Positions 1 to 64,000 of a stretch of DNA of 64,000 bases are shown here, piece by piece. The notes under the pieces are model-generated. The model was not told the origin of the DNA, did not search any database, and saw nothing but the letters and a program-made list of their open reading frames with translations. The stretch is from a virus: positions 1-64,000 of IMG/VR virus record IMGVR_UViG_3300010354_004913; one strand, given 5' to 3'. Numbering within the stretch: position 1 is the first letter of the stretch; each line of letters starts with the position of its first letter. A program made the translations under genes and the position numbers.

Positions 1-1
1 C

Positions 2-526
2 GTTGGATTAGGCTTGTACTTGGCAGACAAGAACAAGGGCGTGTTCAAGGACACATTCTTGACTTTCTCCAGCAAGCCACAGTTGGTTACTTTGAAGGGC
101 GACATCGTCCAAAAGGTTGACCAAATGAGTAAGTCTAACTGGGAAATGAGCACTGACCTACATGCGGCTATGAACAAAATTCTAGACGTTGCGGTTAAGA
201 ACTCTGTTCCTCAAAGTGACATGCCAGCCATGTTGCTTGTATTGAGTGACATGCAGTTCAACCAATGTGCTCGTTATGACGACTCTGCTATGCAGATGAT
301 CGAACGCAAGTTTGAGGCAGCGGGTTACACCGTTCCGCAAGTTGTGTTCTGGAACCTAAACGCAAGTGATAACGTTCCAGTCAAGGCTGACAAGTCGGGT
401 GCGGCTTTGGTTAGCGGATTTAGTCCAAGCATCATGAAGGCTCTGCTTTCCGCTGATTTGGCTCAATTCACTCCAGAGGGCATCATGCTTAAGACTGTAA
501 TGGTCCCACGCTACGACCTCAGCTAA
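2..526 (+). CDS. vWA-domain protein of DUF2828 type (5'-truncated by window)
   Basis: Frame open from base 2 (VGLGLYLADK...). FLTFSSKP, W.MSTD, LVLSDMQF, VFWNL and LVSGFSP motifs are typical of DUF2828/TROVE-like vWA proteins. Confidence 0.7.
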   Translation, partial: VGLGLYLADKNKGVFKDTFLTFSSKPQLVTLKGDIVQKVDQMSKSNWEMSTDLHAAMNKILDVAVKNSVPQSDMPAMLLVLSDMQFNQCARYDDSAMQMIERKFEAAGYTVPQVVFWNLNASDNVPVKADKSGAALVSGFSPSIMKALLSADLAQFTPEGIMLKTVMVPRYDLS

Positions 527-543
527 AAAGTATTACTTTTTGG

Positions 544-569
544 ATAGCACCTTCGGGTGCTATTTTTTT
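544..569 (+). terminator. Rho-independent terminator
   Basis: ATAGCACC-TTCG-GGTGCTAT hairpin followed by a T-run, just after a stop codon. Confidence 0.9.
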
Positions 570-572
570 AGG

Positions 573-601
573 TTGACTTTACCAAAATTAGATAGTATAA
601 T
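573..601 (+). promoter_or_regulatory. sigma70-type (early) promoter
   Basis: TTGACT-17 nt-TATAAT, then AAGGAG RBS before ATG 622. Confidence 0.85.
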
Positions 602-621
602 AAAAAATAAGGAGAGCGAAC

Positions 622-1125
622 ATGCCGTGGATTCAAAATGTAGCACTAGAAGATATTCCCAAAGGGCATCATGTTCGTGTGGGCGAGAATAGTATGCTTA
701 TTCAGATTGTTGATCCGTGTATGATGTTTCCTACACCCTTACACAAATTTAAAGAAGTTCATCAGTTTGAATTTCTAGATTTGGAAAGAGATGACAAATG
801 GGGTGAAGAATTCAAAGTTACTGATGCTCAAGCTGAACAATTAGTTGGCTTGCTACAACATGCCCTTGAGCGAAGAATGGACGTTGTTGTTCATTGCGTA
901 GCCGGTGTTTGTCGTAGTGGTGCTGTCTGCGAAGTTGGTGTTATGATGGGCTTTCAAGACACCGAGGCCTATCGTAGCCCTAACTTGATGGTCAAGCACA
1001 AGATGATGCGAGTCTTGGGCTGGACCTACGATGAAAATGAACCCTACACTATAAATGGTGTACCTATAGAATACGATGAATTGGGAAACAAGAAAATTTG
1101 GATCCTGCCAATTAAAGGAGAATAA
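622..1125 (+). CDS. Cys-based protein tyrosine/dual-specificity phosphatase-like protein
   Basis: HCVAGVCRS = HCxxGxxRS catalytic loop. Confidence 0.75.
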   Translation: MPWIQNVALEDIPKGHHVRVGENSMLIQIVDPCMMFPTPLHKFKEVHQFEFLDLERDDKWGEEFKVTDAQAEQLVGLLQHALERRMDVVVHCVAGVCRSGAVCEVGVMMGFQDTEAYRSPNLMVKHKMMRVLGWTYDENEPYTINGVPIEYDELGNKKIWILPIKGE

Positions 1126-1126
1126 T

Positions 1127-1732
1127 ATGCCTAGCGTATTTTTAGTGAGCGACACGCACTTTGGGCATACTGGAGTTTGTCGCTTCACAAGAGATGATGG
1201 TGTTACCAAATTACGTCCCTGGGACAGTCCTGAAGAAATGGACGAAGCCATGGTTAAAGCTTGGAACGAACGAGTTAAGCCCACGGATAAGGTTTACCAT
1301 CTTGGAGATGCGGTTATAAACCGCAAGGCCTTAAAGACATTAGGCCGCCTTAACGGCGACAAGGTTTTAATTCGTGGCAATCACGATATCTTTCGTGACA
1401 CAGAATATGGACAGTACTTCCGTGAGTTACGTGCTTATCACGTTATGAACGGATTAATCTTAAGCCATATTCCTGTACACGAAGCCAGTATGGGTCGTTT
1501 TGGTACTAACATTCACGGACACTTACACGCCAACCGTGTCAAGCGAGCTCGTGGTGTTGATGCTAGAACAGGTGAAGTTTTATACAGCGATGAGATTGAT
1601 GTTCGTTATCATTGCGTCTGTGTGGAACAAACGCCGGATTTTGCGCCTATCTTATTTGAAGATGTGTTAAAGCGTATTCAAGAAGAAGGTGGTGTAGTTG
1701 GTTTCCGCAACGGTAACGGACCTACAATGTGA
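1127..1732 (+). CDS. calcineurin-like metallophosphoesterase
   Basis: SDTHFGH, HLGD, GNHD and HGHLH motifs; start moved to ATG 1127 after an AGGAG RBS. Confidence 0.85.
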   Translation: MPSVFLVSDTHFGHTGVCRFTRDDGVTKLRPWDSPEEMDEAMVKAWNERVKPTDKVYHLGDAVINRKALKTLGRLNGDKVLIRGNHDIFRDTEYGQYFRELRAYHVMNGLILSHIPVHEASMGRFGTNIHGHLHANRVKRARGVDARTGEVLYSDEIDVRYHCVCVEQTPDFAPILFEDVLKRIQEEGGVVGFRNGNGPTM

Positions 1733-1938
1733 TGAGAGAGCTGAAAAAAGAACTGTGGCCTTGCCGAGTGGTTGTAGGCAGTGATTGGAAAAACGATATC
1801 ACTCCTATCGAACTCTGGCTTGGCAAACAGTTCGGAACTTTTAGAGGACGTTGGTATGTCGTTTATCAACACAACGAAACACATTTTTATTTTCGTAATC
1901 AAAAAGATGCCAATTGGTTTGCGTTAAGGTGGTCATGA
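1729..1938 (+). CDS. small phage hypothetical protein (F....DA.WF.L.W C-terminal family)
   Basis: Coupled ORF; C-terminus FRNQKDANWFALRWS resembles the next gene. Confidence 0.6.
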   Translation: MMRELKKELWPCRVVVGSDWKNDITPIELWLGKQFGTFRGRWYVVYQHNETHFYFRNQKDANWFALRWS

Positions 1939-2147
1939 TGTCATTATATAAAGTAGTTTATCATAGATTAGAACAAGGACAGTTAGCAGGACACATTCGC
2001 AGTCTATTAGATTATAATGTGGATCGTTGGTTGGAAGAACATTGTAAGGGACGCTACTATCACAATCCTGGATGGACAGATACTAAGTTTATTGAGTTTG
2101 AAGATAGCAGAGATGCCATGTGGTTTGCTTTGAAATATGGAAGGTAA
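1935..2147 (+). CDS. small phage hypothetical protein, paralogue of the preceding gene
   Basis: ATGA overlap; C-terminus FEDSRDAMWFALKY. Confidence 0.6.
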   Translation: MMSLYKVVYHRLEQGQLAGHIRSLLDYNVDRWLEEHCKGRYYHNPGWTDTKFIEFEDSRDAMWFALKYGR

Positions 2148-2153
2148 GTAAAA

Positions 2154-2528
2154 ATGTTAATCACAGATGATCAATTTAGATTTGAATGGTACAGTGGTAC
2201 TGGCAAAGGAGGCCAGCACCGTAACAAGCATCAAAACTGTTGCCGTTGTATTCACGAACCTACTGGTATTAGTGCCAACGGTACTGAAAGTCGTAGTAGA
2301 GAAGATAACAAACGTATGGCTTTAACCACTTGCCGTAGTCGGGTAGCCGCATACTTTCACAAAGACAAGGAGCGATTCCTTGCTGGCAATGAACGCATTA
2401 GGACTTATCACGAACCTGACAATCGTGTTACTGATCATGCCAGCGGCTATCAGGATACATATACCAATGTTGTAATAAAAGGCAATATGGAATCAGTAAT
2501 TGAAGCAAGATTAAAGGCGGTGAGATAA
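2154..2528 (+). CDS. class I release factor GGQ-domain protein (peptidyl-tRNA hydrolase-like, no codon-recognition domain)
   Basis: GTGKGGQHRNK, H.PTGI, RS...NK and RIRTY..PDNRVTDH motifs; only 124 aa. Confidence 0.8.
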   Translation: MLITDDQFRFEWYSGTGKGGQHRNKHQNCCRCIHEPTGISANGTESRSREDNKRMALTTCRSRVAAYFHKDKERFLAGNERIRTYHEPDNRVTDHASGYQDTYTNVVIKGNMESVIEARLKAVR

Positions 2529-2971
2529 TGTTTGATCATAAAGAACAAGACTTACATAACCAAAAGTCCTTGGCATTTCCACAGATTGGAGACTATTGGC
2601 ACGAAATGTTCTGTCCCTACTTTGTCATAGTGAACAAGGAAGGGGACAAATTCCGTGTGCTCAGTTGCCTGGGTGGTCCTAAAAGTTTTACTCGTAAAGA
2701 TGAACTTAACGCACAGATAGAAGTGGATAATGGTCATTGGGGCTTTGACTACTCAAAGAGTATGCTGGTGGATCACGAGTGGATTAGACAGACCGTGACT
2801 TATGAAAGCATTGATGGCTTTGTGGCGGATGTAGTCAATACAGAAAAAACTCAACGCATAGCAGAAGAATGGCGAAAGTTTATGGGTCAGGAAATTCGCA
2901 GAAAGATCCAAACGCTACAGGATGAATATGAGCAATTCACCGGTTGGAAATATTTAAAAGAGAGTGTATAA
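2528..2971 (+). CDS. hypothetical protein
   Basis: 147-aa ORF coupled by TAATG overlap. Confidence 0.6.
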   Translation: MFDHKEQDLHNQKSLAFPQIGDYWHEMFCPYFVIVNKEGDKFRVLSCLGGPKSFTRKDELNAQIEVDNGHWGFDYSKSMLVDHEWIRQTVTYESIDGFVADVVNTEKTQRIAEEWRKFMGQEIRRKIQTLQDEYEQFTGWKYLKESV

Positions 2972-3171
2972 TGGAAGAAGATCGAGAACATATTGGATAC
3001 ATTGAACGAGAAGAAGGATATTACAAATTGTATGCTCCTCCTAAAGGTTCAATCGTTACCCATGCTTTCATACTTTGTAAATATTGTAACGGCTCAATTT
3101 ATCACTGTATGGGACCAAAGTATGATGCGGTATGTTTTAGTTGTTATGAAAAAGATCCGGAGTTAAGATAA
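2971..3171 (+). CDS. small Cys-rich (CxxC...CxxC) hypothetical protein
   Basis: TAATG overlap; CKYC and CFSC. Confidence 0.55.
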   Translation: MEEDREHIGYIEREEGYYKLYAPPKGSIVTHAFILCKYCNGSIYHCMGPKYDAVCFSCYEKDPELR

Positions 3172-3362
3172 TGTATATTCGTAAAGCAGAAGTAGAAAAG
3201 ATTTTGGAAATTTTGAACAGCTTTCCAGAAGCTGACGGATTTCGACTTGATCAAGACAATAGTTCAGGTATTGGATCTGTTGTAAGCATTACAATATCTA
3301 CACAGGTCAACGGGCACCACGGAGAATTTAAAATTGAAATCAGTGGCGTGGAGAATTGGTAA
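3171..3362 (+). CDS. hypothetical protein
   Basis: TAATG-coupled 63-aa ORF. Confidence 0.6.
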   Translation: MYIRKAEVEKILEILNSFPEADGFRLDQDNSSGIGSVVSITISTQVNGHHGEFKIEISGVENW

Positions 3363-3823
3363 TGCCTAAATGTTACCAATTAATTGGAGTTCCTGCCAGC
3401 GGCAAAACAACCTGGGTCAACAGTCAAGATTGGGCTGTAACCTGCGCTTACGTTAGCACAGATAAGTGGGTAGATATTTACGCTCGTGAAGTAGGTAAAA
3501 CTTACAGTCAAGTGTTTACCGACTTTATGCCCACTGCTGTTGAACTTATGGCTAAAGAAGTTATAGTGGCTAGAGAACTAGGACGAGATATTGTTTGGGA
3601 TCAAACTAGTACTACCGTAAAAAGTCGTCTAAAAAAATTTAAGATGCTACCAGATTATGAGCATATTGCTGTAGTCTTTAAGACTCCTGAACATAAAGAA
3701 TTATATCGTAGACTTTTGAATCGACCGGGTAAAGAGATCCCCGATCATGTTATTGCCAGTATGATCTCTAGTTTTGAAATGCCTACACTGGAAGAGGGAT
3801 TCTATGAAATTTGGCATGCTTAG
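3362..3823 (+). CDS. P-loop kinase (AAA_33/polynucleotide kinase-like)
   Basis: GVPASGKTT Walker A, VSTD, DQT...R, P...EGF. Confidence 0.8.
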   Translation: MPKCYQLIGVPASGKTTWVNSQDWAVTCAYVSTDKWVDIYAREVGKTYSQVFTDFMPTAVELMAKEVIVARELGRDIVWDQTSTTVKSRLKKFKMLPDYEHIAVVFKTPEHKELYRRLLNRPGKEIPDHVIASMISSFEMPTLEEGFYEIWHA

Positions 3824-5051
3824 TATTATCTTTCTGCTGCTAGTCGGGTGCGGTGGTGGAGGCGACTCACAACTTAGTCAAGATACCTCGTGTAGTGTAA
3901 CAAGAAAAACAGTTACATATCCCAACGATTATTTAGGAGGGTATGCCATACCTGCTCCGAGCGGTAAACTTCCAAATCAAATAGAACGAAGCATTGACTT
4001 AAAAGACTACTGGCCAGGAATAAGCAAACTTCCCTCTGGCTGTACAGACAAAATTTTATATTCTAGAAATTTATATAAAGAAACACTGGATAGAATTAAA
4101 GAATTAGGAGCAGAAACAGTTTGGGTTACTAATTACGGGCCGTGGGCAGATTTAAATCAAGTGCCGTGGCAGTTAAGTTCCAATGTACAAATTCCAGAGG
4201 AAGAACTAAAGTTTCTTGTTTCTGAAATCAAAAAGCGCGGAATGACTGTAAGATTTTTATGGCAAATGTATAACGTAGATGTAAAAGGTAATAGCTATCC
4301 GTCTAATTTCACAGAATCTCAATTAGATAATTGGATGCTGTCGCATAGAAATTTAATGATTAATTTGTCTAAATTATCGCAACAATTGAATATAGATATG
4401 TTAGCTGTAGATTGGCAAGCATTTTTTATTTCAAATTTGAGCAATGACGCTATTCTAAAAGAAAAGTATATTTCTGCTTTGTCATCTACTATAGACGAGA
4501 TCAAAAAAAATTACAGTGGCAAATTGTTATACGGCGCCAGTGGCCACAGCATTGGGGATCCGAGGATTTTATCTAAAGTTGACTATGTTAGAAGTAGTTT
4601 ACAAATATATCTAACCGAGCAAGAACATAGTCTTTTATCTGTAAATACCATAAAAAATAAGTATATAGAACATTTAAGGCAGTTTGCTGAGCTAACAAAT
4701 AGTTTTCAGGCTTACCCAAATTTAAAGCTAGAAGTATTATCTTCCGTTCAAAGTAGAGACAAATATTTTCTCGATGGATGGGTAGAAGACGGATTTTGTG
4801 TTAGCTCGTGTATTCAAAACAGTTATAAAACTGACTTTTCAGTACAAGCAATGGGCATAGAAGCTACTTTTCAAGCTGTTATTGAACAAAGACTATTGCC
4901 TGTTACTGCCATTACAGTAGGGCCTTTTTGGCATACTGACGATATAAAACCTACTGGTCTTAATACAACATTAGAATTTCCGAATTTATCAGGATCAATT
5001 AGAAATAAACCAGCTGAAAACATTGTAAAACACTGGTTTAGTAAAAATTAA
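3804..5051 (+). CDS. lipoprotein with TIM-barrel glycoside hydrolase-like (GH113-like) domain
   Basis: Lipobox LLVG-C followed by GGGG; C-terminal IRNKPAE..VK.WF resembles GH113. Confidence 0.5.
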   Translation: MKFGMLSIIFLLLVGCGGGGDSQLSQDTSCSVTRKTVTYPNDYLGGYAIPAPSGKLPNQIERSIDLKDYWPGISKLPSGCTDKILYSRNLYKETLDRIKELGAETVWVTNYGPWADLNQVPWQLSSNVQIPEEELKFLVSEIKKRGMTVRFLWQMYNVDVKGNSYPSNFTESQLDNWMLSHRNLMINLSKLSQQLNIDMLAVDWQAFFISNLSNDAILKEKYISALSSTIDEIKKNYSGKLLYGASGHSIGDPRILSKVDYVRSSLQIYLTEQEHSLLSVNTIKNKYIEHLRQFAELTNSFQAYPNLKLEVLSSVQSRDKYFLDGWVEDGFCVSSCIQNSYKTDFSVQAMGIEATFQAVIEQRLLPVTAITVGPFWHTDDIKPTGLNTTLEFPNLSGSIRNKPAENIVKHWFSKN

Positions 5052-5069
5052 ATACGTTGTATATTACCC

Positions 5070-5097
5070 ATAGGGCTCATATGAGCCCTATTTTTTT
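5070..5097 (+). terminator. Rho-independent terminator
   Basis: Perfect palindrome ATAGGGCTCATATGAGCCCTAT followed by a T-run. Confidence 0.85.
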
Positions 5098-5105
5098 GGT
5101 TAAAA

Positions 5106-5127
5106 TAAATACTGTTATGAATAAATA
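5106..5127 (+). promoter_or_regulatory. putative late promoter motifs (TAAATA x2)
   Basis: TAAATA at 5106 and 5122 upstream of the tail-fibre genes; no -35 box. Confidence 0.5.
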
Positions 5128-5162
5128 AAGTATAGAAGCTCAAGGACCACGCGGAGTATAAT

Positions 5163-5414
5163 ATGGCATTTCAAATCAGAAGAGGTACAAACGCTCAAAG
5201 ATTAACTATAATTCCCCTTCAAGGCGAATTAATTTTTACCACTGATACCAAAGCTCTGTACGTAGGAGACGGAACAACCGTAGGCGGAGTAGCAGTAGGG
5301 TCAGGCGGAGGAGCTGCTCCTAGCGGCCCTTCTAATGATTATGGATTGTTTGGGGATGAAGACTACGGTAGTTTTGCTACACCCGCTGGCGATGAAGACT
5401 ACGGAACATTTTAA
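5163..5414 (+). CDS. mini tail-fibre-like protein (Mtd_N/hyaluronidase N-terminal domain plus DYGxF repeats)
   Basis: RRGT..QR...P.QGE...TTDT..LYVGDG domain shared with the next gene; three DYGxF repeats. Confidence 0.65.
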   Translation: MAFQIRRGTNAQRLTIIPLQGELIFTTDTKALYVGDGTTVGGVAVGSGGGAAPSGPSNDYGLFGDEDYGSFATPAGDEDYGTF

Positions 5415-5430
5415 GGATTAGGAGAAACAA

Positions 5431-7263
5431 ATGGCATTACGTCTAAGAAGAGGTACTAACGCTGGAAGATTGGGTATTACACCTGTCGAAGGCGAACTAA
5501 TTTACACTACCGACACAAAAACGGTATATGTAGGAGACGGTGTTACTGTTGGCGGAAATGCCGTTTCAGGAGGTGGCGGAGGTGGTGCCACCGATATCAA
5601 CAGTTTAACTGATGTTACAATTACTAGCCCCACTAATGGACAAGTATTAAAATATAATGGCACTGCTTGGGTCAATGGTACTGACGCTACAGGAGGTGGC
5701 GGAGGTGGGGCAACATACGAAATCAGCGCTGAAACTGCTACAGGCGGCGCTAATCTACGTTTAACTGGCAGTGATCTTACAACTGATGATGTAAAACTTG
5801 CTGAAGGTACTGGCATTACTATAACCAGAACTAATGCTAACACTATTACGATTCAGTCAACTGTGGTTGCTCCGTCAGTTTTAGGAGACTTAACTGATAC
5901 CAGTGTTGCTACTCCTTCAGTCAATGACATACTAAAATGGGACGGTGGTTCTTGGGCGTCATCAACATTAGAAATAAACGACATGACCAACGTCGATCTT
6001 GTTGGACAGGTCACCGGAGAATTATTAAAGTATGACGGAACAAATTGGGTAAATGCTAACGCAGCGCTATCAGAACTAAGCGATGTTACTATTTCAGGTA
6101 CACCGACAGTCGGGCAAGTTCTTGAATATGATGGTACTAAATGGGTCAATACTTCATTAAGTGCTAGTGTAACAACAGTAGCAGGAAGATCTGGAGCAGT
6201 GGTATTAACCACCCAAGACGTAGCTGAACATTCATCAGCATTATATTATACAGATGGCAAAGTAGATACACGTTTAACTAGTCTATTAAGTAACGGTACT
6301 CATACAGGAATAAACTGGGCCTACGATAACCCAACTAATAGTCTAAGCCTTACAGTATCATTTCCAGCGCTAAATCAAAATGATGTTTTAGATATAGTAG
6401 GTAATTGGATTGAAACAACTTCTACAACAGGTATTACTTATTCTTACGATGATACAACAAACTCGTTGACTAGCACAGTTAACTTCCCAACATTGAGCGC
6501 AGGCGACCTAAGCGACTTTGACGTAGACGCTCCTGAAGTTATTACCACTGGAGAGTTTTTACGTTGGAATGCGACTACTGATAAATGGGAAAATAGCACC
6601 TTAACTTTACCAGAAGTAGTTGATGACCTTACTCCCCAGTTAGGTGGTAACCTAAGTCTTAATGGTAAAGATATCACTGGTACAGGTAACATTAGTATAG
6701 TAGGTGACTCTACAATTGGTGGGCAAGTTTATATTGGAACTTCTGTTGAAGGTTACGCTGGTAGTTTGTTCATATATAATACAAGTCAAGGTGTATACGG
6801 AACACAACCTGGTATAATCAATGTTGAAAACTATTACAATGCAGCCAACGGTACACCTTTCATGAATTTCTTTAGAGGCCGAGGAACTCCAGCAGTACCA
6901 ATTGGAGTTACTTTAGGGGACTTCATCAGCGGATTTAGATTTATTGCTGGTGGTTCTGATCCTACACAACTTCCACAGCCTGCTGTTGTAGTAGCTGCCG
7001 GAACTGATCCAAACGGATCACTAAAAACTGATAATGCTCCAGGAACATTTGGAATTCAAATTAGAAATAACTCAGGTACACTATCTAACGCAATATCTTA
7101 TGATATGAACGGCTTAATGAGAGTGGCGCCTAATACTGCTGTTGCAGGTCCATCTTCTGGAGATGTAGACACAAGTGCCGTTGTAGGATATCTAAAAATT
7201 AAAATTAGCAGTTCACCAACTAGCACTGTTTATGCTATTCCGTACTACGCAATTCGTCCGTAA
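5431..7263 (+). CDS. tail fibre protein
   Basis: Mtd_N-like N-terminus, poly-Gly linkers, about 5 repeats of L.D.....P..G..L.(Y/W).G..W.N, DLTPQLGGNL motif; AGGAG RBS. Confidence 0.8.
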   Translation: MALRLRRGTNAGRLGITPVEGELIYTTDTKTVYVGDGVTVGGNAVSGGGGGGATDINSLTDVTITSPTNGQVLKYNGTAWVNGTDATGGGGGGATYEISAETATGGANLRLTGSDLTTDDVKLAEGTGITITRTNANTITIQSTVVAPSVLGDLTDTSVATPSVNDILKWDGGSWASSTLEINDMTNVDLVGQVTGELLKYDGTNWVNANAALSELSDVTISGTPTVGQVLEYDGTKWVNTSLSASVTTVAGRSGAVVLTTQDVAEHSSALYYTDGKVDTRLTSLLSNGTHTGINWAYDNPTNSLSLTVSFPALNQNDVLDIVGNWIETTSTTGITYSYDDTTNSLTSTVNFPTLSAGDLSDFDVDAPEVITTGEFLRWNATTDKWENSTLTLPEVVDDLTPQLGGNLSLNGKDITGTGNISIVGDSTIGGQVYIGTSVEGYAGSLFIYNTSQGVYGTQPGIINVENYYNAANGTPFMNFFRGRGTPAVPIGVTLGDFISGFRFIAGGSDPTQLPQPAVVVAAGTDPNGSLKTDNAPGTFGIQIRNNSGTLSNAISYDMNGLMRVAPNTAVAGPSSGDVDTSAVVGYLKIKISSSPTSTVYAIPYYAIRP

Positions 7264-7275
7264 TAGATTAAAAAT

Positions 7276-7303
7276 AAAAATCCCCCATATGGGGGATTTT
7301 TTT
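7276..7303. terminator. bidirectional Rho-independent terminator
   Basis: AAAAATCCCCC-ATAT-GGGGGATTTTT between convergent genes. Confidence 0.85.
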
Positions 7304-7319
7304 GGCTATATATTTTAAA

Positions 7320-8543
7320 TTAAGCAGACAGATATGATCTTAACCAACTAGCATATGTTTGACCATTATCTAATTTAGCAAGTTGATCATTAGTTGTTTG
7401 AGGCATTTTTTCTCGATCCTGTAAAATATAAGCCCACGACGACCGAGGGAAACAGTTGTTTCGACGATACAGTTCAATAGGAACATTTTTATAATGATTC
7501 CAATAGTCATTATCACGATGACTAAATTTGTAATGAGCTACTATGAAATCAACAGTTACATCAAATTCGTAATTAAGAGTACGATTATACATAACAGGAG
7601 TCAATCGTTCATGCATCAACAAATCTAATTTTTTTATGCTAAATGCTGTAAAATATAGTCCAGTGGCTTCTAAAGGCTCAATAAAGGCACTGCTTAAACC
7701 TATAGAAACTAGTTTTTTGTTTCCTAGATCTTTATAGTGATATCTATTACGACCTGTTACCATATTAACTTCTCTAACTTCAGGCCGGCCAAAACCTTCT
7801 TTTTCTAGGTAATCTAAAAATTCATTCTTAACATCAAATTTACCGTCATGTACATAGCCTATACCTATTTCGTCTCGCAATGGTATATTCCATATCCAGC
7901 CGTGATCCATGGCTCGTGATGTGGTGTAGGAAAATCTTTTATGTTCTGGAATAGTTGTTCTATAGACTAAAGCTTTGTTATTAGGCACAGATTTATCAAT
8001 TGATAGAAAATTATCTTCGTAGTATTTGTTTACAAAGGCTCGTTTAAATCCAGTACAGTCAATTAGCCAATCGCAGTCTACTTCGTCTACTGATTCTACA
8101 GTTCGTCTTTCTATAGTAAGATTGTCAAATCTTTCAAACCACTTGTCTAAAAATTTAGCAAGATTAGCCACACTAAAATGAAATGCTATATCATAAGATT
8201 CTATATTTTCTGGAATCTTATCGTTTTCCATCATATGTACTAGTTCAGGTGCTTCTGGACTATTCCCACCAAACGGATGAAAATAGTCATGCGGTAAAAA
8301 TCCTTCAAACTTTATACCCAGTTTTAAACTGCCACCTATTTCTTTTATGATATGATCAACAGTTATCCCGCACTCTCTAAAAAAATTTGTAACTTGAGGT
8401 ACTGTTCCTTCGCCTACTCCAATAGTAACATTGTTTTCAGGATATATCCATTTAATTTTATAATGAGGATATTTTGTACAAAAATATAAAGTAGACATAT
8501 ACCCTGAAGTACCAGCTCCAATAACAGCAATAGTTTTACTCAT
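7320..8543 (-). CDS. flavin-dependent (tryptophan halogenase-like) enzyme
   Basis: GAGTSG FAD motif, IGVGEGT, KLGIKF, GWIWNIPL (WxWxIP), FIEPLEATGL. Confidence 0.85.
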   Translation of the reverse strand: MSKTIAVIGAGTSGYMSTLYFCTKYPHYKIKWIYPENNVTIGVGEGTVPQVTNFFRECGITVDHIIKEIGGSLKLGIKFEGFLPHDYFHPFGGNSPEAPELVHMMENDKIPENIESYDIAFHFSVANLAKFLDKWFERFDNLTIERRTVESVDEVDCDWLIDCTGFKRAFVNKYYEDNFLSIDKSVPNNKALVYRTTIPEHKRFSYTTSRAMDHGWIWNIPLRDEIGIGYVHDGKFDVKNEFLDYLEKEGFGRPEVREVNMVTGRNRYHYKDLGNKKLVSIGLSSAFIEPLEATGLYFTAFSIKKLDLLMHERLTPVMYNRTLNYEFDVTVDFIVAHYKFSHRDNDYWNHYKNVPIELYRRNNCFPRSSWAYILQDREKMPQTTNDQLAKLDNGQTYASWLRSYLSA

Positions 8544-8778
8544 AATCTCTCCTTGCTTGTTTTATCATATCTTTATATTCATCATTTGGATGATTCACGA
8601 GATGAGAGTGATATATGTTAATAATTGTTTTAGGAGCAACTCCGTCGAATATAGTTGGTATAATTCCGTGAATAATACTTGTTATACCAGCATATATCAA
8701 TTTAAATCCTGCTAATACAGCCCAAATTAAATGTGAAAAATAGGTGCTTTTACTTTTGGTAAGATGCTCTTTAAACAT
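8536..8778 (-). CDS. DUF6356-like small membrane-associated protein
   Basis: HL......Y..H...A......AG....IH...P.IF pattern. Confidence 0.6.
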   Translation of the reverse strand: MFKEHLTKSKSTYFSHLIWAVLAGFKLIYAGITSIIHGIIPTIFDGVAPKTIINIYHSHLVNHPNDEYKDMIKQARRDYE

Positions 8779-10249
8779 GGTTTCTAAAATATTCTCTTAA
8801 TAGCTCGTTATCTAGCTTGATTCCTCGTAAAAATCTTTTTTTATTCAACACTGATATCTTCTTAATATTTACTTTATTAAAATTATTTTTAAAGAACAAG
8901 TTTAAATTATCTAGTACAACGTGATCTTCTTTTTCCCAGAATGCCAAATATAAGGAATTATTAAGGCTGTCAATTACAATGTATGAATCAGTATAATTTA
9001 AATTAAGATCATTGATAATTTTAATATCTAAAATTTCACCGTCTATTTTTGTTATATCACTTCTTCCTTTATGTACATAGTATTCTCCAACATGATCAAA
9101 TAGGTCATTAGTAACTATGTCAATATTATAAACTGGCAATCCAATTTTTATTAGTCCGCTATCAGAAATGTCAATATTGTAAAAGTTGTCAACTTTACTG
9201 AAAAATGATGAATTACGATCTAATGAATCTTTATCGATCGTTAATAAAAATACTGGACCACTAGTTTCATTTGAGCCAAATATACTAGTAATAGATTTAA
9301 AAATATTATTTCTTATAGCTTGTTTAGGTTTATCTTGAATATATGATAATGTTTGTACATTTAATTTAGGCCATGATAAATTATTTCTGGTGCTTGAATC
9401 TATAAATTCATCTATCATAAATGGATAAGGAAAAATTATATTTTCTAGTAATTCTCTATATTCTGAAATTGTATTAACAAACTGGTCAAAATTATTATAG
9501 TCATCTAGGTCATAAAATAAATGTTCTGTTACAGTATTGCTTGATAACGTTGGTAATAGGTATACTGCTAGACTACTTCCGTGATTTAAATTTCTAACAT
9601 GTAAACAACTTCCAGAAAATCTGTCAGCATTTCTTAGAGTAATTTTATATAAAAATTCATGCGAATGTTCTACAATTTTAGGTGTTCCTGTAGTACCACT
9701 ACTTGTACAACGCATAGCTATATCAGATGGTTCAGGAAAAATAGATTTAGCTTCTTCAAATTCTTTTTGATTTAAAATCCAAAAATTTAAATCAAGACTA
9801 CTGTAAGTTCTATTAGAACATTCTTTAAAAAATTTAAATTTGGTAAATGATTTTGATTTTGTATCTAATACAGTCTTTGGAAAATCATGTAAAAAAATGT
9901 CTATAGGCGATAGTATTTTTGTTTTTGGATCGAAATACTCTATATCTTCAAAGTCGTCATTGCGAGTATAATCTACTATGACAATTTTAAGACTTAATTC
10001 TAGTGCGGCAAAACAAGCAGCAAGATAATTGATATCTAAAACTTGCATGCCTATAAGTATCGATTCTCCTTTTTTAGCTTCACACTTGTATTTTAAAACA
10101 TATTTCCATAAATCGATCTTATGCGTTAAAAGTTTTTTATCAAAGTTTCTAATATTTTTAAAATCTAAAATACTGCGACGATTTTTTAATTTTAAATTAA
10201 CACCTTGAAAGGAATCATTTATTAAATGTCTTGAAATTATGTTCAACAT
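8771..10249 (-). CDS. ANL-superfamily adenylate-forming (AMP-binding) enzyme
   Basis: TSSGTTGTPK (A3), FGSNETSG (A5), TND, KGRSD..KIDG (A7/A8). Confidence 0.75.
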   Translation of the reverse strand: MLNIISRHLINDSFQGVNLKLKNRRSILDFKNIRNFDKKLLTHKIDLWKYVLKYKCEAKKGESILIGMQVLDINYLAACFAALELSLKIVIVDYTRNDDFEDIEYFDPKTKILSPIDIFLHDFPKTVLDTKSKSFTKFKFFKECSNRTYSSLDLNFWILNQKEFEEAKSIFPEPSDIAMRCTSSGTTGTPKIVEHSHEFLYKITLRNADRFSGSCLHVRNLNHGSSLAVYLLPTLSSNTVTEHLFYDLDDYNNFDQFVNTISEYRELLENIIFPYPFMIDEFIDSSTRNNLSWPKLNVQTLSYIQDKPKQAIRNNIFKSITSIFGSNETSGPVFLLTIDKDSLDRNSSFFSKVDNFYNIDISDSGLIKIGLPVYNIDIVTNDLFDHVGEYYVHKGRSDITKIDGEILDIKIINDLNLNYTDSYIVIDSLNNSLYLAFWEKEDHVVLDNLNLFFKNNFNKVNIKKISVLNKKRFLRGIKLDNELLREYFRNHV

Positions 10250-10260
10250 ACCAATACTTA

Positions 10261-11316
10261 TCAAAAATAATCTTCTAGATTTCCATCTCTTACAATATCT
10301 AACGTGGCACAGTGATAGCCACCGCTTAACGTTTGAGAATGCCGCATAGAAGTTGGAACAACTGTCATTTTATATTGTTCTAAAACTTTAATTAAATTTA
10401 CTTGATCTTTACCTACAATAACAGTGTTTTCATCTATACTGAGAATATTCATTCCAATATAAGGACTACAAGGACTTATACTTCCCGGCCCCGATTGTGT
10501 AATTGAATTTACATTTACATCTTTAAAATATATCTTATCCCAGCTCTCAAATAATTTTGGACAATTGGCAGGATTAACTCTCGTGCTGTTTAATAAGACT
10601 AGTCCCGGACGGAGAGGAATAATTGTACTGTCGAAATGTGCAAAACTGTAAACATGTTCAGCAGCATGTAATCTGTATCCTCTAGGTTCTAGCGTGTTCT
10701 TTAACCATTGAAATCCTAACCAATTACCTGTGTTAGAAATTTGAAAAAGGATATCTCTACCAAGCCTTATACAATTTGGTGCATCAAATATAGGTTCTAA
10801 GTTAGTTAAGCTAGGTTTAGACAAATCTTCAAATTGATATGAGTCGTCTAATAATCTAGGCTTAGGCGCAGCTATCCATTCGGTGCCATTTTTAACAGAT
10901 TCAATCATTATTTGATGATACGCTCTAGTTTCAAATAATCTGCTTCGACAGGGGCTAGGAGTCTCTATCATTAAATTGTTTAATGGAAGTAAAAGATCTC
11001 TAGGACACCATGTATACCATCCTGTTGATGTCCAATCTGGTGTGCTAAAAGTTTTACTATGATCTATAATTTCGGGTCTATGTACTTTAACGCCTGCTTT
11101 TATTAACACAGAGCAAAGTTCGTTAGCATCTTCGTTAGCTTCGTCAATCAGCCATTTTGGATACTGTCCCTCTATTTTTTTAACAGTAGCAATATCATAG
11201 TTTGTATAGCTCATACTCATAGTGCTTAAATCTACAGTAGGAACACGAGCATAATCAGCACGGCCAACAATAATTTCTTTTAAAGGATCCCAGTCGTTGT
11301 TTGAATTTATTCGCAT
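10261..11316 (-). CDS. amidinotransferase (glycine/inosamine-phosphate amidinotransferase family)
   Basis: N.WDPLKEIIVG, CPRD, FDA.N, HFDST, GGYHCATLD (Asp-His-Cys triad). Confidence 0.9.
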   Translation of the reverse strand: MRINSNNDWDPLKEIIVGRADYARVPTVDLSTMSMSYTNYDIATVKKIEGQYPKWLIDEANEDANELCSVLIKAGVKVHRPEIIDHSKTFSTPDWTSTGWYTWCPRDLLLPLNNLMIETPSPCRSRLFETRAYHQIMIESVKNGTEWIAAPKPRLLDDSYQFEDLSKPSLTNLEPIFDAPNCIRLGRDILFQISNTGNWLGFQWLKNTLEPRGYRLHAAEHVYSFAHFDSTIIPLRPGLVLLNSTRVNPANCPKLFESWDKIYFKDVNVNSITQSGPGSISPCSPYIGMNILSIDENTVIVGKDQVNLIKVLEQYKMTVVPTSMRHSQTLSGGYHCATLDIVRDGNLEDYF

Positions 11317-12236
11317 AATAGATGTTTAAGAATGTATTCTTTGTTAGGTATAGATGAATTGTTTATAGTTTCAACTACTTTATTCTTGTCTTTAACTTGA
11401 TTAATATCCAAATGTTTAGGATATGTTAAAACATTAGAAGTCCAAGTTAACGAATTACTTTTGATAAATTTTTCTAAATCAAATAATCCATGCCAGTTAT
11501 TTTTATGAATAACTGTATGAATTGTTAATTGATAATTTAACCTTTTTATTTGTTCAATGAAATTTAAAATATCTTCCCATTTGCTCCCAGATCTTACTTT
11601 TTCGTTAAGTTCTTTGTAACCGTCAATGCTTACAATAAATTTAACTTGTTTACACTCATTTAACAATTTTATTGTTTCGTCGTCCAATAAAAATGTACCA
11701 TTGGTATTATAAGTAACTTTGAGATTAGTTCGATCTGCTATTTTTAATATTCTTAAATGCCTAGTAGTCATCAAAGGTTCCCCACCTAAGAATAATACTT
11801 TATTGACAGACTTAGGAAGATCTATTATTTCTTTACTAGTTCTTACAACAATTTCAGAATTATTTTTCTTTGCCCAACTGCTGCTAAATTCATCCCAACA
11901 ACCGTCACAGGTTAAATTACAAATATTGTCCAATCCTACTTCTAAGAATTTAAGTTCAACTTGTTCACAATCGTATTCTTCATTAAATTGTTGACGTAGA
12001 CTTTTCTTTCCTAGACTTTCTTCATAATAGCATTTTTGACAATTAGGATTATGTATACCCTGTAAACTGTTATTTCTTAAATTTTCATACTCAGATGAGT
12101 CTAAAATGTCAACAACATTTTCTGTAAACTTTTTTACAGGAGTTTTATATCGACAACAGGCAAAGACATTATTATCGTTTCTTATATTAATGTGTTTCCA
12201 AAAAGCAGCGCACTTTGTTTCCATAAACTTATTCAT
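11307..12236 (-). CDS. radical SAM protein with N-terminal Cys-rich (twitch/SPASM-like) domain
   Basis: CNLTCDGC, GGEP, TNGT, SIDG; N-terminal C...W...CC...C..C. Confidence 0.85.
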   Translation of the reverse strand: MNKFMETKCAAFWKHINIRNDNNVFACCRYKTPVKKFTENVVDILDSSEYENLRNNSLQGIHNPNCQKCYYEESLGKKSLRQQFNEEYDCEQVELKFLEVGLDNICNLTCDGCWDEFSSSWAKKNNSEIVVRTSKEIIDLPKSVNKVLFLGGEPLMTTRHLRILKIADRTNLKVTYNTNGTFLLDDETIKLLNECKQVKFIVSIDGYKELNEKVRSGSKWEDILNFIEQIKRLNYQLTIHTVIHKNNWHGLFDLEKFIKSNSLTWTSNVLTYPKHLDINQVKDKNKVVETINNSSIPNKEYILKHLLCE

Positions 12237-12714
12237 ATACTGACACTAATAATGTCAGCTTAGGAATCATACCGATATTAGCTGATCCGTGATTATCTGA
12301 AAAATTATCAAAAATGAAAACGTCTCCTTTTTTATAATCTGTAATAAGTTTGTCATTTATGATAAAAACATGGCCAGAATGATAATCTTGCATAGGTATC
12401 CAATAAAATTTTCCTTTGGCACCTTCTGGATGAGGATCAATGTGCATGGGCATAAATTGTCCTTGAAGTAATCTAGCCACCCACCATCCAGTTTGTTTTG
12501 CTCCTTTCATAAATGGAAATTCTAAGTTGAAAGAAACATGATGCGGTTCTATCACAGCCCAGTTTGATCTTGAAAGATCGTAACCCGCATTTAATAGTCT
12601 ATTGTATTCAGAGCTTCCTTCACAAAAAGGTCTAGGCCATTCTTTAGGCAAGGACAAAACTTCATCGGTCCACTCGTCTTTTATATACGAATTAAAGTTC
12701 CCTAAGTATTTCAA
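12229..12714 (-). CDS. Fe(II)/2OG-type oxygenase (cupin/DSBH)
   Basis: PMHIDPH (HxD) ... HGSANIG (distal His). Confidence 0.7.
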   Translation of the reverse strand: MKYLGNFNSYIKDEWTDEVLSLPKEWPRPFCEGSSEYNRLLNAGYDLSRSNWAVIEPHHVSFNLEFPFMKGAKQTGWWVARLLQGQFMPMHIDPHPEGAKGKFYWIPMQDYHSGHVFIINDKLITDYKKGDVFIFDNFSDNHGSANIGMIPKLTLLVSVYE

Positions 12715-13642
12715 TGAACTTCCCTCCTTCTTTAAACTGTTTTTTCCTATTTACATCTAGCGTTACTTTTTGTCTAGGAGTGTCGTTGTTCGGACGTTTA
12801 TCAAACGCACATAACTTACATACTTCTATCGACTTGTCTAAATTGTTAACGAATTCCCTTACTTGATCAATTGGTAAAAAAGGATCGCATCCTTTGTATT
12901 TTTCTAATATTTCTTGTGCTTCTGTCTCGTACCTAACTTGTAATTTTGCATCTGGGTAGTTTGTAACTGGTGGACATTTATACAACAAGCCGTGCTGAAA
13001 AGTATAAACTGCTTTCCAACCACAGCTAGTATGACTAGCTTCTTGATCTCCTCCCATTTCAAAATATACTGTGCCGTTTTCAACCGTTTTATGATAGGGC
13101 AAATACATTTCTGTAATCTTCATAAATTTACAAACTTCTCTACCATCGATAAAGTACTGTATTGTTTTATTTGTTTCAAATTCTATACCAGGAGTTTCAA
13201 TAGAACTTACTCTAGTGCCCCACGGGGACAACGTATCTTCTATTTCTTTTTTAATTTCATCAAATGTTTCTTCTTCGTGACAGGACACTGTGACTCTAGC
13301 ATTTCCGTCTAAAAATACCTTTCTAGAAAAATCCATTTTTTTAGACATTCTAGTTCCATTAGTCATGACTTCTATGAAAACATTAGGCCAAATTTTTCTA
13401 ACTTCTTCGAACCATAAATCTAAATCAGGATTAAGATACGGTTCCCCGCCGCATAAAGATATTTCAGGTACATCAAGAATCTGTCCCCATTTAGCATATT
13501 TTTCCGCAGATTCGGCCCACCTACTATTGCCTTTAAAATCATACATGGCTAAACCGGCACAGTGACTACAGGTCATATTACATAGGTTATTAACCAGTAT
13601 AGATACAGGGTAAGTTAATTTTAGTTTATTCTTTAGTATCAT
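12692..13642 (-). CDS. radical SAM protein
   Basis: CNMTCSHC, GGEP, TNG, C-terminal LYKC...CKLC. Confidence 0.85.
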   Translation of the reverse strand: MILKNKLKLTYPVSILVNNLCNMTCSHCAGLAMYDFKGNSRWAESAEKYAKWGQILDVPEISLCGGEPYLNPDLDLWFEEVRKIWPNVFIEVMTNGTRMSKKMDFSRKVFLDGNARVTVSCHEEETFDEIKKEIEDTLSPWGTRVSSIETPGIEFETNKTIQYFIDGREVCKFMKITEMYLPYHKTVENGTVYFEMGGDQEASHTSCGWKAVYTFQHGLLYKCPPVTNYPDAKLQVRYETEAQEILEKYKGCDPFLPIDQVREFVNNLDKSIEVCKLCAFDKRPNNDTPRQKVTLDVNRKKQFKEGGKFIEILREL

Positions 13643-14685
13643 ATTTTGTTAATAATATCATATCTTATTAGATGATGAAATCCCTTTTGGTTAAACCATT
13701 TATCTATTTCTAATTTTTCTATACCGTACTCTTTAGACAAATTTTCTAAAATTTGAAAATTACGTTCAACAAGTTTGAAAAAATGTAAATAATTATAGTT
13801 TATATCATCGGTTATTTTTTCAATATTATTTTGATAATTTTCTAAAAAATGTTTTGTATTAAAAACTATAGCATCTAACCTGTCTTCTTCTGAAGACAAA
13901 TAGGCATAATCTTTTATTAGCATATATTCTTCAAATGTCTTAAATCCTAATTCTTTAATGTAATCAAACATTTGAGGATTAGATGCGTGTAAAAAAGGAT
14001 GTCGTTGTACAAATACTCTGTATGTTTTTTCTGTAAGATATTTATATGACAGATCTGAGTCGCTAATTCCTTCAGATATTATGCTTAATAGTGTGTTTTG
14101 ATAAACATTAGGATCTACCCAAGCAGTATCTTTGGTCCATTGGTTATCGGATGGTTCTGTACCATAATGTTTAGAATTTTCATAGACATCGTCAATTTGA
14201 CGACATAACTTTATAAGATCTTCATAATTATAAAATCTACTGCGACACCATTGTTCTTGTTCTTCTGTCCAAGGCTTGAAAAAAGTCCACTCAGCATTTT
14301 TTAGAAGATCTAATTTTTGATATCGATTTAATAATCCTATCCTGTTTGGTCTGTTAGGTACTCCTCCTAAAAATAAAAATTTTTGGGCATTGCTATTCCA
14401 GCAGTATGTTTGTTTATTTTTATAACTATTGTAAGTAGTATGAAGATTAAAATTAAATGGTACTACTTTTTTGTAATCTGTATTTTCTGAAGCTAGCCCG
14501 GCAACAATTGTTAGATCAACTTTACTAGCCAATGTTGAAATAACATCACCTGGCGTTTCATGTATAAATCCATCAGCTAACATTAAACCTAGAACTTTGT
14601 TACAATTGCCAATCTCTTTAATAAGAACATTGTATTTTTGTTCTTCAGGAATAAAAAAAGTTTCTAGGTTAACAATTTTATACAT
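13639..14685 (-). CDS. hypothetical protein, possibly glycosyltransferase-like
   Basis: LTEKTYR...HPF...GFKTF motif, which resembles GT-B-like phage proteins; context of NDP-sugar genes. Confidence 0.4.
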   Translation of the reverse strand: MYKIVNLETFFIPEEQKYNVLIKEIGNCNKVLGLMLADGFIHETPGDVISTLASKVDLTIVAGLASENTDYKKVVPFNFNLHTTYNSYKNKQTYCWNSNAQKFLFLGGVPNRPNRIGLLNRYQKLDLLKNAEWTFFKPWTEEQEQWCRSRFYNYEDLIKLCRQIDDVYENSKHYGTEPSDNQWTKDTAWVDPNVYQNTLLSIISEGISDSDLSYKYLTEKTYRVFVQRHPFLHASNPQMFDYIKELGFKTFEEYMLIKDYAYLSSEEDRLDAIVFNTKHFLENYQNNIEKITDDINYNYLHFFKLVERNFQILENLSKEYGIEKLEIDKWFNQKGFHHLIRYDIINKI

Positions 14686-15556
14686 TTAAATGATTATGAA
14701 AGCTAAGTCGATTTGTTAAATTACCCCTGTTATATTCAGGATACAATGATTGTCTATCAATACCAAATATCACAGTGTTTGAAGGCTCTACATTTAATTG
14801 TGTACACATTTTTTGTTGTTTAACAAAATATTTATTGTAGATATAATCTGGTCCGTACTGTGTAAAAAGATCTAATCCTAACTTAGCAGATAGCCTGTTA
14901 TTATAGTTGATCTTATCATAAACAAATAATAAATCGTCGTCATCTACTTTTGTTAATCTCATACCTATTCTTGCGTGAGCCACAGGAAAAGTTTTACTAA
15001 GACTAAACACAATATCAGTTATACAAGTGTTATTGAAATTGAAATTTATATTAGAACAAATGCCAAAATACGCACAATCAACTAGCACCGGTATTTTAAG
15101 TTTATTACATTCTTGAAGAAGTTGATTCATTTCGGGATGTTCATTTCCAGTATCTGAAAATGGTAAACTAGTAACTACAGCATCATTTTCAGATAATGGT
15201 GCTTGGTCTATGAATAACCAATCTGTCCAATTATTTCTCCAGGCCAGCTGATGATAAATGTATTCTCCACGAAAGCAACGAAATCTTCTATTTTTATTTT
15301 TAATATAAAACATATCAAAAGACTGAGAAGTTCCGTTTGAGAAAACAGAATGTTGAAAATTAATTAGACCAGTGATAGAGTTGTTTTTTGTAGATAAAAT
15401 CCACTCTAAATAATTTTTACAAAATTTTCTAGTAATATCATTATCATGTAACGCAGGTATTAGACTGAGAGATGACATATATTTTAAAACATGAGAATCT
15501 TGTATGGCAAAAGATCCACCATAGGGAAGACTTCTTTTGTCATTGGGTGCTGTCAT
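14678..15556 (-). CDS. PLP-dependent aminotransferase-fold enzyme
   Basis: VDCAY (DxAY) and FSLSKTF....RIG PLP-lysine motif. Confidence 0.75.
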   Translation of the reverse strand: MTAPNDKRSLPYGGSFAIQDSHVLKYMSSLSLIPALHDNDITRKFCKNYLEWILSTKNNSITGLINFQHSVFSNGTSQSFDMFYIKNKNRRFRCFRGEYIYHQLAWRNNWTDWLFIDQAPLSENDAVVTSLPFSDTGNEHPEMNQLLQECNKLKIPVLVDCAYFGICSNINFNFNNTCITDIVFSLSKTFPVAHARIGMRLTKVDDDDLLFVYDKINYNNRLSAKLGLDLFTQYGPDYIYNKYFVKQQKMCTQLNVEPSNTVIFGIDRQSLYPEYNRGNLTNRLSFHNHLNV

Positions 15557-16452
15557 AGTTTATCCTTTATTTTTTTAATTGCGTCATTAAACTTTAAAGG
15601 ATTAAATTTTGGATGAAGTTTCTTTAAAATTTCTAGATCTGGTCTACGACGTTGAACACTTCCTTTCCTACTAGGTAAATGATTCCATGATATATCAAAC
15701 ACATTTAAAGACTGAGCAATAATATTAGCAGCTTGTGATACAGTAATTTCTTCATCACTACCTATATTTACTACACCTTTATAGTTTATATTTGACACAT
15801 GGATTAGTGCTTCTACTGCATCAGAAACATAACAAAAAGATCTTGTTTCGTTTGAACCAATTAAATCAAATTCTTTATTTTTAATTTTACTAGCAATGTC
15901 TTTTACAAAATGACCATGGCCGCTGTGTTCACTAAACACATTAAAAAATCTAACAATTGTGTAATCAATTTTACTATTTGACAGGTAATTTTCTGATAAA
16001 ATTTTTGGCAGTCTATAACTCCATCTTGGATTATGGATATCTTTTATTAATATATCTGTCTCTTCTGATGTGGGAAAATTTTCAGTATCAGCAACTACTT
16101 CACTTGAACTGGCATAAACCAGTTTACATTTAGGATTTTGTTCTACATAGGAAAATATTGATAAGTCTAACTGAACATTGTTTTTTAAAACTTTATTTGG
16201 AACTTCATAAAAAAATTTGGTTCCATTAATAGCTGCCATGTGGTATATTACGTCAAAGTCATTTTTACTAGACTTTAAAAAATCTTCGATGTCTGATTTT
16301 ATAAAATTTCCATCTGGTTTGTAAGCAGGGAATCTAGAACAATTATCTATACCTATTACATTTAATCCCAGTTGTTGTAATTGAAAAAATAGTTCTCTAC
16401 CTATTAAACCTGCTGCACCTGTTACTAATATTTTTTTACTGTTATTGGCCAT
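15553..16452 (-). CDS. NAD-dependent epimerase/dehydratase (UDP-glucuronate decarboxylase-like)
   Basis: GAAGLIG, ASSSEV, PRWSY...K, RFFNV, TRSFCYVSD, RRRPD. Confidence 0.85.
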   Translation of the reverse strand: MANNSKKILVTGAAGLIGRELFFQLQQLGLNVIGIDNCSRFPAYKPDGNFIKSDIEDFLKSSKNDFDVIYHMAAINGTKFFYEVPNKVLKNNVQLDLSIFSYVEQNPKCKLVYASSSEVVADTENFPTSEETDILIKDIHNPRWSYRLPKILSENYLSNSKIDYTIVRFFNVFSEHSGHGHFVKDIASKIKNKEFDLIGSNETRSFCYVSDAVEALIHVSNINYKGVVNIGSDEEITVSQAANIIAQSLNVFDISWNHLPSRKGSVQRRRPDLEILKKLHPKFNPLKFNDAIKKIKDKL

Positions 16453-17162
16453 TTGTTATTGTCATTTCTTATTGCGGTAAAATACGATTGGTCAATGTTT
16501 AAATGTTTCATTGAGGTAATAAGAAACTCTAAATCTTTGGGCAAACATTTACCACCAAACCCTCTCAAATTTTCATTAACGTCAAGATAGTGTTGATCGT
16601 GATTTACCTTAATATATGCTGAAACAATTTTATCATAATCAGCATTAACTTTTTTACTTATATCATAAAAATGATTAGCTAAAACAACTCTAGAACTAGC
16701 CATAGTATTGCTTAACATTTTTAAAATTTCTGCTTCTTTAATAGAACAAACAGTGTAATCTTCATCTTTTAACCAATCTGGCACTTTAACAAGATTAGTT
16801 CCTACTACTAAAGGTCTAAGTAAAACATCTAACTGCCAGCATCGTTCTCTTAAAAATTCTGGCATGTAGATAATTTTATCATTAATTACATTTTCTATAT
16901 GTTCCCCAGTGCCAATCGGCAATGTAGATCGTATAACAATTTGTATCGATCGATTTAAATTTTTAAGGCCTAATAACGTATTAATTAAAACGTCTATATC
17001 ATTGTCTGACGACGTAGGAACACAAACAAAAACAACATCGCAAAGAGATAAATCAGACAGTTTAGTATCTAATTTTATATCGTGTATTACGGGATTTTTG
17101 AGCTTTAAACTTCTTTCTGTTGCTCGACCTACAATACCATAACCAAGAATTCCAGCTTTCAT
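16425..17162 (-). CDS. UDP-glucose/GDP-mannose dehydrogenase family protein (lacks C-terminal domain)
   Basis: GYGIVG, CVPT, RST, PEFLRE, AE..K...N, GFGGKCLPKD. Confidence 0.85.
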   Translation of the reverse strand: MKAGILGYGIVGRATERSLKLKNPVIHDIKLDTKLSDLSLCDVVFVCVPTSSDNDIDVLINTLLGLKNLNRSIQIVIRSTLPIGTGEHIENVINDKIIYMPEFLRERCWQLDVLLRPLVVGTNLVKVPDWLKDEDYTVCSIKEAEILKMLSNTMASSRVVLANHFYDISKKVNADYDKIVSAYIKVNHDQHYLDVNENLRGFGGKCLPKDLEFLITSMKHLNIDQSYFTAIRNDNNKWPITVKKY

Positions 17163-17647
17163 ATTGTTGTACTAACCTGACATGAGTGAAAATGTGAATT
17201 ACTAGCATTTACAGCAAAATGTAATTCAGTTGAATCAAACGCCCAAACATCACCTTTTTTCCAGTTTACAATGTTCATATGTTCAAATCCTAAAAGATGT
17301 CCAAATTGCCAATCTTCTAAAAATATAAGATACCTAATACATTGTTCAACTTCAATTTGTAGTTGTTGCCTAAGAGTAAAAAACGTGTCTCTGTGTGACG
17401 GCAATATTAAATTAGGTATAATACAAGTCCAACTAACCGAGCCTTTATCTACACCCACGGCTGAATAAAAGTTTTTCCAACAACCCGGAAGTTCATCATT
17501 AAAGCTTTGTAGCAGATAATCTCTATTATAGTAAGTTCTGTCTAAATGATCAAAATTTTTAGCAACGAAGGGAACTTGTCTAGCATAAGAATGCCTTTTT
17601 AAATCTTCCGACCAAAAATCTTGTATGTTTTTAACAAATCGTATCAT
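17159..17647 (-). CDS. Fe(II)/2OG-type oxygenase (cupin/DSBH)
   Basis: PSHRD ... DWQFGH ... LHFAVN. Confidence 0.65.
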   Translation of the reverse strand: MIRFVKNIQDFWSEDLKRHSYARQVPFVAKNFDHLDRTYYNRDYLLQSFNDELPGCWKNFYSAVGVDKGSVSWTCIIPNLILPSHRDTFFTLRQQLQIEVEQCIRYLIFLEDWQFGHLLGFEHMNIVNWKKGDVWAFDSTELHFAVNASNSHFHSCQVSTTI

Positions 17648-17662
17648 TTTAATCTAAGTCCA

Positions 17663-17697
17663 TACTTATACTTATCGATATCTGCATAGGATAATTA
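17663..17697. promoter_or_regulatory. divergent late-type promoter motifs
   Basis: Minus-strand TATAAGTA (17663-17670) before 17647; weaker TAATTA (17692-17697) before 17703. Confidence 0.4.
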
Positions 17698-17702
17698 TCT
17701 AT

Positions 17703-18455
17703 ATGAATGCTTTAGAATTTTATTATAATAACAGACATTGCCATTGGAAATTAGAAGAATGTCCCGATGGCTGTGATAGCAATTATCAAATAGCCAATTG
17801 GTTGCTTAACAAATCTAATTTTGGTTGGTTAGAATTAGACGTAGAAATTGACCTAGAGCAGTGGAAAACAGAGTGTCAAAATGTACAATTTTTTGACCAT
17901 CGAGGATCAGACCATCCGGGATGGAATAGTACTTGTATACATGGCATCGATGTAGATAAAACAGGATCCTGGACAAACTATGGATATACCAACGAAGACG
18001 ACGTTCCCTATAAATGGACGTTGTTAAGTGAAAGAACACCTTCAATAAAAAACTTTTGGAGTAACTTTCCATACGAAACCTATAGAAGAATTCGATTTAT
18101 GGAAGTTGAATCTAATGGAGTAGTAAGTCCGCATATCGATATGCCGGGACGTTTACCGGGAGAAGATAATTTCAATGCCTTACAATTTGGTGTGCCTATA
18201 AACGTTGCTATTATACATCCAGAAAATTGTTTTATGACTTTAGAAAACTACGGATGTGTTCCCTGGCAAGAAGGTAAAGCATTTATAATAAACATTAGAA
18301 ATTATCATAGTGTAATAAACTTTAGTAAAATCAGTCGAATACATTTAATTGCTCATGGTAAACCTCAAAGCAGAATTAACGAATTTGTTGAGCTAGTAGC
18401 AAGAAGTTATAAAAAACAATATGAAAAACAAAATAATTTTTTGCGTAGTCAATGA
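17703..18455 (+). CDS. aspartyl/asparaginyl beta-hydroxylase-like Fe(II)/2OG oxygenase
   Basis: RIRFM...PHID ... W.EG.....HSVIN....RIHLI. Confidence 0.75.
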   Translation: MNALEFYYNNRHCHWKLEECPDGCDSNYQIANWLLNKSNFGWLELDVEIDLEQWKTECQNVQFFDHRGSDHPGWNSTCIHGIDVDKTGSWTNYGYTNEDDVPYKWTLLSERTPSIKNFWSNFPYETYRRIRFMEVESNGVVSPHIDMPGRLPGEDNFNALQFGVPINVAIIHPENCFMTLENYGCVPWQEGKAFIINIRNYHSVINFSKISRIHLIAHGKPQSRINEFVELVARSYKKQYEKQNNFLRSQ

Positions 18456-19512
18456 CATTCATACCTATGCTGACGACAGTATTAAATCAACTATTCAAAA
18501 TATTTTAGATTTCACTCTATCTAATCTTTATGTCAAAGGGTACAAAGCCATTGTCAATGTCGACGAAGATGAAATTTTACAACTTGCTAAAGACTACGAC
18601 TATGCTGTAGTAATGAGTCCAGGAACTGAATTTATTAATGGTGTTGAGTTTTTTAATTCTTTAGAAAAATTAATAGAAAAAGATTTTTTTATTGCCGGTC
18701 ATATCTTAGATAGATCTTTATATCACGCATACTATGAACTACATCATCAATGTTATGTAGTTAATATGATGTATTATAAATTTCTAAATTGTCCAACGGT
18801 AGGTAAATTATCTAAAAATAGCCCGCATTCTCAAATTGTACCAATAAAATCAATAGAAAATTGGCACGATGATTACACACCTAAGATTGTATCAAAAGGC
18901 ACTAGAATTCAAGAGTATCATCACAAATGTCATGGATGGAATTTATTAAAACATGCCTTTGAAAATAATCTTAATGTATTAGTATTTGACGAATCAATAC
19001 GTAATAATAAAAAACATTACTACCCCGAAAGCAAAGAAGACTACGACAAAAATGCTTCATATATCGACCAGAAGTTTAATTATTGTAAAAAAGAATTTGT
19101 ACATACAGATAACACTGAATGGGCTAATGAAATTAATGGAACTTACAATCAAATTGCAATTCCGGCCAGTGGCACTTTATATTTGAATTTAATTGAAAAA
19201 GGAAATGTTATTTTCTTTGACTACAACCAACGTTCATTAGACTATTGGATGGAAAATTGTATAAGGAAGCAAGGAATAAATTATAAATTTGTCAAAACAG
19301 ATCTTCTTAACGACCTAGTATTAATCGACCATTTAGACCCAGATTTAAAAACATTGGTAAATTTATCTAATATATTTTGCTACGAAGGAACCGCAGCAAA
19401 GTATTCTTTAAAGCATAGACTGACAGCACAGAATAATCTTGTATCTGCTCTAAAAAATAAAGTTAAAGATATCAATATAAACTTTACTATTAGAGCAGAC
19501 GACGGTCATTGA
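18421..19512 (+). CDS. hypothetical protein of the enzyme island
   Basis: 363-aa coupled ORF; no confident family. Confidence 0.55.
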   Translation: MKNKIIFCVVNDIHTYADDSIKSTIQNILDFTLSNLYVKGYKAIVNVDEDEILQLAKDYDYAVVMSPGTEFINGVEFFNSLEKLIEKDFFIAGHILDRSLYHAYYELHHQCYVVNMMYYKFLNCPTVGKLSKNSPHSQIVPIKSIENWHDDYTPKIVSKGTRIQEYHHKCHGWNLLKHAFENNLNVLVFDESIRNNKKHYYPESKEDYDKNASYIDQKFNYCKKEFVHTDNTEWANEINGTYNQIAIPASGTLYLNLIEKGNVIFFDYNQRSLDYWMENCIRKQGINYKFVKTDLLNDLVLIDHLDPDLKTLVNLSNIFCYEGTAAKYSLKHRLTAQNNLVSALKNKVKDININFTIRADDGH

Positions 19513-20007
19513 CTACAAATATTCTGTTACTTGTAAAACTATTCTTGGCATATGTCCTATATTAGCAGCGCCATGAATATCTTGTGATGTATTATAAATG
19601 TATACGTCACCTTTTTTATAACCTGTTATCATATGATCGTTTAGAACAAAAATATGACCGGAATGATAATCTTGCATTGGAACCCAATACCTGAGACATT
19701 GCTCGTCATGTGTATGAGGATCAGTGTGCATAGGCATAAATTGTCCCGGAGTTAATTTTGTAATCCACCAATGATATTTTCCTGAAACCCAGGGTGGTTG
19801 AGGAACGTCAAAAGATACATCTTTCCTTTCATACACCCACCAGTTTACTGAATTAAGATTATATCCTGCTGCCTTTGCTCTTTTATATTCGTCAGTTTCG
19901 ACAGAATTAACAGCCGGCCAATCTCTAGGTCGTGCTTGGCCATCTTTAGATAAGATTTCAGCTACCCATTGATCTTGAATAAAATTAAAATTTCCTACAA
20001 ATTTCAT
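19513..20007 (-). CDS. Fe(II)/2OG-type oxygenase, paralogue of 12229-12714
   Basis: PMHTDPH, PMQDYHSGH, HGAANIG. Confidence 0.7.
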   Translation of the reverse strand: MKFVGNFNFIQDQWVAEILSKDGQARPRDWPAVNSVETDEYKRAKAAGYNLNSVNWWVYERKDVSFDVPQPPWVSGKYHWWITKLTPGQFMPMHTDPHTHDEQCLRYWVPMQDYHSGHIFVLNDHMITGYKKGDVYIYNTSQDIHGAANIGHMPRIVLQVTEYL

Positions 20008-20606
20008 TCTACTCTAGGCCCGTTTGCGATAAATGTGGCACAAATCCATTTATGACCTTTAGTTATAGGAGTCGACTCGTGTATACTTGATTGATTTACT
20101 TCTTCATCAGGGTAATCATATTCTAATACAATCATATCACCTTTACTAGGCTTAACAGAAAATCCCAATATAGGAAAATCTAATTCGCCTCCTTCATAAT
20201 CGTCATTCAAGTAAAAAATTGCAGTGTATTTTCTATCACCGCCCTTTTCATAATATTTTATCTTTTTTGGATCAATTGGATAATCAACGTGTAGATCAAA
20301 AAATTGTCCTACATCATACCTATAAATATCACCAGCTTCGATATAGCTTCTCGGTATGCCTGCTACTGATGTTACATAAGTCCATAAATGTTCTCTAATT
20401 TCTTGAGGGGTATTCCAACTAATAAATCTTTGTTCAATTCCTTCATGGACTTGTCCGTAAGACTGTTGAGCAGACTCCCAACCTGCCCTCATATTCATAC
20501 CTTCATTTGTGAACTTATTAATTATAAAATCACAATAATTGTGATCTACTACATTTTTATAAAGAACAACACCTGGTATTTCTGAATAAACTATTTTTTC
20601 ATTCAT
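20004..20606 (-). CDS. prolyl 4-hydroxylase-like 2OG-Fe(II) oxygenase
   Basis: Y..GQ.F..HVD, R.YT...YLND.YEGGE..FP, HES.P...G.KW. Confidence 0.85.
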   Translation of the reverse strand: MNEKIVYSEIPGVVLYKNVVDHNYCDFIINKFTNEGMNMRAGWESAQQSYGQVHEGIEQRFISWNTPQEIREHLWTYVTSVAGIPRSYIEAGDIYRYDVGQFFDLHVDYPIDPKKIKYYEKGGDRKYTAIFYLNDDYEGGELDFPILGFSVKPSKGDMIVLEYDYPDEEVNQSSIHESTPITKGHKWICATFIANGPRVE

Positions 20607-20610
20607 AGTA

Positions 20611-21426
20611 TTAATACCTCTCTAAATGATCTATTCCTAATTTGATTCTAAACTCTTTTGTAAATTTACAATCGACTCTAAGACCGTATTCGATTTCTTT
20701 CGATTCTTCTCCACCATGCCAGTCTTGATCGTTCCAAAAAGCAGCATTACTATTCACATAATGTTTGTTTTGTTGTTCTGGATCCCAAACATAAAATCCT
20801 CGTTTAGTTCGATAACGGATATGAATAAATTCATTATTATGAGGACTGTATTGCTTATCATCATGAATACCATTATTAGCATCTAGATCTCGATGTTCGA
20901 ACGCTCGCCCATTATGATCGCAATGAAAAAATATTACTCTACCAATCCTATCAATTATACCTTGTTCTTGTAAATTTTCTACCCATTCTACAACTCCGGG
21001 AAAAAATTTACTTTCTTCTGTGCGCTGACGAGTAGCATTACGTTCGTTCCAGTCACCCTCATTCCATAAAAAATAATAAATGTACGGATCGTTGGCATCA
21101 AGTGTTGTTTTTAAATATCTAGTAAAAATATTACGTTGCTTATAGTCACCAAAATTTTTAGGTACTAGATCTCGACCGACAATTTTTATAGGATGATCTT
21201 CGGGAAGTTTTTGATACTCTTCCCAAGCCTTGTATATTGGCTTCCAGTTCATTATATAACTGGCATCTTTCCAGTCGAACCCTGGAGCCATCCAAGTTCC
21301 TTCTTTAGCATAATCTCTAGCTAGGGCAAATCCTTTACATATCTCAGGATGTAATTTTTTGAATCCGTCAACATCTAAAAAAGGGTCTAAGTTAATATAA
21401 GGCCTACCGCCAATTCCTCTAATCAT
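20611..21426 (-). CDS. Fe(II)/2OG-type oxygenase-like protein
   Basis: EHRD ... DWHGG ... LRVD; start moved to MIRGIGG (21426) just behind a TAAATA motif. Confidence 0.55.
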   Translation of the reverse strand: MIRGIGGRPYINLDPFLDVDGFKKLHPEICKGFALARDYAKEGTWMAPGFDWKDASYIMNWKPIYKAWEEYQKLPEDHPIKIVGRDLVPKNFGDYKQRNIFTRYLKTTLDANDPYIYYFLWNEGDWNERNATRQRTEESKFFPGVVEWVENLQEQGIIDRIGRVIFFHCDHNGRAFEHRDLDANNGIHDDKQYSPHNNEFIHIRYRTKRGFYVWDPEQQNKHYVNSNAAFWNDQDWHGGEESKEIEYGLRVDCKFTKEFRIKLGIDHLERY

Positions 21427-21431
21427 GACAA

Positions 21432-21448
21432 TATTTATGTAATAAATA
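21432..21448. promoter_or_regulatory. back-to-back late-type promoters
   Basis: TAAATA on minus (21432-21437) and plus (21443-21448) between divergent genes. Confidence 0.55.
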
Positions 21449-21473
21449 TAACTGCCGCTAAAATTGAACAATC

Positions 21474-22619
21474 ATGTCGCATTGCCCTTGGACCTATCGA
21501 GCACTAGCTATCTCTGGAGATGATTTTTTACCTTGTTGTCGATTTCAAGGAAATTTTGTCATAGAAAATAATGACTTAAATGCCTCTTACAAAAATGGCA
21601 AAATTTCAGAATTTCGTCGTCGCCTAGACAACGGAGAAAAATTACAAGAGTGCAATGACTGTTGGTTTAATGAAAAAATAGGCGTTAAGTCTATGAGACA
21701 ACAGGGACTTGATATGTGGGGTGAAGTTAGAACTCCAGAAATTCAATTTGTTGAACTTGACTTAGATAACACTTGTAATCTAAAATGTGTGAGCTGTAAC
21801 TCGAGACAGAGTAGTTCTTTAGTTGCTGAAGAAATAAAGTTATACGGAAAACAAGTTTTTGCTGAAAGAAAAATTACAGATCATTTTAAACAGCTAGATT
21901 TTTCAAAATTAAAAATTGTAAAACTAATCGGCGGCGAACCTTTTTTAAGTAAAAAAATAACAGATGCTTGCCAACATATTTTAGAAAAAAGAATAGAAAA
22001 CGATTTAGAACTTTGGATTAACACTAATTGTACTGTATTACCAAATGACACAGTTCAAGAGTTAATAATGAATTGTAGACAACTACATTTAAATCTTAGC
22101 ATAGACGGATACAAAGATTTAAATAATTTTGTAAGAAATGACACTGTGTGGGAAGATTTAGTAAGTAACTTAAAAAGATTTAATGAATATATTAATCAAC
22201 GAGGAAACAAATCAACGTTTATAAGTATAAATTTTGTTGTTCATCTGTATAATGCAAATAAAATACACGAATTACAAACTTGGATTAAACATAATTTTCC
22301 GAAATTTAATATTGAGATTACAGCACTAGTTACGCCAAAATTTTTATCTTTGGTACATGCTCCAGCTGATTATAAAATTTACTTAGAAAATTACTTTAGA
22401 ACACACAATCTAAATAATCTAATACCGTTTTTAAAAGAATCGAATCAGAATTTATTTGATTACTTTTATGCTTATCATCATCTTTTAGTTGATCTTAGAC
22501 AAAAAGACATTAACGATTCTAACCCAGAATTATTCGAATACATAAAACAATATGTGCCAACTAGACACATGAGCAAAGATGAAGTATTTTCTTTAAGGAC
22601 ATTCGAGAGTGGACTTTGA
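21474..22619 (+). CDS. radical SAM protein with N-terminal twitch/SPASM-like domain
   Basis: CNLKCVSC, GGEP, SIDG; N-terminal CPW...PCC...C..CW. Confidence 0.85.
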   Translation: MSHCPWTYRALAISGDDFLPCCRFQGNFVIENNDLNASYKNGKISEFRRRLDNGEKLQECNDCWFNEKIGVKSMRQQGLDMWGEVRTPEIQFVELDLDNTCNLKCVSCNSRQSSSLVAEEIKLYGKQVFAERKITDHFKQLDFSKLKIVKLIGGEPFLSKKITDACQHILEKRIENDLELWINTNCTVLPNDTVQELIMNCRQLHLNLSIDGYKDLNNFVRNDTVWEDLVSNLKRFNEYINQRGNKSTFISINFVVHLYNANKIHELQTWIKHNFPKFNIEITALVTPKFLSLVHAPADYKIYLENYFRTHNLNNLIPFLKESNQNLFDYFYAYHHLLVDLRQKDINDSNPELFEYIKQYVPTRHMSKDEVFSLRTFESGL

Positions 22620-23298
22620 ATATTATTATAATTATGTTCCAGGAAAAGGCTTTTGTAGGAACAATTTAATCTATACCAGCTTGATTAGCAAAGATCGTAA
22701 AACTTTTTGTCAATGGTACTTCAATGATACTGAATATCATCGAGGCCAAAATCAGGTTGTGGATCCAGCTCTAATGGATGAAAAATTCAATAGAGAAGTT
22801 AAGTTTTTAAGTGTTATGGGAAAACATTATCCAACTATGGTTCCAAAATTTGATATCGACATAGACAAGAAAAAAATCTACTTAGAAATAGATGGTCCCG
22901 ATATGTGGGAAATGGTAGGATGCTCAGGAACTGACTATTCAAGAGCTTTACCAGATTGGGATACACAGATGCTTAAAATCTTTGAGGCACACAAAAATCT
23001 AGGATTATTTAAATATAGCTTACATCCGTCTAGTTATTTTGTAGTAAACGGAGAACTAAAAAGTATGAATTATTTTTTCACATATGATTTAGAAGATTCT
23101 GATATGTCTATAAAAAGTGTGCTTAGTCACATTAGCGAAGATAGACAAAAAGATTTATTCCCTAAAATTAAAGCAATGGGGTTTAATCTAGACAATCCAG
23201 TTCCGCATAACAAATTACAGCACTTAGCGTTTGAAAGCTTTAAAACAAATTTTAAAGAATCAGTAATGAATAGGGCAAAAGAGATTTATGATATTTGA
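22609..23298 (+). CDS. degenerate protein-kinase-like fold protein
   Basis: F.RE..F, P....D....KIYLE, KYSLHP, paralogous to 27605-28282. Confidence 0.4.
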   Translation: MDFEYYYNYVPGKGFCRNNLIYTSLISKDRKTFCQWYFNDTEYHRGQNQVVDPALMDEKFNREVKFLSVMGKHYPTMVPKFDIDIDKKKIYLEIDGPDMWEMVGCSGTDYSRALPDWDTQMLKIFEAHKNLGLFKYSLHPSSYFVVNGELKSMNYFFTYDLEDSDMSIKSVLSHISEDRQKDLFPKIKAMGFNLDNPVPHNKLQHLAFESFKTNFKESVMNRAKEIYDI

Positions 23299-24265
23299 TC
23301 CTTACATTAAACTTTTAGATATTTACTACGGTGGCAAATGTAACCTTTCTTGTTATCAATGCGACACAAGAAGCGACTTAATAAAGTCTACTGAAAATGA
23401 TCCAGAACTATCAACAATTTTAGAAGGAATAACTTTAGCTAGAGACAAATTCCAAGTTGATCTTTATAGTGTGATAGGTGGCGAGCCATTGCTATATCTA
23501 GAAAAAATTGATTTGATATTATCACATATAAGAAAAATAGACCCTAAAGCAAAAATACAGTTTTCAACTAACGGTACATTATTATCTAAAAAGTTAGATG
23601 CTGTTGCTGAGCTAATGTTAAAACATAGTTGTAGTTTATTTGTTTGTAATCACTTTGCTGCTTTTGATACAAACATGACTGAAAAAATTACTGAAAGTGT
23701 AAATCAGTTAGTGAAAAAATTAAACTTAGAAAAAGGTGACGCCAATAATTTTTTTAAAGAGTTTATAGGTCTCGATAATCCTAGAAAAGATCCTTATATG
23801 GCAAAGTGGATTAAAGAAAGAAAAGAATATTTTTTAGGAGAACAACCTAACGATCATTATTATTATAACAATGATATGTTTGTACACTTTAGACCTCAAA
23901 CTACATTTCATAAAAACTATGTGATGATTAACGGTAAACCTAAACCACATATGACTGGACTTCCACATGTGTCTTTTAAAGACGGATGTAGCAGTGTTCT
24001 TTGTAATTTTTTAATAGGAAAGAAATTATATAAATGTGCAGCACTGGGAACACTTAAACAACTTCTTACACATTACGACTGTCTTGACGATCTCGACTGG
24101 CAAAAATATTTAAATTACGAATATTTAGATTTAGAAACTTGTGAGTATATAGATATAACTAAATTTCATTTAGGAAAATTCTGTTCAATAGCAGAATGTG
24201 ACATGTGTGGGACACAAGAATTTAATAGAACTAAAGAACATGTTATCCATATACAAACTAGTTGA
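23288..24265 (+). CDS. radical SAM protein
   Basis: CNLSCYQC, GGEP, STNG, LYKC...CDMC. Confidence 0.85.
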   Translation: MIFDPYIKLLDIYYGGKCNLSCYQCDTRSDLIKSTENDPELSTILEGITLARDKFQVDLYSVIGGEPLLYLEKIDLILSHIRKIDPKAKIQFSTNGTLLSKKLDAVAELMLKHSCSLFVCNHFAAFDTNMTEKITESVNQLVKKLNLEKGDANNFFKEFIGLDNPRKDPYMAKWIKERKEYFLGEQPNDHYYYNNDMFVHFRPQTTFHKNYVMINGKPKPHMTGLPHVSFKDGCSSVLCNFLIGKKLYKCAALGTLKQLLTHYDCLDDLDWQKYLNYEYLDLETCEYIDITKFHLGKFCSIAECDMCGTQEFNRTKEHVIHIQTS

Positions 24266-24812
24266 ATGGAATGAAAACTTAGACTTAACAGAATTTTATG
24301 CCGAAGCTGCAAAAAGAGGGCATATTAACAATACAAGTCAAAAGGTAATGATTGATTGTTTTCGTAATGAGAAAAGATCACAAGTTTGGATACTTTATAA
24401 AAATGATCAAGCAATAGGCAGTGTAGCCGCACATACATTTCCCGAAATGGGGGATAACAGTTATCGTATTTTAGCAAGAACTTGTGTTCTTGATGGTGTG
24501 ATTCCTAATAGCGGACATGGTTTAGGTACAGGAAGGTGGTATATACAACAGCATCAAAACTTTACCTGTCAATTTTATATTCCTAAAATGATAGAATGGT
24601 GTGGTATAGATTCTAACATGTATGCTACAAGTAATCAATTAGCTAGCGGAAGTCAACGCAAAGTACATAACATTTACTTTCCTTTATTAGAAAAACAAGG
24701 AGAGTTTATTAGAACAAAAGAAATGTATTACAGAGGAACAGAACAAACAATATGGAAATTAAATCCTATAACGTTTTTAGAAAATTTAGAACGTTATGTT
24801 CGTTGGATCTAA
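24240..24812 (+). CDS. GNAT-fold-like protein
   Basis: beta-strand pattern WILY....IGSVAAH...YRI..R; weak assignment. Confidence 0.4.
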   Translation: MLSIYKLVEWNENLDLTEFYAEAAKRGHINNTSQKVMIDCFRNEKRSQVWILYKNDQAIGSVAAHTFPEMGDNSYRILARTCVLDGVIPNSGHGLGTGRWYIQQHQNFTCQFYIPKMIEWCGIDSNMYATSNQLASGSQRKVHNIYFPLLEKQGEFIRTKEMYYRGTEQTIWKLNPITFLENLERYVRWI

Positions 24813-25379
24813 CTTTGGGTTCATTCTTCTTAGTTCTCTCATAACATAATCAGTACACTTCCATCTAAATTCTATCTGTCTTATGTTCGGATATTTTGTC
24901 CAAAATAATATAGTATCTACGATTTCTTTATGAGAAATATTAAAGTCACTGCTGATCGATTCAGGTTTATCATCTTTCGGAGTTCCTTCTATAAAGGTAA
25001 GATCTAAATGTAATATAGGAATTCCGTTAGGATCCAATCCTATTTTTCGGCATATTTCTCCTAACTCTTGTTTGTCTCTAGCATACCTAGTATAAAATAT
25101 TCCAGCATAATGTCTACTTACGCTACCCATAACAATCATTTTTGAAACTTTGTCTTTTAAGGCGTAAATCAGTTTTGCTTGCTGTCTTTCAAAGTACGCA
25201 TTATTAATAAACAAATCAGCTCCCGAAGCTACTTTTACAATCTTATCAAAATCTTTAGTAATGTCGTGTCCATTACTTCTACTTAAACCAATGACTTCAT
25301 TAGAACTATCGGCTTTAAAACTATCGTAGATACTTTTTCCTATTCCATAGGTATGACCAGTTATAACTATTTTAGTCAT
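24786..25379 (-). CDS. short-chain dehydrogenase/reductase (short form)
   Basis: ITGHTYGIG, FINNA, GS, Y...K. Confidence 0.75.
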   Translation of the reverse strand: MTKIVITGHTYGIGKSIYDSFKADSSNEVIGLSRSNGHDITKDFDKIVKVASGADLFINNAYFERQQAKLIYALKDKVSKMIVMGSVSRHYAGIFYTRYARDKQELGEICRKIGLDPNGIPILHLDLTFIEGTPKDDKPESISSDFNISHKEIVDTILFWTKYPNIRQIEFRWKCTDYVMRELRRMNPKLDPTNITF

Positions 25380-25848
25380 TGATATTAAATCCTATTCTTA
25401 TAACATTTGGATTTGAAATCCAAAATTGAATTGTTTTAATAATTAAAGCCGAATCTTTATATGACGAACTTGTTAAATCTAGTAATAGGTATTGTGTTTT
25501 AGATTTTATACCAGCGTAATAATAAAAAACGTCTTCTAATTGAATCTTGTCTTCGCTATATTTAGGCATAGCAGAGTCGGGAAATTTAGAAGCGATAGAT
25601 CCACACACTATCATTTTATCTATTTTGTTATGTAGATTTTCAATAAATTTTTTTTGAATTCCGTTAGCATAAGAATTGTTTATAAAAATTCCATCTGTGT
25701 CTATTTGGTCGATGATTTCTTGAAAATTTTTTTCGAGGTCATACCCGTTTGATTTGCTAAATCCAATAACTTCATATTGTTGATTAGCAAAAAAATGGTA
25801 AAGGTTTTTACCAAGACCCGAAGTATGACCTGTAATGTATATCTTCAT
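25372..25848 (-). CDS. short-chain dehydrogenase/reductase (short form), tandem paralogue
   Basis: ITGHTSGLG, FINNS, GS, YSEDK. Confidence 0.7.
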   Translation of the reverse strand: MKIYITGHTSGLGKNLYHFFANQQYEVIGFSKSNGYDLEKNFQEIIDQIDTDGIFINNSYANGIQKKFIENLHNKIDKMIVCGSIASKFPDSAMPKYSEDKIQLEDVFYYYAGIKSKTQYLLLDLTSSSYKDSALIIKTIQFWISNPNVIRIGFNIND

Positions 25849-26498
25849 TTAAACCCTCTCGAGTCTACAAGCGTTAACATTGCTATCCATTCTTTATCTG
25901 TTTTATTCCAAGCACTATGAGGCACACGTACATCAATTATAATAGGAGAATCGTTATTTAATTTAATACCATTAATATCAACTCCTAGATCTTCTGTGAT
26001 TATACTTGGTATTTCTAATCCTATAATTACGATATAAAAACGAGGATCATTATTTAAATTACATTCTTCATAAACAGTGTCTTTAGCAAGTTCCAATTCT
26101 GAACGATATAGCTGTTTAAACATTTTTAAATTAAAAGGATGAATATGATTCGGAACAAAACTATTCGGTCCCATTCTTAATACAAAAGATCTTAGTACAT
26201 CTGGTAGCTTTTCAAATTTTTTAATTACATCATTAAAAGTGCTGTTCGAAATTTTTGGTATTAACCATTTATTAAAGTCATATACTATTGCTACTTCAGT
26301 ATCAAACTTAGCACCAGCTGGCAATTCATTGATTATTTCAAGAGGTTCGTCGATGTGATAGTTGTCTAGATTTACTTCTTTATTAGCATCAATGTATTTT
26401 TGTAAATCTATTTTGTTAACTATATTTTTTAAATCACTTGCTATCTCTAGTAACCCTTTGTGATCTACATAGTTGTGAATATTTTTTATTTTTACCAT
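25845..26498 (-). CDS. aspartyl/asparaginyl beta-hydroxylase-like cupin
   Basis: P.S.VP.HIH ... PHSAWN. Confidence 0.55.
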   Translation of the reverse strand: MVKIKNIHNYVDHKGLLEIASDLKNIVNKIDLQKYIDANKEVNLDNYHIDEPLEIINELPAGAKFDTEVAIVYDFNKWLIPKISNSTFNDVIKKFEKLPDVLRSFVLRMGPNSFVPNHIHPFNLKMFKQLYRSELELAKDTVYEECNLNNDPRFYIVIIGLEIPSIITEDLGVDINGIKLNNDSPIIIDVRVPHSAWNKTDKEWIAMLTLVDSRGFK

Positions 26499-27037
26499 AA
26501 GTTAAAAATATATTTTGGTTCTAATCCGCAATTGGTACCAGCATGCCAGTAGCGCCGATCACCCCATTTGTAGGTAGAACCTTGTTGCTGATTGTAAAAA
26601 CATTTACCATTAGCAATAAACACATGACCAAATTGTGGTTTACTAATATGAGAGTGAAATCTAACTTTTGGTGGCAATTTAGAAAGTTCAACTTCATGAT
26701 CATTGACGTCCCAATGCCATGGAGCAAAATGTCCTACATTAATTTTGCTTATCCAAGCAGTATGATATTGGTCTATCTTAAACAATTCACAAAATTTTGT
26801 CACAGATCTTTCATCAAATTGCTTACCAGGAATAAACATCCCCCAACCGACCGTGCCTCCTTCGCTAAGATTTTTATATCCTGCTTTTTCCCATATGGTT
26901 GCAACTTGATCAAGTCCGGGGATATTATCTTCTTTTTTATGACTAGGTCCTATGTAATCAGGTTCTGAATTAGCGCACTGAAGAATAATCTCGTCCCAAT
27001 TTATAATATTTGAACAATTTCCAATATAATCGATCAT
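26492..27037 (-). CDS. Fe(II)/2OG-type oxygenase
   Basis: PWHWD ... GHVF ... WHAGTNCG. Confidence 0.65.
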   Translation of the reverse strand: MIDYIGNCSNIINWDEIILQCANSEPDYIGPSHKKEDNIPGLDQVATIWEKAGYKNLSEGGTVGWGMFIPGKQFDERSVTKFCELFKIDQYHTAWISKINVGHFAPWHWDVNDHEVELSKLPPKVRFHSHISKPQFGHVFIANGKCFYNQQQGSTYKWGDRRYWHAGTNCGLEPKYIFNLW

Positions 27038-27612
27038 CTTGGTGTACCTAAAAAATGAAAAAGATAATAGGGCTCATAGCCACAGTTAGCTCCTGCGTGC
27101 CAATTTTTATAATGATCCCATTCCCATATACCATGTTGTGGTACATCATAAAAAGCGTCATGATCTTCTAATAAAAATACATGGCCGTCTTGAGGCTTAT
27201 CCATGAACACTGTCCAACGTTTTAGATCTCCTTCTAATAGCCATTCTTTTTCATTATCTTCTACATCCCAATGATAAGGCACTAGTCGACCTGGCCATAA
27301 TTCACTGACAAAAACTCTTCGAGGAATAGCATTTACTATTTTAGAAAATATATTTTGTACATTAATATCAAAATGAGTTCCTGGATAATAATCATACCAT
27401 TCAATTTTTTCGAGCTCATAACCAGCCTTATCCCATAACTGTATTACTTCTCTGTATGATCCTAGTAATTCGGGATTGTCCTTCCAACTTCCTTCTGATC
27501 TGTCAACAACAGTTTTCACAGAGTTAAAATCGCCATCGTTCCTTGATTTACATATATCAATAATAGAATCCCAGTTGATTAAACCTTCAGTAGATCCTAC
27601 AAATTTAGCCAT
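27034..27612 (-). CDS. Fe(II)/2OG-type oxygenase, tandem paralogue
   Basis: PYHWD ... GHVF ... WHAGANCG. Confidence 0.65.
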   Translation of the reverse strand: MAKFVGSTEGLINWDSIIDICKSRNDGDFNSVKTVVDRSEGSWKDNPELLGSYREVIQLWDKAGYELEKIEWYDYYPGTHFDINVQNIFSKIVNAIPRRVFVSELWPGRLVPYHWDVEDNEKEWLLEGDLKRWTVFMDKPQDGHVFLLEDHDAFYDVPQHGIWEWDHYKNWHAGANCGYEPYYLFHFLGTPR

Positions 27613-28282
27613 TAAATATTTCCTTGTATATGTAATTCATGTTTTGATATCCCCACAAAACATGAGTACTTAGACTACGCTTAAACATTATTTCTAAATT
27701 TATTAGACCAGTATTCGCAGTTCCAGTTTCCTCAATTCTAAATTTAGCAGTTTCATGTATAATACCTTGCATATATTTTTCTTCAACGAACGGATCATTA
27801 ACTTTAACACATCCATACCAATCAATAGATCGCATGTTATTACTATCATCGATGTAATGACAATGCGGATACATAGTTAATTTATAAACACCTTCTTGAT
27901 ATTGATCTATCATAATATCTTTAATTTGTTTGCGCCATTGATCTTCGGGCCATGGTCTTCCACTGTATATGACTTGATTACAGCTTTCATTATACCATTT
28001 AAGATAAATCTTTTTATTTGTATAATCAACATCTATAATTTCAGGAGCATATAATTTATTTTTAAAATACTCAATCCACTTTAGTTCATTGTCCCAGAAC
28101 CAATCTACCACTTCTTTAGTATAAAGCGGACGATCATTATTATCCAAATATTGGTAATCGTTAGGAAAACTATAATTTTTACAAAATGTTTTTCCGTCCT
28201 CACTTACTAACGGTTCATAAGTTTGCTGAGACATACAGGCAAGTCCAGTATGGTCAAGTTTAAAGTATGGATTCCATTTCAT
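27605..28282 (-). CDS. degenerate protein-kinase-like fold protein
   Basis: KTFCK, NEL.W, APEIIDVD..NKKIYL, SIDWYG (DFG-like). Confidence 0.45.
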   Translation of the reverse strand: MKWNPYFKLDHTGLACMSQQTYEPLVSEDGKTFCKNYSFPNDYQYLDNNDRPLYTKEVVDWFWDNELKWIEYFKNKLYAPEIIDVDYTNKKIYLKWYNESCNQVIYSGRPWPEDQWRKQIKDIMIDQYQEGVYKLTMYPHCHYIDDSNNMRSIDWYGCVKVNDPFVEEKYMQGIIHETAKFRIEETGTANTGLINLEIMFKRSLSTHVLWGYQNMNYIYKEIFNG

Positions 28283-28932
28283 TCTATTACTATTTTAAAA
28301 TCACTATTTTTGTTTAATGTATTTAATTCTGATTCTACAACTTTAAAAGACACTGAATTTTCTTTAATCATAAAATCTTTCATTAGACCTTTTTTGTTAA
28401 TAAAGTTTAACCAAGGACTAATAACATTATCAAATCTATAACGAAAATCGTAAAGCTCTTTGTTAGGTGATATTGTTACTTTTACTAAAGAAGTAATTGG
28501 TGTATTAATCAATAATTTTCTAACAACTAGTTGTAATCTATTAATTGATCCAAAATTTGCCGCAACATGTATTCGGCCAGCATCCATTTCATACCAATAA
28601 CCGTCAGTTTCTAATAAAAACATTTGTTTATTAGAAAGATCAATCAAGTAACCTTCTTGACTTTGAATAGTGTAATGCCAACGATCGTCTATATCGGCAT
28701 GTGCCATATAAGTGGTTCCTGGTTCTAAATTAATTAATCTTGCTTCACCTACTGGTCTTGGCAGTGCTGCTAATACTCGATCCAATATTGTGTTTTCAAA
28801 CTCAGGTTTAATAACCCAAGGATCATAAAAAAAGTTTCCAGTCGGCTGATTTACAGTAGTTTTTAGCAATGAAAAACTGCTGTCCAAATTAATAGGAGCA
28901 TCGAATCTGTGTTCAGTTTTTGTTAACATCAT
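28279..28932 (-). CDS. aspartyl/asparaginyl beta-hydroxylase-like oxygenase with C-terminal extension
   Basis: ARLI.LEPG....HADID ... IHVAANFG..NR.QLV. Confidence 0.65.
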   Translation of the reverse strand: MMLTKTEHRFDAPINLDSSFSLLKTTVNQPTGNFFYDPWVIKPEFENTILDRVLAALPRPVGEARLINLEPGTTYMAHADIDDRWHYTIQSQEGYLIDLSNKQMFLLETDGYWYEMDAGRIHVAANFGSINRLQLVVRKLLINTPITSLVKVTISPNKELYDFRYRFDNVISPWLNFINKKGLMKDFMIKENSVSFKVVESELNTLNKNSDFKIVIE

Positions 28933-28933
28933 G

Positions 28934-28950
28934 TATTTACTGTATAAGTA
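28934..28950. promoter_or_regulatory. back-to-back late-type promoters
   Basis: Minus TAAATA (28934-28939) and plus TATAAGTA (28943-28950) in a 23-bp divergent gap. Confidence 0.55.
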
Positions 28951-28955
28951 TTTTG

Positions 28956-29636
28956 ATGGAATTATATCTGAAGCCAGAATGGAAACGTATTGGGATCAGC
29001 ATCAGCGGTGGTGCTGACAGTGCGCTTTTGGCATTTTTAGTTTGCTCAAACAGCGATGCTGAGATACATTTCACTAATCAAATTAGATTATGGAGAACTA
29101 GACCATGGCAAGAACATGTAGCCAATCAAGTAATGGATTGGTTTCAAAATAATTTTACAAACAACTTTTACGTTCATAGAAACCTTATACCTCCAGAATT
29201 AGAATGGGCTAATAAAGGTCCTACTATAATTGATGAATATGGCAAACTAAAAAGTGGCAATCAAATAATACTAAGATCTCATAATCAATATATTGCTAAC
29301 AAATATAAATTAGATGCGTTATATGGTGGGATAACAAGAAATCCTGATGTTGAGATATCTGGTTCTCTTAGAGATAGAGACGAGGGACACATTCCTCCGT
29401 ACTTTATACATGACGGTGTACATATTTGTCATCCATTTGTATACACTAGAAAAGATTGGATAATTCAGCAGTACTACAAAAATAATATCACTGATCTATT
29501 AGAACTCACACGTAGTTGCGAAGGAGAGTTTGAAGGCATTGATTATAAAACATACGAACCAGGACAATTTGTTCCCACATGCGGTAAATGTTTCTGGTGT
29601 AAAGAACGAGAGTGGGCAATTGAACACACAAAGTAA
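28956..29636 (+). CDS. PP-loop ATPase, QueC-like (adenine nucleotide alpha-hydrolase)
   Basis: ISGGADS PP-loop; PF...K; TRSC...CGKCFWC.ER Zn motif. Confidence 0.75.
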   Translation: MELYLKPEWKRIGISISGGADSALLAFLVCSNSDAEIHFTNQIRLWRTRPWQEHVANQVMDWFQNNFTNNFYVHRNLIPPELEWANKGPTIIDEYGKLKSGNQIILRSHNQYIANKYKLDALYGGITRNPDVEISGSLRDRDEGHIPPYFIHDGVHICHPFVYTRKDWIIQQYYKNNITDLLELTRSCEGEFEGIDYKTYEPGQFVPTCGKCFWCKEREWAIEHTK

Positions 29637-30876
29637 AACATTCTGTATGCACCCTTTTACAGGGTTAGCAACTAGAGAGGATGGCGCAATTAAAATTTGC
29701 TGCCGCAGTCAACCTATTAGTTGGATTCAAAAAGAAAGTTTAGAACAGGCATGGAACAACGAAACCATTCAGCTAGTTAGAAAACAAGTATTAAACAATG
29801 AAAGACCGGAAGTTTGTAAACCTTGTTTTGATTTAGAAGATCAAGGGGTAGAAAGCCTAAGACAGCGACATATCAACGGCGTTATTCCAGAAGCACGTAT
29901 TAACCTATATCCCGATACACCTCTTCAAGAAGTTATGCCTTTTGAATTTCCTACAATGGAAATTAAATTAAACAATTTGTGTAATTTAAAATGTAGAATG
30001 TGTAATCCTTTAGATAGTACAAGTTGGCAAGATTGGAAAGAGGTAGAATCGTTTTACGAAAAAGAAAATAATTACCTTGTACCAACAATTAGGCAACTGA
30101 CAAAAACTCCTGGGCAATACATAGGACCTTTTGACGATACTGAAAATTGGTGGGCAAGCTTTGAAAAACTATTACCATATTTCAGGCGTGTTGAGTTTGC
30201 AGGAGGTGAACCCCTCATGGATCCTCAACACTATAAAATACTTGATATGCTAAAACCTTACGGAAAGAATATAGAAATCAAGTATGCTACTAACGCAACA
30301 ACATTGGGGATTAAAGGTGGAAGAACTATTCACGATTATTGGCCTTACTTTAAATCGGTCGCTGTTAATGTCAGCATTGACGGCATTCATGATGTTTACA
30401 ATTACATTCGCGGCAACAGCGACTTTGCTGAAGTTGAGCGTAATATTAAAGAAATACAAACTATTCCAAACGTCTCGAGAATAGTAGGTGCTTTTACTGC
30501 ACAGGCAGGAAACATATTACAAGCAGCTGAATGTATTGATTACTTTATTAACGAAATGAATATTGTATTTTACAGTCATAGAGTAAGCTATCCAAACTGT
30601 CTAAGTGCTCAAGTATTACCGCAAGAATTAAAAGAGCTGGCTGTACAACGTTTAGAATCTGTCAAACAAAAATTGTTTACTTTTAATAATATACAAAAGT
30701 ATCCGTTATTAGAAAAAATAACCTTACAACAAATTAGAGATAATATTAATTATCTCCAGGCTAAAGATCAACACCATCTATGGGCAGACTTTATTGAATT
30801 TAATAAAAGACTAGATGCTACTAGACATCAAGGTCCTTTAGAAAAAATTATTCCAGAATTTGCTCTCTATGTTTGA
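29620..30876 (+). CDS. radical SAM protein with N-terminal twitch/SPASM-like domain
   Basis: FCMHPF...ICC...C..C, CNLKCRMC, AGGEP, SIDG; TTG start inferred. Confidence 0.85.
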   Translation: MNTQSKTFCMHPFTGLATREDGAIKICCRSQPISWIQKESLEQAWNNETIQLVRKQVLNNERPEVCKPCFDLEDQGVESLRQRHINGVIPEARINLYPDTPLQEVMPFEFPTMEIKLNNLCNLKCRMCNPLDSTSWQDWKEVESFYEKENNYLVPTIRQLTKTPGQYIGPFDDTENWWASFEKLLPYFRRVEFAGGEPLMDPQHYKILDMLKPYGKNIEIKYATNATTLGIKGGRTIHDYWPYFKSVAVNVSIDGIHDVYNYIRGNSDFAEVERNIKEIQTIPNVSRIVGAFTAQAGNILQAAECIDYFINEMNIVFYSHRVSYPNCLSAQVLPQELKELAVQRLESVKQKLFTFNNIQKYPLLEKITLQQIRDNINYLQAKDQHHLWADFIEFNKRLDATRHQGPLEKIIPEFALYV

Positions 30877-31684
30877 ACTAGTTCTAACTAATGGCAAAGA
30901 AGATCTTAGCTTATTTTTTAAACTAAGAAATACTAAAGTTGCTCACAAATGGTATCTTGAGCTTTGTAAAAACTATGAATTGTTTGAAACAGATAGATTA
31001 GACCATTGGGGTACAAACAAAGATACATATATTAACGAACTTAACAAACAAATTGACATAATCAACCATTATCAGTATACTGTTGATCGGCGTGTTGGTT
31101 CAGATATTACACAGCAGGATCTAAATTATCTACATAAATTTTTTGAAGATTTGCGAGGAGAAGTAACTGAAGGAACAGCATGGTATAATAGTGCTCCTGA
31201 ACATGTACAAGTTGCTGTAATGCGTTTCAATGTATTGATTCATCAGTTAGAGTTTTCAATGCGAGTAAAAAAGTTACATCCAACAGTTGTGGTCACATTT
31301 AAAGACCGACCTCGATATGAACTAGATGAAGAAGATATTAAACATTTTACTTACAAATGGAAACGAGACACAATCTATATTAATTACTGCCATGTTGGCA
31401 AGACTGTATTAGACGCATTTAACGACGACGATAATCTAGTTGAAGCTATTCGTCCACAAACACATTACAGCGCCGACTTTATGATTAAGTTTGGTCCAAG
31501 TAGTAATCCACTTTTACACAAATTAAGAGAAATAATGATTAATCGCTGGATTAAAACAAAACAACTCAAATTTGATAATCTAAATTTGGGAATGATACCT
31601 GTAGCAGATTTGGTTAACAAAGTAGATTTTGAAACTCTATTCAAATTCAATCAAGTCAAAGCTGTCAATTGCTTAACCAAATAA
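30869..31684 (+). CDS. hypothetical protein of the enzyme island
   Basis: Coupled ORF; LNYLH..FE and N..IH..E His motifs. Confidence 0.55.
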   Translation: MFELVLTNGKEDLSLFFKLRNTKVAHKWYLELCKNYELFETDRLDHWGTNKDTYINELNKQIDIINHYQYTVDRRVGSDITQQDLNYLHKFFEDLRGEVTEGTAWYNSAPEHVQVAVMRFNVLIHQLEFSMRVKKLHPTVVVTFKDRPRYELDEEDIKHFTYKWKRDTIYINYCHVGKTVLDAFNDDDNLVEAIRPQTHYSADFMIKFGPSSNPLLHKLREIMINRWIKTKQLKFDNLNLGMIPVADLVNKVDFETLFKFNQVKAVNCLTK

Positions 31685-31685
31685 A

Positions 31686-31714
31686 TTGACTTTTCTATCT
31701 AATGGCAGTAAACT
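31686..31714 (+). promoter_or_regulatory. sigma70-type promoter
   Basis: TTGACT-17 nt-TAAACT. Confidence 0.65.
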
Positions 31715-31747
31715 TGTAACTGTTATCAACCACACACAGAGGCTTTC

Positions 31748-31876
31748 ATGATTAAATTTTTAGCAGGCACAATCTTTGGCATTGTAATATCAACAATTGG
31801 ATTGTCTGGTCTTTTCTCTATGGGAGATAAGATGGTTGACAAATCTAAGGACGCTATTAAGGAGATGTCAAAATGA
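31748..31876 (+). CDS. small membrane protein (42 aa, not in ORF track)
   Basis: MIKFLAGTIFGIVISTIGLSGLFSMGDKMVDKSKDAIKEMSK; GAGG RBS; ATGA overlap with next gene. Confidence 0.65.
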   Translation: MIKFLAGTIFGIVISTIGLSGLFSMGDKMVDKSKDAIKEMSK

Positions 31877-32505
31877 AACGCTTTATTCTTATTCCTATCG
31901 TGTTGGCACTAGCCGCTTGCTCTACTACCAAACGAGGTGAAGGGGAGTTTGATCAAATTCGAAATCAAAAACTTAGTACAAGTTTCAAAAAAGATACTAT
32001 TCGAATTGAAACTGATTGTGCTTGGTATAAACCTTGGAAAAGCGACTGCGATATTGTTGCTATCGAAGTAACTGCTACCGCAGCCACTAACGGAAATTCT
32101 GAAAATAATCTACGCACAGCATTGACACGAGCTCAAATGACTGCGGTGGCCAATGTTCGTCACTTCATTCAAGAAGAAGTTAAAAGCGAACGAGTAAAAA
32201 CTACCATTGCGAAGAACGTAGAAAAGGCCAGCGATCGTATGAAGAGCCGAACTACTGTAGGCGAAGCTGTGACTATGAGTGACAGCGATGCTGAAAAGGA
32301 CACTAATTTTAGTGTTCGGGAAAACAGTAACGATACTGCCTATCAGCTCACCGAAACTATTCGCACCAATGCTCAAGGTATTATGCGAGGATTTAAAGTT
32401 GTAAAACAAGAAGTATCAGGACCTCAGCAGGTTTCCGTGACTATGCGTTGGGACAAAGACAGCGATCGAGCTGCTTCAGTTCTACGTAAAAAGTTCGGCG
32501 GTTAA
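31873..32505 (+). CDS. lipoprotein (LPP20-like)
   Basis: Lipobox LAA-C; A..RA...A..N...FI, G...V.......V.V pattern. Confidence 0.6.
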   Translation: MKRFILIPIVLALAACSTTKRGEGEFDQIRNQKLSTSFKKDTIRIETDCAWYKPWKSDCDIVAIEVTATAATNGNSENNLRTALTRAQMTAVANVRHFIQEEVKSERVKTTIAKNVEKASDRMKSRTTVGEAVTMSDSDAEKDTNFSVRENSNDTAYQLTETIRTNAQGIMRGFKVVKQEVSGPQQVSVTMRWDKDSDRAASVLRKKFGG

Positions 32506-32506
32506 A

Positions 32507-33439
32507 ATGTTTTGGAGCCTTGCCTTCTGTATTCTTCTTCAAACTTGTATTCCGCCCCCGGCTCCAATTCGTGTAGTTGGCGTCGGGGACTCTGCTGAAC
32601 AAGCTAGGGATGCTGCCTATAGAGAAGCTATGGAAACCTATATGGGTTCTGTTGTAGTCAGTGACAAGGAAATGCGAGATTATCAATTAGTCAAAGACTC
32701 TGTTATGGTCTATAGCAGTGCCTATGTAGACAAAATGAGAGTGATTAGTGAGACTAAACAGGGAAACAAATTTCGAATAGAAATGGACATTTGGATAAGT
32801 TCTAGCAAGATAGCTAACAGAATTTTAACAATCTATCCTAAAGATCAGAACATCGATAGTGCTAGGATCAGCGAACAGTTTAGAACTTATGCTAGTTCAA
32901 AGCAAAAAGGTGATAAACTATTAGAAAATGTACTAGAAATTTTTCCTTCAAATGCCTTTTACATTTCTAATTTACCTATTGAATTTAAAATTGATACGTC
33001 AAGAGTACCTTATCTAAGAATTCCTTATACAGTAAATTGGAATAAGAATTATTTTATAGCGTTAGAAGAAACTGTAAAAGTAATTAGTGACGGAAAGGCT
33101 GCTAAAAACAATCCGGCCGCATCTGTAGTATTTGGCAGTGGTAGTTCTTGGTTTTTACAGCCTTACTTTTTCAACGATGTTGTTGCTGTTAGGATGATGT
33201 ACAGCAAGTTTGAAGATAAAAAACCTGCAGTTCGACTTAATGTAGTAAACGGAAATAGTGTTGTATATACCACTTGCCAAAAACTCAATACTAGTTTTCA
33301 TAGTTCCGGATACGGCACAATAGATTTGCTTGGTAATAAAGTTTATCAAGGAGAATTTAATATTCGTTTACCTGCTAACTTGCCTGCTAACGTTAAAACT
33401 CAACTTTCTATCGAAACTGAAAATAACTGCGCTGTTTGA
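32507..33439 (+). CDS. exported protein with LPP20/FlgT-N-like N-terminal domain
   Basis: Hydrophobic N-terminus; G.G.S.EQA..AA.REA.E...GSVV.S. Confidence 0.5.
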   Translation: MFWSLAFCILLQTCIPPPAPIRVVGVGDSAEQARDAAYREAMETYMGSVVVSDKEMRDYQLVKDSVMVYSSAYVDKMRVISETKQGNKFRIEMDIWISSSKIANRILTIYPKDQNIDSARISEQFRTYASSKQKGDKLLENVLEIFPSNAFYISNLPIEFKIDTSRVPYLRIPYTVNWNKNYFIALEETVKVISDGKAAKNNPAASVVFGSGSSWFLQPYFFNDVVAVRMMYSKFEDKKPAVRLNVVNGNSVVYTTCQKLNTSFHSSGYGTIDLLGNKVYQGEFNIRLPANLPANVKTQLSIETENNCAV

Positions 33440-33449
33440 TAAGTACTTC

Positions 33450-34331
33450 ATGTTTAAAGTAACCAGCCGATGGGGACATCAATCTAGTATCAAAATAGAA
33501 TGGAACCTTGGAAAGCGGTGTAATTACAACTGTTCTTATTGCCCTAGTTCCATCCACGATAATACCAGCTCCCATACTCCCATTAATACACTATTGTCAG
33601 TAATTGATAAACTGGCAAACTTAAATAAACCTATACGAATTAGCTTCACTGGGGGAGAACCCTGCGTACATCCAGAGTTCGATACATTACTACGATATGC
33701 TAAACACAAAGATATTCAGTGGATTAGTGTAACTACAAACGGAACTCGGCCGCCAGAATACTATCATTCTTTAACAGTTGATCAAATTGTATTCAGTATT
33801 CATTTTGAATACGATTGGAAGCGTGTAGTTAATACAATTATGGAAACAGCTACGCACAAGAATGTCATAGGCCAAATTATGGCTCATCATGATTACATGG
33901 ATGACGTAAAGATTGTTAGAGATGTATTAAATCACGACGGTGTTCCTAACACAGTAAGACGTATAAGATGGACTGAAGGAGATCACGATCTTTTCGATGA
34001 TCTAAGATATCATCCTGATGACCTAAACTGGATTAAAGACCAAGAATCAACAGTTAAGGGTAACTGTATTATCGACGATGATCAAATTATTCATAGTAAT
34101 GATGTTATTAAACTTCATCTTAATCAATATAAAGACTGGCATTGTTATGCCGGTTTAGAAAGTTTGATGATTAATTGGGATGGAGAAGTACATCGTGCTA
34201 CATGTCGAGTAGGCGGCAGTCTTGGTAACATTTACCAAGGCACATTTATAATGCCCACCGAACCTATTATTTGTACTAGAAATTGGTGTACTTGCTCGGC
34301 AGATATTCCTATAACTAAACATTCCATTTAG
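33450..34331 (+). CDS. radical SAM protein with C-terminal SPASM/twitch-like domain
   Basis: CNYNCSYC, TGGEP, TTNG, W.CYAG...C...C...CTC; TAAGTA at 33440 precedes the ATG. Confidence 0.85.
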   Translation: MFKVTSRWGHQSSIKIEWNLGKRCNYNCSYCPSSIHDNTSSHTPINTLLSVIDKLANLNKPIRISFTGGEPCVHPEFDTLLRYAKHKDIQWISVTTNGTRPPEYYHSLTVDQIVFSIHFEYDWKRVVNTIMETATHKNVIGQIMAHHDYMDDVKIVRDVLNHDGVPNTVRRIRWTEGDHDLFDDLRYHPDDLNWIKDQESTVKGNCIIDDDQIIHSNDVIKLHLNQYKDWHCYAGLESLMINWDGEVHRATCRVGGSLGNIYQGTFIMPTEPIICTRNWCTCSADIPITKHSI

Positions 34332-35298
34332 TTATGTGTGTATCGGGTTGGCAACTACAATGATATAATTTACAAACTATAGACTCTGGTTGGATATTAG
34401 TATCAAAGTTTTCATCACATACATTTAATATCTTGCCTCCAAACGGATCTTGTCTACAAGACGCTGCTAACACCCGGCCGGAAGGATCTATACTTATACT
34501 CTCAAATCCAGCATTACAGGTCCAGCCTTGAAATTTATTCCAGCCATTGGTCAGTATTGAATGTGGTCGTGCGGCAACTGCTGAATTATTATCAAACAGT
34601 ACAACACTTTCGTGAATTTTCATATCATTTAATCTTTTAAATATCCAATCACTGTTTGGTATTCTTTTTATACTGTCATTAACATATTGAAACTGTTCAG
34701 GAGTGTAAACATCCATACCGTGACCAGGGGCGTCAATGATTTCTTTTGTTTGTATAAACCACGAATGTTTACTGGCTTTCATTAGATCGATGTAGCTAAC
34801 ACACTTATCCCAGTGTTTAGCATCCATTAACATCAATGCTGTGACTTTTAAACCTGATTCAAATAATAAGTCTGCTACATTAATATAGTGATGTATATCT
34901 ACAAATTCATGATGGCAACTAAGAACTACATCATCAAAGCATTTGTAATGTTCTTCCCACCATCTCATTGTCCTTGAACCGTTAGTAGTTAATGAAATAT
35001 AACAATCGTGTGTTTTTTTAATTTCTTCGCAGAATTTTTCTAGGCCTGGCCATACTGTAGGTTCGCCACCGCCTGTTATCATAACATGAAATTTTTCTTT
35101 TTTAGCAATCTTTTTATACGTGTCAAATAAAATTCTAAAATTTTTAATAATTAAATCAGTATTTTTTGGGTATCGATATCGTTCAATATGAGATCCAGGA
35201 AAACAATATGTACAATTAAAATTACAAACATCTGTGGGGAAAAAAGAAACCCTCAAATATTCTGGTTCTTGTGTAGAAATGACTTTGATAGGTATCAT
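34315..35298 (-). CDS. radical SAM protein with C-terminal SPASM/twitch-like domain
   Basis: CNFNCTYC, GGGEP, TTNG, W.CNAG...C...C...CSC. Confidence 0.85.
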   Translation of the reverse strand: MIPIKVISTQEPEYLRVSFFPTDVCNFNCTYCFPGSHIERYRYPKNTDLIIKNFRILFDTYKKIAKKEKFHVMITGGGEPTVWPGLEKFCEEIKKTHDCYISLTTNGSRTMRWWEEHYKCFDDVVLSCHHEFVDIHHYINVADLLFESGLKVTALMLMDAKHWDKCVSYIDLMKASKHSWFIQTKEIIDAPGHGMDVYTPEQFQYVNDSIKRIPNSDWIFKRLNDMKIHESVVLFDNNSAVAARPHSILTNGWNKFQGWTCNAGFESISIDPSGRVLAASCRQDPFGGKILNVCDENFDTNIQPESIVCKLYHCSCQPDTHITKWNV

Positions 35299-36713
35299 GA
35301 TAAATGGGATAATTCTGGAAATATTTCTTTAAAATTTAGCTTACGTTCAACATCCATGATATTTATATACTCTTTAAACGCTGATAAAAGGTGAGTATGA
35401 TCTTCACTGTCCATAAAATCTAATACTGCTTGCCAGCGTTTCCATCCGTAGGGATTTTCTTTCCAATAGTCGGCATCTTGTCTATAGTTTGTATGTAGCC
35501 ATGTGGCAAGTTCTCCAAACAACTTACGCACTTCTTCTTTGTCTTTCTGCGGAAGACATCTTATACTTAAGAAAGTAGGAATATACAATAGATGCATATT
35601 AAAAATACCGCCACCGGCTTGTATACCACCTGTTACATTTTCAAAGTTAATTTTCTTAAAATTTTGTTTTATCTTCCAGCGAGCAAAATCTGGTAAATGT
35701 TTGATGTTTAATATCTGTATTGCGGTAGCAATACTAACTTGTATGTTGCTTGGAGTGTTATCTAACCTATGTAAATTCTTTTCTATAGTAGTCCAGTCAC
35801 TAGGGTAACGAATATAATAATTTCTTAAATCAGTAGCATCTATACTAAATCCTACTTTTACTTTTTTAAATTTAGTCCATAGATCAATAATTTCTTCGTC
35901 GAGCAATAAGCCATTAGTATTATATCTAACAAGTATTTTATCAGCATAACCTTGACGGATAATTTCTTCTAAGAACCATTTATGTTCTCTTATCATTAGC
36001 GGTTCACCACCTGCAAAATATACCTGTTTTAAATTAGGAATCTGAGCATACATTTCTTTCCAGAAGTCTGGATTTTCATGCCAAAAATTATTAAATGTTT
36101 CCCGATCCCATTGCATTTGTTCTTTTAATTCTTTAGACTGATATAATGGGTACATTTTTTTATGATCTGCTACCCATTGGCTACTGTCATGCGGAGAGCA
36201 CATTACACATTTAAGATTACAAGTATGTCCTAATCGTAGATCTAGATATACTAATTTTTCTGGTATAGATCCGTCTTCATTAGTTTGTGATATCAATTCT
36301 GGAATGTCGATACCTTCTTCCATCCAAGATCCAGTTTCCCAAACACGTTTACTAGCAACACCATTACTTTCTTCTTGAAAACATTTAGAACAACTATTAG
36401 GAATATTTCCTTCTAACATGATCTTTCTTACAGATTTCATGTAATCGTTGTTCCAGGCACTCATAGGAGTTTCTCTACCAAAGTTAGCCGGTATACCGTT
36501 CTCATTTTTAACTAGACCAACTGTATGGTCATTGCCAGCTCCACTAGCATTTGCAGAACAACAAAGGCGCATATCTCCGTTTGGTCTAGTAGCAAAATGT
36601 ATCCAGGGAAGAACACAAAATGTTTTACTACCGCTGGCATTTGCTATTTTATTCTGCCAAAGTCCTAACTTTGTAGTCTCAGACTGCATCCAATAAACTT
36701 CAGTTTCATCCAT
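35295..36713 (-). CDS. radical SAM protein with N-terminal twitch/SPASM-like domain
   Basis: FCVLPW...LCC...C..C, CNLKCVMC, AGGEP, NTNG. Confidence 0.85.
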   Translation of the reverse strand: MDETEVYWMQSETTKLGLWQNKIANASGSKTFCVLPWIHFATRPNGDMRLCCSANASGAGNDHTVGLVKNENGIPANFGRETPMSAWNNDYMKSVRKIMLEGNIPNSCSKCFQEESNGVASKRVWETGSWMEEGIDIPELISQTNEDGSIPEKLVYLDLRLGHTCNLKCVMCSPHDSSQWVADHKKMYPLYQSKELKEQMQWDRETFNNFWHENPDFWKEMYAQIPNLKQVYFAGGEPLMIREHKWFLEEIIRQGYADKILVRYNTNGLLLDEEIIDLWTKFKKVKVGFSIDATDLRNYYIRYPSDWTTIEKNLHRLDNTPSNIQVSIATAIQILNIKHLPDFARWKIKQNFKKINFENVTGGIQAGGGIFNMHLLYIPTFLSIRCLPQKDKEEVRKLFGELATWLHTNYRQDADYWKENPYGWKRWQAVLDFMDSEDHTHLLSAFKEYINIMDVERKLNFKEIFPELSHLS

Positions 36714-37725
36714 TACAATTTTTCACACATGTCCACGGTTTTAATTTTTGTAGATTTATATCTAATTGATCCCATACTACTTCGTCTATTTTTATATCAT
36801 TAAGATTAGGAACACCTAAGTTATGAAACTTAGACCGTGTATCTTTAACTACCAAATTTCTAAGTTTTTGTATTGGCAGTGTTTCTACAATCGGCTGTTC
36901 TATCCAATCAGATCCTACCCAACAACAAGGAAATACATTCCCTCTACTATCTACATAAATTTCGTTTTTTTCAATACACTTAGGCTTAATAGTTGATTGT
37001 TCGACTATGTCTTCCCATATAGAAATATCTTTACTTATTTTTTCTAGAGGCAAGAATTCTATAACAGATTCTTGAATAGCAGGTTCTAAATAATATTCTA
37101 TATTTCCAGATTTATCTTCTACTGGAAATTCTTCCATGTCATAAAATCGTCTAGTATATTTAAAATTAATTTTATTAAATCCTAGGTCTAGCATCTGTTT
37201 TTTAAACTCATCAACTTCGTGTTGATTATGCTTAAAAATTAAACAATCTATTTCTGCATTTCCACCAGCATTAATAAACGATACTGCGTTCTCGATTATT
37301 TTTTTCCAACTTGTTCCTCTTCTATACAAGACATGGCTTGATTCAAAGCCATCAATTCCAAAAGTACAGGTATGACTTTTTCCTAATGCCCTAGCTAGAT
37401 CTTTCCACCATGTTACATCTCTAGCACTGCCGTTTGTATGAATTCCAAGATGGCAATCGCTATTTACGGTTCTTATATACTCGTAAATTTCTAAGCAATC
37501 TTTTGCTATAATTGGATCACCATAGTTACCGCAAGCATAGAAATTTCTCAAATTTTTTAAAAACTCAATTGAAAACCATTTTTTAAAAATATCTAAAGTA
37601 ACATCATACTGTCCTACAAAATTGCGCTCCTTGCCTCCATTGACATTTCGAGCACACATAGGACAACTAGCCTGACATTTGTCAGTTAGTTCTATATGTA
37701 AGTTTGTTACTTTATTTGGATACAT
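36706..37725 (-). CDS. radical SAM/SPASM protein
   Basis: CQASCPMC, GNYGDP, HTNG, C-terminal C...G.VFPCC...C..NC. Confidence 0.85.
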   Translation of the reverse strand: MYPNKVTNLHIELTDKCQASCPMCARNVNGGKERNFVGQYDVTLDIFKKWFSIEFLKNLRNFYACGNYGDPIIAKDCLEIYEYIRTVNSDCHLGIHTNGSARDVTWWKDLARALGKSHTCTFGIDGFESSHVLYRRGTSWKKIIENAVSFINAGGNAEIDCLIFKHNQHEVDEFKKQMLDLGFNKINFKYTRRFYDMEEFPVEDKSGNIEYYLEPAIQESVIEFLPLEKISKDISIWEDIVEQSTIKPKCIEKNEIYVDSRGNVFPCCWVGSDWIEQPIVETLPIQKLRNLVVKDTRSKFHNLGVPNLNDIKIDEVVWDQLDINLQKLKPWTCVKNCNG

Positions 37726-38238
37726 TTATTTTAACATTCTTTCAATTTCTAAAACAATTTTTTTAGAAAGAGGAGTCACATCAAAATTAAAAGTAAGAAC
37801 TTCTGTAGCAGATTTACTTACAAGATACTTATGAAAGTTCCATCTAGGAACATCTCTTGTAGTTTCTCCCAATAATTTGTAGAAACTATTTACTTCATTG
37901 ACAGATTCACTATTGAACACACCCGGTGCTGAACAACTATTAGGAACAACATGAGACTTTTCAAAAACAGGAAAACTAATTCCATATTCACTTTCACAGA
38001 AATCTTGAATTTTATTATTAGAATCAAATTCTTGATTGGCAAAGTCACCACTAGGAAAACCTAATACAACAAACCCTTTATCTTTATAGGTATTATATAA
38101 TTCTTCTAACGCTTCGTATTGTGGTGTAAGCCCGCAATGACTGGCAGTGTTAACAACCAAAATAACTTTGTCACTGTATTTTGATAAGTGTACACGTTCA
38201 TTGTTCAATAATGTAAATTCATGGTTGTAAAAATTCAT
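37726..38238 (-). CDS. glutathione peroxidase (Cys type)
   Basis: VVNTASHCG.TPQY, LGFPS..F..QE, PRWNFHKYL. Confidence 0.9.
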   Translation of the reverse strand: MNFYNHEFTLLNNERVHLSKYSDKVILVVNTASHCGLTPQYEALEELYNTYKDKGFVVLGFPSGDFANQEFDSNNKIQDFCESEYGISFPVFEKSHVVPNSCSAPGVFNSESVNEVNSFYKLLGETTRDVPRWNFHKYLVSKSATEVLTFNFDVTPLSKKIVLEIERMLK

Positions 38239-38257
38239 AATTGTTTCCTTAAAAACT

Positions 38258-38848
38258 TTATTTTTTTCCTATAATCATATACCTATTATATAAAGGTAAC
38301 TGTAATTCTCCGCTCCACATCACATTTATATGCGATTGCTGTGTAAATTCATCTAAGCTATTTGCTATTCTTACATGCTCTTCTATATTATAATTATTAC
38401 TTTGAAGAACAATTAAACTGTGTTCTGGTACCTTACTAAGCCATACTTCATAATCTTGTTGTACTATGTGTTCACAACTAGTATTAATAACAACATCGCT
38501 AGAACACTTATAATCAATCATGTTACTTGTTATTGCTTGAAACTTGTTTTGATTATGTTCCATTTTATTCATTTCAATTGCTATCGATTCGCAACTAGGA
38601 TCGATGTCTATACTTGTTATTTTTACAATAGGTAAGTTACTCTGAAATAATAAACTAGATAGTGTACCTACCCAGCCTCCGTGTATTTCCACAGTGCTAG
38701 GATTATTAACAAAAGGTTTTATATTGTTTATAAGCCATAACTTACTGTTAATTTGACCTTTCCAAAATGCATCTAATGTTCGAATTGGGTCTTGGCTATT
38801 TCTAATAGCACACATCCAATGATGTAAATGATCTAGATCTATATTCAT
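38258..38848 (-). CDS. class I SAM-dependent methyltransferase-like protein
   Basis: GGWVG motif I, SIDID, INTSCEH. Confidence 0.65.
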   Translation of the reverse strand: MNIDLDHLHHWMCAIRNSQDPIRTLDAFWKGQINSKLWLINNIKPFVNNPSTVEIHGGWVGTLSSLLFQSNLPIVKITSIDIDPSCESIAIEMNKMEHNQNKFQAITSNMIDYKCSSDVVINTSCEHIVQQDYEVWLSKVPEHSLIVLQSNNYNIEEHVRIANSLDEFTQQSHINVMWSGELQLPLYNRYMIIGKK

Positions 38849-39600
38849 AAATTTAATTTTTCTGCTATTCTTTCTGCAGTTAGTTTTAATGTTTTACAAC
38901 CATAATGGCTGTCATCTCTAGCTCTGTCAACTGTCTTTAGTCTATCACACCCTAACAATTTAGCAGTATCACTAAAAAAACTTGCTTCATAGTATCTAGT
39001 GTTTTCCCATAACTGTTTACTAGATAAGCTGGCAAATAACGCATGGGTCATTCCATGATGTTCACTTTTTGACCAAAGGTCCATGTAATTATTTTCTTCC
39101 ATGTTCCATGATCCATAACTTTTTAGAGAATTTCTATAGTAATAAACTGTTCTAGAATAATCTGTCCATAAATGAACTACTGCAAGGGGCATAGGATAGT
39201 TAGCTTTTAAAATAATTGAATTATGAAAAGAGTATGTTATAGATGATCCACCTACCCCCATGTTGATAACTGGTCTATTAGTTATACTTTCTAAGTAGGT
39301 GCTTATGGTCTCACTGTCGTCAACTCCAACCCCAAACACATTTGAACATCCGAATATAACTATAGATTTATTCCAATCAATTTCGTTAAAATTTCTTGTT
39401 CGATAACAGTCTTTATTGTAGGTGTATCTAACAGGTGCGCTTCTATACTTCCAGTTTTCGGGCTTTGTTTTAAGATTTTTTTGAAATAATTCTTCTGTAT
39501 CTGTTCCTGAAAATAAAGAATTGACTTCAGAATCAACAGGTAAAAATTTTCCCTGTTTAATTAATTTAGGTATAGTTTTAAATATTAAAAAGTTTTGCAT
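38845..39600 (-). CDS. SGNH/GDSL-like protein
   Basis: FGCS..FG.G, INMGVGG.S, C-terminal D..H.G. Confidence 0.55.
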   Translation of the reverse strand: MQNFLIFKTIPKLIKQGKFLPVDSEVNSLFSGTDTEELFQKNLKTKPENWKYRSAPVRYTYNKDCYRTRNFNEIDWNKSIVIFGCSNVFGVGVDDSETISTYLESITNRPVINMGVGGSSITYSFHNSIILKANYPMPLAVVHLWTDYSRTVYYYRNSLKSYGSWNMEENNYMDLWSKSEHHGMTHALFASLSSKQLWENTRYYEASFFSDTAKLLGCDRLKTVDRARDDSHYGCKTLKLTAERIAEKLNL

Positions 39601-40565
39601 TTTGGTATTTTACTATCAGCACTGCTAACACAGCTAGGAGTTATACAACTTACAGGACCACTGAATAAATTAAAATTTTCTAGATTTCCTAAGGGTGCGT
39701 CGTGGCAACTGTAACTACGTTTTACTTCGTCTCCGCGAATAATCACACTTTGATAACCACTGTTACACATCCAACCTTTAAATTTGTTAAATCCAAACGC
39801 ATTAAATCTTTCTGCTTGATCAAAAAGATACTCTCTACCTTGCTTATCATACATAGCGATTTGATAAATTTCTTCCCCATTAGCTTCTTGCGGAAATCCT
39901 GTTCGCATAATTTCGATCATTTCATCCGTATAACCATCAACTACATAACTAGCAGTAGGATCGCTTTGAGGTTTTAATGTTACATTAATACCGTGTCTAT
40001 TCAATCGTTGGCATCTTTCATAATATTCCCAAAATCTTTCCGGAACCATTACTTGATTTACTGTAACATACACACTATTATACTGAAGTCTATGAATTTT
40101 TTCTATAAAATCTTTTTCTTTAGCATGTTCTGCATGAAAACTAGCTGTGATACTTTTACGAGCAAACATGGCTACCGCGGTTGCCCAACTACGCCACCAT
40201 GTTTCGCCAGGGCTAAGATTAGTAGTCATGTGTACACTTTGATAAGGAGTTTCAATGCCATCATCCAAGTGCCTCATTAAATCTAGTAATCCTCGATAGG
40301 CTGTAGGTTCGCCCCCACTAAAACTCCAATGAAATTGATTAAATCCATTGGCTCTGGCCTGCGTTTTGATCCTATCAACTACAGTTTTATACACTTCGAT
40401 TGTTCTATGATCGGGGGTATCAGATCTAGCATAGGGCCAACAATAACTACACTTGTAATTACAAAAACGCCCGAGTATCCAACTAATGGAAAACAACGGG
40501 CGGTCTAACATTGTACGTTGTCCAAACCGAACAACCTTTTCAAAGGGTATTTCTGTAAATTTCAT
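39585..40565 (-). CDS. radical SAM protein with C-terminal SPASM/twitch-like domain
   Basis: CNYKCSYC, SGGEP, TTN, W.CNSG...SC...C...C; TAAATA at 40571-40576 (minus) upstream. Confidence 0.85.
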   Translation of the reverse strand: MKFTEIPFEKVVRFGQRTMLDRPLFSISWILGRFCNYKCSYCWPYARSDTPDHRTIEVYKTVVDRIKTQARANGFNQFHWSFSGGEPTAYRGLLDLMRHLDDGIETPYQSVHMTTNLSPGETWWRSWATAVAMFARKSITASFHAEHAKEKDFIEKIHRLQYNSVYVTVNQVMVPERFWEYYERCQRLNRHGINVTLKPQSDPTASYVVDGYTDEMIEIMRTGFPQEANGEEIYQIAMYDKQGREYLFDQAERFNAFGFNKFKGWMCNSGYQSVIIRGDEVKRSYSCHDAPLGNLENFNLFSGPVSCITPSCVSSADSKIPKCKTF

Positions 40566-40588
40566 CTCTGTATTTAATCCAATGTCTA

Positions 40589-40617
40589 TTGACAGATCAA
40601 AAAAGTAAATATATAAT
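40589..40617 (+). promoter_or_regulatory. consensus sigma70 promoter
   Basis: TTGACA-17 nt-TATAAT, marking the right edge of the enzyme island. Confidence 0.85.
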
Positions 40618-40623
40618 TACAAC

Positions 40624-41211
40624 ATGAACATTTCAAAAAGCCCAGATCGCAACACTTTTCAAAAAGAAAAGTATCTTGAACGTCAAGCCGAAAAAGGTAA
40701 GACGCCTGATAATGACGAAGATACTCGTGCTATGGTCGAGTATTACGAGTCTTGGGATAAGAAAGAAGATCAACAAGAAGCAGACCCAGCATGGCGTAAA
40801 GATAACTTAGAATGGGATTTACGCACCACAGATTGGATTTTGACCAAAGTTCGAAATAGCGAAAGCTATGCTCAAAATCTCTATGCCGCAATGTGTAATA
40901 ATGATTTCATTAAACGAGAAATGTGGCCAGTGCTTAAAGAACAGAAATGGTCATGCTCTTGGCGTTATGCCGGAGGCATTGTTGCCCATATGCGACAAGA
41001 AGGTGACTACATAGACTGGTATTGTAGCGGTATTCGTGATATTGGTGTATATGCACCTGCCAAAGAAAACGAAGAATTTACCGAAGAACAAAAGGCAAGA
41101 CTGGCTATTGTAGATAAATTTGTTAGTGAAAGTGTAGTTACGGATGAGATTGAAAAAGATTTATATGATCTTGGTTGGCTCGTTGTTAAATACAATGACA
41201 ACCAGGATTAA
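40624..41211 (+). CDS. phage hypothetical protein
   Basis: YAQNLYAA.CNN, SWRYAGGIVA, DYIDWYCSG. Confidence 0.65.
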   Translation: MNISKSPDRNTFQKEKYLERQAEKGKTPDNDEDTRAMVEYYESWDKKEDQQEADPAWRKDNLEWDLRTTDWILTKVRNSESYAQNLYAAMCNNDFIKREMWPVLKEQKWSCSWRYAGGIVAHMRQEGDYIDWYCSGIRDIGVYAPAKENEEFTEEQKARLAIVDKFVSESVVTDEIEKDLYDLGWLVVKYNDNQD

Positions 41212-41213
41212 TT

Positions 41214-42020
41214 ATGGATCTTAAAAAGTTTAGCCATCAAATTTACAAATATAGAATACTGTATTTTTTAGGAGCAGCTTCAGTTATTGTTTCTATTTAC
41301 TATGCGGTTGTGTACGGAGCATGGCTTTTGCTACTAGCATCATATCTATGGAGCCGTTGGGTCGGTTTTTTAGGTAACCAAATAGCATTACACAGATATT
41401 TTGCACATAAAAGTTTTACTACAACTCCAATAAAACATCAATTTTTGTTATGGTTTTCTATTTTAGGTGGAGAAGGAAGTCCGATCACATGGGCAAGCCA
41501 TCATAGGCATCATCACAAGTATACAGAAACAGAACGTGATATACACAGTCCTTATGAAAGTATTTTACTATCAACTGTAGGATGGCAAATAAAACCTGCG
41601 AAATGGTGGTTGTCTGAAAGACAAGTTAGAACTATACCAAAAGATCTACTAAGAGATGAATCAATTAAATTTGTAGACAAACACTATTATAATATTTGGG
41701 CTTTATTAATTTTAGGAAGTTTTTTAATAGATTGGAAATTATGTGTGTTTTTTGTACTTGCTCCAGTAGGACATGGTATTGTTAGTGGCGCAATTCTAAA
41801 TTGGTTTGGTCATTGGAAGCTACCTAAGAGTTATAGAAGCTTTGAAACTCCCGACAAAACTTACAATAATCAACTTGTTGCTTTATATTTAGGTGGAGAA
41901 GGACTACATAATAATCATCATTACGATACATCAAAATATGATCAAGCATTTAATCCAGGAGAAATTGACCTGGGAGGAAAATTAGTTAGAAAGTTTTTTG
42001 CTACGAACGCGGAGAAATAA
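41214..42020 (+). CDS. membrane fatty acid desaturase (delta-9 acyl-CoA/lipid type)
   Basis: His boxes HRYFAH, HRHHH, HNNHH; hydrophobic segments. Confidence 0.9.
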   Translation: MDLKKFSHQIYKYRILYFLGAASVIVSIYYAVVYGAWLLLLASYLWSRWVGFLGNQIALHRYFAHKSFTTTPIKHQFLLWFSILGGEGSPITWASHHRHHHKYTETERDIHSPYESILLSTVGWQIKPAKWWLSERQVRTIPKDLLRDESIKFVDKHYYNIWALLILGSFLIDWKLCVFFVLAPVGHGIVSGAILNWFGHWKLPKSYRSFETPDKTYNNQLVALYLGGEGLHNNHHYDTSKYDQAFNPGEIDLGGKLVRKFFATNAEK

Positions 42021-42021
42021 A

Positions 42022-42204
42022 ATGGAACGTCCAGAAAAAATGGTTTTTAACGCAGAAGAAATTTTTGAAGACATTCCGGGAGATCCGGATAATGTTATTC
42101 TAAAATTTCCTCCCCAGCTTCTTGAACAAGTTGGTTGGAAAGAAGGCGACACACTAAATATTACACTCGAAGAAGGGGCACTGGTTATTACTAAACATGG
42201 CTAA
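42022..42204 (+). CDS. AbrB/MazE-like DNA-binding protein
   Basis: L.FP..LL.Q.GW.EGD.L.I......L.I. Confidence 0.6.
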   Translation: MERPEKMVFNAEEIFEDIPGDPDNVILKFPPQLLEQVGWKEGDTLNITLEEGALVITKHG

Positions 42205-42418
42205 AAATTCAGAATTATTAGAACTTACAGGAAGAGTATCTGAAGTATTACCTAACTCTACATTTAGAGTCAAGGTAGATAATATGGAACAAGTTGTACT
42301 TTGTTATATGGGCGGCAGACTCAAACAAAATAAGATTAAAGTGATTCTCGGGGATCCAGTAAAAATTGAAATAAGCCCGTACGATCTTACCAAAGGTAGG
42401 ATAACTTATAGGATGTAA
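42197..42418 (+). CDS. infA: translation initiation factor IF-1
   Basis: G.V.EVLPN..FRV, G.....I....GD.V..E.SPYDLTKGRI.YR. Confidence 0.9.
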   Translation: MAKNSELLELTGRVSEVLPNSTFRVKVDNMEQVVLCYMGGRLKQNKIKVILGDPVKIEISPYDLTKGRITYRM

Positions 42419-42420
42419 CA

Positions 42421-43083
42421 ATGAATTCGGTCTTAGAACGTGTAAACTTAGTCTGTAACAACGTTCTAAAGACCAATGGTCAAGCGATTACATTTCGAAA
42501 ACTTATTAATTCAATTAGAAAAGAATTCAAACGAGTTTCCTTAGATTTAAAAATAAAAACTAAGAAAGACAAAGATTTAGAAAATAACGCATTCTACGTC
42601 AATGCCTTTTATGATCCCGAAGATGATCGTAATTTAGAAACTTCAATAGAAGTATTAATACATCATTCGTTTGATGATAAAGATTTATTTCACAAACAAC
42701 AAATATCAGAATTTCTAATTCAAATTTTTGATGCTGTAGTACATGAATTACGACATCAACAGCAAAGCAGAAAACGTAATTATAAAACCTACAGTGATCA
42801 CGCCCACGAACCATTTTCAAGATACTTAGCAGATCCAGATGAATTAGATGCTTATAGTTTAAGTATAGCAATTGAATTATTACGTGCCATGCCTGTGGAT
42901 AGAGCCAAAAGGTATATGACTAAAATGACTCTACTGAGTAAAATGAAACACAACGGCAACCTTATTAGTCCAAATTTAAAAGCCTATGTTGACTATTTTG
43001 GCAACAATACTCTGTTAAAACGGTTAGCCAAAAAGGTCAACAAGCACTTAAATTCACTTGACAGCAGCCAAATTTTCCGCTAA
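42421..43083 (+). CDS. HExxH zincin-like protein
   Basis: HELRHQQQ ... YL.DPDE.DAY. Confidence 0.5.
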   Translation: MNSVLERVNLVCNNVLKTNGQAITFRKLINSIRKEFKRVSLDLKIKTKKDKDLENNAFYVNAFYDPEDDRNLETSIEVLIHHSFDDKDLFHKQQISEFLIQIFDAVVHELRHQQQSRKRNYKTYSDHAHEPFSRYLADPDELDAYSLSIAIELLRAMPVDRAKRYMTKMTLLSKMKHNGNLISPNLKAYVDYFGNNTLLKRLAKKVNKHLNSLDSSQIFR

Positions 43084-43086
43084 AAT
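43058..43086 (+). promoter_or_regulatory. sigma70-type promoter
   Basis: TTGACA-17 nt-TAAAAT. Confidence 0.75.
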
Positions 43087-43119
43087 ATGCTTATTGTAAA
43101 CACTAACGGAGCGGATACC

Positions 43120-43818
43120 GTGGCTAAAGAGTTTAATACCCAAGAAGTTTTGGAACTGGCTTGTGCGGCTCAACGCTATAATGGAGATTATCTCAAAGAA
43201 ATGTCCGCTGTCTACGAGGACAATGGCAGTATCCAGTATTGGAAGCAGCCTAATAAGACACACATATTATACAGTCTCGGTGCTATTAATTGGGGGTCGG
43301 AACAAGACCCCCGTATGATGCCGGTTAAACTTGAGATCACTGACGAAGATCGAGAACAGGCTGCTGATATTCGCAAGTATTACAAACGGTTAATGTTTGC
43401 TGCTGTTAAAGGCGACAACGACTTTCTTACAGAAGTAAATGCTATCCTTAGCTCTGACGATGTAGCAATGAATAAAATTGGCTACGTGGCATGTCTGCCT
43501 AGTGTTCAGAAGCGAGATGTAGCTAGAAACAGTATTGAAAAGCGTGTTCGAAGTGTAGACGTAGGGCATGTTGCCAATATTGGCAGTAATATTTTCGATA
43601 AGGACTGTGAGATTTTAGAGTCAAAACACTCAAATAATTTTAATGCCTATAATATAACTGCTATAATTGATAATAAAATGGTGTCTTGGTTTAGTAAGGT
43701 AGACCTTAAGCTCGGTGCTTGTGTAGTTGTTAAGGCTAAGATTAAAGATCATTCCAAGCATTGGAAATTTAAAGACACTGACGTTACTCGTCTTAACTAT
43801 GTGAAAGCGGTACAATAA
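43120..43818 (+). CDS. hypothetical protein with probable C-terminal OB-like domain
   Basis: GTG start after GGAG; C-terminal K.K.K.H.......T.LNYVK. Confidence 0.55.
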   Translation: MAKEFNTQEVLELACAAQRYNGDYLKEMSAVYEDNGSIQYWKQPNKTHILYSLGAINWGSEQDPRMMPVKLEITDEDREQAADIRKYYKRLMFAAVKGDNDFLTEVNAILSSDDVAMNKIGYVACLPSVQKRDVARNSIEKRVRSVDVGHVANIGSNIFDKDCEILESKHSNNFNAYNITAIIDNKMVSWFSKVDLKLGACVVVKAKIKDHSKHWKFKDTDVTRLNYVKAVQ

Positions 43819-44255
43819 TGTATAATGAAGAAGAATACGATCAATTTGCTCAAAAAATGGAACAATCATATCCTAAACTGTTCCGGGAGCCATATGGAGG
43901 ATTTGCTGTAGGCCCAGGTTGGTGGCCTATTATTGAATCACTGTGTCGTCAAATTCATAATCATGTGGAATGGAAACAGAACCAATTGGAAAAATACCGA
44001 CGTGGCGAAGGCTGTCCAGATGTGATTGTTAGACAAATTAAAGAAAAGTTTGGCGGACTACGTTTCTACTACGACGGTGGAGACGATGTTGTTGATGGTA
44101 TGGTACGTATGGCAGAGTCATGGGCATCACATTCTTGTGAAGAATGTGGTAATCCTGGGCGTAGTCGAGACGGCGGGTGGATTAAAACCTTATGCGATGA
44201 ACACGAAGCAGAACGTCAAGCAAGATATAAAGAAAGATTTCCAGATGAAGATTAA
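43818..44255 (+). CDS. phage hypothetical protein (QIKEKFGGLRFY family, C-terminal Zn ribbon)
   Basis: GW..II, QIKEKFGGLRFY, CEECG...TLC..H. Confidence 0.65.
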   Translation: MYNEEEYDQFAQKMEQSYPKLFREPYGGFAVGPGWWPIIESLCRQIHNHVEWKQNQLEKYRRGEGCPDVIVRQIKEKFGGLRFYYDGGDDVVDGMVRMAESWASHSCEECGNPGRSRDGGWIKTLCDEHEAERQARYKERFPDED

Positions 44256-45090
44256 AGTTGTTTCAGACCTGCACCTAGAATTTAGTGACATCAACATCAA
44301 GAATGATGAAGGTTGCGATGTACTAATTCTCAGTGGCGACATTATGGTCGCTCAGGATCTACACGATCATCCAGAAATGGATTACAGTATGTACAGCAAT
44401 ATAAACCTTGCTGACCTCGGACGTAGACAACAGACAGCTATGCGTTTCCGTAACTTCTTGAAGCGTTGCTCATTTCAGTTTCCGCATGTTATCTACATAG
44501 CAGGCAACCATGAATTTTATCATGGCAAGTTTGTGTCTAGTCTAACAGACCTGCGTAATGAGTGCGCCAAGTACCCCAATGTCTATTTCTTGGAAAGAGA
44601 TACTAAAGAAATTGATGATGTTGTTTTTATCGGTGGCACTTTGTGGACTGACTGTAACAAGGGCGATCCCTTAACTCTACATGCCTTAACTGACTTAATG
44701 AACGATTTCCGTATTATTCGGCATGATGGGCACGGCTATACTAGACTGCGCCCAGCACATATTATGGAAAGACATAGACAAACACTAGGTTACTTTAAGT
44801 CAGTACTTACCGATCTTAAAGATCGTAAGGTTGTAGTTGTCGGACATCATAGTCCTAGTCATCTCAGCGTACATCCTAGGTATGCTAGTGATCATGCTAT
44901 GAACGGCGGCTATCACAGTGATCTAAGTGAGTTTATTTTGGATCATCCGCAGATTAAATTGTGGACACATGGTCATACACATCATCCTTTTGATTACATG
45001 ATTGGTAGTACTCGTATAGTATGTAATCCCAGAGGCTATGACGGATATGAAGACACAGGATGGAATCCTAACTTTATATTGGAAATTTAA
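44245..45090 (+). CDS. metallophosphoesterase
   Basis: SDLHLE, GD, GNHE, GHH.P, HGHTH, NPRGY. Confidence 0.85.
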   Translation: MKIKVVSDLHLEFSDINIKNDEGCDVLILSGDIMVAQDLHDHPEMDYSMYSNINLADLGRRQQTAMRFRNFLKRCSFQFPHVIYIAGNHEFYHGKFVSSLTDLRNECAKYPNVYFLERDTKEIDDVVFIGGTLWTDCNKGDPLTLHALTDLMNDFRIIRHDGHGYTRLRPAHIMERHRQTLGYFKSVLTDLKDRKVVVVGHHSPSHLSVHPRYASDHAMNGGYHSDLSEFILDHPQIKLWTHGHTHHPFDYMIGSTRIVCNPRGYDGYEDTGWNPNFILEI

Positions 45091-45500
45091 TGAAAATGTC
45101 ATTGATGAAAAACTGGGCACCTAAATGTGCTCATCCAGATTGTAAAACTCCTGTAGGGTATCATAAAAAGTATACCAAAAAGGATGGATCAATAGGAGCA
45201 AAATGGAAAACTTTTTGCGAACATCATCGTACAGTAGGTAAGGAAAGTAGAGATACTTTCCTTAAATCTAAAGGAGGCTGTGAAAATCGAGATGCTCGAC
45301 TAGGTTGGGTATGTCGAGACCCCGATACTCCTAGTTTAACCATTGACCATTGGGACGGTAACAAGTATAATAATACACAAGAAAATTTAGTTGTATTATG
45401 TGCTAACTGCCATAACGAGAAAAGTAAGAAGTTTAAAGATACACTAGTTAGATATAAAAATGTTAATACTAAATTTTACGATTTTTTTGAGGAACAATAA
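45090..45500 (+). CDS. HNH endonuclease-domain protein
   Basis: IDHWDG...NN...NL..LCANCH. Confidence 0.75.
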   Translation: MKMSLMKNWAPKCAHPDCKTPVGYHKKYTKKDGSIGAKWKTFCEHHRTVGKESRDTFLKSKGGCENRDARLGWVCRDPDTPSLTIDHWDGNKYNNTQENLVVLCANCHNEKSKKFKDTLVRYKNVNTKFYDFFEEQ

Positions 45501-45649
45501 TGGAACCTAACATCCCAGATATTTTACGTAGTACAGCTCAAAATATGAATGAACTATTTCATGTATTAGCAAACCGTGTTGAACAATTGGAAAAAGAAAA
45601 TGAACAACTTAAACGTGAACTTGAAGTCAGAGGGTCCAAAGTTGAGTGA
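45500..45649 (+). CDS. small coiled-coil protein (49 aa, not in ORF track)
   Basis: MEPNIPDILRSTAQNMNELFHVLANRVEQLEKENEQLKRELEVRGSKVE; GAGGA RBS; TAATG overlap. Confidence 0.6.
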   Translation: MEPNIPDILRSTAQNMNELFHVLANRVEQLEKENEQLKRELEVRGSKVE

Positions 45650-45917
45650 AAAAGAGTTTAAGCTATTTAAAAAATGGCTTAAATCTCATTTAGATTTTGG
45701 TCCTGTGACTGTGACTTTTACCAAAGTTGACGGTTCTGAACGAATTATGGAATGTACAACTAATTCAGAACTTATACCTAAGGTGGAACAAGCAAGTTCA
45801 GAACCAAAAAAAGAAAAAAAGAAAAGTGACGAAGCTATCACGGTATATGATTTACAAGCCAATGGTTGGCGTAGCTTTAGGTGGGATTCAGTTAAACAAG
45901 TGAGATTTACACTATGA
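45600..45917 (+). CDS. WYL_2/DUF2693 SH3-like phage protein
   Basis: VTFTK.DG.ER.M.CT, VYD....GWRSFR; start uncertain. Confidence 0.7.
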   Translation: MNNLNVNLKSEGPKLSEKEFKLFKKWLKSHLDFGPVTVTFTKVDGSERIMECTTNSELIPKVEQASSEPKKEKKKSDEAITVYDLQANGWRSFRWDSVKQVRFTL

Positions 45918-46141
45918 GACGAGTAGTCGGTGACGACTGTGAGATCCTCTGCGAGGATAATGGTCGTAAAATGGTAGCAGATATTCTTTCATTTAAAGAA
46001 CATCAATATCTTAATGTTAGTTTAGAAAAACAGTTAAAATTAGAAATGCGTTGGAACGGTAATATCTACGAAGGCCGCCTAGGTCGAATGAGTTTTACTT
46101 CAGAAGGTCCTGTAATTAGAAATTTTAAACAAGGTAGATAA
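45914..46141 (+). CDS. hypothetical protein
   Basis: ATGA-coupled ORF. Confidence 0.55.
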   Translation: MRRVVGDDCEILCEDNGRKMVADILSFKEHQYLNVSLEKQLKLEMRWNGNIYEGRLGRMSFTSEGPVIRNFKQGR

Positions 46142-46142
46142 A

Positions 46143-46565
46143 ATGAAGATTGGTCTTAGCTTTAGCCGCTGTATTAGAGATATATTTGACGGTACTGTAA
46201 ATTATGACGACGTATTATTAATTATTTGTCGAACCGATTTTAATCCCAATGACGATAGTCATTGGGCAGGTATTTGGAGTGGTTATCACCACGGTGGTGC
46301 TTGGAACCATCCTGAATGGTATAGTATTCCTGAAGAAAAAGAAGGCGAACTTAGAGCGTTAGCCTGTATGCTGTATAATGACGGAAAAATGCATCAGCCT
46401 AGACAGTTTGGCGCCCATCCCCGACGACTTCCCTATTATTGGTTAGAAACATTTTTGCCAGATCTAGAACTAGAAAGAAATCCTGCTGCCAAAAAAGCAT
46501 TTGAAAAATTTCAGATGGTTGCGGGATTAGTATCAACAGAACCTTTACAACACAATCACCAATGA
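46143..46565 (+). CDS. hypothetical protein
   Basis: 140-aa ORF in operon. Confidence 0.6.
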   Translation: MKIGLSFSRCIRDIFDGTVNYDDVLLIICRTDFNPNDDSHWAGIWSGYHHGGAWNHPEWYSIPEEKEGELRALACMLYNDGKMHQPRQFGAHPRRLPYYWLETFLPDLELERNPAAKKAFEKFQMVAGLVSTEPLQHNHQ

Positions 46566-47302
46566 ACTCTATTATATCTCAAATTCAAGCCAGGCAAAAC
46601 AACCTTTCCATTGATCCATTTCTAGGATTCAATGATAGTCAAATGGCTGAACGCATAACTGAATTTAAAGAAGATCCTCTTACATTGTCTTGTGTAGTTA
46701 AGAGATTGCTAGAAACTGGTCAGGGTTATCGAAACATGAATGACACTACCACAGTGAATGATATCACTGGTGAGGACAGAATTCTAGCTAATCAGATTAA
46801 AGATTACTATAAGAAAAAATTCTTTTGGCGTGCCTTAAGTGATAATAGGACACTAAGTGATTATCGTAAACGACTAATTAATCTTTTAGAAAATAATATT
46901 AGAAACTGTAAAGATCAAGACTGCGGCATCTACTATAAGCTGCCCTACTTCTATGAAGAAGACATGGTCTATGATGAATTTAAAAAGACATTAGATACTT
47001 CTAAGCTCAGTGATCTAGGCAATGCTCGTCAAACATTGTTTTTGAAACAGCTGACTTTTCTCAGAACATCTTTCAGTGGACAGAGAAAAAATAAAATTGT
47101 GCGCTACTGGTTTAACGATGACAACAATTGGCTGTATGGTCTCAGTCTAACACAGGACAATCCCTTGCTGGCAATCTTTGATAGCTATCTTAAAGAACAT
47201 GGCACTGTGGTATTTGACACAAGACTGGTAGAAGATAGAATTGATGATTTACACTACTATAAAATGTATAACTATAAATTTGTAAAGGAAAAATATGCCT
47301 AA
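46562..47302 (+). CDS. hypothetical protein
   Basis: 246-aa coupled ORF. Confidence 0.6.
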
Positions 47303-47885
47303 TTTAGTACCAATGGTTATCGAGCAAGAAGCTCGAGGTGAACGTAGTTACGACATTTATAGTCGTCTGCTTAAAGATCGTATTGTCATACTAGATACAG
47401 ATGTTAATGAACACAGTGCCAGCCTGATTGTAGCACAGCTACTATTTTTAGAAAGTCAAGGAAATGAAGACATCAACTTCTTTATCAACAGCCCAGGTGG
47501 AGTTGTTACTGCGGGAATGGCAATTTACGATACAATGCAGTTTATTAAACCCGATGTTAGCACCATTGTTATGGGCCAGGCTTGCAGTATGGGCAGTCTC
47601 CTTGCCACAGCAGGAGCTCCAGGCAAGCGAAAAATGCTCCCAAACGCCCGTCACATGATTCACCAGCCCTCAGGTGGTGCTCGCGGGCAAGCTACAGACA
47701 TGCAAATTCAAGTTGAAGAGATCCTAAAAATGAAAAAATCTTTGACCGAAATCTATGTCAAGCACAATTCAAAGGGCAAAACTTTTGCTCAATTTAGTGT
47801 AGATATGGAACGTGACAAGTTTATGAGCGCACAAGAAGCTTTAGAATACGGTTTGATTGATCAAATCGTAGAAAAACGCTCATAA
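47295..47885 (+). CDS. clpP: ATP-dependent Clp protease proteolytic subunit
   Basis: [25 protein letters not shown] (Ser), MIHQP (His), ERD.FMSA.EA.EYGLID. Confidence 0.95.
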
Positions 47886-47916
47886 AGTGCGTACATAATT
47901 GGCTCCGGCAGTAAAC

Positions 47917-47924
47917 TATAAATA
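47917..47924 (+). promoter_or_regulatory. T4-type late promoter
   Basis: Exact TATAAATA upstream of AGGAG RBS and ATG 47943. Confidence 0.6.
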
Positions 47925-47942
47925 TAATTACTAGGAGCCAAA

Positions 47943-48671
47943 ATGGAAAGAAAGCCATTTAATTGGAGTATATTGACTAGAGATGCCCTGTATGGACTAC
48001 TAAACTCCATACAGAATAAGATTGTTGATCATAATCTAGCTGTTGAAGACATTCATAGCATACTGTCTAAACATATTAAAAAATATCTACCTATTAAAGT
48101 TCGCTTAGATAGAGACATAAAAAATGACAAGGGCTATATCTATGTGGGCGGAACCTATGACAGCACAATAGATAAGGCCGATAAACCTAGATATATCGAA
48201 ATAATTTTTAGTTATAACCCAGATCAAAAACGTCTTAAATTAAGTCGTCATCGTTGGCAAAGATTGTGTCTTCTATTCGCTGATACAATGCTACACGAAA
48301 TTATTCATACTAGACAGTATCGCAGTAGAAAATTTAAAGCTATTCCAGGGTATCAAAGTTTTGCCTATTATGCTAGAGATCGTCGCAAGCAAGAATATTA
48401 CGGTGACAGAGATGAAATTGGTGCCTTTAGCTATAACATTGCCTGCGAACTTTATGATAGATTTTCTACAGATTTTGGAGCAGCAGCCAAATATTTAGAT
48501 TCAAATCAATATCGTAGACATCAAAGAACTAGCTTCTACAGGTATATGGAAGCTTTTAATCATAATCATGACCATCCGATTATCAAACGAATCAAAAGAA
48601 AATCTCTTTCACAATTACCTAATGCCGAAATTGGCAAACCATTTCGAACATCAAACTACTTGACCTATTGA
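47943..48671 (+). CDS. HExxH zincin-like protein, paralogue of 42421-43083
   Basis: HEIIHTRQ ... YY.D.DE..AF. Confidence 0.5.
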   Translation: MERKPFNWSILTRDALYGLLNSIQNKIVDHNLAVEDIHSILSKHIKKYLPIKVRLDRDIKNDKGYIYVGGTYDSTIDKADKPRYIEIIFSYNPDQKRLKLSRHRWQRLCLLFADTMLHEIIHTRQYRSRKFKAIPGYQSFAYYARDRRKQEYYGDRDEIGAFSYNIACELYDRFSTDFGAAAKYLDSNQYRRHQRTSFYRYMEAFNHNHDHPIIKRIKRKSLSQLPNAEIGKPFRTSNYLTY

Positions 48672-48688
48672 TTCTTAGACTGTATAAT
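48660..48688 (+). promoter_or_regulatory. sigma70-type promoter
   Basis: TTGACC-17 nt-TATAAT, then AGGAG RBS and ATG 48719. Confidence 0.8.
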
Positions 48689-48718
48689 AAGAGTATTATT
48701 AAACATCTAGGAGCAAAA

Positions 48719-50035
48719 ATGACTACCCCTTGCGATCAGGTCATTTATAATTTGGAAACACACAATAGCCGTTTGGACAAAGAAGCAATCATTGAAGTCC
48801 AAATGAATGCTAAGAACGATGAATTTTTTGCAGGGTGCCGACTGGCGTAGGACCCTATGATTACCTTTGGACTTAAACAAATACCGGAGAAAACAAATGA
48901 AGACGGCCCTGGCTTATCTTGGGATGGTTTTAATAGTGTCATTCAGCGTTTATCTAATCGTGAGCTTACCGGTAACGTTGCCCGAAGCGCCGTTGATGCG
49001 ATGATGAACACAGCCACTCAGTCTGAATGGAATGGGTGGTATCGTCGTATCCTTATCAAGGATTTGCGTTGCGGTGTAAGTGAAAAAACTATTAACAAGG
49101 TTGTAAAACGTGGACCTAAGAACTATACTATTCCTATGTTTGAGTGTCAACTTGCTCACGATAGTAGTAATCACGAAAGCAAAGTGGCCGGAAGAAAACT
49201 CATCGAAGTTAAGCTCGATGGAGTTCGCGTTATTACTATTGTCTATCCAAGCGGGCGTGTTGATCAGTTTAGCCGTAATGGCAAGGAACTGGTTAATTTT
49301 GAGCACATAAAAGCACAGCTCAGTGAAGTAGGCAAAGGCTTTGATATTCCTTATGTGCTAGACGGTGAAGTTATGTCTAGCAGTTTCCAGGACCTTATGA
49401 AGCAGGTTCATCGCAAAGACAATGTCAATGCGTCGGATGCTATCCTGTATCTATTTGATATTATGCCTTTGGTAGATTTCCAAAAAGGTTTTAGCAATCT
49501 TCTACAGACAGAACGTAGCGGTCTACTTCAAAGTTGGTATGAACTCGAACAAGAAAATTTGCCTAGCGTTCGTGTGCTCGAACACGAACTAATTGATCTA
49601 GATACTGCTGAAGGCAAACGTCTATTCAACGAAATTAACCAAGAAGCTATTGACGGCGGCTACGAAGGTATTATGATCAAAGATCCCGACGCACCGTATG
49701 AGTGTAAGCGTACACATCATTGGCTTAAACTGAAGCCGTTTATTGAAGTATCACTAACTGTTACGGCTGTAGAAGAAGGCACTGGTCGTAATATAGGCAA
49801 GTTAGGTGCCTTAGTATGTGAAGGCAAAGACAATGGACAATTCATACGGGTCAATTGCGGTTCTGGCTTTAGTGATTCAGACCGTGATTCTTATTGGGTG
49901 GATCGTAAAGAAGTGGTTGGCAAGCTCGTGGAAGTTAGGGCTGACGCAATTACACAGAATCAAGATGGTTCTTATTCGCTACGTTTTCCGAGGTTCATAC
50001 GTTTCAGAGGATTTAAAGATGGGGAAAAAATTTAA
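48719..50035 (+). CDS. lig: ATP-dependent DNA ligase, interrupted by one in-frame TAG at 48848-48850
   Basis: KLDGVR (motif I), LDGE, FD, EGIMIK, WLKLK, SLRFPRF. The upstream piece (48719-48850) is in frame with 48857-50035 and carries the promoter and RBS. Confidence 0.85.
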
Positions 50036-50267
50036 TATTAGACGTTCAATGAACAAGGATATCATTTACGGTGCCCTATTAGAACTTAGTCAAAATCAAC
50101 GTGTTTGGCACGAAAGTTCTGTAAGCCCTGAATATAGTAAGTTGACAGATGAGGGGCGCGAAGCTATTATACATGTTGTTGAAGAAATGTTTCGTGGACT
50201 TCAAACTATACACAAGATGGAAATTGCCGACGAAGCTAAACGTCAAACTCTCGAGGCACTACAATGA
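50019..50267 (+). CDS. hypothetical protein
   Basis: Coupled ORF; start uncertain (50019 or 50049). Confidence 0.5.
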   Translation: MGKKFNIRRSMNKDIIYGALLELSQNQRVWHESSVSPEYSKLTDEGREAIIHVVEEMFRGLQTIHKMEIADEAKRQTLEALQ

Positions 50268-50512
50268 ACGAACGAATTCGTGAACTTGCTGAACAGGCTA
50301 GAAAAGCATTAGCCACAGATGCTATGAGTGGTGGCGAATTCAATATGAAAGCATACGAAGAAAAGTTCGCCGAGTTGATTGTCAGGGAATGTGCTGAATT
50401 GTCTGTGAATAGTCAATATGCCAATACTAAAAGTGAGTATTATGAAGGCTTCAATGAGGCATTGGTTTATGCTGGAAATAAGATTAAACAACATTTCGGA
50501 GTTGAAGAATGA
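50264..50512 (+). CDS. MNERI...EKFAELIVREC...HFGVEE family protein, copy 1
   Basis: Tandem paralogue of the next gene. Confidence 0.7.
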   Translation: MNERIRELAEQARKALATDAMSGGEFNMKAYEEKFAELIVRECAELSVNSQYANTKSEYYEGFNEALVYAGNKIKQHFGVEE

Positions 50513-50734
50513 ACGAACGAATCAAAGAACTTGCCGACGAGGCTGCTAAATTCAGTGCTGTTATGGCTCTGCCCACAGGCGAGCCCGGGGACAAATTATT
50601 TGTTGAAAAGTTCGCCGAGTTGATTGTGCGTGAATGTGCTGATGTGGCTAAAGAAACAAGATGGGCTGTGCCTCCTAGCCAAGAGCAGATTGCCAGAGGA
50701 ATCCAACAACATTTCGGAGTTGAAGAATGAACGA
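50487..50734 (+). repeat. 30-bp perfect direct repeat at gene junctions
   Basis: AACAACATTTCGGAGTTGAAGAATGAACGA at 50487-50516 and 50705-50734; also a 23-bp identical block at 50360-50382 and 50605-50627. Confidence 0.9.
50509..50730 (+). CDS. MNERI...EKFAELIVREC...HFGVEE family protein, copy 2
   Basis: Shares three conserved blocks with copy 1. Confidence 0.7.
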   Translation: MNERIKELADEAAKFSAVMALPTGEPGDKLFVEKFAELIVRECADVAKETRWAVPPSQEQIARGIQQHFGVEE

Positions 50735-50810
50735 GATTGGTTTGGCACTGCTGGCCTGTTATGTGATTGGTTTTGTCACTGGTTTTGTTTGGGGCTGGCA
50801 AAAGAATTAA
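50727..50810 (+). CDS. 27-aa single-pass membrane peptide (not in ORF track)
   Basis: MNEIGLALLACYVIGFVTGFVWGWQKN; starts within the junction repeat with a GGAG RBS. Confidence 0.5.
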   Translation: MNEIGLALLACYVIGFVTGFVWGWQKN

Positions 50811-50826
50811 CTATGGACGCAATGAG

Positions 50827-51021
50827 ATGAAACACAATATAACAATACAGCCAGGACAATATTGGAGCAGCCTAAATAGAACAGAGTTTCATGTAGATGA
50901 TGTAAGAGTTACTGAAACCGGAGTTTGGGTTCACTATACTAATACATTTACGCAACAGACCTATAGCTGTCTAGAAGAGGCATTTAGGCATAGATTTGAC
51001 CCTATCGTAAATCGTGGGTAA
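50827..51021 (+). CDS. hypothetical protein
   Basis: MKHNITIQPGQYW...YSCLEEAF..RF. Confidence 0.55.
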   Translation: MKHNITIQPGQYWSSLNRTEFHVDDVRVTETGVWVHYTNTFTQQTYSCLEEAFRHRFDPIVNRG

Positions 51022-51047
51022 TAAATACTTTTTTAAAAGGAGAAAAT

Positions 51048-51740
51048 ATGTTTGGAACTTCATATATGGATAATTCAGTTAGCTACCGCTCAGCGGCAGA
51101 GATTAACTCAGCTATGGGCCGTGTCTATGGACACATGGCTTTAGCTGTGTTAACCAGTATGATTGTCAGTTACCTTGTGGGAACTAGTCAAGCACTACTG
51201 GCATTTTTCTTTACAGGATTTTTAAAATGGATTGTAATTTTTGCTCCACTAGTAGCCATTTTTGCTATCACATTTTTAATGGAAAAAGTTAGTAAAGTAG
51301 GCGCTACACTGATGTTACATGGATTTGCTGCCTTAATGGGCCTTAGCTTTGCTACTATCTTTGCGGTCTATAATATGGGATCAATTGTTAGTGCCTTTAT
51401 GGGAGGCGCAATTTTGTTTGGAACAATGAGTGGCTATGGTTACTTTACCAAAAAAGATCTAAGTAGTTGGGGCAGTTTCTTAATTATAGGTTTGATTGCT
51501 ATTATTATTGCTAGTATTATTAACATCTTTGTTGGTTCTACTGTAATGCAAATGGTTATTTCAGCTATCGCAATTATTATCTTCTTAGGACTTACTGCTT
51601 ATGATACCCAAAGAATTAGAGAAGAAGTTAGTGTAGACAACAATGGAGTAGCTGAAATTAGAGGGGCCCTAACTCTATATCTTGACTTTATTAACCTATT
51701 CTTAAATCTATTACAATTATTCGGTGGCAAAAAAGAATGA
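51048..51740 (+). CDS. Bax inhibitor-1/YccA family membrane protein
   Basis: About 7 TM segments; YG..TKKDLS, LTAYDTQ.I, GAL.LYLDFINLF..LL. Confidence 0.9.
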   Translation: MFGTSYMDNSVSYRSAAEINSAMGRVYGHMALAVLTSMIVSYLVGTSQALLAFFFTGFLKWIVIFAPLVAIFAITFLMEKVSKVGATLMLHGFAALMGLSFATIFAVYNMGSIVSAFMGGAILFGTMSGYGYFTKKDLSSWGSFLIIGLIAIIIASIINIFVGSTVMQMVISAIAIIIFLGLTAYDTQRIREEVSVDNNGVAEIRGALTLYLDFINLFLNLLQLFGGKKE

Positions 51741-52171
51741 GAGATTTAATCAATATTGTAGAAGGTAAATCTATCACTGACGAATGGTTTAAGGACGGAG
51801 GATTTAAAACTTTTAAACGTCCAGCCAAAGAACGTTATAAAATTGCTGACAAGCCTGGCACTATTGATACGTTAGAGGGTCCGGTTAAGTATCCTGCGGG
51901 CTACTACATTATGACCGGACCCAAAGGTGAACAGTATCCAATTTCACCAGAAAAGTTTAAGGACTTAAAGGATGATTTGGGTAATGGTATATGTACACCT
52001 AAAAAAATTATCAAGGTGGCCAAACTGGCAGATCACTCTGGAACGGTTGACACATCATGGGGTGAGAAGTTACACTATAATCCAGGCGAAGATGTTATTG
52101 TCCGCCACGGTGAGAATGACTACGGTGTAGTTAAAAAAGATATATTCGCACAAACATACGAAAAGGTGTAA
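51737..52171 (+). CDS. PGDYG-like protein with two internal repeats
   Basis: TLEG....PAG.YI..GPKGEQYPI and TSWG....PGED......NDYG.V. Confidence 0.55.
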   Translation: MRDLINIVEGKSITDEWFKDGGFKTFKRPAKERYKIADKPGTIDTLEGPVKYPAGYYIMTGPKGEQYPISPEKFKDLKDDLGNGICTPKKIIKVAKLADHSGTVDTSWGEKLHYNPGEDVIVRHGENDYGVVKKDIFAQTYEKV

Positions 52172-52172
52172 A

Positions 52173-53012
52173 ATGGGTCAAAGAGCCAATTACTGGTCAT
52201 GTTCTAAATTTGCTGACTGGATTCGAGGTATCGAAAAAGGTGGTGCTAAGACTGGTCGCGGCTGGCGTGAATGGGAACAAGAAGGCAAACGTCTTCATCC
52301 CGTTCGTTACTGGATTGCAGAAGAGGCACTAGATGCTGTTCAAAACTTTATCTGGTGGCCAGTTGATCAACTTTATAACATTAAATATTATGTTAATAAT
52401 CGCTGGGTTACAAAAACTCATTCACTTACAGCAGACCCGAAGGATATTAAACGTGGACAATGGTGTGACGTTGGTAATCGTTTTTTACCTTGCTTATTTG
52501 GCGAGCTGGTCAACTACGTAGAAGTTGAGTTAGCTTGGTGGCACATAGCATGGAGTGACAAAGATGAAAAAGCCAAATATAATACCCCCTTCTGGGCCAC
52601 CGGGTGGTTCAGGTGGAGGACTTGGCGTTGTCCACAGGCTGGTTTGGATAACCTCGAGTGGCAACGTAATTTGGTTTGGAAAGAAGAAGAATGTGAGCCA
52701 GGTAGCCCAAACATTGGGCAACCGACCTATCAGGCTATTAAAGCTCAAGAAATCTTAGATCTGTATCGTTGGTGGACTGAAGTTTATCCAAAACGTCCAG
52801 ATGTACACGATGCTAGTGGCTGGACAGCCTATTGTGACATGCGTCGTGCTCGCGGTGATCACATGCTAGACTTTGAAGATCGCACTCCAGAAGAAGCAGA
52901 AATGAGTCGTAAGGCTCTTGACAAGAGTCGTGAAATTGAAGAAGCATACGAAGCTGAAAACGAGGCTATGATGATTCGTCTTATCAAAATTCGTAATTCA
53001 CTTTGGACTTGA
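52173..53012 (+). CDS. Trp-rich phage hypothetical protein
   Basis: 279-aa ORF ending MIRLIKIR.SLWT. Confidence 0.6.
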   Translation: MGQRANYWSCSKFADWIRGIEKGGAKTGRGWREWEQEGKRLHPVRYWIAEEALDAVQNFIWWPVDQLYNIKYYVNNRWVTKTHSLTADPKDIKRGQWCDVGNRFLPCLFGELVNYVEVELAWWHIAWSDKDEKAKYNTPFWATGWFRWRTWRCPQAGLDNLEWQRNLVWKEEECEPGSPNIGQPTYQAIKAQEILDLYRWWTEVYPKRPDVHDASGWTAYCDMRRARGDHMLDFEDRTPEEAEMSRKALDKSREIEEAYEAENEAMMIRLIKIRNSLWT

Positions 53013-53037
53013 CATTGCCAGTGTTCGACTGTATAAT
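53009..53037 (+). promoter_or_regulatory. consensus sigma70 promoter
   Basis: TTGACA-17 nt-TATAAT; AGGAG RBS before 53070. Confidence 0.85.
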
Positions 53038-53069
53038 TACTTTATTGTTTAACATACAGGAGCAACCAG

Positions 53070-54245
53070 ATGGCTACTAAACTTAAAAAAGCAAGTATCG
53101 CTTTTCGCCAAAAAGCCAATCGTGATAATAGTCCTAGTTGGGACGGAGCAGACGAATGGAGTGGTGATAAATTTACTGCTCAATTTCGAGTAGCAATGGA
53201 TTATTACCGCTTAGAATCCACTGTCAAAGACCTTAAAGTTAAAGTAGTCGAGTGGATGCACAGTCAAGGATATGATCGTGAAGATATCCGCGACTTTAGA
53301 AAACTCAAAGACAAATATCTCAACGGCACTATGGTAGGTGTAGCTGCCTGCCTTGTTAAAGGCATGCCCGAAGTACACGAAGGTTTCAATCATGGCAAAG
53401 ATACCGGCGCATGGCTTCGAAACGAAATTACCAAAGTACTAGCAATGGGTAGTGCTGATCTAGAAGAAGATGAAGAAGACAAGGCAGCAAAGCCTGCAGG
53501 GCCAGTCATTACTATTCAAGACAGGGTAAGAGAATCCAGTTTGGCAATGACAGACGAAATCGAAGATGCTATTGAGTCGTGGCAAAATGACGCAGACAAC
53601 TTTGATCCCAAACAATTTAAAGTTTTAAACCTCCTTAAAGGCAAGCAGGCCAAAGCAGCTCATGCTCGAATTATTCGCGACTACTACGGTCGCTGGTTAT
53701 CTGAGTTGAATGAACTGGCTAGCGGTGAAGCTGATGAACAACTTCGAGAAGGATACAAGCATCGTAGTAAGAAGCAGATCCGTAAGATGATTGAGTTTTT
53801 GACTGAAATCGAATCGGCTTGTAACATGCTGATGCAAGAAGCCAAGGTTACTCGCAAGCCTCGTAAGGTCAAAGCAATTAGCAAAGATAAGGTTGTTGCT
53901 AAACTGAAATACAAAAAAACTGACGAACCTCTCAAGTTGGTCAGTGTGAATCCTGCTGACATTATTGGCAGCAAGGAACTGTGGATCTACAATACTAAGA
54001 GTCGTAAATTTGGCAAATATGTTGCCGCCGAGTTTCACGATCTCGGAGTTAAAGGTACCACTATCACTGGCTTTGATGAATCTAAGAGTGTGTGTAAGAC
54101 ACTACGCAAGCCTGCAGAACAACTCAAAGAATTCAAGAGTGCGGGTAAGGTAGCACTTCGCAAATTTTTAGAAGACATCAATGCGGTTGATACGAAAATG
54201 AACGGACGTATCAATGAAGAAATTGTACTGCTTAAGGTCTCTTAA
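53070..54245 (+). CDS. T4-like phage hypothetical protein
   Basis: 391 aa; C-terminal LW.YNTK.RK, VKGTT..GFD, KTLRKP.EQL, NGRIN. Confidence 0.65.
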   Translation: MATKLKKASIAFRQKANRDNSPSWDGADEWSGDKFTAQFRVAMDYYRLESTVKDLKVKVVEWMHSQGYDREDIRDFRKLKDKYLNGTMVGVAACLVKGMPEVHEGFNHGKDTGAWLRNEITKVLAMGSADLEEDEEDKAAKPAGPVITIQDRVRESSLAMTDEIEDAIESWQNDADNFDPKQFKVLNLLKGKQAKAAHARIIRDYYGRWLSELNELASGEADEQLREGYKHRSKKQIRKMIEFLTEIESACNMLMQEAKVTRKPRKVKAISKDKVVAKLKYKKTDEPLKLVSVNPADIIGSKELWIYNTKSRKFGKYVAAEFHDLGVKGTTITGFDESKSVCKTLRKPAEQLKEFKSAGKVALRKFLEDINAVDTKMNGRINEEIVLLKVS

Positions 54246-54258
54246 GATAAGTACACTA

Positions 54259-54301
54259 TGCGGTCTTAGGCATTCAACCCGCAATACAAATTCTGCATGC
54301 C
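54259..54301 (+). ncRNA. candidate cis-regulatory pseudoknot (preQ1-I riboswitch-like) in the queD leader
   Basis: P1 TGCGG/CCGCA, 15-nt loop with GGCAT complementary to downstream ATGCC, A-rich linker; upstream of queD. Confidence 0.45.
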
Positions 54302-54335
54302 ATCAAACTTGCTACTTTTTACAAGGAGACTAGAG

Positions 54336-54890
54336 ATGGCAAAATCTTCAACAGCTGATTTAATCAGACACATGGAAGACAATCTTCCATACCGTGGTCC
54401 TGTGTCTTATTCGTGGACCAGTACCAAAGAATACCACGATGCTTTTCCCTGCGCTTATAGGCAATGGCGGGCTGATAGTCACTGTAATTTAATACACGGT
54501 TACAGTTTTTCAATGAAGTTTTATTTCGGCACTAACAATCTCGATGTGCGAAATTGGGCTGCTGACTATGGCGGCTTAAAAGAACTCAAAAAAATTCTAG
54601 AAGATCAATTTGATCATACTTTGCTTGTAGCACAAGATGATCCAGAACTAGAAACTTTCAAATTACTACAAGAAAAGAAAATGGCTAAGATTGTGATCCT
54701 TCCCCGACTGGGCTGTGAAGGACTGGCAGATCAACTTTACAAATATGTAAATGGTGTTTACATTCCAGAAATGTGGGGACCAGGTGAGGCTGCTAGGCTT
54801 TGGTGCTATCGTGTAGAAGTCCGTGAAACTCAAAGCAATATGGCTTTCCGTGAAGGACACCGCGAATGGAACGAGGATCTGTTTGCTTAA
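54336..54890 (+). CDS. queD: 6-carboxytetrahydropterin synthase / PTPS family
   Basis: HC..IHGY, DYGGLK......FDH, VEVRET; AGGAG RBS at 54324. Confidence 0.8.
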   Translation: MAKSSTADLIRHMEDNLPYRGPVSYSWTSTKEYHDAFPCAYRQWRADSHCNLIHGYSFSMKFYFGTNNLDVRNWAADYGGLKELKKILEDQFDHTLLVAQDDPELETFKLLQEKKMAKIVILPRLGCEGLADQLYKYVNGVYIPEMWGPGEAARLWCYRVEVRETQSNMAFREGHREWNEDLFA

Positions 54891-54899
54891 TCAAATATA

Positions 54900-54944
54900 T
54901 TGATTTACCAAGGCATAGATGTTATAATACACTATGCCTTTTTT
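54900..54944 (+). promoter_or_regulatory. sigma70-type promoter overlapping a terminator-like hairpin
   Basis: TTGATT-17 nt-TATAAT; AAGGCATAG/CTATGCCTT stem plus T-run encloses the -10 box. Confidence 0.6.
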
Positions 54945-54955
54945 AATTACACACT

Positions 54956-55984
54956 ATGACTAAACGTATCGGCTTCGCATGTAAATGGATCGATCATACT
55001 CGTCAAGTAGACGGTATCAAACCTAAAGATGACTGTAAAAAATATAATACAGGCACTACTACCGTTGCTTGGTTAAATAGACAAAGCAAGGATGTAGCAG
55101 TAGAAAAACTGTGGAATCTAATGAAGCAGAACATTGAAAGCACTCGCTTGCTAGTTGAGAAGGTGGGTAGTTTAGATGAAAATTTGCGAATGGTACGACT
55201 CAGTAGCGATATCCTTCCTGTGTACACTGAGTCAACTTGGTCTTGGTATTATAGGTCAGCCGATGTCAGAGATTACGCCCAAAGACATTTCAGAGCCGTG
55301 GGAGATATCGCTCGCAAGATGGGTGTTCGGCTTAGTTTTCATCCTGGGCAGTTTTGCGTCCTTGCTTCTGATAATGAAGATATTGTAAATAGAAGCATAG
55401 AGGAGTTTGAATATCATGTGGATATGGCCCGTTGGATGGGATACGGCAACACATTTCAGGACTTTAAGATCAACGTCCACATCGCGGGTAGAGCCGGTCC
55501 CGAAGGTATCAAACGTGCTCTTTTACGACTCAGTCCAGAAGCAAGAAATACCATTACCATCGAGAACGACGAAATCTCATGGGGCATTGACGCAAGCCAA
55601 GAGCTTGCCAACCACTGTGCCCTTGTACTCGACATACACCATCATTGGGTCCATACTGGAGAGTACATTCGACCCACCGACGATAGATATTTACGCATGA
55701 TTGAAAGCTGGCGCGGAGTTCGTCCAGTTATTCATTATAGTGTTAGTAGAGAAGATCTATTAGTTAGTCACTGCAACAAAACAATGCCTAATTTAGAATT
55801 GCTACTAGAAAGCGGTTACAAAAAACAAAAACTCAGAGCACATTCTGACTTTTATTGGAATCAAAAAGCCAACGAATATGCGCTGAGTTTCTTAGCAGTA
55901 GCCGATATTATGTGCGAAAGCAAAGCTAAGAATTTGGCTAGCTTTTCGCTACATAGTCAAGCAAAAGCATTAGGACTTTGCTGA
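54956..55984 (+). CDS. uvsE: UV damage endonuclease
   Basis: RIGFAC, RLSSD..P, R.SFHPGQF, IENDE, D.HHH, HYS, AHSD, E.K.K. Confidence 0.9.
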   Translation: MTKRIGFACKWIDHTRQVDGIKPKDDCKKYNTGTTTVAWLNRQSKDVAVEKLWNLMKQNIESTRLLVEKVGSLDENLRMVRLSSDILPVYTESTWSWYYRSADVRDYAQRHFRAVGDIARKMGVRLSFHPGQFCVLASDNEDIVNRSIEEFEYHVDMARWMGYGNTFQDFKINVHIAGRAGPEGIKRALLRLSPEARNTITIENDEISWGIDASQELANHCALVLDIHHHWVHTGEYIRPTDDRYLRMIESWRGVRPVIHYSVSREDLLVSHCNKTMPNLELLLESGYKKQKLRAHSDFYWNQKANEYALSFLAVADIMCESKAKNLASFSLHSQAKALGLC

Positions 55985-56302
55985 CTTAGGTTTACGGCCT
56001 GGCTTTTTGCCGACTGTTTTCTTTTCGCCTGCTGGTTTTTGGCTAGCAGGCTTTTTCTTTGCTTTCATAGCTGCAGGCTTGGCCTGTGTTACAGCGTCAG
56101 TTATTTGATCATTAACCGCAGCAGGGAATGCTTTACATTCGTTACCGTCTGGTTGAGTCACGCTGTCGCTACACTGTGGGTTTACTGGTTTTGATTCAAC
56201 TATAGGTGCTTCTACCTTGTAAGGTGCTGCCGCCTCTGCTTTGGCAGCAGCCTTTTCAGCCTCAGTCGGATAGCCTAATAATCGTTTAATAAAATTGAAC
56301 AT
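55970..56302 (-). CDS. Ala/Lys/Pro-rich protein with basic C-terminal tail
   Basis: AGGAGG RBS and TATAAATA upstream; internal repeat VN.Q..D.VTQ. Confidence 0.65.
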   Translation of the reverse strand: MFNFIKRLLGYPTEAEKAAAKAEAAAPYKVEAPIVESKPVNPQCSDSVTQPDGNECKAFPAAVNDQITDAVTQAKPAAMKAKKKPASQKPAGEKKTVGKKPGRKPKSAKS

Positions 56303-56321
56303 AATGTCCTCCTTAGGATTT

Positions 56322-56329
56322 TATTTATA
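56322..56329 (-). promoter_or_regulatory. T4-type late promoter
   Basis: Exact TATAAATA on the minus strand. Confidence 0.6.
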
Positions 56330-56612
56330 ATCTGCTAATATCATCTAAGCTGCTAGCAGGTTTATCCCAAATAGTACGCCGTTCGGCGCCTTTTTTTTGA
56401 GCAAATCTTTTCGAGTCGCAATTAGGACAACAATGAAAATAGTTGTTGTTTAATCTTTTAGGACTGATTTTTTCCTTAAGTCTTTGAAAGATTTTGCTGC
56501 AGTTATCACACCTAAAATAAACCCATGTTCTTAGGCGGGAATATACATGCACGTTTCCTAGTTTGCTAGTCCTTTTGTGTACACATTCTTCTTGACGTTG
56601 TTCTAAGTACAT
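56325..56612 (-). CDS. zinc-finger-like protein
   Basis: CDNC...CCPNC; start moved to MYLEQ behind TAAATA (56618-56623). Confidence 0.6.
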   Translation of the reverse strand: MYLEQRQEECVHKRTSKLGNVHVYSRLRTWVYFRCDNCSKIFQRLKEKISPKRLNNNYFHCCPNCDSKRFAQKKGAERRTIWDKPASSLDDISRL

Positions 56613-56670
56613 AATGTTATTTACATTAAGGTTATAAAATATACGGCTAAATATTCTAAAAGGACTATAA

Positions 56671-57024
56671 ATGATTACTCTCACTGACTCTTCTGTGGCT
56701 AAAATCAAAGATCTACTAGCAGAAGAAAATAATCCAAATATTAAACTTAGAGTGTTTGTACAAGGTGGCGGCTGTTCAGGTATGCAATACGGCTTCACTT
56801 TTGACGAAGATCAAGGTGACGATGACTTTGTCGTTGAAAAAGATGGAGTAATTTTGCTTGTTGATTCGATGAGCATGCAATATTTAAACGAAGCAGTAGT
56901 AGACTACAAAGACGATATCATGGGATCTAACTTTACTATTAAAAATCCAAACGCACAAACTACTTGCGGGTGCGGATCTAGTTTTAGTGTAGCAGATGAA
57001 TTTCATGATCAAGTAGGGGCATAA
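56671..57024 (+). CDS. erpA: A-type Fe-S cluster carrier (ErpA/IscA/HesB)
   Basis: [30 protein letters not shown]. Confidence 0.9.
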
Positions 57025-57025
57025 C

Positions 57026-60000
57026 ATGGCAAGAGAAAATATAGATATTGGTATTCAAGGTAACGACGGTACCGGCGACAGTATAAGAGAAAGTTTTAGA
57101 AAAGTTAACGAAAACTTTAAACAACTTTTTGCTGTTTTTGGCCAAGTTGATCGTATTGCTTTTACAGACCTAGACGACACTCCATCAAGTTACGACCCCG
57201 ATACTGTTATAGTTGCTAATTCAGACGGTACAGCATTATTAGCCAAGAAAATTGTTGGCGGTACTGGTATTGAAATTGACAACGCCGACGAAACAGAAGT
57301 TAGAATTATTAACACTGGCGGTACCGTAAGTTCAGATCCAACTCCTGAATTAGGAGGTCATTTAGACGGCACTGGAGCATTTTCTATTGTTAGAGTGGTA
57401 GACCCTGATGAAACTATTGCTGGCAATATTTCTTTAGATAGAAGCATACCAGTTACTGCTGACGACATGGTAATGAGTAGAGGTTACGCCGATCGACGTT
57501 ACCTTCAAAGTGGCGGAGTCCCTGGATTAGGCAGTCAAGTACGTGTTAGAGATGAGCCGCCTGGCACTTCTCAATATACAAAAACTGTTGTTGACTGGGT
57601 AAACGGATATGCTGTAGTTACAAATCATGGATTTAACACAGGATCTAACGGAGTCGCATTTCGATATTTTGCTCAAAATACTCCAGCATCAAATTTAATA
57701 AATGGTGGTACTGTATACTTAAGATACATAGATGCAAACAAATTAGGAATTTATGCCACTCAAGCAGATGCTATTAACAATGAAAACAGAATTCCTGTAA
57801 ATACTCCAGTCATTATAAACAGAGGAACTGAAACTCTAGTAGACTTTTACTATGACGATGAGCTTTTAGGAAATTGGGTCAGTAATGAAGCTTTGCCTAG
57901 AAAGTCTGTTGTACGTAGGCAAGGAGATGTTATGGAAGGTGCGCTTATTCTTAGCGACCATCCTGGCACACTTGCAGGTGCCGGAGCACCTAATGGACAA
58001 GACGATCTCCAAGCAGCTACAAAGTTTTATGTAGATAATTCAAGTTATACTTCTGAATCAAATTTATTTGTCAGTACAACTGGTGATGACTTACAAATCA
58101 GTACTCCGCCCGGAAAAGAAGGAAGAGCATTTAGTTATGCTTATGCTACAGTAGGTGCAGCCTGTGCTCGAGCAGAAGAAATTATCAACGCAGCATTAAC
58201 TGAACCAGGACCTTATCGACAAGAACTTACTTATAGTAATGTTACTAATTTAGCTTACCTTAATTCTATAGGTGGTTACAGTCCTAGTCCTACTGTAGTT
58301 GCTAGAACTTTATATGTATATACTGGCGGTATAGGGGTAGATCAAAGTAAACTTGTATCTAATAGAGACCTGCGTGAAGGTAGTATTATCAAAGGTCTAT
58401 CAAGCGGCGCAACAGCTAAAGTAATTACCTATGACGGATTTGGCTTAGGTCCAACTAATACCGATGATGTGTACCAAGTAGAATTATTACATTATGACTC
58501 AGATATAACTAATTTTAAAACTGATTTTAAATTTGCTGCTTCTAAAATTCTTTCTAATAAAGATTTTATTGCAGCAGAAACTGTGGCATATGTTCAAGAC
58601 AAATATCCAAGTTTAACATTTGACGCAGTAAAATGTAACAGAGATGCTAGACTAATTGTCGATGCGCTGGCCGCCGATTTAAGGTTTGGCGGTAATAATC
58701 AAACTATTAAAGCAGGTAGGTCTTATTTTAATGGTAACAGCAGTGTGTTACTGTCTGGGCAAGTAGCTCCAACAGCCGACGGTGTTGATTATATCAAACA
58801 ATTGGCACAAGCGGTAATTGCTAATATTGACATACCTGTATCAGTCACATCTATAGATTTTGGAACTAGAACAACTACTCCACAAGTTATAGATACCTCG
58901 ATAGAAGGAGAAGAAGGATCTAGTATAATCATTGGCAGATTAATTGATGCCATTGAAGGTATAATAATTGACGGGCCAAATAATAAGAGTAAATTATTAG
59001 AATTTATTCCAGGTGAAAATTTAGAGTTTGGTCAACCCGTACCAGAAACACAAATTACCATAAGAGTAGAAAGCGGTATTTACTACGAGCAACTTCCCAT
59101 TAGAGTTCCTACTAACGTATCGATTAAAGGTGATGAATTCCGTAGAAGTATTATTAGGCCTGCGCCAGGTCAAAGTCAAAGTCCATGGGCAGGAATTTAT
59201 TTTTACAGAGACGATACATTTGATGGACTAACTAGGACATATACTTCTTCTGCGTTAGTTTGTTCTACTAATGAAGTAACAACAGTTAGTTCATTAGGCG
59301 ACGGAACCACAGCAACTATTAATTTTGCTACACAAGCCTCAGTTCCGTTTGCTAGCGGAACAAGAATTTTTCTAACCGGAGCAAGCATAGACGCATTTAA
59401 TGGACATCACGTAGTAATTACAGGTACTACAAGTTCTATAACATTTGCTAGCACAGCCACAGGAAATATTGGTTCTTCGGGTAAAGTTAAGGGAACTATC
59501 GTTAGTATCAGCGGCGGATCATTAACCGGATTAGAAACAGAAATGTACCTAACCGTTACTGGGGGTGCTGGAGTATTTGAACCTAACACGCAAGTTACAA
59601 GGCTTCTTAGCCCAAGCAGTTTTGAAATTAATTTAGCTCCAAAAACAAAATTAACAGCATCGACTGTTCAAGGTTTAAACGGCAGCGGCCTTGCTCCAAC
59701 TGGTAGAAATTTTGGTTATCACTATCTAGTGGATCCCGCAGGAGAAAACGGAGTATTTGATCCTGCTGTTAGCAAGACTGGTGGACATAGTACTTCAGCT
59801 GGCATACTTACCACTAACAGAACAAGTATTCGAAATCAAGTCATTTCCTATATTGACACAACATTTCCCACTTTGATATACGACGAGGACTTGTGTAGTA
59901 GAGACGTAGGACTAATAGTAGATGCTATTGTCTATGACATTACCAACGGTGGAGTTTCTAGGTCGCTAGCGGCCGGTCATGCTTATAGAAGAAATGCCAG

Positions 60001-63000
60001 TGCTAGATTAGCTATTACTACACAGTTAACAGAAACACTAGCTGGAATTACATATATTAATACCGTAGCTCAAACTTTACTAGCAGCTCAACCTACTGCT
60101 GCTAAAGATATGGTAGCTGATCTTATAGCTGGTATTAAAAATATTATTATAGGAACAAACAATCCTCCTAAATCAAACAAAGACATGGATGTCTTCTTGC
60201 TAAACGACGGAACTATTCTTAGAAATATTACTGCTCAAGGTCATGGAGGATTTATGTGCGTACTTGACCCAGAAGGTCAAATTCAAACTAAATCTCCGTA
60301 CTTCCAAACTAACACTTGTTTGAGCGGCAGTGTTAATAAAAAGAGTTTTAGAGGAGGTATGTTTATTGACGGCTTTAGTGGAAACTTGCCAGCAACTATT
60401 AATTCTAGAACTAACTCAACTACATTAGTATTAGGTGGATTAACTGTAAGAGCTCCAGGAATTCCTACTTCTTTTGTTATAGAAGGAATACGTTATCAAA
60501 TTAACGCAGTAAGTAATTATGACAGAGTAGCTGGAACATGTACTGTTAAATTAGATGCTAGCACTCCATTTCCAGTAAACAATCCTAGTACAAGTTCTCC
60601 GTGGGCATATCCATATAGTATCATTATAGGTACTCCAGGTAATAAATCTATGTTGGCCAACGACTTTACACAGGTAAATGACTTAGGCTACGGAGTTGTT
60701 GCTACTAATAACGGATTAAGTGAACTAGTGTCAGTATTCACGTATTATAATTGGACCAGCTACTATTCAGTCAACGGAGCACAGATACGTTCATTAAATG
60801 GTTCAAGTTGTAATGGAGTTTATGGTCTTAGATCAGCAGGCAGAGATCCTAATGAAGTACCCGATCCTGTAGTGTTAGCTGATGACTTAGTTCAAGCTGC
60901 AAAAATTGTAAAAAGAACAAACTTTGCTTCTAAAAACTTAGCAGGTGAAACATCTATCTATATTGACTATTACAATTATATTCCGTATAATGTTTCCGAA
61001 GTTGAAATTGATCATACTCCAACAAGACAAAGCGCCGCAGAAAATTCTGTAGAACTTCCCAATAACATAACATTGGTAACAGCAGGTGGAGGTTATGCTG
61101 TAAATGAAATACTTACTATCAGCGGTGGTACTGTTATTCCAGGTCAACAGGCCACACAACTTATAGTAAAAACAATTTCAGGTGGTGGTCCTACTGGTCC
61201 AATTGCCACATTTGAATTAATCAACCCCGGTAGATATAGTATACCGCCAACAGGAGGAACATTTGGAAATCCTATTACTAGTGGAATAGTTACTACTAGT
61301 TCGTCTGGTTCTGGATCAGCAGCGACATTTAATATGACCTTTAGAGGTCCTGTAGCACTATATGAAATTTCTAATCTTGAACTAACAACCATGGTTGGCC
61401 AGGGCTTAGACTCAGGTGGTATCATAATTTCAAAGACGGTACTTAAATTAAATCTAAACACACAGGGTCGAGCTGATGCCAGCACATCACTGATTTCTGA
61501 CTTAATTGACGGTCAAGACATTATTATAAGAAGTTTGCAAAATGTTAGATTTAGTGGCATTGAAGAGGTTCAACCAACTAGACCTAGCACAGCTTTAGAA
61601 TTTAATGCCAGCTATGAAGATTCTGTGTATAGAACGCTGGCTTACAATTTAAGTTTTCCGACTGGGGCTTCATTACCTGCGAACCAAGCTGTGTTACAAT
61701 TTGATAGAAGCATAGACTATCTCATTGTTATTACTAATCCTGGTAAGATAGCCGATACAGATTATGTAGCCGGTGCTCCAAAAACTATGGGGTCAAAAGC
61801 TGGGGATACTAGAATAGCAATACAACCTATTGGTACTCAGGCTGTAATTGACAAAATTGACTCTGGACAATATGTTACAGTAATCAACGGCCGAGCTCAT
61901 ATAATAAGCAATTATAATCCTCCAAATCCAGGTTTAGGTCAAAGCGCATGGATTGAAATAAGTGAAAAGGCCTACGGTGACGGATCTAATTATCCTGTAA
62001 CTGTTGCCGGCTTAGAGCCAAGAGACCATGCTTCTAGTACTTTTAGTGCATTGCCCGTTACGGAACAAAGAACATTACGTGCTGGTTTACAAGAAGGCGA
62101 AAATGCTGAAATTACAGTTAATATTAGCACTTGTCGTGCTACAGGACATGACTTCTTAGATGTAGGCTCTGGTAGCTTTAATCAAACAAATTATCCAGGA
62201 AACATTTACGGTAGTCCTACTGAAACTCCAACACAAGAAAACGAAGTTATAGAAGAAACACAAGGTCGTGTATTTTATGTTTCAACAGACCAAGATGGTA
62301 TTTTTAGGGTAGGAAGATTCTTTGAAGTTGATCAAGGTACAGGTACAATTAAATTTAGTGCCAGTATTTCTCTAAGTCAATTAGACGGTATTGGTTTTAA
62401 ACGAGGTATTGTTGTTAAAGAGTTTTCTAACAATCCAACATTTCCAAGTGCCAAAGAAGATGCTGTTCCCACTGAATTTGCTGTACAAGGATATATTGAT
62501 AGACGACTAGGATATACTAGAGATGGAACTGTGGTTACTAGTTCTGAAAGATTGCCGCCCGGTGGTGGATACTTGCCTATAACTTTACCAGGAGGCACAG
62601 TAACTTTAGAAGCTAATTTACAAATGAGTACATTACCTGGTGGTAAGAAAATTGTAAATCTTCAAGATCCAACTGATGCTAAAGATGCTGCTACTAAAAA
62701 TTATGTAGATACACAAATTGCTGCAACTGATTCTCTAGTAGAATTAAAAGAAGTTAATATAATGACTCCTAGTGATGGTCATTTAGCATTCTTTACACAG
62801 ACTGGCCAAATGATGAATGCTGTAGTTACAGGGGATGTAGCTCTTACTCTAACCAGTGCTAATATTGCTACTCTTGTTGGAGGTATAACAACACCTCCAA
62901 CTATTGATGCTGGTATTATTGGAACAACTCTGTCTTCAGTTAGTAATGGTATTGTAGTTAATGAAGATATTAGTGCCTGGCCAGCAGCTGGTCATTTTAG

Positions 63001-64000
63001 AATTGGAAATGAAATATTTAAGTACAATTCTAAAACAGATGTAGCTAAACGTTTTGACAATATCACAAGAGCTAAATTTGAAACTACTGGAGCTATACAT
63101 GCTGTCGGCGCTGATGTAATATGTTTAGACGACAGCGAATTAGAGCTACAGATTATACCAGGCGCTATAGAAAACGCAGATGTTAATTCTGCTGCTGGTA
63201 TTGAACAAAGCAAATTGCTAATGACCATAGCTAATACTTTGGCAGCAGCACCAACTGGTACAGCTCAAGTTATACAAGCTGCTAATGGTTTGTCAAGTTT
63301 TGACGAAGATAACTTTGAAGTTACCAATGGATGGGTCGGAATTAAAGCAGGTGGTGTGTCTTTAGCAGAAATACAAAATATTGCCGATGGTAAAATTTTA
63401 GGTAACCTAAGCGGTTCTGCTGCGGCACCTCAAGAAATTACCACAGCAACAATTGTTACTAATGGTATTGATACTACATTTGTAAACAACATGAGTACAG
63501 TAGGTGCTGATGTATTAGTCAAACAATATAATAGATTAAAACCTACAGCTACCTTTGTGTCAATAACTGGTAATGTTAATATAGCACAATGGGGTGGTGG
63601 TTCGGGAACTATATCTAACGTTCCTGTTACTAAATTAACAGGTACAGGAAACGGTTTAATTGTTAATATAGGATTTAGTGCTGGTGTATATAATGGTGTT
63701 ACAGTAATACATGGCGGTACTGGATATGCTGACGGTGATCAACTGTTCATAGATGGTCGACTATTAGGAGGAATATCTGGAGGAGTTGGTATTGGCAATG
63801 ACTTAACATTTACTGTTGAATCAGGTGTTAACAATATTGACGGTACAGTTTATTACGGATTGAGTAAAGTAAGCCAAACAGCATTAGCAAATGCTATAGT
63901 TAAAACTGATTCTACTGGCAATTTAGGTAATGTTGTTAATAAATTTAATAATATTTTTGCTACTAACTTTACAGGATCATTCCTGGGAACTTCCGGTATA
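57026..64000 (+). CDS. giant virion structural protein (>2325 aa, 3'-truncated; not in ORF track)
   Basis: Starts MARENIDIGIQGNDGTGDSIRESFRKVNENF (baseplate gp9/gp10-like N-terminus). The same frame is still open at the window end (...TNFTGSFLGTSGI) and no plus-strand ORF is called inside. Contains a beta-helix-like segment (SGIYYEQLPIRVP.NVSIKGD) and C.RD...IVDA...D...GG repeats. Confidence 0.85.
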   Translation, partial: MARENIDIGIQGNDGTGDSIRESFRKVNENFKQLFAVFGQVDRIAFTDLDDTPSSYDPDTVIVANSDGTALLAKKIVGGTGIEIDNADETEVRIINTGGTVSSDPTPELGGHLDGTGAFSIVRVVDPDETIAGNISLDRSIPVTADDMVMSRGYADRRYLQSGGVPGLGSQVRVRDEPPGTSQYTKTVVDWVNGYAVVTNHGFNTGSNGVAFRYFAQNTPASNLINGGTVYLRYIDANKLGIYATQADAINNENRIPVNTPVIINRGTETLVDFYYDDELLGNWVSNEALPRKSVVRRQGDVMEGALILSDHPGTLAGAGAPNGQDDLQAATKFYVDNSSYTSESNLFVSTTGDDLQISTPPGKEGRAFSYAYATVGAACARAEEIINAALTEPGPYRQELTYSNVTNLAYLNSIGGYSPSPTVVARTLYVYTGGIGVDQSKLVSNRDLREGSIIKGLSSGATAKVITYDGFGLGPTNTDDVYQVELLHYDSDITNFKTDFKFAASKILSNKDFIAAETVAYVQDKYPSLTFDAVKCNRDARLIVDALAADLRFGGNNQTIKAGRSYFNGNSSVLLSGQVAPTADGVDYIKQLAQAVIANIDIPVSVTSIDFGTRTTTPQVIDTSIEGEEGSSIIIGRLIDAIEGIIIDGPNNKSKLLEFIPGENLEFGQPVPETQITIRVESGIYYEQLPIRVPTNVSIKGDEFRRSIIRPAPGQSQSPWAGIYFYRDDTFDGLTRTYTSSALVCSTNEVTTVSSLGDGTTATINFATQASVPFASGTRIFLTGASIDAFNGHHVVITGTTSSITFASTATGNIGSSGKVKGTIVSISGGSLTGLETEMYLTVTGGAGVFEPNTQVTRLLSPSSFEINLAPKTKLTASTVQGLNGSGLAPTGRNFGYHYLVDPAGENGVFDPAVSKTGGHSTSAGILTTNRTSIRNQVISYIDTTFPTLIYDEDLCSRDVGLIVDAIVYDITNGGVSRSLAAGHAYRRNASARLAITTQLTETLAGITYINTVAQTLLAAQPTAAKDMVADLIAGIKNIIIGTNNPPKSNKDMDVFLLNDGTILRNITAQGHGGFMCVLDPEGQIQTKSPYFQTNTCLSGSVNKKSFRGGMFIDGFSGNLPATINSRTNSTTLVLGGLTVRAPGIPTSFVIEGIRYQINAVSNYDRVAGTCTVKLDASTPFPVNNPSTSSPWAYPYSIIIGTPGNKSMLANDFTQVNDLGYGVVATNNGLSELVSVFTYYNWTSYYSVNGAQIRSLNGSSCNGVYGLRSAGRDPNEVPDPVVLADDLVQAAKIVKRTNFASKNLAGETSIYIDYYNYIPYNVSEVEIDHTPTRQSAAENSVELPNNITLVTAGGGYAVNEILTISGGTVIPGQQATQLIVKTISGGGPTGPIATFELINPGRYSIPPTGGTFGNPITSGIVTTSSSGSGSAATFNMTFRGPVALYEISNLELTTMVGQGLDSGGIIISKTVLKLNLNTQGRADASTSLISDLIDGQDIIIRSLQNVRFSGIEEVQPTRPSTALEFNASYEDSVYRTLAYNLSFPTGASLPANQAVLQFDRSIDYLIVITNPGKIADTDYVAGAPKTMGSKAGDTRIAIQPIGTQAVIDKIDSGQYVTVINGRAHIISNYNPPNPGLGQSAWIEISEKAYGDGSNYPVTVAGLEPRDHASSTFSALPVTEQRTLRAGLQEGENAEITVNISTCRATGHDFLDVGSGSFNQTNYPGNIYGSPTETPTQENEVIEETQGRVFYVSTDQDGIFRVGRFFEVDQGTGTIKFSASISLSQLDGIGFKRGIVVKEFSNNPTFPSAKEDAVPTEFAVQGYIDRRLGYTRDGTVVTSSERLPPGGGYLPITLPGGTVTLEANLQMSTLPGGKKIVNLQDPTDAKDAATKNYVDTQIAATDSLVELKEVNIMTPSDGHLAFFTQTGQMMNAVVTGDVALTLTSANIATLVGGITTPPTIDAGIIGTTLSSVSNGIVVNEDISAWPAAGHFRIGNEIFKYNSKTDVAKRFDNITRAKFETTGAIHAVGADVICLDDSELELQIIPGAIENADVNSAAGIEQSKLLMTIANTLAAAPTGTAQVIQAANGLSSFDEDNFEVTNGWVGIKAGGVSLAEIQNIADGKILGNLSGSAAAPQEITTATIVTNGIDTTFVNNMSTVGADVLVKQYNRLKPTATFVSITGNVNIAQWGGGSGTISNVPVTKLTGTGNGLIVNIGFSAGVYNGVTVIHGGTGYADGDQLFIDGRLLGGISGGVGIGNDLTFTVESGVNNIDGTVYYGLSKVSQTALANAIVKTDSTGNLGNVVNKFNNIFATNFTGSFLGTSGI

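Follow-up and report, generated by a model that had tools for sequence, protein, structure and literature searches.

Oxygen-independent radical chemistry on amino-sugars and cyclitols is known from BtrN and DesII. In phages, expansions of radical SAM (rSAM) genes on a comparable scale are already on record: the Campylobacter phages CP220 and CPt10 carry 11-12 of them, of likewise unassigned function (PMC2853527); an earlier note on the DNA described here named no characterized pathway for an expansion of this size. Ten rSAM genes lie in a 33-kb island (positions 7320-40565) of a 64,000-nucleotide stretch, hereafter the window, from an IMG/VR contig that represents about 25% of an uncultured jumbo phage resembling PA5oct and Atu_ph07. 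No published description of the module was found in the literature, and the island is a genuine dedicated multi-enzyme system, hitherto uncharacterized. With a probability of about 45%, judging by its enzyme families, it would be a cytoplasmic pathway making and transferring a heavily tailored amino- or guanidino-sugar or cyclitol, of NDP-sugar or cyclitol origin.

The island consists of 41 back-to-back ORFs with hardly any gaps. Nearly all encode modifying enzymes, in agreement with the earlier count of about 40 contiguous enzyme-like genes, but two lipoprotein genes (31873 and 32507) and one for a small membrane protein (8536) occur among them. The enzymes are all predicted to be soluble, the sole plausible transmembrane segment being that of 8536, and, as in the earlier note, the island yielded neither NRPS or PKS nor DNA-metabolism domains. 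Several of its proposed features were confirmed, including a GC content (32.4%) below that of the left (40.3%) and right (38.6%) flanks and two well-defined borders. On the left, a bidirectional intrinsic terminator (7276-7301; 11-bp stem, T runs on both strands) serves both the tail-fibre gene and the leftmost island gene; on the right, a consensus sigma70 promoter (40589-40617, plus strand; TTGACA-17-TATAAT, 12/12 positions matching) drives gene 40624 of the right flank. The dedicated system postulated earlier is real and multi-enzyme but is not one unit, since the island comprises a conserved module (ca. 19.5-40.6 kb), beginning at the oxygenase gene 19513, and a contig-specific variable left arm (7.3-19.5 kb). 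The module was detected in at least 292 IMG/VR contigs, with relatives of 35295 at 66-85% identity, and gene-by-gene orthologue counts were taken over 80 related phage loci. Related phage contigs have the same gene set in a shuffled order; the sugar-nucleotide genes of the variable arm have orthologues in few relatives, and the conserved module alone is devoid of a clear sugar-nucleotide enzyme.

The CxxxCxxC motif is intact in all ten rSAM genes, nine of which pass the PF04055 gathering threshold (29.5 bits). The tenth, 36706 (36706-37725, minus strand; motif CQASCPMC), represents a third type and falls just under it with 28.2 bits, NCBIfam matches backing the assignment, and the earlier count therefore stands. 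Four are N-terminal-twitch rSAMs, scoring above the NF033640 cut-off of 170 bits: the short paralogue 11307 (11307-12236, minus; 179 bits; PF04055 6.5e-16), whose residues 9-70 are SPASM-like, 21474 (21474-22619, plus; 193 bits), the conserved 29530 (29530-30876, plus; 313 bits), with orthologues in 60 of the 80 loci at a median identity of 74%, and 35295 (35295-36713, minus; 396 bits). Type B enzymes, characterized by a C-terminal Cys cluster, are encoded by 12692 (12692-13642, minus; PF04055 3.7e-11), 23288 (23288-24265, plus; 8.9e-10), 33330 (33330-34331, plus; 2.1e-13), 34315 (34315-35298, minus; 1.3e-12) and the last island gene, 39585 (39585-40565, minus; 4.1e-11). Among those, 12692, 23288 and 34315 are paralogues, and 33330 and 34315 are conserved in 65 and 55 loci, respectively. 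The true starts of ORFs 29530 and 33330 are probably at 29620 and near 33450, where the earlier note had placed them. A core triad is formed by 35295, 36706 (orthologues in 73 phage and 54 bacterial loci) and 39585 (4901 homologues in metagenomes).

Ten DSBH oxygenases had been proposed, of which eight are supported and two (25845 and 20611) are possible members. One paralogue family (A3), with an invariant HxD...H, groups 12229 (12229-12714, minus; 47% identity to 19513), 17159 (17159-17647, minus; Asp_Arg_Hydrox E 5e-4), 19513 (19513-20007, minus; orthologues 56-57% identical in relatives) and the conserved small oxygenases 26492 (26492-27037, minus) and 27034 (27034-27612, minus), in which P-x-H-x-D ... 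H is invariant across 44 sequences and which have orthologues in 47 and 34 loci, respectively. This family was linked by hhalign (84%, E 7e-6) to that of the beta-hydroxylase 28279 (28279-28932, minus; invariant H78, D80, H122 and R132), whose profile A1 matches 7v4f (E 1.7e-16), the structure of Cpz10 from caprazamycin biosynthesis (PMC9814697). The supported set is completed by an Asp/Asn-beta-hydroxylase-type enzyme, 17703 (17703-18455, plus; PF05118, Asp_Arg_Hydrox, 9.3e-8), and a prolyl-4-hydroxylase-type enzyme, 20004 (20004-20606, minus; PF13640, 2OG-FeII_Oxy_3, 1e-12; orthologues in 24 loci). The conserved 20611 (20611-21471, minus) gave no match in PDB, profile and hhalign searches and has invariant H193, D195, H252 and R265 (HxD...H; alignment A5), while 25845 (25845-26498, minus; Asp_Arg_Hydrox E 0.011) has no orthologue in the 80 related loci.

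For several remaining genes of the module, the functions proposed earlier were traced to weak matches or motifs. Two small kinase-fold paralogues, 22609 (22609-23298, plus) and 27605 (27605-28282, minus; orthologues in 50 loci), yielded a joint profile (A2) that matches Bud32 (8unk) with an E-value of 5.6e-4. The paralogues 24786-25379 and 25372-25848 (minus; 36% mutual identity) are short and SDR-like, with a TGxxxGIG/LG motif and a weak match to the Epimerase N-terminus. The PP-loop ATPase 28920 (28920-29636, plus; SGGADS motif, C-terminal CGKCFWC) resembles the C-terminal part of QueC at an E-value of 0.021, below the cut-off, and has orthologues in 51 phage and 8 bacterial loci. The triad is accompanied by a methyltransferase-like gene, 38258 (38258-38848, minus; orthologues in 74 phage and 30 bacterial loci), with invariant HGGWVG and DID motifs and no match in family and PDB searches. 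GCSN and DDSH motifs suggest an SGNH hydrolase for 38845 (38845-39600, minus; orthologues in 13 loci), for which family profile searches gave no match. The same searches returned no significant match for 24198 (24198-24812, plus; orthologues in 21 loci), and its earlier designation as a GNAT was not corroborated; nor did they return any for 30860 (30860-31684, plus), four of whose ten matching loci contain clear orthologues (41-58%). Inserts in the module, each found in 2 loci, are the lipoprotein-like pair (31873-33439, plus), in which 31873 has a signal peptide and a lipobox (LALAAC) and 32507 a weak FlgT_N match, and an accessory glutathione peroxidase gene (37726-38238, minus; PF00255 7.8e-30).

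Within the variable arm, profile, motif and phmmer evidence corroborated the halogenase, ANL, amidinotransferase, PLP, epimerase and (in a short form) Ugd assignments. The flavin-dependent halogenase 7320 (7320-8543, minus; PF04820 1.7e-59), with its GAGTSG (GxGxxG) and GWIWNIP (WxWxIP) motifs and 2436 metagenomic homologues, is separated by the DUF6356 membrane protein 8536 (8536-8778, minus; PF19883 5.8e-12) from the ANL-type adenylating enzyme 8771 (8771-10264, minus; AMP-binding 31.3 bits, cut-off 29.9; TSSGTTGTPK motif), which gave no match in a PDB sequence search. None of the 80 related loci carries the halogenase or the ANL gene, which therefore lie outside the conserved system. The amidinotransferase 10261 (10261-11316, minus; C-terminal motif GGYHC) is of the StrB1 (inosamine-phosphate) type: it matches 1bwd (StrB1) over its full length (phmmer 3.3e-90; residues 4-350 to 5-346), clearly better than glycine amidinotransferases, with AGAT, SxtG and HsvA at about 1e-60. 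The PLP fold-type-I-like enzyme 14678 (14678-15556, minus; Aminotran_1_2 E 0.0015; 3if2 E 0.0034), with homologues in 16 bacterial loci, is a probable aminotransferase, and D160, A162 and S185-x-x-K188 are kept in its phage and Bdellovibrionota homologues. It is followed by an extended-SDR NDP-sugar epimerase/dehydratase, 15553 (15553-16452, minus; PF01370 2.3e-34; GDP_Man_Dehyd 9e-19), and by a UDP-glucose/GDP-mannose dehydrogenase-like (Ugd) protein, 16425 (16425-17162, minus; UDPG_MGDP_dh central domain 8e-15), which at 245 aa has a partial N domain, lacks the usual C-terminal domain and has orthologues of about 250 aa in 5 phage loci.

Two further proteins of the arm have transferase folds. 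For the candidate glycosyltransferase 13639 (13639-14685, minus; 972 homologue clusters), Pfam and PDB sequence searches of the family gave no match, and the best 50 PDB structural matches of the predicted model (pLDDT 93.8) are all GT-B enzymes (Z 8.4-10.9), which speaks to the fold only. Among its structural relatives, taken as leads only, are phage proteins that carry a fused NDP-sugar epimerase domain. The model of 18421 (18421-19512, plus; pLDDT 85.2) has two domains: residues 1-215 adopt a GT-A-like fold (LH3 294-539, Z 10.5; PBCV-1 A64R, Z 10.4; Mimivirus R699, Z 9.8), and residues 216-363 a class-I methyltransferase-like fold (NodS, Z 9.1, a structural match). In this contig, a G replaces the D of the SPDTEF motif of the orthologues. 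The GT-A fold is also common to sugar nucleotidyltransferases.

The core triad and the methyltransferase-like gene were also found in Bdellovibrionota chromosomes, interleaved with GT2 glycosyltransferase genes. Nearly all of the 63 bacterial loci belong to this phylum, and their contents comprise the triad, the methyltransferase-like gene, PLP, GT2 and a NodU-type carbamoyltransferase. Phage and Bdellovibrionota proteins share 47-50% identity for 35295 and about 50% for 39585 (61 Bdellovibrionota-type loci). The genome of Bdellovibrio sp. HCB2-146 has 11 GT2 matches, 5 of which fall within the last 9 kb of a 36-kb rSAM locus; no Wzx was found in the bacterial locus. One Bdellovibrio MAG (locus L131) combines an amidinotransferase (41% identity to 10261) with Ugd-like, epimerase, PLP and 28279-like genes, and a stretch of 58 aa there weakly resembles 13639 (29%). 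As to whether the island maps to a known bacterial pathway, which the earlier note would have counted against its reading, the answer is a half yes: core genes occur together in these chromosomes and the amino/guanidino-sugar genes are co-located in a single MAG locus, but the bacterial pathway is itself uncharacterized.

Since the core occurs in hundreds of phages and in Bdellovibrio-type bacteria beside sugar-transferring enzymes, its product is most likely a heavily edited, sugar-type decoration. A decorated sugar is the best-supported chemistry, in line with the glycan suggested earlier, because of the NDP-sugar enzymes, the StrB1-type amidinotransferase, the GT-B and GT-A folds and the GT2-rich bacterial counterpart; the solubility of all island enzymes fits cytoplasmic NDP-sugar chemistry. 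In the route that we infer from these families, the short Ugd-like enzyme and the epimerase/dehydratase would prepare a nucleotide sugar, the keto intermediate would be aminated by the PLP enzyme, and the amine converted into a guanidino group by the amidinotransferase. The twitch-type and other rSAMs may then perform oxygen-independent radical steps on this scaffold (dehydrogenation, epimerization, deoxygenation, C-C or C-methyl chemistry), eight to ten Fe/2OG oxygenases would hydroxylate it, and the methyltransferase-, kinase-, PP-loop, SDR- and SGNH-like proteins would complete its tailoring. The soluble 13639 and 18421 proteins would finally pass the product to an acceptor, for which a virion protein, a precursor of the host envelope and a small aglycone are candidates. 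In the present contig alone, a further acyl or halogenated decoration may come from the halogenase and ANL enzyme of the left edge. Against this sugar pathway, SPASM/twitch rSAM, P4H-type, Asp/Asn-hydroxylase-type and Bud32-like families more often modify proteins or peptides, the clear sugar-nucleotide enzymes lie outside the conserved module, and no priming transferase, flippase or polymerase was found in the window, nor a Wzx in the bacterial locus.

Rather than decorating a macromolecule, the enzymes could build a free small molecule akin to aminoglycoside, aminocyclitol or nucleoside antibiotics, made during infection and acting on the host, competitors or rival phages, a doubtful but not negligible prospect. 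It is favoured by the known action of twitch rSAMs (BtrN, for example) on aminocyclitols, by the solubility of all enzymes, by the ANL enzyme and flavin halogenase at the island edge, and by a patchy distribution like that of accessory BGCs, the module being present in 9 of the 201 Bdellovibrionota genomes sampled. The best-resolved enzymes are, moreover, closest to antibiotic-pathway structures, namely StrB1 of streptomycin and Cpz10 of caprazamycin (PMC9814697). However, neither an exporter nor a resistance gene or regulator was recognized in the window, the halogenase and ANL genes are missing from the related loci, and the GT2-rich bacterial loci suggest oligosaccharide or glycoconjugate assembly.

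Post-translational maturation of a protein or peptide, belonging to the phage (virion) or to the host, either of RiPP or anSME type or by collagen-type hydroxylation followed by glycosylation, appears somewhat less probable still. In NCBIfam, the rSAMs bear a generic resemblance mostly to peptide maturases, all far below cut-off, and the P4H-type and Asp/Asn-hydroxylase-type oxygenases and the Bud32-like kinase fold point the same way. So does the adjacent pair 17703 (DSBH) and 18421 (GT-A fold), which recurs in relatives (e.g. locus L080) and recalls LH3 and Mimivirus R699 domains, a 17703-like domain being also embedded in bacterial proteins of 761-808 aa. In this contig the island follows a tail-fibre gene, but this adjacency is not conserved: only 1 of the 80 related loci has anything resembling the fibre within 10 kb, and the tail-fibre linkage put forward earlier was not borne out. 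No precursor peptide was found, as neither the 80 phage loci nor the window has a conserved small ORF in or beside the module; CHxS, HxS-repeat or RGRR-tail proteins are lacking in the 91-kb contig and 145 loci, none of the fibres and large structural proteins contains collagen-like GXY runs, and a protease, RRE or leader-recognition domain was not seen either. A StrB1-type amidinotransferase and NDP-sugar enzymes also misfit a pure peptide pathway.

Hypermodification of phage DNA (a glycosylated or amino-acylated base or a 7-deazaguanine derivative evading host restriction) is very improbable. In its favour, rSAM, PLP and kinase enzymes feature in known thymidine hypermodification pathways, the QueC-like 28920 is joined by a PTPS/QueD gene (54297) in the right flank, and the top two structural matches of 13639 are the T4 alpha- and beta-glucosyltransferases (Z 10.9 and 10.7, tied with many other GT-B enzymes). 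Against it, the QueC match is under its cut-off, no TGT/DpdA was found in the contig or four related contigs (145-217 kb), an absence that is not decisive because all are fragments, the island has no dNMP hydroxymethylase or thymidylate-synthase-like gene, and the same core sits among GT2 genes in Bdellovibrionota chromosomes.

The island, which occupies positions 7320-40565 of the window, is a real, conserved and uncharacterised feature whose genes belong to known enzyme families, and it is interpreted here as a probable tailoring island of the sugar type encoded by a virus; no published description of its module was found in the literature. Consistent with the earlier note, which had read here about 40 contiguous genes, 41 ORFs are packed into this region with almost no gaps between them. 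The AT-rich character and the boundaries proposed on the same occasion were also recovered, with a GC content of 32.4% in the island versus 40.3% and 38.6% in the flanks, a bidirectional terminator at 7276-7301, and a consensus sigma70 promoter at 40589-40617 that matches at 12 of 12 positions. The T4-type late promoter TATAAATA was found upstream of none of the 41 island genes, and TAAATA precedes 4 of these 41 genes versus 4 of 20 flank genes, so that T4-type late motifs show no enrichment. The island (7320-40565) contains 3-4 times fewer copies of both TAAATA and TATAAATA than its mononucleotide shuffles, despite a GC content of 32%.

The source contig is 91,225 bp long (36% GC, without terminal repeat), and the window corresponds to its first 64 kb. 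CheckV estimated its completeness at 25%, corresponding to a full genome of about 350 kb. Downstream genes encode T4-type baseplate and fibre proteins, as well as a clamp loader whose first-ranked relatives, at 54.6% identity, belong to the group of PA5oct, a Pseudomonas jumbo phage; Atu_ph07 and XacN1 come next. Megablast searches with 48 kb of the window revealed no match to the DNA of INPHARED phages.

The distribution of the island was analysed by scanning IMG/VR with the radical SAM (rSAM) protein 35295 (genes are named by their start coordinate), which returned 292 relatives at 66-85% identity, from which 80 loci were kept. Best-hit mapping revealed that most of 19513-40565 has homologues in many of these loci, with thirteen core genes represented in 34-76 of the 80 and the other genes of this region in fewer, whereas most genes of 7320-19512 were matched in 11 loci at most. 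The conserved unit is therefore a module of approximately 21 kb, to which the left arm is a variable extension; homologues of the halogenase, DUF6356 and ANL genes were found in none of the 80 loci. The same genes are found again in shuffled order among these loci. In all 11 relatives in which this could be measured, the AT content of the module exceeds that of the flank, by a mean of 3.5%. Few uncharacterised multi-enzyme gene sets of environmental jumbo phages are as widespread as this module, whose rSAM gene 39585 has 4901 metagenome homologues, some of them on contigs of up to 387 kb. The suggested linkage with tail fibres was not borne out, as similarity to the fibre of this phage occurred within 10 kb in 1 of the 80 loci, a weak test since fibres diverge fast.

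The ten rSAM genes recognised from the sequence all carry an intact CxxxCxxC motif, and nine of them pass the gathering threshold of PF04055 (29.5 bits), the tenth, 36706, reaching 28.2 bits, 1.3 below this threshold, with supporting NCBIfam matches. These proteins can be sorted into three groups: four N-terminal-twitch enzymes, five of type B, and 36706 alone. The first group comprises 11307, 21474, 29530 and 35295, with 179, 193, 313 and 396 bits, respectively, against NF033640 (N_Twi_rSAM), a family with a curated whole-protein cut-off of 170 bits and an auxiliary-cluster domain located N-terminal to the rSAM core; in three of the four, Pfam places SPASM ahead of Radical_SAM. The remaining six are non-members, with scores of 43 bits or less. 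Type B enzymes (12692, 23288, 33330, 34315 and 39585) share a Cys cluster at the C-terminus; neither these five nor 36706 belong to a named family. NF033640 is thus the nearest named family, but it provides a name without a known reaction. A glutathione peroxidase gene (37726-38238; PF00255, 7.8e-30) occurs between rSAM genes as a rare insert found in two loci, and its product may protect Fe-S enzymes or remove peroxide from uncoupled oxygenases.

The nearest phage precedent for such a repertoire is provided by the T4-related Campylobacter phages CP220, CPt10 and CP21, which have 11-12 rSAM genes, including five that belong to an exchangeable module, and the rSAM set of CP220/CPt10 is likewise unexplained (PMC2853527). 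These phages are the only cultured-phage matches for 39585 and are among the few for 36706, but their rSAMs share only 21-24% identity with those of the island and belong to another phage lineage and host.

The second major component of the island is a set of oxygenases of the DSBH fold. Ten had been claimed, of which eight were supported, the assignment to Fe(II)/2-oxoglutarate (Fe/2OG) oxygenases being based on an HxD/E...H facial triad within a DSBH-family profile match. Genes 17703 and 20004 encode DSBH oxygenases according to Pfam. The 28279 family profile matches Cpz10 (7v4f) with an E-value of 1.7e-16 and conserved HxD...H...R residues, and the paralogues 12229, 17159, 19513, 26492 and 27034, in which HxD...H is invariant, were joined to this family by hhalign. 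The last two, 20611 with an HxD...H motif only and 25845 with an E-value of only 0.011, are possible members only; hhalign comparisons of the 20611 family and of 25845 with DSBH profiles were without significance.

Several other enzymes anticipated from the sequence were readily verified. The flavin-dependent (Trp-type) halogenase, a class defined here by a PF04820 score above cut-off together with GxGxxG and WxWxIP motifs, matches PF04820 at 1.7e-59 (202 bits versus a cut-off of 21) and displays GAGTSG and GWIWNIP. Pfam gave no match for the amidinotransferase 10261, which aligns end to end with StrB1, the enzyme acting on inosamine-phosphate in streptomycin biosynthesis (1bwd, 3.3e-90, residues 4-350), glycine amidinotransferases being detected at about 1e-60; a GGYHC sequence near its C-terminus holds the catalytic Cys in an H-C motif. 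The NDP-sugar epimerase was likewise identified (2.3e-34), as was the PLP enzyme, with conserved D..A and SxSK motifs. Other calls were upheld in part: Ugd is present but in a short form, the ANL enzyme has a perfect TSSGTTGTPK motif but a marginal score, and the SDR, kinase-fold, PP-loop, methyltransferase and SGNH calls correspond to weak matches or motifs only. PDB sequence searches gave no match for the 20611, 38258 and 13639 families or for the ANL enzyme, and ten residual ORFs compared with Pfam at E-values up to 5 provided hints only. All island enzymes are soluble, and a single TM-containing protein was recognised in the island. Two lipoprotein-like genes are found mid-module at 31873-33439, the first encoding a signal peptide and a lipobox and the second having a weak FlgT_N match; this pair is a rare insert present in 2 of 80 related loci.

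Structural modelling brought two previously unannotated proteins, 13639 and 18421, into the category of glycosyltransferase-fold candidates. Protein 13639 has 972 homologue clusters, yet Pfam and PDB sequence searches were blank. Its model, predicted from a 72-sequence alignment (pLDDT 93.8), was compared with 48,161 chains in a search independent of Foldseek, and the top 50 matches were all GT-B (Z 8.4-10.9), with 219-273 residues aligned except for one single-domain chain at 159. The list is headed by T4 alpha- and beta-glucosyltransferase, tied with many others, and identity to the matched chains is 2-13%, too low for residue-level transfer. The predicted two-Rossmann-domain fold designates 13639 as a candidate GT-B glycosyltransferase. 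In the model of 18421 (pLDDT 85), residues 1-215 form a GT-A-fold domain matching LH3, PBCV-1 A64R and Mimivirus R699 at Z values of about 10, with nucleotidyltransferases nearly equal (Z 8.6-9.5), and the C-terminal half is methyltransferase-like (NodS, Z 9.1); by its predicted fold, 18421 is also a candidate glycosyltransferase. The orthologue consensus SPDTEF is replaced in the window protein by SPGTEF, one acidic residue short, and its C-terminus is 40-100 aa shorter than in orthologues (405-467 aa), so that the copy in the window may be decayed. The pair formed by 18421 and the oxygenase gene 17703 recurs in relatives, and a 17703-like domain is found inside bacterial proteins of 761-808 aa.

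From the enzyme inventory and its conservation we infer the order of steps, the substrate and the acceptor. The island would encode the enzymes that make, in the cytoplasm, an amino- or guanidino-sugar or cyclitol, tailor it extensively and transfer it, a reading whose probability we place slightly under one half (about 0.45). Pfam detected no machinery for Und-P-linked surface polysaccharides of the O-antigen or capsule kind (priming transferase, Wzx, polymerase or ligase) among the window ORFs, and no Wzx flippase was found near the Bdellovibrio rSAM loci, including that of strain HCB2-146 at 1.858-1.895 Mb. Since such machinery is lacking in the window and in the bacterial locus, the sugar would more likely be transferred to a cytoplasmic protein, to a host-supplied nucleotide-linked or lipid intermediate, or to a small aglycone. 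A bolder proposal, which we regard as rather doubtful, is that a single sugar or cyclitol scaffold is remodelled step by step by six or more rSAMs together with several Fe/2OG oxygenases, through a pathway common to this very abundant uncultured jumbo lineage and some Bdellovibrionota, which would yield guanidino-, hydroxy- or methyl-decorated glycosides without described counterpart, either attached to the virion or released as an antibiotic-like effector.

T4-like cyanophages carry LPS and sugar islands, and glycosylation genes are found in chloroviruses and mimiviruses. The present island resembles these large-virus glycan islands by its soluble NDP-sugar enzymes and GT-fold proteins, by its location in an AT-rich accessory region, and by the similarity of the GT-A domain of 18421 to PBCV-1 A64R and Mimivirus R699. 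However, we know of no large-virus glycan island that combines six to ten rSAMs with eight to ten Fe/2OG oxygenases. The presence of six to ten rSAMs in one viral pathway implies a chemistry not yet demonstrated for any phage system, and a product decorating virions or host surfaces would be relevant, in lakes and seas, to the recognition of hosts and to their resistance against phages.

The product might instead be a free antibiotic-like metabolite, an unlikely alternative that would make it a phage-encoded natural product. Antibiotic pathways share individual enzymes with the island. The streptidine branch of streptomycin, which also includes aminotransferase, dehydrogenase and kinase steps, offers StrB1, aligned over its full length with 10261, and PLP, dehydrogenase-type and kinase-fold proteins are encoded nearby in the island; in contrast, neither an inositol-phosphate synthase nor further Str genes were recognised in the island, which is set in a phage context and whose genes are common to Bdellovibrionota, not actinomycetes. 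Similarly, Cpz10, the Fe/2OG beta-hydroxylase of caprazamycin, shares HxD...H...R with the 28279 family, but over an alignment of only about 100 residues, and the other caprazamycin genes are absent from the island.

Protein or peptide maturation by the rSAMs appears less likely still. Paired rSAM enzymes act with an HxS-repeat effector in the HXS antiphage system (HxsA-D; PMC13128918), and 23288 and 12692 weakly resemble HxsC (34 and 25 bits), but the HxsB and HxsC cut-offs (at least 268 bits) were far missed, the best HxsC score being 34 versus 268, and the HxS-repeat effector is absent from the contig and 145 loci. Regular-expression searches of this same set provided no credible protein with two CHxS, three HxS or an RGRR tail, and an HXS-type substrate was rejected for want of any HxS or CHxS repeat protein. 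Maturation is further disfavoured by fibres devoid of collagen-like repeats and by the absence, within the module or next to it, of a small ORF conserved among the window and the 80 phage loci (10 kb on either side of each locus), the conserved small-ORF clusters that include the window being the IF-1 and AbrB-like genes, both in the right flank. DNA hypermodification, to which a PTPS/QueD gene at 54297 (14 kb to the right of the island) might point, is very improbable. Of the 7-deazaguanine systems, which combine a DpdA/TGT base-exchange enzyme with QueC, QueD and QueE, no TGT/DpdA (PF01702) was detected among five contigs, namely this one and four relatives with lengths of 145-217 kb, all of them fragments, and a QueC-like protein scores 14.8 bits against a cut-off of 22.

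Bacterial counterparts of the proposed sugar-tailoring pathway were identified by searching GTDB, one genome for each species, with the 39585 family. The 63 loci recovered belong nearly all to Bdellovibrionota and include complete chromosomes and one isolate. The rSAM triad 39585/36706/35295 co-occurs in Bdellovibrionota loci at 36-52% identity, accompanied by 38258-type methyltransferase-like genes (30 loci), 14678-type PLP genes (16 loci), GT2 glycosyltransferases and a NodU-type carbamoyltransferase. A Bdellovibrio MAG locus (L131) further contains an amidinotransferase gene (41% identity), Ugd-like, epimerase and 28279-like genes, together with a weak 13639-like match (29% over 58 aa). In Bdellovibrio sp. 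HCB2-146 (G005), six of the eight NF033640 members are grouped in a region of about 36 kb (contig NZ_JBLEQP010000001.1; C1:1858482-1894914), along with four more rSAM-type matches below the NF033640 cut-off, and 5 of the 11 GT2 matches of the genome fall in the last 9 kb of this region. This locus is a bacterial analogue of the phage island that is open to genetic study, and the existence of a cultured carrier with a homologous 36-kb locus makes the finding testable. Of 201 Bdellovibrionota genomes sampled, 9 have the 39585 type, which is thus accessory in this group; in 14 model genomes, no NF033640 member exceeded the cut-off.

In a FastTree phylogeny rooted on paralogues, the phages form a single clade (support 100) nested in a grade of Bdellovibrionota, a placement that, with a backbone support of 86-89 and a risk of long-branch effects, is suggestive only. 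Homologues of 39585 on eight MAG contigs (L085, L094, L105, L118, L128, L135, L139 and L145) form one clade beside Bacteriovoracaceae, under seven taxa labels from five phyla (Gammaproteobacteria, Verrucomicrobiales, Chloroflexota, Acidimicrobiaceae, Flavobacteriales, Rickettsiales and Crocinitomicaceae); these are probably mis-binned viral or Bdellovibrionota contigs. Another contig labelled Crocinitomicaceae (L083, 6 kb) sits inside the phage clade.

The left flank (1-5051) resembles an RNA-repair and translation-rescue set, with an RtcB-like C-terminus (phrog_850), two phosphatases or phosphoesterases, an RF-1-domain (ArfB-like) protein, a PNK-like P-loop kinase and a GH113-like protein. 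On the right, an AbrB/SpoVT-like small gene is paired with a translation initiation factor IF-1-like gene at 41998-42418, and this pair is conserved on that side of the module in 14-16 loci. Positions 41214-42020 and 48857-55984 encode a fatty-acid desaturase, an ATP-dependent DNA ligase, a Bax1-I membrane protein, a PGDYG protein, PTPS/QueD and a UvdE UV endonuclease. The end of the window (57026-64000, continuing to 64528 of the contig) is occupied by one 2500-aa ORF, followed by fibre- or baseplate-like genes of 480-1182 aa.
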